64,000 bases of DNA from Lingula anatina (taxonomy: Eukaryota > Animalia > Brachiopoda). Positions within the stretch are counted from its first letter, which is position 1. Each line of letters starts with the position of its first letter. The notes beneath the pieces are model-generated. The model had not been told where the DNA came from. It worked only from the letters and a program-made list of their open reading frames with translations, and searched no databases. The stretch is taken from contig CM120642.1 in NCBI GenBank assembly GCA_051362555.1, positions 12,772,001 to 12,836,000 on the forward strand, written 5' to 3'. This document shows positions 1 to 64,000 of this stretch, piece after piece. The translations under genes were made by a program, and so were the position numbers.

Positions 1-309
1 TTGGCTTTGTCGTTTTGCTGGCCATGTTTAGCTTGTAACCGAGTTATGCAGATTTAGACTACATAGTTGATTCAGGCAAGAAAGTTAATTTACTTCCTTG
101 ATTGCATTTAATATTATCAATGACAAAAACGCTTGACTTTAAGTTTGAAGTTGCGTTTACTTGATTGTCAAATGTAGTAGGCGTTCAAAAATGCATTTTG
201 GAAAATTGTGTAAAAGTGTTATTAATTGTTAACTTGTTTATTTAATGAAATGCTTCTTCCGTTGGTATGTATCCAAATACCAGATTTGTGTAATTATGTT
301 GCTCTGTAG

Positions 310-419
310 GAGAGGGAAGCCCCAAAGGAGATCAAGTTTGCAGATCTAGTTGTTGATCTAAGTTTCCACCCTCAGAAAGATGTTTTAGCAGCAGGTCTTA
401 TTGATGGAGAGGTGAAAAT
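310..419 (+). CDS. WDR55: WD repeat-containing protein 55, internal coding exon (first one identified in the window)
   Basis: tgtag|GAG...AAAAT|gtaggt; translates EREAPKEIKFADLVVDLSFHPQKDVLAAGLIDGEVK; phase 2 donor matches the next exon. The start exon was not identified. Confidence 0.88.
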
Positions 420-790
420 GTAGGTCCAATAAAAACAATAATATTGTTACATATGAATGGAAATTAATAATATTTTTCTTGCAACTAAAAGTTGGATTTT
501 ACATGTACTATAAAAGTGTTAACAGTAATTGAAACACGTTATAAACCTATCTGCTAAAAATATATTCTTATAAAGAAATTTCATTTTATTATTTGGTCTC
601 TATGTAACTTTTGTGTCACTATTCTTTTACTAAATCAATTTTGTAAGAGGTTGCTTAGAAAATACTGATTATACTTACAATTGAAAGGTATAGTATGCGG
701 AAGAACTTGAGATGTATGCCAATGTTATAATATTTTCTTATAATAACCACAATATTTTTTGATAACCATAATTGATGTCTTCTTCTGCAG

Positions 791-976
791 TTGCTCCTAT
801 TCTACCACAGAGGAGAACCATGAGCTGATGACGTTCACCCACCACAAAAAGGCATGTCGATGTGTGAAGTTTTCTCCATCAGGTGACCAGCTGATCACTA
901 CCTCCAAGGACAAGTCCCTCCATGTTATAGACACCAGCACAGGAGCTGTGGTCAGGAGTGTGCAGAAAGCTCATGA
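791..976 (+). CDS. WDR55: WDR55 coding exon
   Basis: ctgcag|T...CATGA|gtaata; CSYSTTEENHELMTFTHHKKACRCVKFSPSGDQLITTSKDKSLHVID... WD40 repeat; phases 2/2. Confidence 0.92.
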
Positions 977-1488
977 GTAATAAAACAGTTTTTTTTTCAT
1001 CTTCAGACTTAGATATTTAATTAAAATGGCATCATTTCAACAAAAGTACACATAAAGAAAAATTAGATAAATTAATAAATAAATTACTAATTTTTTAAGG
1101 GAAAAAGTGTGAATGCTAAAATTATTTGACTTCATTTTCAAAAGTGAACTGAATTTAAAAATTAGGGCATGCCTACAATAATACATTTACTCAAAAACAA
1201 TTTGGATAAATTAATTAGGTCTCAGTGATGTATTTGGTTTATTTTTAAATATTAAAATATTAAGTCTGTAAATCTGTTTCATGGTAATTAGAAATAATGG
1301 GTTGTTAGCTGAATTTTTGTCCTAGCACATTTTAAGACAGTAATTTGAAAATTTGAGGACTAAACTCAAAACTTACAAATAAGGCCCTTTGGAGTTATTT
1401 GCAAAACCAAAGTTTTGGTGCCAGAATTTGTCTTACTGACACACATAAAAACATGAGTACATGATACTGATGGCATGGTTCTTTCCAG

Positions 1489-1561
1489 CTCTCCACCATA
1501 CAGCATGCTGGTCATAGATGAGAACCAAGTAGCCACTGGGGACGATGATGGCACCATTAAG
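1489..1561 (+). CDS. WDR55: WDR55 coding exon
   Basis: ttccag|C...ATTAAG|gtattg; SPPYSMLVIDENQVATGDDDGTIK, with the ATGDD.G motif typical of WDR55. Confidence 0.92.
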
Positions 1562-1589
1562 GTATTGAACACACCAACAAAGAGTGTTG

Positions 1590-1592
<3 letters not shown>

Positions 1593-1628
<36 letters not shown>
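1593..1628. repeat. (GA)18 microsatellite in a WDR55 intron
   Basis: Perfect GA run read directly. Confidence 0.97.
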
Positions 1629-1633
<5 letters not shown>

Positions 1634-1746
1634 GCTGTCTTTGTTCACAAAAAGCTTGCTTTTCTAACTATGGTTCATAATATTAGTAAATGCATTTCCT
1701 GCATTTTTGGGATTTGTGTATTATACCTTTTGTGTACACTTTTCAG

Positions 1747-1853
1747 TTATGGGACAGAAGGCAAGATAAAGCTATCATGGAGCTGAAAGAGTGTGAGGAA
1801 TTTATCAGTGACATGGTAATAGATGATCAGAGGAAGATTTTGGTTGCATCAAG
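1747..1853 (+). CDS. WDR55: WDR55 coding exon
   Basis: tttcag|TTATGGGAC...TCAAG|gtgaac; LWDRRQDKAIMELKECEEFISDMVIDDQRKILVAS. Confidence 0.92.
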
Positions 1854-2096
1854 GTGAACCATCATAAATTGAAGAGACTTTTCCCTTATCCTTAGAAAAC
1901 CTCTTTCTCTATTTCACTCTTGTGTATAGGCATACACACAAAAAAGTTGGAAAAGCAACTTTTTCAACCAAAGTTAGCTAGTATCTCTCTTTCTCATGCA
2001 TACATAAAATTATGCTTAACATGTAAACTATTTTATGCCAGGAGTTAATTTTTCTGTCTTCGTGGAAATATATCCTCTTTTCTTTTATGTTTTCAG

Positions 2097-2196
2097 TGGT
2101 GAGGGCACATTAACAGCATTTCATATAAAGAAGAAAAAGATGGAGCTTCAGTCAGAGTTGTTTGAATCAGAGATGCTGTCACTGGCAGTTGTCAAG
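2097..2196 (+). CDS. WDR55: WDR55 coding exon
   Basis: tttcag|TGGT...GTCAAG|gtaaca; GEGTLTAFHIKKKKMELQSELFESEMLSLAVVK. Confidence 0.92.
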
Positions 2197-2407
2197 GTAA
2201 CAGTGCCAAGAAAATGTACTGAATGTCAGTGCAAAGGAAGTGCTTTTTTTGGGAGCATGGGTGTTTTTGATTTTTGTATAGCAAGATAACCCTATGATCG
2301 TCTGTATTTAGAAAGAACAAGAAATTTATTATTTGCGTGAAGTTGTTTTAGGCAGTTTTTTTTTTTTTTTTGAGATATTGAATAATGTTGTTTTTTTAAT
2401 ATTCTAG

Positions 2408-2577
2408 GGAGGCAGCAAACTCCTATGTGGTGATGGTGAAGGGGTGTTAAACTTCTTTAACTGGGGCCAGTGGGGAAATATAAGTGACAGGTTCCCTGGT
2501 CATCCAATGTCCATAGACTGTATGGTAGCCATTAGTGATGACATTGTATGTACGGGGTCCATGGATGGCATTGTAAG
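2408..2577 (+). CDS. WDR55: WDR55 coding exon
   Basis: ttctag|GGA...GTAAG|gtaatg; GGSKLLCGDGEGVLNFFNWGQWGNISDRFPGHPMSIDCMVAISDDIVCTGSMDGIV, matching the remembered WDR55 FNW..SDRF...SIDCMV...CTGS.DG signature. Confidence 0.93.
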
Positions 2578-2980
2578 GTAATGACATTCTAAATCACTTG
2601 ATAAGCAAGGTGTGATGACTTTTGGCTAGGTGAGTGAGACAGGATTAAACAGTACTACTGTGACCAACCATGGCCATCTCATTAATATACTGGCATTTTC
2701 ATGTTTTTTTGTGTTGAAGTGAAAACTTAGGTGTTTATATTTTACCACCTGTTGCAAGATGCATGTGTCTTTGCAGTCTAATTTATTGTCATCTGTATCA
2801 ACTTTTTTAATGTGTTTAAATATCTTGGTTTTATGACTGTACAAATTAAATACACAAGTACCTATTACTGTTCATATTAATATGATTATCATTATTTTTA
2901 ATTTATTGTACATTGATGGATGTTCAACTTAAAAATCAAACTTCAAATTATTAAGAAATAGTAACTTAATTTTATTCCAG

Positions 2981-3326
2981 GGCAGTGCATATCTTGCCTA
3001 ACAGGTTCCTAGGCAGTGTGGGGCAGCATGACGAGTTTCCAGTAGAAAACTTGAGTCTTTCTAGGGATGGCACTTTTCTGGCCAGTTGCTCACATGATCA
3101 GAAAATCAAATTTTGGAACATCACAGATGTGAAGGATGAGAAGGTTGACATTTCTAAGAAAGCCAAAAAGAGTAACAAACCTAAGACTTTGAATAAAGCA
3201 GCACAGAAAAATGACTTCTTTGCAGATTTGGCAGAACCTTCGTCATCTTCTGCTGCACCATCTGCTGGTACAGAAGATTCTGGAGTTGAAGACTCCGATT
3301 TAGATGATGATGATGATGATGAATAA
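2981..3326 (+). CDS. WDR55: WDR55 last coding exon (final WD repeat, Lys-rich and acidic tail, TAA stop)
   Basis: ttccag|G GCA GTG CAT; AVHILPNRFLGSVGQHDEFPVENLSLSRDGTFLASCSHDQKIKFWN...DFFADL...DDDDDDE*. All seven exons join in frame. AATAAA occurs near 3446 and 3489. Confidence 0.94.
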
Positions 3327-3479
3327 TCATAGACGGGAAGAATTTTCTATCATTCTCATTTGGCAGTTTTATATGCTTACAGAAATTCTATGTGAAATTT
3401 TCAACAAGGCAGCAAAACTGTAAAATGTACAGACAAAAAACAGAAAATAAAGATGCAAAATAGGTAATTTTGTTAATTT

Positions 3480-5230
3480 TGATGCAATAATAAATAATGC
3501 TTATAATGCACAATCACTCAACACTGAATTTTAATCATGCACAACAGGTAACATGATCAATAACAGGAGCAGATCCAGAGATATTTTTTAACAGTATTCC
3601 AAAGTATGTTTGTTGATCCATCCTCCATTTTGATGGTCTTCCAACAGAAAAAATAGATACCCGTCAATATAAACTTTAAAATCTGACCGTCTTCCGGAAG
3701 ACCCAGAGGATGGTCTCAATCCACCCCTTCAATAAGATTACAGTTTCAGCACCATGAGAGTTCAAACTACATGATGAAAGTCCCAATATTTGAAAACATA
3801 ATTACCAATACAACTGCTTATGTGGAACTACAGAAAATGTGCTGAGCCTCAGACAGATTGGGAGTTTAAAGTCACATCTTAAAAATGCCAGTGTTTGAGA
3901 AAAAATTAAAAAGAAAACATAACAAAAATATCATTCCAATGAAGCTGCTATTCAAACTTTTAATCTTTGAGTTAGATATATATAACAAATAACTTAACAG
4001 CTCTGAACTTAGCCTAGTGAATACCCAAGGGGAATTTACAGACTGACCACACAAATTTGTCTATCAAAGGTCTTCAGGCCCATAAGTCACACCTTAAGAA
4101 AAGCAGAAAATAAAAGGGCACAAAATAGGAGACTGCCAATTCAGATGCAATAATACATTATGTTTAACTGCACAGTCAACATCAAAATTTAATTATGCAC
4201 AACCGGTAACACCGATGAAAGTAAAAGCATAAGGCTTCAGGCCCATCAGAGTTCAAGTTTACACTTAGAAAGTGCCAGAATGAGAAAAATGAACATTTCA
4301 CAAAAAATGCATAAATTAAAAAAAACGATAATCCAATAGAGCTGGTTTTCTAATATGAGCTGTATGTCAATCCTAAGAATCATTCTTGTAAGGCTTCGTT
4401 CACATGCAATGTCTATTTTCTAAATTCTATTTTCTATTCGCGCATGGACATTAAGAAAATTTGAATACCACTGGGCTTCATGCCCAAGGGAGCTCTAAAT
4501 CCCACGTTGAAAATTCCAATATGTGAAAGATAAAAATTTTCACAAGAAAAAAAAAAAAAAAAAAAAAAAAAACTTTAACTTCCAGAAAATTAACTAATGA
4601 GACAGATTTTCTAACTGAAGCTGTATTTCAGTGCTATGTTTCTTTCCTGTAAGTGTGAGAAGAGTAAGTGACATGGTTTTCCTTTCATGGTCACTATGGA
4701 GGCAGTGCCCAAAATAGGGTTGCCTTCAATCTTGATGCAATATTATGCAATGCTTAACAGAAAAATTACCATCAATTTTTTAATAATAAAATAAAAGTAT
4801 CATGGATATTCAAAAAATGTGACTAGTCCATAGAGTTCAGAGTCACACTTTGAAAATCCCCAAATGTAAACGAGATAACTGTATTGAAAAGAGTCTATTT
4901 CCATTTTCAACACCTTTTTTTATGTATAACAAAATAATCAATTTACTGTCATATTTATATGATCAATTAAAAAAATGTTGTCAAAGGAAAAATATCAATA
5001 GAACAATTTTAAATGTCCAACTTGCTCCATTCTGAGATTCTTAACTTAGTGAATGATTGGATCTGATGAACTGCAATGATATGAGTTCATTTCCATTTTT
5101 GATTACACAATGCACGATAACAGGTTTACTGTCATTTTTATATAATCAACTAATAATATTGTTAAGAAGTAGAAATTGTCAAAACAACACTTTTACACAT
5201 CAAATTAGTTCCATAATGAGACTGTTAACA
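3480..5230. repeat. Old, highly diverged repeat region downstream of WDR55
   Basis: Recurring motifs: GATGCAATA...TGCACAAC.GGTAACA (~3481, ~4144, weaker ~4734); GAGTT.A..T.ACA...AAA.T.CCA (~3758, 3862, 4249, 4489, 4833); and a ~190-bp degenerate duplication (~4900-5045 vs ~5090-5230). Confidence 0.5.
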
Positions 5231-5619
5231 TGCCTAAAAATTAAATCTGAAGAAAAACCACTTAATATAATACTAAAAAAGGTATAACTGCATCAAAACT
5301 TAAAGGGATAATAACTCTTTGTATGAGGTCTATATTTCACAATAAAAACATTGTGAATAACTCATAGAAATATTATGTATTCTGTTTTATGACAAAAACA
5401 GCAGTTATGGCTGTTATTCTGATATCTAAGCTTGTCTTCAGACCACGTGACCTCCATTGATGGCTATACTCTGTTACAATCTCTTAAGAGATTTTAGAAA
5501 AAAAAAACAGGGACTAACTTTGAATGTAAAAATGGATTCATTAACCATTGGTAAGTATGGGAAAATTGTTGTTTACTCCAGGAAAATTCATTTTTTGGTC
5601 AAAACGAAGAGTTATTATC

Positions 5620-6454
5620 CCTTTAACTGATCAAGCTTATTTTCAAACTTATTTTCAGACTGATCACTCCTGTGAGTTGCAAGACAAAAGGTTACTCGAT
5701 TTTCCTTAAAATGCATTATCAGTGTTGCATATTTGCAGAAAAAAGCAAAAAAAAAAAAAAAAAAAAAGTATAACTTTTGTGAAAATGGTCTGATCAAGCT
5801 GATTTTGGAACTTGACTTGCGTATTATGAATATTCATCAGTTCTGTAAGTTTCAAGCCAAAAGATTAAATGGTTTTCCACTTATCATGTTATCTGTGTTG
5901 CATACATGCTGAAAAAAGTGAAAAAACAGCACAATTAAAAAAAAATGGCTCGATCATGCTGATTTTTGAGCTTGACCTGCGTATTGTAAATATTCATCAG
6001 TTCTGTAAGTTTCAAGCTAAAAGGTAAAATGGTTCTTCACTTATCGCGTTATCGGTGTTGCATATATGTTGAAAAAGTGAAAAAACAGCATAACTTCCCT
6101 AAAAATGGCCCTATCAGGCTGATTTTCGAACTTGACCTGCGTTTTGTGAATATTCATCAGTTCTGTAAGTTTCAAGCCAAAAAGAAAAGCGGTTTTTCAC
6201 TTATCGTGTTATAAAAATGCTGAAAAAATGAAAAAAAAAAAAAAAACAGCATAAGTTCCCTAAAAATGGCCCGATTATGCTGATTTTCGTACTTGACCTG
6301 CATATTATGAATATTCATCAGTTCTGTAAGTTTCAAGCCAAAAGAAAAAATGGTTTTCCACTTATCGTGTTATCGGTAAAAGTGCACGGCGACGGCGACG
6401 ACAGACGCAGGTGACGGCTATGTGTACAGGCACATCTGTGTCTGTACATAAAAA
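5620..6454 (+). mobile_element. Non-autonomous Helitron2/Helentron (HINE)-like element with internal ~160-bp tandem repeats
   Basis: GCTGATTTT.GAACTTGACCTGCG...AATATTCATCAGTTCTGTAAGTTTCAAGC at 5798, 5958, 6118 and 6279, plus a decayed copy near 5635. Followed by a GACG-type microsatellite, a hairpin (TGTACAGGCACA 6423-6434 / TGTGTCTGTACA 6437-6448) and ATAAAAA. Left boundary approximate; family call rests on architecture only. Confidence 0.7.
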
Positions 6455-6478
6455 TCAGTAATTATGCTTACACTCAAA

Positions 6479-6901
6479 TCATACATGGTATGGTGAATCA
6501 CTGGGTTTGGAGGTAAAGGGCAATGTTTGAAAATATATTTGATTTACTCTGTTGAAGCAATCGCCATTTATTAACACTTCATTAACCATTTTTACCTTTG
6601 TCTCATCTGCCAGTTTCTCTTTAGTGCTGTCACCACATGGCAAATGCCCGATTATTCCATTCTTAGGCTCAGGGGTATGACTCCTCATGTCCGTAATCAC
6701 AATATAGTTACTGTTGAGATTGGGGGTTGGGGAAGGCGTGCGGCTTCCAGTAAAACTTGGAGAGCGCGACCTTGAGGAGAGAGAGACATTGCGGGAATGC
6801 AAGTTCCCTTCAGTGAGCTGGTTACTGACGTCATCTAAGGCTGTTAGCAGGTTTTTCTTTGCTCCTGAAACAAACCTCTTGTCCTGAGCTTCTTGAATCA
6901 T
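6479..6901 (-). CDS. Probable terminal exon of an unidentified minus-strand gene (Ser/Pro-rich C-terminus); may belong to a pseudogene
   Basis: 140 open codons starting exactly at a ttttttgtag| acceptor, with GC content raised over the flanks. Protein not recognised. Confidence 0.6.
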   Translation of the reverse strand: MIQEAQDKRFVSGAKKNLLTALDDVSNQLTEGNLHSRNVSLSSRSRSPSFTGSRTPSPTPNLNSNYIVITDMRSHTPEPKNGIIGHLPCGDSTKEKLADETKVKMVNEVLINGDCFNRVNQIYFQTLPFTSKPSDSPYHV

Positions 6902-7066
6902 CTACAAAAAAATAAATAAAATACTGAACAAGTTAGATTTATCTCAAGGAGCTTTGTACAAAATCAAGAAAGTAAACATCATTGCATGAGCCTGTAGCCC
7001 ATACAAAGTACAGCACATTTTTAAACTCTGTTTAAACTCTACCATAGCCTTAAATTGACAACTTCA

Positions 7067-7068
<2 letters not shown>

Positions 7069-7113
<45 letters not shown>
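7069..7113. repeat. Poly(T) run of ~45 nt
   Basis: Read directly. Confidence 0.95.
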
Positions 7114-7114
<1 letters not shown>

Positions 7115-7313
7115 TAAAATAAACAGATGCCTTGTTTTTTCAAGTTATACATATAGTTTCTGAACCTCAACAATATCTTTATTTACCTAGTCCATGGCAA
7201 ACTTACATATGTACAACACATTTTTTTTTTTACAATATTTTGTTTCTTTCTACAGATTTACATCAGATGTCTTTGACAAAAAAAACCCAAAAAATTCATT
7301 CATAAAATTTTAC

Positions 7314-7422
7314 TTCTACAGCAATATCCACACTGACAGTTGATTGAAGAGATGGTCTCACATGACTGATGACAGCTAGGTGGGATGTGGGCGGAGCCTG
7401 GCACACTTGGGTCTGGAATTTT
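7314..7422 (-). CDS. Probable internal exon of the same minus-strand gene
   Basis: ttttcaatttag|A AAA TTC...GTA GAA|gtaaaa; KFQTQVCQAPPTSHLAVISHVRPSLQSTVSVDIAVE ends in phase 0 and joins the exon at 6901 in frame. Confidence 0.5.
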
Positions 7423-7515
7423 CTAAATTGAAAAATCAGAAAATAAAGTTCCAACACTGAAAGTTATCTTTGATCAATAGTTTAGTGTACCATAATTCTT
7501 GCTATCATGTCATAC

Positions 7516-8101
7516 CTCCCACAACCTGTTTAAACAATTTCTGTGTGCCATTTTTTGATTGACACGCCCCCATCTGTGGATGGCATCTGGTGCTGTTCAT
7601 CTCATTGTTTTGTAATCTTATGTATTAGCCCCTCCCACTGTCACAACACTCCCTCAAATGCCATCTTTTAACTTCTGACACTGCTTTACAAGAATAGTAG
7701 TCCTATATACAGCAATGAAAGTCCACGGTCCCATGTGATAAATGAAGGTAAGGGTTTGCTGGAAGCATGTATCCAGCTCAGTATATCGGACAAATATCAC
7801 CTGTTACAGGAAAAGGCTGTAAGGTTCCAAGGAGATTCCCACTATTTTCACATTGTATATAGGTTTCTTGATATCTAACCCCTCCCAATGCCACACCCCT
7901 CTCTCTAGCCACACCCCACCCACCGGTCTGAGAGCCATCTCCTGTTGCTTCTTGTTATAGTGTCCCTGGTTGACATGGTCTGACCCCGCCCACTTCCTGG
8001 CCCTGGCCTCCAGCACGTCCATAACTACACTCTGGCCTGAGAGCTGAGACACTGGTCCTTCGCAGCCTGAGGTATTGTGTTGAATATCAGGTTGAGGGTA
8101 G
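7516..8101 (-). pseudogene. Two exon-like segments (8101-7924 and 7800-7516) of the minus-strand gene, the second disrupted by stops
   Basis: AG/GT borders (tttcag|, |gtgggt; taacag|, |gtatga) and coding-like composition, but 7800-7516 has stops in all three frames. Confidence 0.4.
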
Positions 8102-8389
8102 CTGAAATGAAAGGTGTGGTCATTATCAACATGGACTGACTGTACAATTTCAGTGAGAACCAACTATATACTAAAGGAGGTGGAGGTTTTAAAAATTCTC
8201 ATTCAAATATAGTTCAATGACAACTTTTTCTTTCATGGAAAGGTGCTCAGATTACTAATTTAGGCAGTAATTAATTAAAATTAAAGCCGAGAATACAGGT
8301 GACAGAAAAAGAAGTATCTTATGATCAAAGAGCTAATTTGTAGTCAACGAGAGTGACAACAATTACAAGTGACTTTTGGTCACTTACTC

Positions 8390-8565
8390 TGAAGCGTCCC
8401 CTCCCCCCCTTCCCTCTGGGAAATGCACAAACAGTCAGATATGGCAGCCGGCAGAAAAACGTAACGTCATGGCGGTCATTTGAAACTTTTCAGTGCGCCC
8501 GCGTCAGGAGGTAACGCCGTTTCGCGGCATTTGCGATGCCCAACGTAGAGGTGCTTTGTAGTATA
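8390..8565. promoter_or_regulatory. Small GC/CpG-rich patch, candidate promoter or first exon
   Basis: CpG-dense patch in AT-rich DNA between the minus-strand fragments and the plus-strand candidate exons; contains ATGGCAGCCGGCAGAAAAAC|gtaacg. Composition only. Confidence 0.25.
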
Positions 8566-8811
8566 CCCCCCCCCCCCCCCCCCCACCCTGTAACTTTAAC
8601 TTTTCAAGCAGTTTTTCAATGTTTTTTTTTACATTTTCTTGTTCACCTATGTCAAAGCTGTTTAAATTAAATGCTTTTGTAACTACCTGTGGTCTTTTTC
8701 GATTTTTAAGCACGTTTAATCCAGCCCATTGAAAAACAATGTGGGAATCTATCATGCATCTTGCAGTCCAATACTTGATTTCTCAGATCATTGGCCTTAC
8801 CTCCATTTTCA

Positions 8812-9420
8812 AGATGGCGCCGCCCTATGGCGACATGATCTGTCGTGTTGTAGTATTACTTGTTATTTTACTTTCAATTTTTAACCGTACTATTGGATAC
8901 ATAACTTATTCAAGAGAGGAGCTGCTAAGGGCCATAAATACTTACATTGAGGGGAGCTATGACATGTTTGGAGGACTAAATCGGGTTGACTTTATTACCA
9001 GTACCGAGTATGAAGATTCAAATACGCGGCGGAAGGGGCGAAAGCGAGGTAAACGAGGTTGACTGAGAGTGTACTAACACAATCTTTCACCGTCTGGTGC
9101 GGTAGTGCTACAGCAGAGGACAAGAATCGCCTCTATCGCGTAGTAAAATTGAATTGAATGTTTGTATACGAGACGAGTGCTCAAGAAAGTGAAGTCAGTC
9201 ACGGGTGACCCTGGTCACCCAGCGAATAGCCTACTTATGCATATGTCATCAAGTCGACTACGGTCATTAAAAGCAACCTCCACGCGCACTAAAATAGTTT
9301 TTATCCATCAGCAGTACGTATTTTTAATGAACAAAATGTATTTTAATAATTCCATTGTATTACATTTTATCGACAGATCATACCAATTTTCATTTTATAC
9401 AAGTATGAATATGACAATAA

Positions 9421-9462
<42 letters not shown>

Positions 9463-9463
9463 T
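8812..9463 (+). mobile_element. Internally deleted Rex1/Babar-type non-LTR retrotransposon (5' end fused to 3' DUF1891-like end and (ATT)n tail)
   Basis: 5' part AAGATGGCGCCG with ...ITYSREELL...RRKGRKRGKRG resembles the Rex1 N-terminus. 3' part ESVLTQSFTVWCGSATAEDKNRLYRVVK / LYTRRVLKKVKSVTGDPGHPANSLL...RLRSLKATSTRTK / SFYPSAVRIFN resembles the Rex1 C-terminal domain. Ends AATAA(ATT)14. Endonuclease and RT core are absent. Confidence 0.82.
9421..9463. repeat. (ATT)14 microsatellite forming the LINE 3' tail
   Basis: Read directly. Confidence 0.95.
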
Positions 9464-9466
9464 CAG

Positions 9467-9560
9467 AGGGGGCACCACCTGTAACTCTCCATCGTCTGTC
9501 CATGGTCTGGCCACCATATCCCACGATGTCCTTTGTTTTCTTGCTGCATATCTCTTGCAG
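9467..9560 (+). CDS. Candidate 94-nt exon upstream of the array (unidentified host gene)
   Basis: tttcag|A GGG GGC...TTG CAG|gtatga; open frame GGTTCNSPSSVHGLATISHDVLCFLAAYLLQ ends in phase 0, compatible with the array exon. No homology recognised. Confidence 0.4.
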
Positions 9561-9751
9561 GTATGAACAGGTAGTCTAAATATCGCTTCATTCAGTTCCA
9601 TGATGTAAAAATGAAAACTCCATGCCAGTAAGAAACATATGCTTCGTATAATCTGTGTAATTTCATGTAAAGGTTATTTAATAATTTTGGCTTTCTACTT
9701 TTTTACTTCTCACCCCAACCCCTGAACCTGCTAAAACTTGAACATAATATA

Positions 9752-12700
9752 TAATCTTGTTTTTCATTTCTTTTTACAGGACAAAGAAGATGATGAGCGA
9801 CCCCAACCGGACATGGACTTCACTCTTGGATCCAAGCTAAGGTTAGTAAATTTTATTTTTTTTGGGGTGGTGGGATGGGTAAATTGAATAAATCTAATCT
9901 CGTTTTTCATTTCTTTTTACAGGACAAAGAAGATGACGAGCGACCCCACCCAGACATGGACTTCACTCTTGGATCCAAGCTAAGGTTAGTAAATTTTATT
10001 TTTTGGGGGTGGTGTGATGGTTAAATTGAAAAAATCTAATCTTGTTTTTCATTTCTTTTTACAGGACAAAGAAGATGACGAGTGACCCCACCCAGACATG
10101 GACTTCACTCTTGGATCCAAGCTAAGGTTAGTAAATTTTAATATTTTGGGGTGGTTTAATGGGTAAATTGAAAAAATCATATCTTCTTTTTAATTTCTTT
10201 TTACAGGACAAAGAAGATGACGAACGACCCTAACCGGACAAGGACTTCACTCTTGGATCCAAGCTAAGGTTAGTAAATTTTATTTTTTTGGGGTGGTGGG
10301 ATGGTTAAATTGAATAAATCTAATATCATTTTTCATTTCTTTTTACAGAACAAAGAAGATGACGAGCGACCCCAAGCGGACATAGACTTCACTCTTGGAT
10401 CCAAGCTAAGGTTAGTAAATTTTATTTTTTTTTGGGGTGGTGGGATGGGTAAATTGAATAAATCTAATCTCGTTTTTCATTTCTTTTTACAGGACAAAGA
10501 AGATGACGAGCGACCCCACCCAGACATGGACTTCACTCTTGGATCCAAGCTAAGGTTAGTAAATTTTATTTTTTGGGGGTGGTGTGATGGTTAAATTGAA
10601 AAAATCTAATCTTGTTTTTCATTTCTTTTTACAGGACAAAGAAGATGAAGAGCGACCCCACCCGGACATCGACTTCACTCTTGGATCCAAGCTAAGGTTA
10701 GTAAATTTTATTTTTTTCGGGTGATGAGATGGGTAATTTGAATAAATCTAATCTAGTTTTTCATTTCTATTTACAGGACAAAGAAGATGATGAGCCACCC
10801 CAACCGGACATTGACTTCACTCTTGGATCCAAGCTAAGGTTAGTAAATTTTATTTTTTTGGGGTGGTGGGATGGTTAAATTGAATAAATCTAATATCATT
10901 TTTCATTTCTTTTTACAGAACAAAGAAGATGACGAGCGACCCCAAGCGGACATAGACTTCACTCTTGGATCCAAGCTAAGGTTAGTAAATTTTATTTTTT
11001 TTTGGGGTGGTGGGATGGGTAAATTGAATAAATCTAATATCGTTTTTCATTTCTTTTTACAGGACAAAGTAGATGACGAGCGACCCCAACCGGACATGGT
11101 CCTCACTATTGGATCCAAGCTAAGGTTAGTAAATTTTATTTTTTTGGGGTGGTGGGATGGGTAAATTGAATAAATCTAATATCATTTTTCATTTCTTTTT
11201 GCAGGACAAAGAAGATGACGAGCGACACCACCCAGACATCGACTCTACTCTTGGATCCAAGCTAAGGTAAGTAAATTTTATTTTTTTGGTGTGGTGGGAT
11301 GGGTAAATTGAATAAATCATATCTTCTTTTTCATTTCTTTTTACAGGACAAAGAAGATGAAGAGCGACCCCACCCGGACATCGACTTCACTCTTGGATCC
11401 AAGCTAAGGTTAGTAAATTTTATTTTTTTCGGGTGATGAGATGGGTAATTTGAATAAATCTAATCTAGTTTTTCATTTCTATTTACAGGACAAAGAAGAT
11501 GATGAGCCACCCCAACCGGACATTGACTTCACTCTTGGATCCAAGCTAAGGTTAGTAAATTTTATTTTTTTGGGGTGGTGGGATGGGTAAATTGAATAAA
11601 TCTAATATCGTTTTTCATTTCTTTTTACAGGACAAAGTAGATGACGAGCGACCCCAACCGGACATGGTCCTCACTATTGGATCCAAGCTAAGGTTAGTAA
11701 ATTTTATTTTTTTGGGGTGATGGGATGGGTAAATTGAATAAATCTAATATCGTTTTTCATTTCTTTTTACAGGACAAAGTAGATGACGAGCGACCCCAAC
11801 CGGACATGGTCCTCACTATTGGATCCAAGCTAAGGTTAGTAAATTTTATTTTTTTGGGGTGGTGGGATGGGTAAATTGAATAAATCTAATCTCGTTTTTC
11901 ATTTCTTTTTACAGGACAAAGAAGATGACGAGCGACCCCACCCAGACATGGACTTCACTCTTGGATCCAAGCTAAGGTTAGTAAATTTTATTTTTTTGGT
12001 GTGGTGGGATGGGTAAATTGAATAAATCTAATCTCGTTTTTCATTTCTTTTTACAGGACAAAGAAGATGACGAGCGACCCCAACCGGACATGGACTTCAC
12101 TCTTGGATCCAAGCTAAGGTTAATAAATTTTTTTTTTTGGGGGTGGTGGGATGGGTAAATTGAATAAATCTAATCTAGTTTTTCGTTTCTTTTTACAGGA
12201 CAAAGAAGATGACAAGCGACACCACCCAGACATCGACTTCACTCTTGGATCCAAGCTGAGGTAAGTAAATTTATTTTTTTGGTGTGGTGGGATGGGTAAA
12301 TTGAATAAATCTAATCTTGTTTTTCATTTCTACTGACAGGACAAAGAAGATGACGAGCGACCCCACCTGGACATGGACTTCACTCTTGGATCCAAGCTAA
12401 GGTAAGTAAATTTTATTTTTTTGGGGTGGTGGGATGGGTAAATTGAATAAATCTAATATCTTTTTTCATTTCTTTTTACAGGACAAAGTAGATGACAAGC
12501 GACCCCAACCGGACATGGACCTCACTATTGGATCCAAGCTAAGGTTAGTAAATTTTATTTTTTTGGGGTGGTGGGATGGGTAAATTGAATAAATCTAATC
12601 TCGTTTTTCATTTCTTTTTACAGGACAAAGAAGATGACATGGACTTCACTCTTGGATCCTAGCTAAGGTTAGTAAATTTTATTTTTTTGGTGTGGTGGGA

Positions 12701-15700
12701 TGGGTAAATTGAATAAATCTAATCTTGTTTTTCATTTCTAATTACAGGACAAAAAAGATGACGAGCGACCCCACCCAGACATCGACTTCACTCTTGGATC
12801 CAAGCTAAGGTAAGTAAATTAATTTTTTTGGTGTGGTGGGATGGGTAAATTGAATAAATCTAATTTTGTTTTTCATTTCTTTTTACAGGACAAAGAAGAT
12901 GACGAGCGACCCCACCTGGACATGGACTTCACTCTTGGATCCAAGCTAAGGTTAGTAAATTTTATTTTTTTGGGGTGGTGGGATGGGTACTTTTAATAAA
13001 TCTAATCTAGTTTTTCATTTCTTTTTACAGGACAAAGAAGATGACGAGTGACCCCAGCCAGACATGGACTTCACTCTTGGATCCAAGCTAAGGTTAGTAA
13101 ATTTTATTTTTTTGATGTGGTGGATTGCGTAAATTGAATAAATCTAATCTTGTTTTTCATTTATTTTTACAGGACAAAGAAGATGACGAGCGACCCCAAC
13201 CGGACATGGACTTCACTCTTGGATCCAAACTAAGGTTAGTAAATTTTATTTTTTTTGATGTGGTGGATTGGGTAAATTGAATAAATCTAATCTTGTTTTT
13301 CATTTCTATTTACAGGACAAAGAAGATGACGAACGACCCCACCTGGACATGGACTTCACTCTTGGATCCAAGCTAAGGTTAGTAAATTTTATTTTTTTGG
13401 TGTGGTGGGATGGGTAAATTGAATAAATCTAATCTAGTTTTTCATTTCTTTTTACAGGACAAAGAAGATGACTAGTGACCCCAGCCAGACATGGACTTCA
13501 CTCTTGGATCCAAGCTAAGGTTAGTAAGTTTTATTTTTTTGATGTGGTGGATTGGGTAAATTGAATAAATCTAATCTTGTTTTTCATTTATTTTTACAGG
13601 ACAAAGAAGATGACGAGCGACCCCAACCGGACATGGACTTCACTCTTGGATCCAAACTAAGGTTAGTAAATTTTATTTTTTGGGGTGGTGGGATGGGTAA
13701 ATTGAATAAATCTAATCTTGTTTTTCATATCTTTTTACAGGACAAAGAAGATGACGAATGACCCGAACCGGACATGGACTTCACTCTTGGATCCAAGCTA
13801 AGGTTAGTAAATTTTATTTTTTTGATGTGGTGGATTGGGTAAATTGAATAAATCTAATCTTGTTTTTCATTTATTTTTACAGGACAAAGAAGATGACGAG
13901 CGACCCCAACCGGACATGGACTTCACTCTTGGATCCAAAGTAAGGTTAGTAAATTTTATTTTTTTTGGGATGGTGGGATGGGTAAATTGAATAAATCTAA
14001 TATCATTTTTCATTTCTTTTTACAGGACAAAGAAGATGACGAGCGACCCCACCTGGACATGGACTTCACTCTTGGATCCAAGCTAAGGTTAGTAAATTTT
14101 ATTTTTTTGGGGTGGTGGGATGGGTAAATTGAATAAATCTAATCTAGTTTTTCGTTTCTTTTTACAGGACAAAGAAGATGACGAGCGACCCCACCCAGAC
14201 ATGGACTTCACTCTTGGATCCTAGCTAAGGTTAGTAAATTTTATTTTTTTGGGGTGGTGGGATGGGTAAATTGAATAAATCTAATCTAGTTTTTCGTTTC
14301 TTTTTACAGGACAAAGAAGATGACGAGCGACCCCACCCAGACATTGACTTCACTCTTGGATCCAAGCTAAGGTTAGTAAATTTTATTTTTTTGGGGTGGT
14401 GGGATGGGTAAATTGAATAAATCTAATCTAGTTTTTCGTTTCTTTTTACAGGACAAAGAAGATGACGAGCGACCCCACCCAGACATCGACTTCACTCTTG
14501 GATCCAAGCTATGGTTAGTAAATTTAATTTTTTTGGGGGTGTTGGGATGGGAAAATGAATAAACCTAATCTCTTTTTTCATTTCTTTTTACAGGACAAAG
14601 AAGATGACGAACGACCCTAACCGGACAAGGACTTCACTCTTGGATCCAAGCTAAGGTTAGTAAATTTTATTTTTTTTGGGATGGTGGGATGGGTAAATTG
14701 AATAAATCTAATATCATTTTTCATTTCTTTTTACAGGACAAAGAAGATGACGAGCGACCCCACCCAGACATCGACTTCACTCTTGGATCCAAGCTAAGGT
14801 AAGTAAATTAATTTTTTTGGTGTGGTGGGATGGGTAAATTGAATAAATCTAATTTTGTTTTTCATTTCTTTTTACAGGACAAAGAAGATGACGAGCGACC
14901 CCACCTGGACATGGACTTCACTCTTGGATCCAAGCTAAGGTTAGTAAATTTTATTTTTTTGGGGTGGTGGGATGGGTACTTTTAATAAATCTAATCTAGT
15001 TTTTCATTTCTTTTTACAGGACAAAGAAGATGACGAGTGACCCCAGCCAGACATGGACTTCACTCTTGGATCCAAGCTAAGGTTAGTAAATTTTATTTTT
15101 TTGATGTGGTGGATTGCGTAAATTGAATAAATCTAATCTTGTTTTTCATTTATTTTTACAGGACAAAGAAGATGACGAGCGACCCCAACCGGACATGGAC
15201 TTCACTCTTGGATCCAAACTAAGGTTAGTAAATTTTATTTTTTTTGATGTGGTGGATTGGGTAAATTGAATAAATCTAATCTTGTTTTTCATTTCTATTT
15301 ACAGGACAAAGAAGATGACGAACGACCCCACCTGGACATGGACTTCACTCTTGGATCCAAGCTAAGGTTAGTAAATTTTATTTTTTTGGTGTGGTGGGAT
15401 GGGTAAATTGAATAAATCTAATCTAGTTTTTCATTTCTTTTTACAGGACAAAGAAGATGACTAGTGACCCCAGCCAGACATGGACTTCACTCTTGGATCC
15501 AAGCTAAGGTTAGTAAGTTTTATTTTTTTGATGTGGTGGATTGGGTAAATTGAATAAATCTAATCTTGTTTTTCATTTATTTTTACAGGACAAAGAAGAT
15601 GACGAGCGACCCCAACCGGACATGGACTTCACTCTTGGATCCAAACTAAGGTTAGTAAATTTTATTTTTTGGGGTGGTGGGATGGGTAAATTGAATAAAT

Positions 15701-18700
15701 CTAATCTTGTTTTTCATATCTTTTTACAGGACAAAGAAGATGACGAATGACCCGAACCGGACATGGACTTCACTCTTGGATCCAAGCTAAGGTTAGTAAA
15801 TTTTATTTTTTTGATGTGGTGGATTGGGTAAATTGAATAAATCTAATCTTGTTTTTCATTTATTTTTACAGGACAAAGAAGATGACGAGCGACCCCAACC
15901 GGACATGGACTTCACTCTTGGATCCAAAGTAAGGTTAGTAAATTTTATTTTTTTGATGTGGTGGATTGGGTAAATTGAATAAATCTAATCTTGTTTTTCA
16001 TTTCTATTTACAGGACAAAGAAGATGACGAACGACCCCACCTGGACATGGACTTCACTCTTGGATCCAAGCTAAGGTTAGTAAATTTTATTTTTTTGGGG
16101 TGGTGGGATGGGTAAATTGAATAAATCTAATTTTGTTTTTCATTTCTTTTTACAGGACAAAGAAGATGACGAGCGACCCCACCTGGACATGGACTTCACT
16201 CTTGGATCCAAGCTAAGGTTAGTAAATTTTATTTTTTTGGGGTGGTGGGATGGGTAATTTTAATAAATCTAATCTAGTTTTTCATTTCTTTTTACAGGAC
16301 AAAGAAGATGACGAGCGACCCCATCCAGACATGGACTTCACTCTTGGATCCAAGCTAAGGTTAGTAAATTTTATTTTTTTGATGTGGTGGATTGGGTAAA
16401 TTGAATAAATCTAATCTTGTTTTTCATTTCTATTTACAGGACAAAGAAGATGACGAGCGACCCCACCTGGACATGGACTTCACTCTTGGATCCAAGCTAA
16501 GGTTAGTAAATTTTATTTTTTTGGTGTGGTGGGATGGGTAAATTGAATAAATCTAATCTAGTTTTTCATTTCTTTTTACAGGACAAAGAAGATGACGAGT
16601 GACCCCAGCCAGACATGGACTTCACTCTTGGATCCAAGCTAAGGTTAGTAAATTTTATTTTTTTGATGTGGTGGATTGGGTAAATTGAATAAATCTAATC
16701 TTGTTTTTCATTTATTTTTACAGGACAAAGAAGATGACGAGCGACCCCAACCGGACATGGACTTCACTCTTGGATCCAAACTAAGGTTAGTAAATTTTAT
16801 TTTTTTTGATGTGGTGGATTGGGTAAATTGAATAAATCTAATCTTGTTTTTCATTTCTATTTACAGGACAAAGAAGATGACGAACGACCCCACCTGGACA
16901 TGGACTTCACTCTTGGATCCAAGCTAAGGTTAGTAAATTTCATTTTTTTGGTGTGGTGGGATGGGTAAATTGAATAAATCTAATCTAGTTTTTCATTTCT
17001 TTTTACAAGACAAAGAAGATGACTAGTGACCCCAGCCAGACATGGACTTCACTCTTGGATCCAAGCTAAGGTTAGTAAATTTTATTTTTTTGATGTGGTG
17101 GATTGGGTAAATTGAATAAATCTAATCTTGTTTTTCATTTATTTTTACAGGACAAAGAAGATGACGAGCGACCCCAACCGGACATGGACTTCACTCTTGG
17201 ATCCAAACTAAGGTTAGTAAATTTTATTTTTTGGGGTGGTGGGATGGGTAAATTGAATAAATCTAATCTTGTTTTTCATATCTTTTTACAGGACAAAGAA
17301 GATGACTAGTGACCCGAACCGGACATGGACTTCACTCTTGGATCCAAGCTAAGGTTAGTAAATTTTATTTTTTTGATGTGGTGGATTGGGTAAATTGAAT
17401 AAATCTAATCTTGTTTTTCATTTATTTTTACAGGACAAAGAAGATGACGAGCGACCCCAACCGGACATGGACTTCACTCTTGGATCCAAAGTAAGGTTAG
17501 TAAATTTTATTTTTTTGATGTGGTGGATTGGGTAAATTGAATAAATCTAATCTTGTTTTTCATTTCTATTTACAGGACAAAGAAGATGACGAACGACCCC
17601 ACCTGGACATGGACTTCACTCTTGGATCCAAGCTAAGGTTAGTAAATTTTATTTTTTTGGGGTGGTGGGATGGGTAAATTGAATAAATCTAATTTTGTTT
17701 TTCATTTCTTTTTACAGGACAAAGAAGATGACGAGCGACCCCACCTGGACATGGACTTCACTCTTGGATCCAAGCTAAGGTTAGTAAATTTTATTTTTTT
17801 GGGGTGTTGGGATGGGTACTTTTAATAAATCTAATCTAGTTTTTCATTTCTATTTACAGGACAAAGAAGATGACGAGCGACCCCACCTGGACATGGACTT
17901 CACTCTTGGATCCAAGCTAAGGTTAGTAAATTTTATTTTTTTGGTGTGGTGGGATGGGTAAATTGAATAAATCTAATCTAGTTTTTCATTTCTTTTTACA
18001 GGACAAAGAAGATGACTAGTGACCCCAGCCAGACATGGACTTCACTCTTGGATCCAAGCTAAGGTTAGTAAATTTTATTTTTTTGATGTGGTGGATTGGG
18101 TAAATTGAATAAATCTAATCTTGTTTTTCATTTATTTTTACAGGACAAAGAAGATGACGAGCGACCCCAACCGGACATGGACTTCACTCTTGGATCCAAA
18201 CTAAGGTTAGTAAATTTTATTTTTTTTGATGTGGTGGATTGGGTAAATTGAATAAATCTAATCTTGTTTTTCATTTCTATTTACAGGACAAAGAAGATGA
18301 CGAACGACCCCACCTGGACATGGACTTCACTCTTGGATCCAAGCTAAGGTTAGTAAATTTTATTTTTTTGGTGTGGTGGGATGGGTAAATTGAATAAATC
18401 TAATCTAGTTTTTCATTTCTTTTTACAGGACAAAGAAGATGACTAGTGACCCCAGCCAGACATGGACTTCACTCTTGGATCCAAGCTAAGGTTAGTAAAT
18501 TTTATTTTTTTGATGTGGTGGATTGGGTAAATTGAATAAATCTAATCTTGTTTTTCATTTATTTTTACAGGACAAAGAAGATGACGAGCGACCCCAACCG
18601 GACATGGACTTCACTCTTGGATCCAAACTAAGGTTAGTAAATTTTATTTTTTGGGGTGGTGGGATGGGTAAATTGAATAAATCTAATCTTGTTTTTCATA

Positions 18701-21700
18701 TCTTTTTACAGGACAAAGAAGATGACTAGTGACCCGAACCGGACATGGACTTCACTCTTGGATCCAAGCTAAGGTTAGTAAATTTTATTTTTTTGATGTG
18801 GTGGATTGGGTAAATTGAATAAATCTAATCTTGTTTTTCATTTATTTTTACAGGACAAAGAAGATGACGAGCGACCCCAACCGGACATGGACTTCACTCT
18901 TGGATCCAAAGTAAGGTTAGTAAATTTTATTTTTTTGATGTGGTGGATTGGGTAAATTGAATAAATCTAATCTTGTTTTTCATTTCTATTTACAGGACAA
19001 AGAAGATGACGAACGACCCCACCTGGACATGGACTTCACTCTTGGATCCAAGCTAAGGTTAGTAAATTTTATTTTTTTGGGGTGGTGGGATGGGTAAATT
19101 GAATAAATCTAATTTTGTTTTTCATTTCTTTTTACAGGACAAAGAAGATGACGAGCGACCCCACCTGGACATGGACTTCACTCTTGGATCCAAGCTAAGG
19201 TTAGTAAATTTTATTTTTTTGGTGTGGTGGGATGGGTAAATTGAATAAATCTAATCTAGTTTTTCGTTTCTTTTTACAGGACAAAGAAGATGACGAGCGA
19301 CCCCACCCAGACATGGACTTCACTCTTGGATCCTAGCTAAGGTTAGTAAATTTTATTTTTTTGGGGTGGTGGGATGGGTAAATTGAATAAATCTAATCTA
19401 GTTTTTCGTTTCTTTTTACAGGACAAAGAAGATGACGAGCGACCCCACCCAGACATTGACTTCACTCTTGGATCCAAGCTAAGGTTAGTAAATTTTATTT
19501 TTTTGGGGTGGTGGGATGGGTAAATTGAATAAATCTAATCTAGTTTTTCGTTTCTTTTTACAGGACAAAGAAGATGACGAGCGACCCCACCCAGACATCG
19601 ACTTCACTCTTGGATCCAAGCTATGGTTAGTAAATTTAATTTTTTTGGGGGTGTTGGGATGGGAAAATGAATAAACCTAATCTCTTTTTTCATTTCTTTT
19701 TACAGGACAAAGAAGATGACGAACGACCCTAACCGGACAAGGACTTCACTCTTGGATCCAAGCTAAGGTTAGTAAATTTTATTTTTTTTGGGATGGTGGG
19801 ATGGGTAAATTGAATAAATCTAATATCATTTTTCATTTCTTTTTACAGGACAAAGAAGATGACGAGCGACCCCACCCAGACATCGACTTCACTCTTGGAT
19901 CCAAGCTAAGGTAAGTAAATTAATTTTTTTGGTGTGGTGGGATGGGTAAATTGAATAAATCTAATTTTGTTTTTCATTTCTTTTTACAGGACAAAGAAGA
20001 TGACGAGCGACCCCACCTGGACATGGACTTCACTCTTGGATCCAAGCTAAGGTTAGTAAATTTTATTTTTTTGGGGTGGTGGGATGGGTACTTTTAATAA
20101 ATCTAATCTAGTTTTTCATTTCTTTTTACAGGACAAAGAAGATGACGAGCGACCCCATCCAGACATGGACTTCACTCTTGGATCCAAGCTAAGGTTAGTA
20201 AATTTTATTTTTTTGATGTGGTGGATTGGGTAAATTGAATAAATCTAATCTTGTTTTTCATTTCTATTTACAGGACAAAGAAGATGACGAGCGACCCCAC
20301 CTGGACATGGACTTCACTCTTGGATCCAAGCTAAGGTTAGTAAATTTTATTTTTTTGGTGTGGTGGGATGGGTAAATTGAATAAATCTAATCTAGTTTTT
20401 CATTTCTTTTTACAGGACAAAGAAGATGACTAGTGACCCCAGCCAGACATGGACTTCACTCTTGGATCCAAGCTAAGGTTAGTAAATTTTATTTTTTTGA
20501 TGTGGTGGATTGGGTAAATTGAATAAATCTAATCTTGTTTTTCATTTATTTTTACAGGACAAAGAAGATGACGAGCGACCCCAACCGGACATGGACTTCA
20601 CTCTTGGATCCAAACTAAGGTTAGTAAATTTTATTTTTTGGGGTGGTGGGATGGGTAAATTGAATAAATCTAATCTTGTTTTTCATATCTTTTTACAGGA
20701 CAAAGAAGATGACTAGTGACCCGAACCGGACATGGACTTCACTCTTGGATCCAAGCTAAGGTTAGTAAATTTTATTTTTTTGATGTGGTGGATTGGGTAA
20801 ATTGAATAAATCTAATCTTGTTTTTCATTTATTTTTACAGGACAAAGAAGATGACGAGCGACCCCAACCGGACATGGACTTCACTCTTGGATCCAAAGTA
20901 AGGTTAGTAAATTTTATTTTTTTGATGTGGTGGATTGGGTAAATTGAATAAATCTAATCTTGTTTTTCATTTCTATTTACAGGACAAAGAAGATGACGAA
21001 CGACCCCACCTGGACATGGACTTCACTCTTGGATCCAAGCTAAGGTTAGTAAATTTTATTTTTTTGGGGTGGTGGGATGGGTAAATTGAATAAATCTAAT
21101 TTTGTTTTTCATTTCTTTTTACAGGACAAAGAAGATGACGAGCGACCCCACCTGGACATGGACTTCACTCTTGGATCCAAGCTAAGGTTAGTAAATTTTA
21201 TTTTTTTGGTGTGGTGGGATGGGTAAATTGAATAAATCTAATCTAGTTTTTCATTTCTTTTTACAGGACAAAGAAGATGACGAGTGACCCCAGCCAGACA
21301 TGGACTTCACTCTTGGATCCAAGCTAAGGTTAGTAAATTTTATTTTTTTGATGTGGTGGATTGGGTAAATTGAATAAATCTAATCTTGTTTTTCATTTAT
21401 TTTTACAGGACAAAGAAGATGACGAGCGACCCCAACCGGACATGGACTTCACTCTTGGATCCAAACTAAGGTTAGTAAATTTTATTTTTTGGGGTGGTGG
21501 GATGGGTAAATTGAATAAATCTAATCTTGTTTTTCATATCTTTTTACAGGACAAAGAAGATGACGAATGACCCGAACCGGACATGGACTTCACTCTTGGA
21601 TCCAAGCTAAGGTTAGTAAATTTTATTTTTTTGATGTGGTGGATTGGGTAAATTGAATAAATCTAATCTTGTTTTTCATTTATTTTTACAGGACAAAGAA

Positions 21701-24700
21701 GATGACGAGCGACCCCAACCGGACATGGACTTCACTCTTGGATCCAAAGTAAGGTTAGTAAATTTTATTTTTTTGATGTGGTGGATTGGGTAAATTGAAT
21801 AAATCTAATCTTGTTTTTCATTTCTATTTACAGGACAAAGAAGATGACGAACGACCCCACCTGGACATGGACTTCACTCTTGGATCCAAGCTAAGGTTAG
21901 TAAATTTTATTTTTTTGGGGTGGTGGGATGGGTAAATTGAATAAATCTAATTTTGTTTTTCATTTCTTTTTACAGGACAAAGAAGATGACGAGCGACCCC
22001 ACCTGGACATGGACTTCACTCTTGGATCCAAGCTAAGGTTAGTAAATTTTATTTTTTTGGGGTGGTGGGATGGGTACTTTTAATAAATCTAATCTAGTTT
22101 TTCATTTCTTTTTACAGGACAAAGAAGATGACGAGCGACCCCATCCAGACATGGACTTCACTTTTGGATCCAAGCTAAGGTTAGTAAATTTTATTTTTTT
22201 GATGTGGTGGATTGGGTAGATTGAATAAATCTAATCTTGTTTTTCATTTCTATTTACAGGACAAAGAAGATGACGAGCGACCCCACCTGGACATGGACTT
22301 CACTCTTGGATCCAAGCTAAGGTAAGTAAATTAATTTTTTTGGTGTGGTGGGATGGGTAAATTGAATAAATCTAATTTTGTTTTTCATTTCTTTTTACAG
22401 GACAAAGAAGATGACGAGTGACCCCAGCCAGACATGGACTTCACTCTTGGATCCAAGCTAAGGTTAGTAAATTTTATTTTTTTGATGTGGTGGATTGGGT
22501 AAATTGAATAAATCTAATCTTGTTTTTCATTTATTTTTACAGGACAAAGAAGATGACGAGCGACCCCAACCGGATATGGACTTCACTCTTGGATCCAAAC
22601 TAAGGTTAGTAAATTTTATTTTTTTGATGTGGTGGATTGGGTAAATTGAATAAATCTAATCTTGTTTTTCATTTCTATTTACAGGACAAAGAAGATGACG
22701 AACGACCCCACCTGGACATGGACTTCACTCTTGGATCCAAGCTAAGGTCAGTAAATTTTATTTTTTTGGGGTGGTGGGATGGGTAAATTGAATAAATCTA
22801 ATCTAGTTTTTCATTTCTTTTTACAGGACAAAGAAGATGACGAGCGACCCCACCCAGACATCGACTTCACTCTTGGATCCAAGCTATGGTTAGTAAATTT
22901 AATTTTTTTGGGGGTGTTGGGATGGGAAAATGAATAAACCTAATCTCTTTTTTCATTTCTTTTTACAGGACAAAGAAGATGACGAACGACCCTAACCGGA
23001 CAAGGACTTCACTCTTGGATCCAAGCTAAGGTTAGTAAATTTTATTTTTTTTGGGATGGTGGGATGGGTAAATTGAATAAATCTAATATCATTTTTCATT
23101 TCTTTTTACAGGACAAAGAAGATGACGAGTGACCCCACCCAGACATCGACTTCACTCTTGGATCCAAGCTAAGGTTAGTAAATTTAATTTTTTTCGGGTG
23201 ATGGGATGGGTAATTTGAATAAATCTAATCTTGTTTTTCATTTCTAATTACAGGACAAAGAAGATGACGAGCGACCCCACCTGGACATGGACTTCACTCT
23301 TGGATCCAAGCTAAGGTTAGTAAATTTTATTTTTTTGGGGTGGTGGGATGGGTAAATTGAATAAATCTTATATCTTTTTTCATTTCTTTTTACAGGACAA
23401 AGTAGATGACTAGCGACCCCAACCAGACATGGACCTCACTATTGGATCCTAGCTAAGGTTAGTAAATTTTATTTTTTTGGGGTGGTGGGATGGGTAAATT
23501 GAATAAATCTAATCTAGTTTTTCGTTTCTTTTTACAGGACAAAGAAGATGACGAGAGACCCCACCCAGACATGGACTTCACTCTTGGATCCAAGCTAAGG
23601 TTAGTAAATTTTATTTTTTTGGTGTGGTGGGATGGGTAAATTGAATAAATCTAATCTCGTTTTTCATTTCTTTTTACAGGACAAAGAAGATGACGAGCGA
23701 CCACAACCGGACATGGACTTCACTCTTGGATCCAAGCTAAGGTTAATAAATTTTATTTTTTTGGGGTGGTGGGATGGGTAAATTGAATAAATCTAATCTA
23801 GTTTTTCGTTTCTTTTTACAGGACAAAGAAGATGACAAGCGACACCACCCAGACATCGACTTCACTCTTGGATCCAAGGTGAGGTAAGTAAATTTATTTT
23901 TTTGGTGTGGTGGGATGGGTAAATTGAATAAATCTAATCTTGTTTTTCATTTCTACTGACAGGACAAAGAAGATGACGAGCGACCCCACCTGGACATGGA
24001 CTTCACTCTTGGATCCAAGCTAAGGTTAGTAAATTTTATTTTTTTGGGGTGGTGGGATGGGTAAATTGAATAAATCTAATATCTTTTTTCATTTCTTTTT
24101 ACAGGACAAAGTAGATGACAAGCGACCCCAACCGGACATGGACCTCACTATTGGATCCAAGCTAAGGTTAGTAAATTTTATTTTTTTGGGGTGGTGGGAT
24201 GGGTAAATTGAATAAATCTAATCTCGTTTTTCATTTCTTTTTACAGGACAAAGAAGATGACGAGCGACCCCACCCAGACATGGACTTCACTCTTGGATCC
24301 TAGCTAAGGTTAGTAAATTTTATTTTTTTGGTGTGGTGGGATGGGTAAATTGAATAAATCTAATCTTGTTTTTCATTTCTAATTACAGGACAAAGAAGAT
24401 GACGAGCGACCCCACCTGGACATGGACTTCACTCTTGGATCCAAGCTAAGGTTAGTAAATTTTATTTTTTTGGGGTGGTGGGATGGGTACTTTTAATAAA
24501 TCTAATCTAGTTTTTCATTTCTTTTTACAGGACAAAGAAGATGACGAGTGACCCCAGCCAGACATGGACTTCACTCTTGGATCCAAGCTAAGGTTAGTAA
24601 ATTTTATTTTTTTGATGTGGTGGATTGGGTAAATTGAATAAATCTAATCTTGTTTTTCATTTATTTTTACAGGACAAAGAAGATGACGAGCGACCCCAAC

Positions 24701-27700
24701 CGGACATGGACTTCACTCTTGGATCCAAACTAAGGTTAGTAAATTTTATTTTTTGGGGTGGTGGGATGGGTAAATTGAATAAATCTAATCTTGTTTTTCA
24801 TATCTTTTTACAGGACAAAGAAGATGACGAATGATCCGAACCGGACATGGACTTCACTCTTGGATCCAAGCTAAGGTTAGTAAATTTTATTTTTTTGATG
24901 TGGTGGATTGGGTAAATTGAATAAATCTAATCTTGTTTTTCATTTCTATTTACAGGACAAAGAAGATGACGAACGACCCCACCTGGACATGGACTTCACT
25001 CTTGGATCCAAGCTAAGGTTAGTAAATTTTATTTTTTTGGGGTGGTGGGATGGGTAAATTGAATAAATCTAATTTTGTTTTTCATTTCTTTTTACAGGAC
25101 AAAGAAGATGACGAGCGACCCCACCTGGACATGGACTTCATTCTTGGATCCAAGCTAAGGTTAGTAAATTTTATTTTTTTGGGGTGGTGGGATGGGTACG
25201 TTTAATAAATCTAATCTAGTTTTTCATTTCTTTTTACAGGACAAAGAAGATGACGAGCGACCCCATCCAGACATGGACTTCACTCTTGGATCCAAGCTAA
25301 GGTTAGTAAATTTTATTTTTTTGATGTGGTGGATTGGGTAAATTGAATAAATCTAATCTTGTTTTTCATTTCTATTTACAGGACAAAGAAGATGACGAGC
25401 GACCCCACCTGGACATGGACTTCACTCTTGGATCCAAGCTAAGGTTAGTAAATTTTATTTTTTTGGTGTGGTGGGATGGGTAAATTGAATAAATCTAATC
25501 TAGTTTTTCATTTCTTTTTACAGGACAAAGAAGATGACGAGTGACCCCAGCCAGACATGGACTTCACTCTTGGATCCAAGCTAAGGTTAGTAAATTTTAT
25601 TTTTTTGATGTGGTGGATTGGGTAAATTGAATAAATCTAATCTTGTTTTTCATTTATTTTTACAGGACAAAGAAGATGACGAGCGACCCCAACCGGACAT
25701 GGACTTCACTCTTGGATCCAAACTAAGGTTAGTAAATTTTATTTTTTTTGATGTGGTGGATTGGGTAAATTGAATAAATCTAATCTTGTTTTTCATTTCT
25801 ATTTACAGGACAAAGAAGATGACGAACGACCCCACCTGGACATGGACTTCACTCTTGGATCCAAGCTAAGGTTAGTAAATTTTATTTTTTTGGTGTGGTG
25901 GGATGGGTAAATTGAATAAATCTAATCTAGTTTTTCATTTCTTTTTACAGGACAAAGAAGATGACTAGTGACCCCAGCCAGACATGGACTTCACTCTTGG
26001 ATCCAAGCTAAGGTTAGTAAATTTTATTTTTTTGATGTGGTGGATTGGGTAAATTGAATAAATCTAATCTTGTTTTTCATTTATTTTTACAGGACAAAGA
26101 AGATGACGAGCGACCCCAACCGGACATGGACTTCACTCTTGGATCCAAACTAAGGTTAGTAAATTTTATTTTTTGGGGTGGTGGGATGGGTAAATTGAAT
26201 AAATCTAATCTTGTTTTTCATATCTTTTTACAGGACAAAGAAGATGACTAGTGACCCGAACCGGACATGGACTTCACTCTTGGATCCAAGCTAAGGTTAG
26301 TAAATTTTATTTTTTTGATGTGGTGGATTGGGTAAATTGAATAAATCTAATCTTGTTTTTCATTTATTTTTACAGGACAAAGAAGATGACGAGCGACCCC
26401 AACCGGACATGGACTTCACTCTTGGATCCAAAGTAAGGTTAGTAAATTTTATTTTTTTGATGTGGTGGATTGGGTAAATTGAATAAATCTAATCTTGTTT
26501 TTCATTTCTATTTACAGGACAAAGAAGATGACGAACGACCCCACCTGGACATGGACTTCACTCTTGGATCCAAGCTAAGGTTAGTAAATTTTATTTTTTT
26601 GGGGTGGTGGGATGGGTAAATTGAATAAATCTAATTTTGTTTTTCATTTCTTTTTACAGGACAAAGAAGATGACGAGCGACCCCACCTGGACATGGACTT
26701 CACTCTTGGATCCAAGCTAAGGTTAGTAAATTTTATTTTTTTGGTGTGGTGGGATGGGTAAATTGAATAAATCTAATCTAGTTTTTCATTTCTTTTTACA
26801 GGACAAAGAAGATGACGAGTGACCCCAGCCAGACATGGACTTCACTCTTGGATCCAAGCTAAGGTTAGTAAATTTTATTTTTTTGATGTGGTGGATTGGG
26901 TAAATTGAATAAATCTAATCTTGTTTTTCATTTATTTTTACAGGACAAAGAAGATGACGAGCGACCCCAACCGGACATGGACTTCACTCTTGGATCCAAA
27001 CTAAGGTTAGTAAATTTTATTTTTTGGGGTGGTGGGATGGGTAAATTGAATAAATCTAATCTTGTTTTTCATATCTTTTTACAGGACAAAGAAGATGACG
27101 AATGACCCGAACCGGACATGGACTTCACTCTTGGATCCAAGCTAAGGTTAGTAAATTTTATTTTTTTGATGTGGTGGATTGGGTAAATTGAATAAATCTA
27201 ATCTTGTTTTTCATTTATTTTTACAGGACAAAGAAGATGACGAGCGACCCCAACCGGACATGGACTTCACTCTTGGATCCAAAGTAAGGTTAGTAAATTT
27301 TATTTTTTTGATGTGGTGGATTGGGTAAATTGAATAAATCTAATCTTGTTTTTCATTTCTATTTACAGGACAAAGAAGATGACGAACGACCCCACCTGGA
27401 CATGGACTTCACTCTTGGATCCAAGCTAAGGTTAGTAAATTTTATTTTTTTGGGGTGGTGGGATGGGTAAATTGAATAAATCTAATTTTGTTTTTCATTT
27501 CTTTTTACAGGACAAAGAAGATGACGAGCGACCCCACCTGGACATGGACTTCACTCTTGGATCCAAGCTAAGGTTAGTAAATTTTATTTTTTTGGGGTGG
27601 TGGGATGGGTACTTTTAATAAATCTAATCTAGTTTTTCATTTCTTTTTACAGGACAAAGAAGATGACGAGCGACCCCATCCAGACATGGACTTCACTTTT

Positions 27701-30700
27701 GGATCCAAGCTAAGGTTAGTAAATTTTATTTTTTTGATGTGGTGGATTGGGTAGATTGAATAAATCTAATCTTGTTTTTCATTTCTATTTACAGGACAAA
27801 GAAGATGACGAGCGACCCCACCTGGACATGGACTTCACTCTTGGATCCAAGCTAAGGTAAGTAAATTAATTTTTTTGGTGTGGTGGGATGGGTAAATTGA
27901 ATAAATCTAATTTTGTTTTTCATTTCTTTTTACAGGACAAAGAAGATGACGAGCGACCCCACCTGGACATGGACTTCACTCTTGGATCCAAGCTAAGGTT
28001 AGTAAATTTTATTTTTTTGGGGTGGTGGGATGGGTACTTTTAATAAATCTAATCTAGTTTTTCATTTCTTTTTACAGGACAAAGAAGATGACGAGCGACC
28101 CCACCCAGACATGGACTTCACTCTTGGATCCTAGCTAAGGTTAGTAAATTTTATTTTTTTGGGGTGGTGGGATGGGTAAATTGAATAAATCTAATCTAGT
28201 TTTTCGTTTCTTTTTACAGGACAAAGAAGATGACGAGCGACCCCACCCAGACATTGACTTCACTCTTGGATCCAAGCTAAGGTTAGTAAATTTTATTTTT
28301 TTGGGGTGGTGGGATGGGTAAATTGAATAAATCTAATCTAGTTTTTCGTTTCTTTTTACAGGACAAAGAAGATGACGAGCGACCCCACCCAGACATCGAC
28401 TTCACTCTTGGATCCAAGCTATGGTTAGTAAATTTAATTTTTTTGGGGGTGTTGGGATGGGAAAATGAATAAACCTAATCTCTTTTTTCATTTCTTTTTA
28501 CAGGACAAAGAAGATGACGAACGACCCTAACCGGACAAGGACTTCACTCTTGGATCCAAGCTAAGGTTAGTAAATTTTATTTTTTTTGGGATGGTGGGAT
28601 GGGTAAATTGAATAAATCTAATATCATTTTTCATTTCTTTTTACAGGACAAAGAAGATGACGAGCGACCCCACCCAGACATCGACTTCACTCTTGGATCC
28701 AAGCTAAGGTAAGTAAATTAATTTTTTTGGTGTGGTGGGATGGGTAAATTGAATAAATCTAATTTTGTTTTTCATTTCTTTTTACAGGACAAAGAAGATG
28801 ACGAGCGACCCCACCTGGACATGGACTTCACTCTTGGATCCAAGCTAAGGTTAGTAAATTTTATTTTTTTGGGGTGGTGGGATGGGTACTTTTAATAAAT
28901 CTAATCTAGTTTTTCATTTCTTTTTACAGGACAAAGAAGATGACGAGCGACCCCATCCAGACATGGACTTCACTCTTGGATCCAAGCTAAGGTTAGTAAA
29001 TTTTATTTTTTTGATGTGGTGGATTGGGTAAATTGAATAAATCTAATCTTGTTTTTCATTTCTATTTACAGGACAAAGAAGATGACGAGCGACCCCACCT
29101 GGACATGGACTTCACTCTTGGATCCAAGCTAAGGTTAGTAAATTTTATTTTTTTGGTGTGGTGGGATGGGTAAATTGAATAAATCTAATCTAGTTTTTCA
29201 TTTCTTTTTACAGGACAAAGAAGATGACGAGTGACCCCAGCCAGACATGGACTTCACTCTTGGATCCAAGCTAAGGTTAGTAAATTTTATTTTTTTGATG
29301 TGGTGGATTGGGTAAATTGAATAAATCTAATCTTGTTTTTCATTTATTTTTACAGGACAAAGAAGATGACGAGCGACCCCAACCGGACATGGACTTCACT
29401 CTTGGATCCAAACTAAGGTTAGTAAATTTTATTTTTTTTGATGTGGTGGATTGGGTAAATTGAATAAATCTAATCTTGTTTTTCATTTCTATTTACAGGA
29501 CAAAGAAGATGACGAACGACCCCACCTGGACATGGACTTCACTCTTGGATCCAAGCTAAGGTTAGTAAATTTTATTTTTTTGGTGTGGTGGGATGGGTAA
29601 ATTGAATAAATCTAATCTAGTTTTTCATTTCTTTTTACAGGACAAAGAAGATGACTAGTGACCCCAGCCAGACATGGACTTCACTCTTGGATCCAAGCTA
29701 AGGTTAGTAAATTTTATTTTTTTGATGTGGTGGATTGGGTAAATTGAATAAATCTAATCTTGTTTTTCATTTATTTTTACAGGACAAAGAAGATGACGAG
29801 CGACCCCAACCGGACATGGACTTCACTCTTGGATCCAAACTAAGGTTAGTAAATTTTATTTTTTTGGGGTGGTGGGATGGGTAAATTGAATAAATCTAAT
29901 CTTGTTTTTCATATCTTTTTACAGGACAAAGAAGATGACTAGTGACCCGAACCGGACATGGACTTCACTCTTGGATCCAAGCTAAGGTTAGTAAATTTTA
30001 TTTTTTTGATGTGGTGGATTGGGTAAATTGAATAAATCTAATCTTGTTTTTCATTTATTTTTACAGGACAAAGAAGATGACGAGCGACCCCAACCGGACA
30101 TGGACTTCACTCTTGGATCCAAAGTAAGGTTAGTAAATTTTATTTTTTTGATGTGGTGGATTGGGTAAATTGAATAAATCTAATCTTGTTTTTCATTTCT
30201 ATTTACAGGACAAAGAAGATGACGAACGACCCCACCTGGACATGGACTTCACTCTTGGATCCAAGCTAAGGTTAGTAAATTTTATTTTTTTGGGGTGGTG
30301 GGATGGGTAAATTGAATAAATCTAATTTTGTTTTTCATTTCTTTTTACAGGACAAAGAAGATGACGAGCGACCCCACCTGGACATGGACTTCACTCTTGG
30401 ATCCAAGCTAAGGTTAGTAAATTTTATTTTTTTGGTGTGGTGGGATGGGTAAATTGAATAAATCTAATCTAGTTTTTCATTTCTTTTTACAGGACAAAGA
30501 AGATGACGAGTGACCCCAGCCAGACATGGACTTCACTCTTGGATCCAAGCTAAGGTTAGTAAATTTTATTTTTTTGATGTGGTGGATTGGGTAAATTGAA
30601 TAAATCTAATCTTGTTTTTCATTTATTTTTACAGGACAAAGAAGATGACGAGCGACCCCAACCGGACATGGACTTCACTCTTGGATCCAAACTAAGGTTA

Positions 30701-33700
30701 GTAAATTTTATTTTTTGGGGTGGTGGGATGGGTAAATTGAATAAATCTAATCTTGTTTTTCATATCTTTTTACAGGACAAAGAAGATGACGAATGACCCG
30801 AACCGGACATGGACTTCACTCTTGGATCCAAGCTAAGGTTAGTAAATTTTATTTTTTTGATGTGGTGGATTGGGTAAATTGAATAAATCTAATCTTGTTT
30901 TTCATTTATTTTTACAGGACAAAGAAGATGACGAGCGACCCCAACCGGACATGGACTTCACTCTTGGATCCAAAGTAAGGTTAGTAAATTTTATTTTTTT
31001 GATGTGGTGGATTGGGTAAATTGAATAAATCTAATCTTGTTTTTCATTTCTATTTACAGGACAAAGAAGATGACGAACGACCCCACCTGGACATGGACTT
31101 CACTCTTGGATCCAAGCTAAGGTTAGTAAATTTTATTTTTTTGGGGTGGTGGGATGGGTAAATTGAATAAATCTAATTTTGTTTTTCATTTCTTTTTACA
31201 GGACAAAGAAGATGACGAGCGACCCCACCTGGACATGGACTTCACTCTTGGATCCAAGCTAAGGTTAGTAAATTTTATTTTTTTGGGGTGGTGGGATGGG
31301 TACTTTTAATAAATCTAATCTAGTTTTTCATTTCTTTTTACAGGACAAAGAAGATGACGAGCGACCCCATCCAGACATGGACTTCACTTTTGGATCCAAG
31401 CTAAGGTTAGTAAATTTTATTTTTTTGATGTGGTGGATTGGGTAGATTGAATAAATCTAATCTTGTTTTTCATTTCTATTTACAGGACAAAGAAGATGAC
31501 GAGCGACCCCACCTGGACATGGACTTCACTCTTGGATCCAAGCTAAGGTAAGTAAATTAATTTTTTTGGTGTGGTGGGATGGGTAAATTGAATAAATCTA
31601 ATTTTGTTTTTCATTTCTTTTTACAGGACAAAGAAGATGACGAGCGACCCCACCTGGACATGGACTTCACTCTTGGATCCAAGCTAAGGTTAGTAAATTT
31701 TATTTTTTTGGGGTGGTGGGATGGGTACTTTTAATAAATCTAATCTAGTTTTTCATTTCTTTTTACAGGACAAAGAAGATGACGAGTGACCCCAGCCAGA
31801 CATGGACTTCACTCTTGGATCCAAGCTAAGGTTAGTAAATTTTATTTTTTTGATGTGGTGGATTGGGTAAATTGAATAAATCTAATCTTGTTTTTCATTT
31901 CTATTTACAGGACAAAGAAGATGACGAACGACCCCACCTGGACATGGACTTCACTCTTGGATCCAAGCTAAGGTTAGTAAATTTTATTTTTTTGGGGTGG
32001 TGGGATGGGTAAATTGAATAAATCTAATTTTGTTTTTCATTTCTTTTTACAGGACAAAGAAGATGACGAGCGACCCCACCTGGACATGGACTTCACTCTT
32101 GGATCCAAGCTAAGGTTAGTAAATTTTATTTTTTTGGGGTGGTGGGATGGGTACTTTTAATAAATCTAATCTAGTTTTTCATTTCTTTTTACAGGACAAA
32201 GAAGATGACGAGCGACCCCATCCAGACATGGACTTCACTCTTGGATCCAAGCTAAGGTTAGTAAATTTTATTTTTTTGATGTGGTGGATTGGGTAAATTG
32301 AATAAATCTAATCTTGTTTTTCATTTCTATTTACAGGACAAAGAAGATGACGAGCGACCCACCTGGACATGGACTTCACTCTTGGATCCAAGCTAAGGTT
32401 AGTAAATTTTATTTTTTTGGTGTGGTGGGATGGGTAAATTGAATAAATCTAATCTAGTTTTTCATTTCTTTTTACAGGACAAAGAAGATGACGAGTGACC
32501 CCAGCCAGACATGGACTTCACTCTTGGATCCAAGCTAAGGTTAGTAAATTTTATTTTTTTGATGTGGTGGATTGGGTAAATTGAATAAATCTAATCTTGT
32601 TTTTCATTTATTTTTACAGGACAAAGAAGATGACGAGCGACCCCAACCGGATATGGACTTCACTCTTGGATCCAAACTAAGGTTAGTAAATTTTATTTTT
32701 TTGATGTGGTGGATTGGGTAAATTGAATAAATCTAATCTTGTTTTTCATTTCTATTTACAGGACAAAGAAGATGACGAACGACCCCACCTGGACATGGAC
32801 TTCACTCTTGGATCCAAGCTAAGGTCAGTAAATTTTATTTTTTTGGGGTGGTGGGATGGGTAAATTGAATAAATCTAATCTAGTTTTTCATTTCTTTTTA
32901 CAGGACAAAGAAGATGACGAGCGACCCCACCCAGACATCGACTTCACTCTTGGATCCAAGCTATGGTTAGTAAATTTAATTTTTTTGGGGGTGTTGGGAT
33001 GGGAAAATGAATAAACCTAATCTCTTTTTTCATTTCTTTTTACAGGACAAAGAAGATGACGAACGACCCTAACCGGACAAGGACTTCACTCTTGGATCCA
33101 AGCTAAGGTTAGTAAATTTTATTTTTTTTGGGATGGTGGGATGGGTAAATTGAATAAATCTAATATCATTTTTCATTTCTTTTTACAGGACAAAGAAGAT
33201 GACGAGTGACCCCACCCAGACATCGACTTCACTCTTGGATCCAAGCTAAGGTTAGTAAATTTAATTTTTTTCGGGTGATGGGATGGGTAATTTGAATAAA
33301 TCTAATCTTGTTTTTCATTTCTAATTACAGGACAAAGAAGATGACGAGCGACCCCACCTGGACATGGACTTCACTCTTGGATCCAAGCTAAGGTTAGTAA
33401 ATTTTATTTTTTTGGGGTGGTGGGATGGGTAAATTGAATAAATCTTATATCTTTTTTCATTTCTTTTTACAGGACAAAGTAGATGACTAGCGACCCCAAC
33501 CAGACATGGACCTCACTATTGGATCCTAGCTAAGGTTAGTAAATTTTATTTTTTTGGGGTGGTGGGATGGGTAAATTGAATAAATCTAATCTAGTTTTTC
33601 GTTTCTTTTTACAGGACAAAGAAGATGACGAGAGACCCCACCCAGACATGGACTTCACTCTTGGATCCAAGCTAAGGTTAGTAAATTTTATTTTTTTGGT

Positions 33701-36700
33701 GTGGTGGGATGGGTAAATTGAATAAATCTAATCTCGTTTTTCATTTCTTTTTACAGGACAAAGAAGATGACGAGCGACCACAACCGGACATGGACTTCAC
33801 TCTTGGATCCAAGCTAAGGTTAATAAATTTTATTTTTTTGGGGTGGTGGGATGGGTAAATTGAATAAATCTAATCTAGTTTTTCGTTTCTTTTTACAGGA
33901 CAAAGAAGATGACAAGCGACACCACCCAGACATCGACTTCACTCTTGGATCCAAGGTGAGGTAAGTAAATTTATTTTTTTGGTGTGGTGGGATGGGTAAA
34001 TTGAATAAATCTAATATCTTTTTTCATTTCTTTTTACAGGACAAAGTAGATGACAAGCGACCCCAACCGGACATGGACTTCACTCTTGGATCCAAGCTAA
34101 GGTTAGTAAATTTTATTTTTTTGGGGTGGTGGGATGGGTAAATTGAATAAATCTAATATCTTTTTTCATTTCTTTTTACAGGACAAAGTAGATGACAAGC
34201 GACCCCAACCGGACATGGACCTCACTATTGGATCCAAGCTAAGGTTAGTAAATTTTATTTTTTTGGGGTGGTGGGATGGGTAAATTGAATAAATCTAATC
34301 TCGTTTTTCATTTCTTTTTACAGGACAAAGAAGATGACGAGCGACCCCACCCAGACATGGACTTCACTCTTGGATCCTAGCTAAGGTTAGTAAATTTTAT
34401 TTTTTTGGTGTGGTGGGATGGGTAAATTGAATAAATCTAATCTTGTTTTTCATTTCTAATTACAGGACAAAGAAGATGACGAGCGACCCCACCTGGACAT
34501 GGACTTCACTCTTGGATCCAAGCTAAGGTTAGTAAATTTTATTTTTTTGGGGTGGTGGGATGGGTACTTTTAATAAATCTAATCTAGTTTTTCATTTCTT
34601 TTTACAGGACAAAGAAGATGACGAGTGACCCCAGCCAGACATGGACTTCACTCTTGGATCCAAGCTAAGGTTAGTAAATTTTATTTTTTTGATGTGGTGG
34701 ATTGGGTAAATTGAATAAATCTAATCTTGTTTTTCATTTATTTTTACAGGACAAAGAAGATGACGAGCGACCCCAACCGGACATGGACTTCACTCTTGGA
34801 TCCAAACTAAGGTTAGTAAATTTTATTTTTTGGGGTGGTGGGATGGGTAAATTGAATAAATCTAATCTTGTTTTTCATATCTTTTTACAGGACAAAGAAG
34901 ATGACGAATGATCCGAACCGGACATGGACTTCACTCTTGGATCCAAGCTAAGGTTAGTAAATTTTATTTTTTTGATGTGGTGGATTGGGTAAATTGAATA
35001 AATCTAATCTTGTTTTTCATTTCTATTTACAGGACAAAGAAGATGACGAACGACCCCACCTGGACATGGACTTCACTCTTGGATCCAAGCTAAGGTTAGT
35101 AAATTTTATTTTTTTGGGGTGGTGGGATGGGTAAATTGAATAAATCTAATTTTGTTTTTCATTTCTTTTTACAGGACAAAGAAGATGACGAGCGACCCCA
35201 CCTGGACATGGACTTCATTCTTGGATCCAAGCTAAGGTTAGTAAATTTTATTTTTTTGGGGTGGTGGGATGGGTACGTTTAATAAATCTAATCTAGTTTT
35301 TCATTTCTTTTTACAGGACAAAGAAGATGACGAGCGACCCCATCCAGACATGGACTTCACTCTTGGATCCAAGCTAAGGTTAGTAAATTTTATTTTTTTG
35401 ATGTGGTGGATTGGGTAAATTGAATAAATCTAATCTTGTTTTTCATTTCTATTTACAGGACAAAGAAGATGACGAGCGACCCCACCTGGACATGGACTTC
35501 ACTCTTGGATCCAAGCTAAGGTTAGTAAATTTTATTTTTTTGGTGTGGTGGGATGGGTAAATTGAATAAATCTAATCTAGTTTTTCATTTCTTTTTACAG
35601 GACAAAGAAGATGACGAGTGACCCCAGCCAGACATGGACTTCACTCTTGGATCCAAGCTAAGGTTAGTAAATTTTATTTTTTTGATGTGGTGGATTGGGT
35701 AAATTGAATAAATCTAATCTTGTTTTTCATTTATTTTTACAGGACAAAGAAGATGACGAGCGACCCCAACCGGATATGGACTTCACTCTTGGATCCAAAC
35801 TAAGGTTAGTAAATTTTATTTTTTTGATGTGGTGGATTGGGTAAATTGAATAAATCTAATCTTGTTTTTCATTTCTATTTACAGGACAAAGAAGATGACG
35901 AACGACCCCACCTGGACATGGACTTCACTCTTGGATCCAAGCTAAGGTCAGTAAATTTTATTTTTTTGGGGTGGTGGGATGGGTAAATTGAATAAATCTA
36001 ATCTAGTTTTTCATTTCTTTTTACAGGACAAAGAAGATGACGAGTGACCCCAGCCAGACATGGACTTCACTCTTGGATCCAAGCTAAGGTCAGTAAATTT
36101 TATTTTTTTGATGTGGTGGATTGGGTAAATTGAATAAATCTAATCTTGTTTTTCATTTATTTTTACAGGACAAAGAAGATGACGAGCGACCCCAACCGGA
36201 CATGGATTTCACTCTTGGATCCAAGCTAAGGTTAGTGAATTTTATTTTTTTGGGGTGGTGGGATGGGTAAATTGAATAAATCTAATCTTGTTTTTCATTT
36301 CTACTGACAGGACAAAGAAGATGACGAGCGACCCCACCTGGACATGGACTTCACTCTTGGATCCAAGCTAAGGTTAGTAAATTTTATTTTTTTGGGGTGG
36401 TGGGATGGGTAAATTGAATAAATCTAATATCTTTTTTCATTTCTTTTTACAGGACAAAGTAGATGACAAGCGACCCCAACCGGACATGGACCTCACTATT
36501 GGATCCAAGCTAAGGTTAGTAAATTTTATTTTTTTGGGGTGGTGGGATGGGTAAATTGAATAAATCTTATATCTTTTTTCATTTCTTTTTACAGGACAAA
36601 GTAGATGACTAGCGACCCCAACCAGACATGGACCTCACTATTGGATCCTAGCTAAGGTTAGTAAATTTTATTTTTTTGGGGTGGTGGGATGGGTAAATTG

Positions 36701-39700
36701 AATAAATCTAATCTAGTTTTTCGTTTCTTTTTACAGGACAAAGAAGATGACGAGAAACCCCACCCAGACATGGACTTCACTCTTGGATCCAAGCTAAGGT
36801 TAGTAAATTTTATTTTTTTGGTGTGGTGGGATGGGTAAATTGAATAAATCTAATCTCGTTTTTCATTTCTTTTTACAGGACAAAGAAGATGACGAGCGAC
36901 CACAACCGGACATGGACTTCACTCTTGGATCCAAGCTAAGGTTAATAAATTTTATTTTTTTGGGGTGGTGGGATGGGTAAATTGAATAAATCTAATCTAG
37001 TTTTTCGTTTCTTTTTACAGGACAAAGAAGATGACAAGCGACACCACCCAGACATCGACTTCACTCTTGGATCCAAGGTGAGGTAAGTAAATTTATTTTT
37101 TTGGTGTGGTGGGATGGGTAAATTGAATAAATCTAATCTTGTTTTTCATTTCTACTGACAGGACAAAGAAGATGACGAGCGACCCCACCTGGACATGGAC
37201 TTCACTCTTGGATCCAAGCTAAGGTTAGTAAATTTTATTTTTTTGGGGTGGTGGGATGGGTAAATTGAATAAATCTAATATCTTTTTTCATTTCTTTTTA
37301 CAGGACAAAGTAGATGACAAGCGACCCCAACCGGACATGGACCTCACTATTGGATCCAAGCTAAGGTTAGTAAATTTTATTTTTTTGGGGTGGTGGGATG
37401 GGTAAATTGAATAAATCTAATCTCGTTTTTCATTTCTTTTTACAGGACAAAGAAGATGACGAGCGACCCCACCCAGATATGGACTTCACTCTTGGATCCT
37501 AGCTAAGGTTAGTAAATTTTATTTTTTTGGTGTGGTGGGATGGGTAAATTGAATAAATCTAATCTTGTTTTTCATTTCTAATTACAGGACAAAGAAGATG
37601 ACGAGCGACCCCACCTGGACATGGACTTCACTCTTGGATCCAAGCTAAGGTTAGTAAATTTTATTTTTTTGGGGTGGTGGGATGGGTACTTTTAATAAAT
37701 CTAATCTAGTTTTTCATTTCTTTTTACAGGACAAAGAAGATGACGAGTGACCCCAGCCAGACATGGACTTCACTCTTGGATCCAAGCTAAGGTTAGTAAA
37801 TTTTATTTTTTTGATGTGGTGGATTGGGTAAATTGAATAAATCTAATCTTGTTTTTCATTTATTTTTACAGGACAAAGAAGATGACGAGCGACCCCAACC
37901 GGACATGGACTTCACTCTTGGATCCAAACTAAGGTTAGTAAATTTTATTTTTTGGGGTGGTGGGATGGGTAAATTGAATAAATCTAATCTTGTTTTTCAT
38001 ATCTTTTTACAGGACAAAGAAGATGACGAATGATCCGAACCGGACATGGACTTCACTCTTGGATCCAAGCTAAGGTTAGTAAATTTTATTTTTTTGATGT
38101 GGTGGATTGGGTAAATTGAATAAATCTAATCTTGTTTTTCATTTCTATTTACAGGACAAAGAAGATGACGAACGACCCCACCTGGACATGGACTTCACTC
38201 TTGGATCCAAGCTAAGGTTAGTAAATTTTATTTTTTTGGGGTGGTGGGATGGGTAAATTGAATAAATCTAATTTTGTTTTTCATTTCTTTTTACAGGACA
38301 AAGAAGATGACGAGCGACCCCACCTGGACATGGACTTCATTCTTGGATCCAAGCTAAGGTTAGTAAATTTTATTTTTTTGGGGTGGTGGGATGGGTACGT
38401 TTAATAAATCTAATCTAGTTTTTCATTTCTTTTTACAGGACAAAGAAGATGACGAGCGACCCCATCCAGACATGGACTTCACTCTTGGATCCAAGCTAAG
38501 GTTAGTAAATTTTATTTTTTTGATGTGGTGGATTGGGTAAATTGAATAAATCTAATCTTGTTTTTCATTTCTATTTACAGGACAAAGAAGATGACGAACG
38601 ACCCCACCTGGACATGGACTTCACTCTTGGATCCAAACTAAGGTTAGTAAATTTTATTTTTTTGATGTGGTGGATTGGGTAAATTGAATAAATCTAATCT
38701 TGTTTTTCATTTCTATTTACAGGACAAAGAAGATGACGAACGACCCCACCTGGACATGGACTTCACTCTTGGATCCAAGCTAAGGTCAGTAAATTTTATT
38801 TTTTTGGGGTGGTGGGATGGGTAAATTGAATAAATCTAATCTAGTTTTTCATTTCTTTTTACAGGACAAAGAAGATGACGAGTGACCCCAGCCAGACATG
38901 GACTTCACTCTTGGATCCAAGCTAAGGTCAGTAAATTTTATTTTTTTGATGTGGTGGATTGGGTAAATTGAATAAATCTAATCTTGTTTTTCATTTATTT
39001 TTACAGGACAAAGAAGATGACGAGCGACCCCAACCGGACATGGATTTCACTCTTGGATCCAAGCTAAGGTTAGTGAATTTTATTTTTTTGGGGTGGTGGG
39101 ATGGGTAAATTGAATAAATCTAATCTTGTTTTTCATTTCTACTGACAGGACAAAGAAGATGACGAGCGACCCCACCTGGACATGGACTTCACTCTTGGAT
39201 CCAAGCTAAGGTTAGTAAATTTTATTTTTTTGGGGTGGTGGGATGGGTAAATTGAATAAATCTAATATCTTTTTTCATTTCTTTTTACAGGACAAAGTAG
39301 ATGACAAGCGACCCCAACCGGACATGGACCTCACTATTGGATCCAAGCTAAGGTTAGTAAATTTTATTTTTTTGGGGTGGTGGGATGGGTAAATTGAATA
39401 AATCTTATATCTTTTTTCATTTCTTTTTACAGGACAAAGTAGATGACTAGCGACCCCAACCAGACATGGACCTCACTATTGGATCCTAGCTAAGGTTAGT
39501 AAATTTTATTTTTTTGGGGTGGTGGGATGGGTAAATTGAATAAATCTAATCTAGTTTTTCGTTTCTTTTTACAGGACAAAGAAGATGACGAGAGACCCCA
39601 CCCAGACATGGACTTCACTCTTGGATCCAAGCTAAGGTTAGTAAATTTTATTTTTTTGGTGTGGTGGGATGGGTAAATTGAATAAATCTAATCTCGTTTT

Positions 39701-42700
39701 TCATTTCTTTTTACAGGACAAAGAAGATGACGAGCGACCACAACCGGACATGGACTTCACTCTTGGATCCAAGCTAAGGTTAATAAATTTTATTTTTTTG
39801 GGGTGGTGGGATGGGTAAATTGAATAAATCTAATCTAGTTTTTCGTTTCTTTTTACAGGACAAAGAAGATGACAAGCGACACCACCCAGACATCGACTTC
39901 ACTCTTGGATCCAAGGTGAGGTAAGTAAATTTATTTTTTTGGTGTGGTGGGATGGGTAAATTGAATAAATCTAATCTTGTTTTTCATTTCTACTGACAGG
40001 ACAAAGAAGATGACGAGCGACCCCACCTGGACATGGACTTCACTCTTGGATCCAAGCTAAGGTTAGTAAATTTTATTTTTTTGGGGTGGTGGGATGGGTA
40101 AATTGAATAAATCTAATATCTTTTTTCATTTCTTTTTACAGGACAAAGTAGATGACAAGCGACCCCAACCGGACATGGACCTCACTATTGGATCCAAGCT
40201 AAGGTTAGTAAATTTTATTTTTTTGGGGTGGTGGGATGGGTAAATTGAATAAATCTAATCTCGTTTTTCATTTCTTTTTACAGGACAAAGAAGATGACGA
40301 GCGACCCCACCCAGACATGGACTTCACTCTTGGATCCTAGCTAAGGTTAGTAAATTTTATTTTTTTGGTGTGGTGGGATGGGTAAATTGAATAAATCTAA
40401 TCTTGTTTTTCATTTCTAATTACAGGACAAAGAAGATGACGAGCGACCCCACCTGGACATGGACTTCACTCTTGGATCCAAGCTAAGGTTAGTAAATTTT
40501 ATTTTTTTGGGGTGGTGGGATGGGTACTTTTAATAAATCTAATCTAGTTTTTCATTTCTTTTTACAGGACAAAGAAGATGACGAGTGACCCCAGCCAGAC
40601 ATGGACTTCACTCTTGGATCCAAGCTAAGGTTAGTAAATTTTATTTTTTTGATGTGGTGGATTGGGTAAATTGAATAAATCTAATCTTGTTTTTCATTTA
40701 TTTTTACAGGACAAAGAAGATGACGAGCGACCCCAACCGGACATGGACTTCACTCTTGGATCCAAACTAAGGTTAGTAAATTTTATTTTTTGGGGTGGTG
40801 GGATGGGTAAATTGAATAAATCTAATCTTGTTTTTCATATCTTTTTACAGGACAAAGAAGATGACGAATGATCCGAACCGGACATGGACTTCACTCTTGG
40901 ATCCAAGCTAAGGTTAGTAAATTTTATTTTTTTGATGTGGTGGATTGGGTAAATTGAATAAATCTAATCTTGTTTTTCATTTCTATTTACAGGACAAAGA
41001 AGATGACGAACGACCCCACCTGGACATGGACTTCACTCTTGGATCCAAGCTAAGGTTAGTAAATTTTATTTTTTTGGGGTGGTGGGATGGGTAAATTGAA
41101 TAAATCTAATTTTGTTTTTCATTTCTTTTTACAGGACAAAGAAGATGACGAGCGACCCCACCTGGACATGGACTTCATTCTTGGATCCAAGCTAAGGTTA
41201 GTAAATTTTATTTTTTTGGGGTGGTGGGATGGGTACGTTTAATAAATCTAATCTAGTTTTTCATTTCTTTTTACAGGACAAAGAAGATGACGAGCGACCC
41301 CATCCAGACATGGACTTCACTCTTGGATCCAAGCTAAGGTTAGTAAATTTTATTTTTTTGATGTGGTGGATTGGGTAAATTGAATAAATCTAATCTTGTT
41401 TTTCATTTCTATTTACAGGACAAAGAAGATGACGAGCGACCCCACCTGGACATGGACTTCACTCTTGGATCCAAGCTAAGGTTAGTAAATTTTATTTTTT
41501 TGGTGTGGTGGGATGGGTAAATTGAATAAATCTAATCTAGTTTTTCATTTCTTTTTACAGGACAAAGAAGATGACGAGTGACCCCAGCCAGACATGGACT
41601 TCACTCTTGGATCCAAGCTAAGGTTAGTAAATTTTATTTTTTTGATGTGGTGGATTGGGTAAATTGAATAAATCTAATCTTGTTTTTCATTTATTTTTAC
41701 AGGACAAAGAAGATGACGAGCGACCCCAACCGGATATGGACTTCACTCTTGGATCCAAACTAAGGTTAGTAAATTTTATTTTTTTGATGTGGTGGATTGG
41801 GTAAATTGAATAAATCTAATCTTGTTTTTCATTTCTATTTACAGGACAAAGAAGATGACGAACGACCCCACCTGGACATGGACTTCACTCTTGGATCCAA
41901 GCTAAGGTCAGTAAATTTTATTTTTTTGGGGTGGTGGGATGGGTAAATTGAATAAATCTAATCTAGTTTTTCATTTCTTTTTACAGGACAAAGAAGATGA
42001 CGAGTGACCCCAGCCAGACATGGACTTCACTCTTGGATCCAAGCTAAGGTCAGTAAATTTTATTTTTTTGATGTGGTGGATTGGGTAAATTGAATAAATC
42101 TAATCTTGTTTTTCATTTATTTTTACAGGACAAAGAAGATGACGAGCGACCCCAACCGGACATGGATTTCACTCTTGGATCCAAGCTAAGGTTAGTGAAT
42201 TTTATTTTTTTGGGGTGGTGGGATGGGTAAATTGAATAAATCTAATCTTGTTTTTCATTTCTACTGACAGGACAAAGAAGATGACGAGCGACCCCACCTG
42301 GACATGGACTTCACTCTTGGATCCAAGCTAAGGTTAGTAAATTTTATTTTTTTGGGGTGGTGGGATGGGTAAATTGAATAAATCTAATATCTTTTTTCAT
42401 TTCTTTTTACAGGACAAAGTAGATGACAAGCGACCCCAACCGGACATGGACCTCACTATTGGATCCAAGCTAAGGTTAGTAAATTTTATTTTTTTGGGGT
42501 GGTGGGATGGGTAAATTGAATAAATCTAATCTCGTTTTGCATTTCTTTTTACAGGACAAAGAAGATGACGAGCGACCCCACCCAGACATGGACTTCACTC
42601 TTGGATCCAAGCTAAGGTTAGTAAATTTTATTTTTTTGGTGTGGTGGGATGGGTAAATTGAATAAATCTAATCTAGTTTTTCGTTTCTTTTTACAGGACA

Positions 42701-45700
42701 AAGAAGATGACGAGCGACCCCACCCAGACATGGACTTCACTCTTGGATCCTAGCTAAGGTTAGTAAATTTTATTTTTTTGGGGTGGTGGGATGGGTAAAT
42801 TGAATAAATCTAATCTAGTTTTTCGTTTCTTTTTACAGGACAAAGAAGATGACGAGCGACCCCACCCAGACATTGACTTCACTCTTGGATCCAAGCTAAG
42901 GTTAGTAAATTTTATTTTTTTGGGGTGGTGGGATGGGTAAATTGAATAAATCTAATCTAGTTTTTCGTTTCTTTTTACAGGACAAAGAAGATGACGAGCG
43001 ACCCCACCCAGACATCGACTTCACTCTTGGATCCAAGCTATGGTTAGTAAATTTAATTTTTTTGGGGGTGTTGGGATGGGAAAATGAATAAACCTAATCT
43101 CTTTTTTCATTTCTTTTTACAGGACAAAGAAGATGACGAACGACCCTAACCGGACAAGGACTTCACTCTTGGATCCAAGCTAAGGTTAGTAAATTTTATT
43201 TTTTTTGGGATGGTGGGATGGGTAAATTGAATAAATCTAATATCATTTTTCATTTCTTTTTACAGGACAAAGAAGATGACGAGTGACCCCACCCAGACAT
43301 CGACTTCACTCTTGGATCCAAGCTAAGGTAAGTAAATTTTATTTTTTTGGTGTGGTGGGATGGGTAAATTGAATAAATCTAATCTTGTTTTTCATTTCTT
43401 TTTACAGGACAAAGAAGATGAAGAGCGACCCCACCCGGACATGGACTTCACTCTTGGATCCAAGCTAAGGTTAGTAAATTTTATTTTTTTCGGGTGATGG
43501 GATGGGTAATTTGAATAAATCTAATCTTGTTTTTCATTTCTAATTACAGGACAAAGAAGATGACGAGCGACCCCACCTGGACATGGACTTCACTCTTGGA
43601 TCCAAGCTAAGGTTAGTAAATTTTATTTTTTTGGGGTGGTGGGATGGGTAAATTGAATAAATCTTATATCTTTTTTCATTTCTTTTTACAGGACAAAGTA
43701 GATGACTAACGACCCCAACCAGACATGGACCTCACTATTGGATCCTAGCTAAGGTTAGTAAATTTTATTTTTTTGGGGTGGTGGGATGGGTAAATTGAAT
43801 AAATCTAATCTAGTTTTTCGTTTCTTTTTACAGGACAAAGAAGATGACGAGAGACCCCACCCAGACATTGACTTCACTCTTGGATCCAAGCTAAGGTTAG
43901 TAAATTTTATTTTTTTGGTGTGGTGGGATGGGTAAATTGAATAAATCTAATCTTGTTTTTCATTTCTTTTTACAGGACAAAGAAGATGAAGAGCGACCCC
44001 ACCCGGACATGGACTTCACTCTTGGATCCAAGCTAAGGTTAGTAAATTTTATTTTTTTCGGGTGATGGGATGGGTAATTTGAATAAATCTAATCTTGTTT
44101 TTCATTTCTAATTACAGGACAAAGAAGATGACGAGCGACCCCACCTGGACATGGACTTCACTCTTGGATCCAAGCTAAGGTTAGTAAATTTTATTTTTTT
44201 GGGGTGGTGGGATGGGTAAATTGAATAAATCTTATATCTTTTTTCATTTCTTTTTACAGGACAAAGTAGATGACTAACGACCCCAACCAGACATGGACCT
44301 CACTATTGGATCCTAGCTAAGGTTAGTAAATTTTATTTTTTTGGGGTGGTGGGATGGGTAAATTGAATAAATCTAATCTAGTTTTTCGTTTCTTTTTACA
44401 GGACAAAGAAGATGACGAGAGACCCCACCCAGACATTGACTTCACTCTTGGATCCAAGCTAAGGTTAGTAAATTTTATTTTTTTGGGGTGGTGGGATGGG
44501 TAAATTGAATAAACCTAATCTCTTTTTTCATTTCTTTTTACAGGACAAAGAAGATGACGAACGACCCTAACCGGACAAGGACTTCACTCTTGGATCCAAG
44601 CTAAGGTTAGTAAATTTTATTTTTTTGGGGTGGTGGGATGGGTAAATTGAATAAATCTAATATTATTTTTCATTTCTTTTTACAGGACAAAGAAGATGAC
44701 GAGTGACCGCAACCGGACATAGACTTCACTCTTGGATCCAAGCTAAGGTTAGTAAATTTTATTTTTTTGGGGTGGTGGGATGGGTAAATTGAATAAATCT
44801 AATATCATTTTTCATTTCTTTTTACAGGACAAAGAAGATGACGAGTGACCCCACCCAGACATCGACTTCACTCTTGGATCTAAGCTAAGGTAAGTAAATT
44901 TTATTTTTTTGGTGTGGTGGGATGGGTAAATTGAATAAATCTAATCTTGTTTTTCATTTCTTTTTACAGGACAAAGAAGATGAAGAGCGACCCCACCCGG
45001 ACATGGACTTCACTCTTGGATCCAAGCTAAGGTTAGTAAATTTTATTTTTTTCGGGTGATGGGATGGGTAAATTGAATAAATCTAATCTTGTTTTTCATT
45101 TCTTTTTACAGGACAAAGAAAATGAAGAGCGACCCCACCCGGACATGGACTTCACTCTTGGATCCAAGCTAAGGTTAGTAAATTTTATTTTTTTCGGGTG
45201 ATGGGATGGGTAATTTGAATAAATCTAATCTTGTTTTTCATTTCTAATTACAGGACAAAGAAGATGACGAGCGACCCCACCTGATCATGGACTTCACTCT
45301 TGGATCCAAGCTAAGGTTAGTAAATTTTATTTTTTTGGGGTGGTGGGATGGGTAAATTGAATAAATCTAATCTAGTTTTTCGTTTCTTTTTACAGGACAA
45401 AAAAGATGACGAGCGACCCCACCCAGACATCGACTTCACTCTTGGATCCAAGCTAAGGTTAGTAAATTTTATTTTTTTGGGGTGGTGGGATGGGTAAATT
45501 GAATAAACCTAATCTCTTTTTTCATTTCTTTTTACAGGACAAAGAAGATGACGAACGACCCTAACCGGACAAGGACTTCACTCTTGGATCCAAGCTAAGG
45601 TTAGTAAATTTTATTTTTTTGGGATGGTGGGATGGGTAAATTGAATAAATCTAATATCATTTTTCATTTCTTTTTACAGGACAAAGAAGATGACGAGTGA

Positions 45701-48700
45701 CCCCACCCAGACATCGACTTCACTCTTGGATCCAAGCTAAGGTAAGTAAATTTTATTTTTTTGGTGTGGTGGGATGGGTAAATTGAATAAATCTAATCTT
45801 GTTTTTCATATCTTTTTACAGGACAAAGAAGATGAAGAGCGACCCCACCCGGACATGGACTTCACTCTTGGATCCAAGCTAAGGTTAGTAAATTTTATTT
45901 TTTTCGGGTGATGGGATGGGTAATTTGAATAAATCTAATCTTGTTTTTCATTTCTAATTACAGGACAAAGAAGATGACGAGCGACCCCACCTGGACATGG
46001 ACTTCACTCTTGGATCCAAGCTAAGGTTAGTAAATTTTATTTTTTTGGGGTGGTGGGATGGGTAAATTGAATAAATCTTATATCTTTTTTCATTTCTTTT
46101 TACAGGACAAAGTAGATGACTAGCGACCCCAACCGGACATGGACCTCACTATTGGATCCTAGCTAAGGTTAGTAAATTTTATTTTTTTGGGGCGGTGGGA
46201 TGGGTAAATTGAATAAATCTAATCTAGTTTTTCGTTTCTTTTTACAGGACAAAGAAGATGACGAGCGACCCCACCCAGACATTGACTTCACTCTTGGATC
46301 CAAGCTAAGGTTAGTAAATTTTATTTTTTTGGGGTGGTGGGATGGGTAAATTGAATAAACCTAATCTCTTTTTTCATTTCTTTTTACAGGACAAAGAAGA
46401 TGACAAACGACCCTAACCGGACAAGGACTTCACTCTTGGATCCAACTAAGGTTAGTAAATTTTATTTTTTTGGGGTGGTGGGATGGGTAAATTGAATAAA
46501 TCTAATCTTGTTTTTCATTTCTTTTTGCAGGACAAAGATGACGAGCGACCCTAGCCAGACATGGACTTCACTCTTGGATCCAAGCTAAGGTTAGTAAATT
46601 TTATTTTTTTGATGTGGTGGATTGGGTAAATTGAATAAATCTAATCTTGTTTTTCATTTATTTTTACAGGACAAAGAAGATGACAAGTGACCCCAACCAG
46701 ACATGGACTTCACTCTTGGATCTAAACTAAGGTTAGTAAAATTTATTTTTTGGGTCGGTGGGATGGGTAAATTAAATAAATCTAATCTTGTTTTTTATTT
46801 ATTTTTACAGGACAAAGAAGATGAAGAGCGACCCCACCCGGACATGGACTTCATTCTTGGATCCAAGCTAAGGTTGGTAAATTTTATTTTTTTGGGGTGG
46901 TTGGATGGGTAAAAGAATAAACCTAATCTCTTTTTTCATTTCTTTTTACAGGACAAAGAAGATGACGAACGGCCCAATCTGGACATGGACTTCACTCTTG
47001 GATCCAAGCTAAGGTTAGTAAATTTTATTTTTTTGGGGTGGTGGGATGGGTAAATTGAATAAATCTAATATCATTTTTCATTTCTTTTTACAGGACAAAG
47101 AAGATGACAAGCGACCCCACTCAGACATGGACTTCACTCTTGGATCCAAGCTAAGGTTAGTAAATTATATTTTTTTGGGGTGGTGGGATGGGTAAATTGA
47201 ATAAATCTAATATCATTTTTCATTTCTTTTTACAGGACAAAGTAGATGACTAGCGACCCCAACCGGACATGGACCTCACTATTGGATCCTAGCTAAGGTT
47301 AGTAAATTTTATTTTTTTGGGGCGGTGGGATGGGTAAATTGAATAAATCTAATCTAGTTTTTCGTTTCTTTTTACAGGACAAAGAAGATGACGAGCGACC
47401 CCACCCAGACATTGACTTCACTCTTGGATCCAAGCTAAGGTTAGTAAATTTTATTTTTTTGGGGTGGTGGGATGGGTAAATTGAATAAACCTAATCTCTT
47501 TTTTCATTTCTTTTTACAGGACAAAGAAGATGACGAACGACCCTAACCGGACAAGGACTTCACTCTTGGATCCAACTAAGGTAAGTAAATTTTATTTTTT
47601 TGGGGTGGTGGGATGGGTAAATTGAATAAATCTAATCTTGTTTTTCATTTCTTTTTGCAGGACAAAGATGACGAGCGACCCCAGCCAGACATGGACTTCA
47701 CTCTTGGATCCAAGCTAAGGTTAGTAAATTTTATTTTTTGATGTGGTGGATTGGGTAAATTGAATAAATCTAATCTTGTTTTTCATTTATTTTTACAGGA
47801 CAAAGAAGATGACAAGTGACCCCAACCAGACATGGACTTCACTCTTGGATCTAAACTAAGGTTAGTAAATTTTATTTTTTGGGGTGGTGGGATGGGTAAA
47901 TTAAATAAATCTAATCTTGTTTTTTATTTATTTTTACAGGACAAAGAAGATGAAGAGCGACCCCACCCGGACATGGACTTCATTCTTGGATCCAAGCTAA
48001 GGTTGGTAAATTTTATTTTTTTGGGGTGGTTGGATGGGTAAAAGAATAAACCTAATCTCTTTTTTCATTTCTTTTTACAGGACAAAGAAGATGACGAACG
48101 GCCCAATCTGGACATGGACTTCACTCTTGGATCCAAGCTAAGGTTAGTAAATTTTATTTTTTTAGGGTGGTGGGATGGGTAAATTGAATAAATCTAATAT
48201 CATTTTTCATTTCTTTTTACAGGACAAAGAAGATGACAATCGACCCCACTCAGACATGGACTTCACTCTTGGATCCAAGCTAAGGTTAGTAAATTATATT
48301 TTTTTGGGGTGGTGGGATGGGTAAATTGAATAAAACTAATCTAGTTTTTCATTTCTATTTACAGGACAAAGAAGATGACGAGCGACCCCACCTGGACATG
48401 GACTTCACTCTTGGATCCAAGCTAAGGTTAGTAAATTTTATATTTTGGGGTGGTGGGATGGGTAAATTGAATAAATCTAATCTTGTTTTTCATTTCTTTT
48501 TACAGGACAAAGATGACGAGCGACCCCAGCCAGACATGGACTTCACTCTTGGATCCAAGCTAAGGTTAGTAAATTTTATTTTTTTGATGTGGTGGATTGG
48601 GTAAATTGAATAAATCTAATCTTGTTTTTCATTTATTTTTACAGGACAAAGAAGATGACAAGTGACCCCAACCAGACATGGACTTCACTCTTGGATCTAA

Positions 48701-51700
48701 ACTAAGGTTAGTAAATTTTATTTTTTGGGGTGGTGGGATGGGTAAATTAAATAAATCTAATCTTGTTTTTTATTTATTTTTACAGGACAAAGAAGATGAA
48801 GAGCGACCCCACCCGGACATGGACTTCATTCTTGGATCCAAGCTAAGGTTGGTAAATTTTATTTTTTTGGGGTGGTTGGATGGGTAAAAGAATAAACCTA
48901 ATCTCTTTTTTCATTTCTTTTTACAGGACAAAGAAGATGACGAACGGCCCAATCTGGACATGGACTTCACTCTTGGATCCAAGCTAAGGTTAGTAAATTT
49001 TATTTTTTTAGGGTGGTGGGATGGGTAAATTGAATAAATCTAATATCATTTTTCATTTCTTTTTACAGGACAAAGAAGATGACAAGCGACCCCACTCAGA
49101 CATGGACTTCACTCTTGGATCCAAGCTAAGGTTAGTAAATTATATTTTTTTTGGGGTGGTGGGATGGGTAAATTGAATAAAACTAATCTAGTTTTTCATT
49201 TCTATTTACAGGACAAAGAAGATGACGAGCGACCCCACCTGGACATGGACTTCACTCTTGGATCCAAGCTAAGGTTAGTAAATTTTATATTTTGGGGTGG
49301 TGGGATGGGTAAATTGAATAAATCTAATCTTGTTTTTCATTTCTTTTTACAGGACAAAGATGACGAGCGACCCCAGCCAGACATGGACTTCACTCTTGGA
49401 TCCAAGCTAAGGTTAGTAAATTTTATTTTTTTGATGTGGTGGATTGGGTAAATTGAATAAATCTAATCTTGTTTTTCATTTATTTTTACAGGACAAAGAA
49501 GATGACGAGCGACCCCAACCGGACATGGACTTCACTCTTGGATCTAAACTAAGGTTAGTAAATTTTATTTTTTGGGGTGGTGGGATGGGTAAATTAAATA
49601 AATCTAATCTTGTTTTTTATTTCTTTTTACAGGACAAAGAAGATGAAGAGCGACCCCACCCGGACATGGACTTCATTCTTGCATCCAAGCTAAGGTTGGT
49701 AAATTTTATTTTTTTGGGGTGGTTGGATGGGTAAAATGAAAAAATCTAATCTTGATTTTCTTTTCTTTTTACAGGACAAAGAAGATGACGAGCGACCCCA
49801 CCCGGACATGGACTTCACTCTTGGATCCAAGCTAAGGTTAGTAAATTTTATTTTTTTGGGGGTGTTGGGATGGGTAAATGAATAAACCTAATCTCTTTTT
49901 TCATTTCTTTTTACAGGACAAAGAAGATGACGGGCCCAATTTTGACATGGACTTCACTCTTGGATCCAAGCTAAGGTTAGTAAATTTTATTTTTTTGGGG
50001 TGGTGGGATGGGTAAATTGAATAAACCTAATCTCTTTTTTCATTTCTTTTTACAGGACAAAGAAGATGACGAACGACCCTAACCGGACAAGGACTTCACT
50101 CTTGGATCCAACTAAGGTAAGTAAATTTTATTTTTTTGGGGTGGTGGGATGGGTAAATTGAATAAATCTAATCTTCTTTTTCATTTCTTTTTGCAGGACA
50201 AAGATGACGAGCGACCCCAGCCAGACATGGACTTCACTCTTGGATCCAAGCTAAGGTTAGTAAATTTTTTTTTTTTGATGTGGTGGATTGAGTAAATTGA
50301 ATAAATCTAATCTTGTTTTTCATTTATTTTTACAGGACAAAGAAGATGACAAGTGACCCCAACCAGACATGGACTTCACTCTTGGATCTAAACTAAGGTT
50401 AGTAAATTTTATTTTTTGGGGTGGTGGGATGGGTAAATTAAATAAATCTAATCTTGTTTTTTATTTATTTTTACAGGACAAAGAAGATGAAGAGCGACCC
50501 CACCCGGACATGGACTTCATTCTTGGATCCAAGCTAAGGTTGGTAAATTTTATTTTTTTGGGGTGGTTGGATGGGTAAAAGAATAAACCTAATCTCTTTT
50601 TTCATTTCTTTTTACAGGACAAAGAAGATGACGAACGGCCCAATCTGGACATGGACTTCACTCTTGGATCCAAGCTAAGGTTAGTAAATTTTATTTTTTT
50701 AGGGTGGTGGGATGGGTAAATTGAATAAATCTAATATCATTTTTCATTTCTTTTTACAGGACAAAGAAGATGACAAGCGACCCCACTCAGACATGGACTT
50801 CACTCTTGGATCCAAGCTAAGGTTAGTAAATTATATTTTTTTGGGGTGGTGGGATGGGTAAATTGAATAAAACTAATCTAGTTTTTCATTTCTATTTACA
50901 GGACAAAGAAGATGACGAGCGACCCCACCTGGACATGGACTTCACTCTTGGATCCAAGCTAAGGTTAGTAAATTTTATATTTTGGGGTGGTGGGATGGGT
51001 AAATTGAATAAATCTAATCTTGTTTTTCATTTCTTTTTACAGGACAAAGATGACGAGCGACCCCAGCCAGACATGGACTTCACTCTTGGATCCAAGCTAA
51101 GGTTAGTAAATTTTATTTTTTTGATGTGGTGGATTGGGTAAATTGAATAAATCTAATCTTGTTTTTCATTTATTTTTACAGGACAAAGAAGATGACGAGC
51201 GACCCCAACCGGACATGGACTTCACTCTTGGATCTAAACTAAGGTTAGTAAATTTTATTTTTTGGGGTGGTGGGATGGGTAAATTAAATAAATCTAATCT
51301 TGTTTTTTATTTCTTTTTACAGGACAAAGAAGATGAAGAGCGACCCCACCCGGACATGGACTTCATTCTTGCATCCAAGCTAAGGTTGGTAAATTTTATT
51401 TTTTTGGGGTGGTTGGATGGGTAAAATGAAAAAATCTAATCTTGATTTTCTTTTCTTTTTACAGGACAAAGAAGATGACGAGCGACCCCACCCGGACATG
51501 GACTTCACTCTTGGATCCAAGCTAAGGTTAGTAAATTTTATTTTTTTGGGGGTGTTGGGATGGGTAAATGAATAAACCTAATCTCTTTTTTCATTTCTTT
51601 TTACAGGACAAAGAAGATGACGGGCCCAATTTTGACATGGACTTCACTCTTGGATCCAAGCTAAGGTTAGTAAATTTTATTTTTTTGGGGTGGTGGGATG

Positions 51701-54700
51701 GGTAAATTGAATAAACCTAATCTCTTTTTTCATTTCTTTTTACAGGACAAAGAAGATGACGAACGACCCTAACCGGACAAGGACTTCACTCTTGGATCCA
51801 ACTAAGGTAAGTAAATTTTATTTTTTTGGGGTGGTGGGATGGGTAAATTGAATAAATCTAATCTTCTTTTTCATTTCTTTTTGCAGGACAAAGATGACGA
51901 GCGACCCCAGCCAGACATGGACTTCACTCTTGGATCCAAGCTAAGGTTAGTAAATTTTATTTTTTTGATGTGGTGGATTGAGTAAATTGAATAAATCTAA
52001 TCTTGTTTTTCATTTATTTTTACAGGACAAAGAAGATGACAAGTGACCCCAACCAGACATGGACTTCACTCTTGGATCTAAACTAAGGTTAGTAAATTTT
52101 ATTTTTTGGGGTGGTGGGATGGGTAAATTAAATAAATCTAATCTTGTTTTTTATTTATTTTTACAGGACAAAGAAGATGAAGAGCGACCCCACCCGGACA
52201 TGGACTTCATTCTTGGATCCAAGCTAAGGTTGGTAAATTTTATTTTTTTGGGGTGGTTGGATGGGTAAAAGAATAAACCTAATCTCTTTTTTCATTTCTT
52301 TTTACAGGACAAAGAAGATGACGAACGGCCCAATCTGGACATGGACTTCACTCTTGGATCCAAGCTAAGGTTAGTAAATTTTATTTTTTTAGGGTGGTGG
52401 GATGGGTAAATTGAATAAATCTAATATCATTTTTCATTTCTTTTTACAGGACAAAAAAGATGACAAGCGACCCCACTCAGACATGGACTTCACTCTTGGA
52501 TCCAAGCTAAGGTTAGTAAATTATATTTTTTTGGGGTGGTGGGATGGGTAAATTGAATAAAACTAATCTAGTTTTTCATTTCTATTTACAGGACAAAGAA
52601 GATGACGAGTGACCCCACCTGGACATGGACTTCACTCTTGGATCCAAGCTAAGGTTAGTAAATTTTATATTTTGGGGTGGTGGGATGGGTAAATTGAATA
52701 AATCTAATCTTGTTTTTCATTTCTTTTTACAGGACAAAGATGACGAGCGACCCCAGCCAGACATGGACTTCACTCTTGGATCCAAGCTAAGGTTAGTAAA
52801 TTTTATTTTTTTGATGTGGTGGATTGGGTAAATTGAATAAATCTAATCTTGTTTTTCATTTATTTTTACAGGACAAAGAAGATGACGAGCGACCCCAACC
52901 GGACATGGACTTCACTCTTGGATCTAAACTAAGGTTAGTAAATTTTATTTTTTGGGGTGGTGGGATGGGTAAATTAAATAAATCTAATCTTGTTTTTTAT
53001 TTCTTTTTACAGGACAAAGAAGATGAAGAGCGACCCCACCCGGACATGGACTTCATTCTTGCATCCAAGCTAAGGTTGGTAAATTTTATTTTTTTGGGGT
53101 GGTTGGATGGGTAAAATGAAAAAATCTAATCTTGATTTTCTTTTCTTTTTACAGGACAAAGAAGATGACGAGCGACCCCACCCGGACATGGACTTCACTG
53201 TTGGATCCAAGCTAAGGTTAGTAAATTTTATTTTTTTGGGGGTGTTGGGATGGGTAAATGAATAAACCTAATCTCTTTTTTCATTTCTTTTTACAGGACA
53301 AAGAAGATGACGAACGGCCCAATTTTGACATGGACTTCACTCTTGGATCCAAGCTAAGGTTAGTAAATTTTATTTTTTTGGGGTGGTGCAATGGGTAAAT
53401 TGAATAAATCTAATCTAGTTTTTCATTTTTATTTACAGGACAAAGAAGATGACGAACGGCCCAATCCGGACATGGACTTGACTCTTGGATCCAAGATAAG
53501 GTTAGTAAATTTTATTTTTTTTTGGGATGGTGGGATGGGTACTTTTAATAAATCTAATCTTGTTTTTCATTTCTATTTACAAGACAAAGAAGATGACGAG
53601 CCACCCCAACAGGACATTGACTTCACTCTTGGATTCAAGCTAAGGTTAGTAAATTTGATTTTTTTGTGGTGGTGGGATGGGTAAATTGAATAAATCTAAT
53701 CTTGTTTTTCATTTCTTTTTACAGGACAAAGAAGATGACGAGCGACCCCAACCGGACATGGACTTCACTCTTGGATCCAAGCTAAGGTTAGTAAATTTTA
53801 TTTTTTTGGGGTGGTGGGATGGGTAAATTGAATAAATCTAATATCATTTTTCATTTCTTTTTACATGATAAAGAAGATGACGAGCGACCCCAACCGGACA
53901 TGGACTTCACTCTTGGATCCAAGCTAAGGTTAGTAAATTTTATTTTTTTGGGGTGGTGGGATGGGTAAATTGAATAAATCTAATATCATTTTTCATTTCT
54001 TTTTACAGGACAAAGAAGATGACGAGCGACCCCAACCTGACATGGACTTCACTCTTGGATCCAAGCTAAGGTTAGTAAATTTTATTTTTTTGGGGTGGTG
54101 GGATGGGTAAATTGAATAAATCTAATCTAGTTTTTCTTTTCTATTTACAGGACAAAGAAGATGACGAGCGACCCCACCTGGACATGGACTTCACTCTTGG
54201 ATCCAAGCTAAGGTTAGTAAATTTTATATTTTGGGGTGGTGGGATGGGTAAATTGAATAAATCTAATCTTGTTTTTCATTTCTTTTTACAGGACAAAGAA
54301 GATGACGAGCGACCCCAGCCAGGCATGGACTTCACTCTTGGATCCAAGCTAAGGTTAGTAAATTTTATTTTTTTGATGTGGTGGATTGGGTAAATTGAAT
54401 AAATCTAATCTTGTTTTTCATTTATTTTTTACAGGACAAAAAAGATGACGAGCGACCCCAACCAGACATGGACTTCACTCTTGGATCTAAACTAAGGTTA
54501 GTAAATTTTATTTTTTGGGGTGGTGGGATGGGTAAATTGAATAAATCTAATCTTGTTTTTCATTTCTTTTTACAGGACAAAGAAGATGAAGAGCGACCCC
54601 ACCCGGACATGGACTTCATTCTTGCATCCAAGCTAAGGTTTGTAAATTTTATTTTTTTGGGGTGGTTGGATGGGTAAAAGAATAAACCTAATCTCTTTTT

Positions 54701-57700
54701 TCATTTCTTTTTACAGGACAAAGAAGATGACGAACGGCCCAATCTGGACATGGACTTCACTCTTTGATCCAAGCTAAGGTTAGTAAATTTTATTTTTTTG
54801 GGGTGGTGGGATGGGTAAATTGAATAAATCTAATCTAGTTTTTCTTTTCTATTTACAGGACAAAGAAGATGACGAGCGACCCCACCTGGACATGGACTTC
54901 ACTCTTGGATCCAAGCTAAGGTTAGTAAATTTTATCTTTTTGATGTGGTGGGATGGGTAAATTGAATAAATCTAATATCATTTTTCATTTCTTTTTACAG
55001 GAGAAAGAAGATGACGAGCGACCCCAACCGGACATGGACTTCACTCTTGGATCCAAGCTAAGGTTAGTAAATTTTATTTTTTTGGGGTGGTGGGATGGGT
55101 AAATTGAATAAATCTAATATCATTTTTCATTTCTTTTTACAGGACAAAGAAGATGACGAGCGACCCCAACCTGACATGGACTTCACTCTTGGATCCAAGC
55201 TAAGGTTAGTAAATTATATTTTTTGGGGGTGGTGGGATGGGTAAATTGAATAAAACTAATCTAGTTTTTCATTTCTATTTACAGGACAAAGAAGATGACG
55301 AGCGACCCCACCTGGACATGGACTTCACTCTTGGATCCAAGCTAAGGTTAGTAAATTTTATATTTTGGGGTGGTGGGATGGGTAAATTGAATAAATCTAA
55401 TCTTGTTTTTCATTTCTTTTTACAGGACAAAGATGACGAGCGACCCCAGCCAGACATGGACTTCACTCTTGGATCCAAGCTAAGGTTAGTAAATTTTATT
55501 TTTTTGATGTGGTGGATTGGGTAAATTGAATAAATCTAATCTTGTTTTTCATTTATTTTTACAGGACAAAGAAGATGACGAGCGACCCCAACCGGACATG
55601 GACTTCACTCTTGGATCTAAACTAAGGTTAGTAAATTTTATTTTTTGGGGTGGTGGGATGGGTACTTTTAATAAATCTAATCTTGTTTTTCATTTCTATT
55701 TACAAGACAAAGAAGATGACGAGCCACCCCAACAGGACATTGACTTCACTCTTGGATTCAAGCTAAGGTTAGTAAATTTGATTTTTTTGGGGTGGTGGGA
55801 TGGGTAAATTGAATAAATCTAATCTTGTTTTTCATTTCTTTTTACAGGACAAAGAAGATGACGAGCGACCCCAACCAGACATGGACTTCACTCTTGGATC
55901 CAATCTAAGGTTAGTAAATTTTATTTTTTTGGGGTGGTGGGATGGGTAAATTGAATAAATCTAATATCATTTTTCATTTCTTTTTACAGGATAAAGAAGA
56001 TGACGAGCGACCCCAACCGGATATGGACTTCACTCTTGGATCCAAGCTAAGGTTAGTAAATTTTATTTTTTGGGGATGGTGGGATGGGTAAATTGAATAA
56101 ATCTAATATCATTTTTCATTTCTTTTTACAGCACAAAGAAGATGACGATCGACCCCAACCGGACATGGACTTCACTCTTGGATCCAAGCTAAGGTTAGTA
56201 AATTTTATTTTTTTGGGGTGGTGGGATGGGTAAATTGAATAAATCTAATCTAGTTTTTCATTTTTATTTACAGGACAAAGAAGATGACGAACGACCCCAA
56301 CCTGACATGGACTTCACTCTTGGATCCAAGCTAAGGTTAGTAAATGTTATTTTTTTGGGGTGGTGGGATGGGTAAATTGAATAAATCTAATCTAGTTTTT
56401 CTTTTCTATTTACAGGACAAAGAAGATGACGAGCGACCCCACCTGGACATGGACTTCACTCTTGGATCCAAGCTAAGGTTAGTAAATTTTATATTTTGGG
56501 GTGGTGGGATGGGTAAATTGAATAAATCTAATCTTGTTTTTCATTTCTTTTTACAGGACAAAGAAGATGACGAGCGACCCCAGCCAGGCATGGACTTCAC
56601 TCTTGGATCCAAGCTAAGGTTAGTAAATTTTATTTTTTTGATGTGGTGGATTGGGTAAATTGAATAAATCTAATCTTGTTTTTCATTTATTTTTACAGGA
56701 CAAAGAAGATGACGAGCGACCCCAACCGGACATGGACTTCACTCTTGGATCTAAACTAAGGTTAGTAAATTTTATTTTTTGGGGTGGTGGGATGGGTAAA
56801 TTAAATAAATCTAATCTTGTTTTTTATTTCTTTTTACAGGACAAAGAAGATGAAGAGCGACCCCACCCGGACATGGACTTCATTCTTGCATCTAAGCTAA
56901 GGTTGGTAAATTTTATTTTTTTGGGGTGGTTGGATGGGTAAAATGAAAAAATCTAATCTTGATTTTCTTTTCTTTTTACAGGACAAAGAAGATGACGAGC
57001 GACCCCACCCGGACATGGACTTCACTCTTGGATCCAAGCTAAGGTTAGTAAATTTTATTTTTTTGGGGGTGTTGGGATGGGTAAATGAATAAACCTAATC
57101 TCTTTTTTCATTTCTTTTTACAGGACAAAGAAGATGACGAACGGCCCAATTTTGACATGGACTTCACTCTTGGATCCAAGCTAAGGTTAGTAAATTTTAT
57201 TTTTTTGGTGTGGTGGGATGGGTAAATTGAATAAATCTAATATCATTTTTCATTTCTTTTTACAGGATAAAGAAGATGACGAGCGACCCCAACCGGATAT
57301 GGACTTCACTCTTGGATCCAAGCTAAGGTTAGTAAATTTTATTTTTTGGGGATGGTGGGATGGGTAAATTGAATAAATCTAATATCATTTTTCATTTCTT
57401 TTTACAGCACAAAGAAGATGACGAGCGACCCCAACCGGACATGGACTTCACTCTTGGATCCAAGCTAAGGTTAGTAAATTTTATTTTTTTGGGGTGGTGG
57501 GATGGGTAAATTGAATAAATCTAATATCATTTTTCATTTCTTTTTACAGGATAAAGAAGATGACGAGCGACCCCAACCGGATATGGACTTCACTCTTGGA
57601 TCCAAGCTAAGGTTAGTAAATTTTATATTTTGGGGTGGTGGGATGGGTAAATTGAATAAATCTAATCTAGTTTTTCATTTCTATTTACAGGACAAAGAAG

Positions 57701-60700
57701 ATGACGAGCGACCCCACCTGGACATGGACTTCACTCTTGGATCCAAGCTAAGGTTAGTAAATTTTATATTTTGGGGTGGTGGGATGGGTAAATTGAATAA
57801 ATCTAATCTTGTTTTTCATTTATTTTTACAGGACAAAGAAGATGACGAGCGACCCCAACCGGACATGGACTTCACTCTTGGATCTAAACTAAGGTTAGTA
57901 AATTTTATTTTTTGGGGTGGTGGGATGGGTAAATTAAATAAATCTAATCTTGTTTTTTATTTCTTTTTACAGGACAAAGAAGATGAAGAGCGACCCCACC
58001 CGGACATGGACTTCATTCTTGCATCCAAGCTAAGGTTGGTAAATTTTATTTTTTTGGGGTGGTTGGATGGGTAAAATGAAAAAATCTAATCTTGATTTTC
58101 TTTTCTTTTTACAGGACAAAGAAGATGACGAGCGACCCCACCCGGACATGGACTTCACTCTTGGATCCAAGCTAAGGTTAGTAAATTTTATTTTTTTGGG
58201 GGTGTTGGGATGGGTAAATGAATAAACGTAATCTCTTTTTTCATTTCTTTTTACAGGACAAAGAAGATGACGAACGGCCCAATTTTGACATGGACTTCAC
58301 TCTTGGATCCAAGCTAAGGTTAGTAAATTTTATTTTTTTGGTGTGGTGGGATGGGTAAATTGAATAAATCTAATATCATTTTTCATTTCTTTTCACAGGA
58401 CAAAGAAGATGACGAGCGACCCCAACCGGACATGGACTTCACTCTTGGATCCAAGCTAAGGTTAGTAAATTTTATTTTTTTGGGGTGGTGGGATGGGTAA
58501 ATTGAATAAATCTAATCTAGTTTTTCATTTTTATTTACAGGACAAAGAAGATGACGAACGGCCCAATCCGGACATGGACTTGACTCTTGGATCCAAGATA
58601 AGGTTAGTAAATTTTATTTTTTTTGGGATGGTGGGATGGGTACTTTTAATAAATCTAATCTTGTTTTTCATTTCTATTTACAAGACAAAGAAGATGACGA
58701 GCCACCCCAACAGGACATTGACTTCACTCTTGGATTCAAGCTAAGGTTAGTAAATTTGATTTTTTTGGGGTGGTGGGATGGGTAAATTGAATAAATCTAA
58801 TCTTGTTTTTCATTTCTTTTTACAGGACAAAGAAGATGACGAGCGACCCCAACCAGACATGGACTTCACTCTTGGATCCAAGCTAAGGTTAGTAAATTTT
58901 ATTTTTTTGGGGTGGTGGGATGGGTAAATTGAATAAATCTAATATCATTTTTCATTTCTTTTTACAGGATAAAGAAGATGACGAGCGACCCCAACCGGAT
59001 ATGGACTTCACTCTTGGATCCAAGCTAAGGTTAGTAAATTTTATTTTTTTGGGGTGGTGGGATGGGTAAATTGAATAAATCTAATATCATTTTTCATTTC
59101 TTTTTACAGCACAAAGAAGATGACGAGCGACCCCAACCTGACATGGACTTCACTCTTGGATCCAAGCTAAGGTTAGTAAATTTTATTTTTTGGGGGTGGT
59201 GGGATGGGTAAATTGAATAAATCTAATATCATTTTTCATTTCTTTTTACAGGACAAAGAAGATGACGAGCGACCCCAACCTGACATGGACTTCACTCTTG
59301 GATCCAAGCTAAGGTTAGTAAATTTTATTTTTTTGGGGTGGTGGGATGGGTAAATTGAATAAATCTAATCTAGTTTTTCTTTTCTATTTACAGGACAAAG
59401 AAGATGACGAGCGACCCCACCTGGACATGGACTTCACTCTTGGATCCAAGCTAAGGTTAGTAAATTTTATATTTTGGGGTGGTGGGATGGGTAAATTGAA
59501 TAAATCTAATCTTGTTTTTCATTTCTTTTTACAGGACAAAGAAGATGACGAGCGACCCCAGCCAGGCATGGACTTCACTCTTGGATCCAAGCTAAGGTTA
59601 GTAAATTTTATTTTTTTGATGTGGTGGATTGGGTAAATTGAATAAATCTAATCTTGTTTTTCATTTATTTTTTACAGGAGAAAAAAGATGACGAGCGACC
59701 CCAACCAGACATGGACTTCACTCTTGGATCTAAACTAAGGTTAGTAAATTTTATTTTTTGGGGTGGTGGGATGGGTAAATTGAATAAATCTAATCTTGTT
59801 TTTCATTTCTTTTTACAGGACAAAGAAGATGAAGAGCAACACCACCGGGACATGGACTTCATTCTTGCATCCAAGCTAAGGTTAGTAAATTTTATTTTTT
59901 TGGGGTGGTGGGATGGGTAAATTGAATAAATCTAATCTTGTTTTTCATTTCTTTTTACAGGACAAAGATGACGAGCGACCCCAGCCAGACATGGACTTCA
60001 CTCTTGGATCCAAGCTAAGGTTAGTAAATTTTATTTTTTTGATGTGGTGGATTGGGTAAATTGAATAAATCTAATCTTGTTTTTCATTTATTTTTACAGG
60101 ACAAAGAAGATGACGAGCAACCCCAACCGGACATGGACTTCACTCTTGGATCTAAACTAAGGTTAGTAAATTTTATTTTTTGGGGTGGTGGGATGGGTAA
60201 ATTAAATAAATCTAATCTTGTTTTTTATTTCTTTTTACAGGACAAAGAAGATGAAGAGCGACCCCACCCGGACATGGACTTCATTCTTGCATCCAAGCTA
60301 AGGTTGGTAAATTTTATTTTTTTGGGGTGGTTGGATGGGTAAAATGAAAAAATCTAATCTTGATTTTCTTTTCTTTTTACAGGACAAAGAAGATGACGAG
60401 CGACCCCACCCGGACATGGACTTCACTCTTGGATCCAAGCTAAGGTTAGTAAATTTTATTTTTTTGGGGGTGTTGGGATGGGTAAATGAATAAACCTAAT
60501 CTCTTTTTTCATTTCTTTTTACAGGACAAAGAAGATGACGAACGGCCCAATTTTGACATGGACTTCACTCTTGGATCCAAGCTAAGGTTAGTAAATTTTA
60601 TTTTTTTGGTGTGGTGGGATGGGTAAATTGAATAAATCTAATATCATTTTTCATTTCTTTTCACAGGACAAAGAAGATGACGAGCGACCCCAACCGGACA

Positions 60701-62864
60701 TGGACTTCACTCTTGGATCCAAGCTAAGGTTAGTAAATTTTATTTTTTTGGGGTGGTGGGATGGGTAAATTGAATAAATCTAATCTAGTTTTTCATTTTT
60801 ATTTACAGGACAAAGAAGATGACGAACGGCCCAATCCGGACATGGACTTGACTCTTGGATCCAAGATAAGGTTAGTAAATTTTATTTTTTTTGGGATGGT
60901 GGGATGGGTACTTTTAATAAATCTAATCTTGTTTTTCATTTCTATTTACAAGACAAAGAAGATGACGAGCCACCCCAACAGGACATTGACTTCACTCTTG
61001 GATTCAAGCTAAGGTTAGTAAATTTGATTTTTTTGGGGTGGTGGGATGGGTAAATTGAATAAATCTAATCTTGTTTTTCATTTCTTTTTACAGGACAAAG
61101 AAGATGACGAGCAACCCCAACCAGACATGGACTTCACTCTTGGATCCAAGCTAAGGTTAGTAAATTTTATTTTTTTGGGGTGGTGGGATGGGTAAATTGA
61201 ATAAATCTAATATCATTTTTCATTTCTTTTTACAGGATAAAGAAGATGACGAGCGACCCCAACCGGATATGGACTTCACTCTTGGATCCAAGCTAAGGTT
61301 AGTAAATTTTATTTTTTTGGGGTGGTGGGATGGGTAAATTGAATAAATCTAATATCATTTTTCATTTCTTTTTACAGCACAAAGAAGATGACGAGCGACC
61401 CCAACCTGACATGGACTTCACTCTTGGATCCAAGCTAAGGTTAGTAAATTTTATTTTTTGGGGGTGGTGGGATGGGTAAATTGAATAAATCTAATATCAT
61501 TTTTCATTTCTTTTTACAGGACAAAGAAGATGACGAGCGACCCCAACCTGACATGGACTTCACTCTTGGATCCAAGCTAAGGTTAGTAAATTTTATTTTT
61601 TTGGGGTGGTGGGATGGGTAAATTGAATAAATCTAATCTAGTTTTTCTTTTCTATTTACAGGACAAAGAAGATGACGAGCGACCCCACCTGGACATGGAC
61701 TTCACTCTTGGATCCAAGCTAAGGTTAGTAAATTTTATATTTTGGGGTGGTGGGATGGGTAAATTGAATAAATCTAATCTTGTTTTTCATTTCTTTTTAC
61801 AGGACAAAGAAGATGACGAGCGACCCCAGCCAGGCATGGACTTCACTCTTGGATCCAAGCTAAGGTTAGTAAATTTTATTTTTTTGATGTGGTGGATTGG
61901 GTAAATTGAATAAATCTAATCTTGTTTTTCATTTATTTTTTACAGGAGAAAAAAGATGACGAGCGACCCCAACCAGACATGGACTTCACTCTTGGATCTA
62001 AACTAAGGTTAGTAAATTTTATTTTTTGGGGTGGTGGGATGGGTAAATTGAATAAATCTAATCTTGTTTTTCATTTCTTTTTACAGGACAAAGAAGATGA
62101 AGAGCGACCCCACCCGGACATGGACTTCATTCTTGCATCCAAGCTAAGGTTAGTAAATTTTATTTTTTTGGGGTGGTGGGATGGGTAAATTGAATAAATC
62201 TAATATCATTTTTCATTTCTTTTTACAGGACAAAGAAGATGACAAGCGACCCCACTCAGACATGGACTTCACTCTTGGATCCAAGCTAAGGTTGGTAAAT
62301 TTTATTTTTTTGGGGTGGTGGGATGGGTAAAAGAATAAACCTAATCTCTTTTTTCATTTCTTTTTACAGGACAAAGAAGATGACGAACGGCCCAATCTGG
62401 ACATGGACTTCACTCTTGGATCCAAGCTAAGGTTAGTATATTTTATTTTTTTGGGGTGGTGGGATGGGTAAATTGAATAAATCTAATATCATTTTTCATT
62501 TCTTTTTACAGGACAAAGAAGATGACAAGCGACCCCACTCAGACATGGACTTCACTCTTGGATCCAAGCTAAGGTTAGTAAATTTTATCTTTTTGCTGTG
62601 GTGGGATGGGTAAATTGAATAAATCTAATATCATTTTTCATTTCTTTTTACAGGACAAAGAAGATGACGAGCGACCCCAACCTGACATGGACTTCACTCT
62701 TGGATCCAAGCTAAGGTTAGTAAATTTTATTTTTTTGGGGTGGTGGGATGGGTAAATTGAATAAATCTAATATCATTTTTCATTTCTTTTTACAGGACAA
62801 AGAAGATGACGAGCGACCCCAACCTGACATGGACTTCACTCTTGGATCCAAGCTAAGGTTAGTA
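9752..62864 (+). repeat. ~53-kb tandem array of a ~142-bp unit (about 370-375 copies); each unit is a 62-nt exon-like segment plus an 80-nt intron-like segment
   Basis: Consensus GACAAAGAAGATGACGAGCGACCCCAMCYRGACATGGACTTCACTCTTGGATCCAAGCTAAG gttagtaaattttatttttttggggtggtgggatgggtaaattgaataaatctaatcttgtttttcatttctttttacag. First exon-like copy 9780-9841, last 62796-62857. One BamHI site (GGATCC) in most units. Copy number estimated as span/142. Confidence 0.98.
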
Positions 62865-63689
62865 CGGTAATTCTCCAATCTATACGAACGATTAAAATTA
62901 ATTATTTTTGGAAGATAATCATTTTGTTTGTAAGGCTTGAAATTCAGTCTGCTAAAAATTGCCACGCGTTCGTATCAATTGAAATACGGATGGAATACGG
63001 CTGTACCTGAAGTTATTTCCACTTACCTACATTGCTAAGTGTAAGCATTACTTTCAGATTAAATCACTGTGATCAGCTAAAAGCACAAACAAATTATTCT
63101 TGCAATATTGCAATGAATTAAAACAAACTAAACAAAAGTCGGGAATTCAAGTTAAAAAACAATTTCTTCATACTAAAGAGGTACATTTCTCCCAAGACAA
63201 GACAACATCGTTTTTCCCTGTTATGTTTTACCAAAACAGGACAACATCGTTTTTCCCAACTTCTGTCAAAAACAGACACGAATATTTTCGTATCCAGTTG
63301 CATATTTTATTTATTGCATGTTTACTTTTAATATGATTTCACATATAGAAAATTTGCAATATTAATAATGTCACCCCCCCCCCCCATTAGGCCTAAATAA
63401 ATTTCTCCCGCCAAAACAAAATACTTGAAACTCCTCAGTAGATATCACTGACGTTAATAGAGATTATACTTGATATAAAAAAATAACATCAGCTCAATTC
63501 AAGTCTATTTATGAAAGTCTTATACAGCATATTAATTTGCACGCAATCAATGTAAACTTAATTAGAAAAAATACAGAAAACTGCAGGCAAATTTGTATAA
63601 GGTCATACGGCACCTTTATTTTTCACAATCACTAATATCAGTAAGGTTTACCTAATAGTTGTTCATGAGACAAGGTCTTTAACAAGGAA

Positions 63690-63712
63690 AAACAAACAAA
63701 CAAACAAACAAA
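63690..63712. repeat. (AAAC)n microsatellite
   Basis: Read directly; about 5 copies. Confidence 0.85.
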
Positions 63713-63833
63713 AAAGTACATTAACTTTATCACAACTCCAATTAGAAAAATAAATACAATACAAGACAGAACTCTTAAAAAAATTAATTTCCTGATGACT
63801 ACCAAAAACAAATGAAAAACTCGATCATTGACA

Positions 63834-63974
63834 ATGGATTTCTCATACTCTTCTGTTGTGCGTGGGTTTCAAGTTTATAGATTTTACTAGAAACCAGTTA
63901 TCGGTGAAACACTGATGGTGGATGTTGATGATCCAGTCGGCCGGCAGAAGTTAAGAAATGATAATAAACAGTAA
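63834..63974 (+). pseudogene. Decayed HIRAN-like domain coding fragment
   Basis: MDFSYSSVVRGFQVYRFY*KPVIGETL... fits the S.VRG.HVY...W.P.IGE.L motif of stand-alone invertebrate HIRAN-like proteins; TAG (63888-63890) sits where Trp TGG is expected. Confidence 0.6.
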
Positions 63975-64000
63975 GTAATTTATGCGTACTGATGCTGTCA

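Follow-up and report, generated by a model that had tools for sequence, protein, structure and literature searches.

Several known systems share one or more features with the locus analysed here. Satellite DNA with higher-order repeats has monomers of a similar size and displays block duplications and lineage-specific homogenisation. The mutually exclusive exon clusters of Dscam1 consist of many related exons in tandem, and titin, with 363 exons, has fewer than the 375 reported below. Among non-coding RNAs, the mammalian FIRRE is spliced from exons that are copies of one local repeat homogenised within lineages. According to one report, this repeat (RRD) makes up 7 of the 13 human exons and 11 of the 23 mouse exons, and nuclear retention and hnRNPU binding have been shown for it (PMC4820808). 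The mucin genes SmPoMuc of Schistosoma mansoni carry a tandem unit made of an exon and an intron, described as a unit of about 1 kb that includes an in-frame 27-bp exon, reaches about 20 copies in the genome at most and codes for protein; its introns are more than 94% identical and truncated family members exist (PMC2576457). SNHG14 has very many exons, given as 148 in human and 172 in mouse (PMC9858946), and tandem exon-intron units yielding a non-coding spliced product; its locus extends over about 1 Mb and its introns carry SNORD115/116.

The locus considered here lies in the brachiopod Lingula anatina, within a window of 64,000 nucleotides, i.e. the whole stretch of DNA that was analysed and to which all positions refer. 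It differs from FIRRE, to which a likeness is drawn without any claim of homology, in that its 375 exons are all one repeat and the intron is included in the 142-bp monomer. Compared with SmPoMuc, the best model for its inferred ancestor, it has a much shorter unit (142 bp), 375 copies and a broken frame. Unlike SNHG14, no small RNA was found in its 80-nt intron. It also departs from other satellites by a monomer that is a working exon-intron cassette whose splice positions are the least mutated, and from Dscam1 by units that join each other, without protein constraint and without constant flanking exons. Among the papers listed on Lingula repeats, mucins and lncRNAs, exon-intron satellites and invertebrate repeat lncRNAs, for the most part outside the subscription literature, none describes the array in its title or abstract opening.

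The array is a single 142-bp tandem repeat at 9744..62864 (374.7 copies, 91% matches; Tandem Repeats Finder). On the + strand, it reads as 375 exons and 374 introns arranged in higher-order blocks, each unit comprising a 62-nt exon and a GT-AG intron of about 80 nt; 375 donors were counted. The exon is 62 nt long in 357 of the 375 copies (356 aligned units plus copy 1), 59 nt in 12, 61 nt in five and 44 nt in one, and the introns span 79–82 nt. This bears out the monomer of a 62-nt exon and an 80-nt intron proposed by an earlier note on this DNA, which also gave correctly the end at 62864 and the number of about 375 copies but placed the start at 9752 instead of 9744. At the left edge, homology to the unit begins at 9744, equivalent to position 46 of the unit intron (blastn of the unit against the left flank), and the acceptor region of copy 1 (9744..9779, +), with its branch region, pyrimidine tract and CAG, precedes the 62-nt exon copy 1 (9780..9841, +). 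The latter is supported by a read joint going back 62 and has TAA at its end in the inferred ancestral frame. The sequence of the 81-nt intron copy 1 (9842..9922, +) displays a GTTAGT donor, a T-run, G-runs, a pyrimidine tract and CAG, with AATAAA at 9887-9892 and TCTAAT at 9893-9898. At the right edge, the last 62-nt exon copy (62796..62857, +), also delimited by a read joint going back 62, is followed by a last donor of which only 7 nt of intron are left (62858..62864, +). An identical twin is present for 303 of the 374 units, with block spacings of, for example, 4, 6, 12, 20, 71 and 82 units. By its long head-to-tail arrangement, its higher-order blocks and its homogenisation, the array is thus satellite DNA.

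Splice sites and divergence were counted on an alignment of 374 intron-plus-exon units. The donor GT is invariant (374/374) and the acceptor AG is retained in 368 units, six acceptors being broken (in the introns that begin at 16929, 53501, 53787, 55627, 58603 and 60871); the base at donor +3 is T, A or C in 346, 20 and 8 units. Within TCTAAT, the branch-point A at 9897 is 25 nt away from the last intron base at 9922, in agreement with the distance of about 25 nt from the AG put forward earlier. Splice signals had been announced in every unit; they are indeed present, but the full U2-type set (GT, AG and the T-n-A branch core) is kept in 366 of the 374 introns, not in all. The motifs are strand-biased: AG/GTnRG occurs 362 times on the + strand against 95 on the - strand, and a pyrimidine tract followed by YAG 368 times against 80. 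Intron position 37 offers a cryptic donor, with GT in 364 of 374 units, which is unused among the joints listed. A 66-nt in-frame exon ending at the second GT (+5/+6) was rejected, the reads giving a 62-nt step only.

RNA reads came from six of the nine runs offered by species label, 6-26% of each being covered. The earlier note had suggested looking for junctions from unit to unit and from an upstream exon, with its donor at 9560, to unit 1. The former exist: joints from exon end to exon start, with a 62-nt step on the + strand, occur at low depth in three of the six runs (X1, X2 and X3, all from study P1), and none was seen in X4, X7 and X8. Copy 1 collects 7 reads from X1 and 2 from X2, plus 4 X1 reads from a diverged exon, and the last copy 1, 2 and 4 reads from X1, X2 and X3, together with 8, 3 and 5 loose ends whose sequence continues into the next exon; these counts are not additive, as X1 and X2 reads recur between both mappings. 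The first mate is always on the - strand, which places the RNA on the + strand, as calibrated with a minus-strand gene in the same runs. Since the reads join exactly at the predicted borders, the observation goes beyond chance. It also establishes that the canonical U2-type signals recognised from the sequence are real and used at these borders in homologous units. Exon-to-exon splicing persists in a diverged 62-nt variant with 7 differences over 30 letters, so the broken form of the exon is not a one-off.

The reads contain diverged relatives of the unit that are absent from the window. T at exon position 15 is found in 27 of 28 X1 reads against 3 of the 375 window copies, and T at position 23 in 14 of 29 reads against none of 374; furthermore, the read flanks differ from the window array at many fixed sites. 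Therefore, splicing is demonstrated for homologous units in other animals and not for the window array itself. Unspliced unit-to-unit joints are equally common (20 reads, 7 of them on the opposite strand), and summed read depth reaches about 30 at best, which for 375 copies would make less than 0.1 each. In these short reads, no first or last exon of the transcript was found and no joint leads to any flank exon.

These data bear on a reading in which the array is a neutral exon-derived satellite, silent or transcribed as a read-through by-product. The spliced reads would then come from smaller related loci elsewhere, and the youth and homogenisation of the array would explain why the signals survive. 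This neutral reading is rather unlikely, even though it agrees with the alleles absent from the window array, with the very low read depth, with the lack of a detected promoter or end exons and with an exon content that evolves without constraint. The surroundings also fit it, with a decayed gene fragment, a remnant resembling a LINE and an element resembling a MITE around the array. On the left side, a WDR55 gene (310..3326, +; seven tblastn pieces), identical to P0001 over 84 aa against 74% for the next best protein, places the window in Lingula anatina. Between this gene and the array, a repeated element (8810..9462, +) carries an (ATT)14 tail along with a short ORF; it has loose-ended reads at 9060, 9148 and 9212 and no Pfam match and is probably the remnant of a LINE. 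To its right, the array stops at a small repeated MITE-like element with imperfect inverted ends (62864..62990, no strand assigned), whose 15-nt arms (62876-62890 and 62967-62981) are 87% complementary; reads from other places join at 62863 (X1, X3). No Pfam family was found for the seven ORFs tested, and no homologue for the minus-strand ORF 6590-6901.

What argues against neutrality is the behaviour of the core splice positions. Nine positions picked from the canonical consensus were compared with base-matched columns. They have undergone 5 parsimony changes, against 16.7-24.4 expected (P 0.0007-0.005), and carry 4 derived alleles, against 9.1-10.5 expected (P 0.003-0.016). The deficit persists without CpG, run and high-frequency columns (P 0.005-0.016). 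When the nine-position pattern is slid round the unit, the real placement ranks 3 of 142. Of the 55 G/C columns only 7 are invariant, donor -1, donor +1 and acceptor -3 among them. The constraint is nevertheless modest: GT-AG alone gives P 0.05-0.12, the choice of the other A as branch point raises P to 0.007-0.06, and the pyrimidine tract is conserved no more than the rest of the unit. Outside the core positions, exon and intron have diverged to the same degree (7.35% each).

The exons themselves do not keep a reading frame as those of SmPoMuc do: 369 of the 374 aligned exons have a length of 3n+2 and the other five of 3n+1. Stops occur in 88, 363 and 374 of the 374 copies in the three frames, the value of 363 being that of the inferred ancestral frame. 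The joined exons amount to 23,191 nt with a longest stop-free stretch of 96 codons. A fully spliced RNA of the array is therefore without coding capacity for a long protein, as for FIRRE. One frame is open in 286 of the 374 copies and double inclusion of a 62-nt exon would cause a frameshift, two features in line with a Dscam-like bank of mutually exclusive coding exons. This reading is, however, largely refuted. Units are joined to each other in the reads, no constant exon is seen behind a donor, and the array terminates in a repeated element. Synonymous and non-synonymous changes are inseparable in all three frames (16/37 versus 43/137, 18/39 versus 39/125, 13/42 versus 44/119), so that no protein-level constraint on the variants appears. 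Pairing of one upstream intron with one unit intron, as for a docking site, reached -31.1 against -28.3 +/- 3.6 for shuffles, a value attained by 64 of 300 shuffles.

The introns were also considered as a source of small RNAs (snoRNA or mirtron, in an SNHG14-like host gene) or the exons as a source of circular RNA. Both ideas would suit the repeated exon-intron build with its preserved splice sites and, with a single unit as mapping target, a joint going back 62 is indistinguishable from a one-exon circle. They are very improbable in view of the spliced joints, which come from poly(A)-selected runs, and of an intron interior that is not more conserved than the exon. Moreover, Rfam on 6000-12000 gave two matches far below threshold (24 versus 47.3 bits, E 0.54), and the two introns folded, out of 374, were not more stable than shuffled sequences (z 0.28 and 0.25). 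The snoRNA, mirtron and docking-site ideas were rejected on these sub-threshold Rfam scores and shuffle-level folding and pairing.

The origin of the unit can be approached through loose read ends located behind 62809, behind 62815 and before 62795 (7, 4 and 6 reads). Read by hand, these rows have phase 2 as their sole open frame across the splice junction; its translation abounds in Ser, Thr and Ala, and the rows differ from each other by Ser/Thr exchanges. They have 7- and 10-nt blocks in common with the 3' half of the unit and sum to 63 nt, a length assembled from consensus rows of 30 nt (agreement 0.76-0.79), which may stem from different molecules. Related exons elsewhere thus suggest a 63-nt mucin-like ancestor and, being present in the species, fit the earlier proposal that the array arose from one gene exon and its intron. 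A protein holding the exon was not found with first-frame queries, as distinct from the phase-2 frame: one of 53 aa was compared with proteins of 96-2000 aa, and one of 30 aa gave no match at E 0.001. In passages of the Lingula genome paper, mucin is listed only as mantle-expressed, with no mucin expansion.

Six X1 reads join the 3' end of an open-frame relative to a unit-like exon start. They raise the idea that a coding mucin-like gene has the array as its giant 3' tail, rich in introns: in-frame upstream exons would lead to copy 1, translation would stop there and the remaining exons, untranslated, may tune mRNA decay or length. A candidate upstream exon with AG..GT borders (9467..9560, +) is open and ends in phase 2, fitting the ancestral frame. 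AATAAA is present in 365 of the 374 introns, so transcripts could end in any unit. This scenario is nonetheless improbable: the left flank of the window contains no related exon, no joint from 9560 to unit 1 was seen in four runs, where the depth of the candidate exon is at most 2, and the exon downstream of the open-frame junction may itself be a coding relative.

Given the structure, the splice signals, the splicing of homologous units and the absence of a long reading frame, the array is, with moderate confidence, a frame-broken mucin-like coding exon amplified into a + strand non-coding repeat RNA spliced exon to exon. The ancestor would have been an in-frame 63-nt exon in a mucin-like repeat gene rich in Ser/Thr, and this exon likely underwent a net loss of one base and acquired a stop; judging from the loose read ends, related exons would form a family that is still open as protein across the splice junction. 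The broken exon-intron cassette may then have multiplied in the fashion of a satellite, by unequal crossing-over and block duplication. The feature preserved would be the ability to splice and not the content of the exon, so that the product would be a low-abundance, partly spliced RNA that would stay nuclear or be cleared by nonsense-mediated decay. A stronger version, in which the whole array forms one transcription unit with most of its 374 introns spliced, appears unlikely; it would yield a 23-kb non-coding RNA of 375 exons, born from a mucin-like coding exon and retained for the sake of being spliced, for instance to serve as a nuclear scaffold that carries splicing and exon-junction proteins. 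Globally, the earlier note's many-exon non-coding RNA and exon-derived satellite both remain, whereas its alternative-exon bank is unsupported, since units splice mutually, no constant downstream exon was seen and no frame displays protein-level constraint.

In Lingula, satellite and gene are one object in this array, and repeat masking can conceal transcribed, spliced loci. Should the array prove silent, it would remain a clear case in which an exon-intron cassette gave rise to a satellite. If it is spliced like its relatives, it would reveal a direct route by which a repeated coding exon becomes a non-coding RNA built from repeats. Its 374 introns of 80 nt, almost identical and naturally varied by single changes at donor, branch point and acceptor, would then be a ready test set for splice-site rules in a spiralian.

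The array is a real feature. Tandem Repeats Finder delimits a single 142-bp tandem array at 9744-62864 (374.7 copies, 91% matches), and therefore not from 9752, where the earlier note had placed its start. The repeated exon-intron cassette that this note described is confirmed, with 375 donors in a fuzzy scan, but its claim that every unit carries all the splice signals has to be reduced to 366 of 374 units with GT, AG and branch-point A intact. In the alignment of 374 intron+exon units, the GT is kept in all 374, the AG in 368 (six acceptors are broken) and the branch-point A, 25 nt upstream of the intron end, is invariant. Exons measure 62 nt in 357 of the 375 copies, 59 nt in 12, 61 nt in 5 and 44 nt in 1; introns range from 79 to 82 nt, and the splice signals are biased to one strand. 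On the left, the array opens within copy 1's acceptor region; on the right, it breaks off after 7 nt of the last intron, where a small repeated element with imperfect inverted ends lies. As an identical copy of 303 of the 374 units exists at spacings that recur, block duplication is visible as the mode of amplification.

The exon lengths are never a multiple of three, and a stop is present in 88, 363 and 374 of the 374 copies in the three frames. None of the three frames sets synonymous apart from non-synonymous changes, and divergence is the same in exon and intron (7.35%). The longest stop-free stretch of all array exons joined (23,191 nt) is 96 codons, and two protein searches with the exon translation, in the first frame only, gave no match. 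Selection was assessed at nine consensus splice positions (exon -2 and -1; intron +1, +2 and +5; branch A; -3, -2 and -1). From base-matched columns, 24.4 parsimony changes would be expected here, or 16.7 once CpG, run and high-frequency columns are dropped, and the nine positions show 5 (P 0.0007 to 0.005), counted on a tree, which fits an array with a history of conversion only imperfectly. They also carry 4 distinct alleles versus 10.5 to 9.1 expected (P 0.003 to 0.016), and the nine-position pattern ranks 3 of 142 when slid round the unit. The GT-AG positions alone give P 0.05-0.12, and the pyrimidine tract is without protection. Altogether, there is moderate evidence that splicing ability is kept and exon content is not.

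Six of the nine RNA read runs under the species label (X1, X2, X3, X4, X7 and X8) were placed on stretches containing a single unit, so that reads from all units collapse on one. On 7120-9921, 7 reads of X1 and 2 of X2, and none of X4 and X7, join the exon end to the exon start 62 nt back; 4 further X1 reads do so from an exon end that has diverged. On 62716-64000, this joint is supported by 1 read of X1, 2 of X2 and 4 of X3 and by none of X8; loose ends whose sequence is that of the following exon bring in 8, 3 and 5 more reads, respectively. The unit-to-unit junctions that the earlier note proposed to look for thus exist in three runs, in reads from other haplotypes. In every spliced joint, the first mate maps to the minus strand, which places the RNA on the plus strand, as calibrated by a gene on the minus strand in these runs (depth 446 vs 2.4 in X1). 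Furthermore, there are 20 unspliced 142-nt unit joints, of which 7 lie on the opposite strand, and loose ends continuing into the intron (6 in X2, 8 in X3). Summed depth over the unit is ~30 at most, and the runs showing splicing all come from one study. An alternative-exon bank, also put forward in that note, can hardly be entertained, since the units join one another and display neither protein constraint nor docking pairing. That the array serves as a small-RNA host or circle source finds no support in Rfam or folding and is very unlikely.

Almost every intron also carries AATAAA with a U-rich tract behind it (365 of 374 introns, at window 9887-9892 in the first), which may act as a poly(A) site in competition with splicing. 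In most unspliced reads across this site (8/8 in X1), AAAAAA replaces AATAAA, a variant that 9 of the 374 window copies share.

At exon position 15, T stands in 27 of 28 X1 reads vs 3 of 375 window copies. These three, namely copy 1 and two units whose introns begin at 10697 and 11409, all lie at the left edge, as if this edge (window 9780-11550) kept an older state sharing the reads' common allele. At position 23, 14 of 29 reads but 0 of 374 window copies have T, and many fixed flank sites also differ. The spliced reads are therefore not from this haplotype. According to PMC13425148, strongly diverged populations go under the name Lingula anatina. Given these populations and the differing alleles, the reads prove tandem splicing of this unit type in other animals, whose copy number they do not give; splicing of the window array itself is putative. 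A neutral satellite, whose spliced relatives would be located elsewhere, is a possible, if less likely, explanation.

Some reads bear on the origin of the unit. Those matching the acceptor and the first 14-20 exon letters before diverging number 7 in X1, 4 in X3 and 3 in X2, and 6 X1 reads splice a different exon end to the exon start. Read by hand, only one frame runs open through this junction, namely that in which a codon is completed by the first G. Translated in this phase-2 frame, the variants are Ser/Thr/Ala-rich and Ser/Thr exchanges set them apart, while translation in the first frame puts radical changes between them. A 7-nt and a 10-nt block of the other exon end recur in the 3' half of the unit. 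Set codon by codon, the variant pieces total a 63-nt phase-2 exon, relative to which the unit has a ~7-nt gain and an 8-nt loss that bring TAA into its exon. This comparison points to a low-complexity, mucin-like repeat gene as the probable ancestor, as read from 30-letter consensus rows (agreement 0.76-0.79) possibly derived from different molecules. Low complexity and a high content of Ser/Thr, besides other residues, are frequent in the shell proteins specific to Lingula (PMC13425148). We lean towards an exon-intron cassette that would have lost its reading frame before being amplified into the array, yielding a spliced, non-coding RNA of low abundance, likely nuclear or decay-prone; end-to-end transcription of the array and any function are putative.

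To the left, the gene at 310-3326 includes an 84-residue piece 100% identical to Lingula anatina WDR55 (next best 74%), its whole last exon being 98% identical. The interval from WDR55 to the array holds a repeat of 160-bp period, exon pieces on the minus strand and what is likely the remnant of a LINE. The repeat (5760-6374; 3.8 copies, 82% matches) presumably resembles internal arrays of Helitron-type elements. The exon pieces (6590-6902, 7325-7422 and 7924-8102, minus strand), for which no homologue or Pfam family was found, have a read depth of ~450 in X1 and X2, with splicing from 7924 to 7422. As the reads show two indels relative to these pieces, one of 4 bases and one of 1 base, and exit at 7325, where there is no donor, into exons that the window lacks, this copy seems to be a decayed duplicate of a gene with high expression in the X1 and X2 samples. 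The repeated element at 8810-9462, with a CAAGATGGCG motif and an 82-codon ORF at its start and (ATT)14 at its end, is likely an internally deleted LINE. It could provide a plus-strand promoter; read depth at 8812-8905 is 0 in 4/4 runs. A candidate upstream exon follows (9467-9560, plus strand), and the runs examined contain no joint between the array and its donor end, 9560, or the right flank, so that the upstream exon-to-unit junction suggested earlier was not recovered. It is unlikely that the array is the untranslated tail of a coding gene. In the upstream intron, CACCCCAA (window 9711-9718) is complementary to TTGGGGTG of the unit intron; whole-intron pairing between the two is not better than in shuffles. 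To the right, 62890-64000 shows unbroken depth of ~5-20 on both strands in X1, X2 and X3 and near 0 in X8, with no splice joints in these four runs, which may reflect repeated DNA or overlapping untranslated transcription.

Likenesses to known systems are partial. In the lncRNA FIRRE, one local repeat makes 7 of 13 human exons (PMC4820808), and the array is also built of repeat exons; with SNHG14 and its 148 exons (PMC9858946), it shares a many-exon build. The polymorphic mucins of Schistosoma mansoni (SmPoMuc), with a 1-kb exon+intron unit repeated up to ~20 times (PMC2576457), share their build with the likely ancestor of the array. The array belongs to none of these kinds, as it has no small RNA and no kept frame and any nuclear role is putative. 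No published description of it was found within the literature open to search, and it stands out for its scale and its traceable coding origin.
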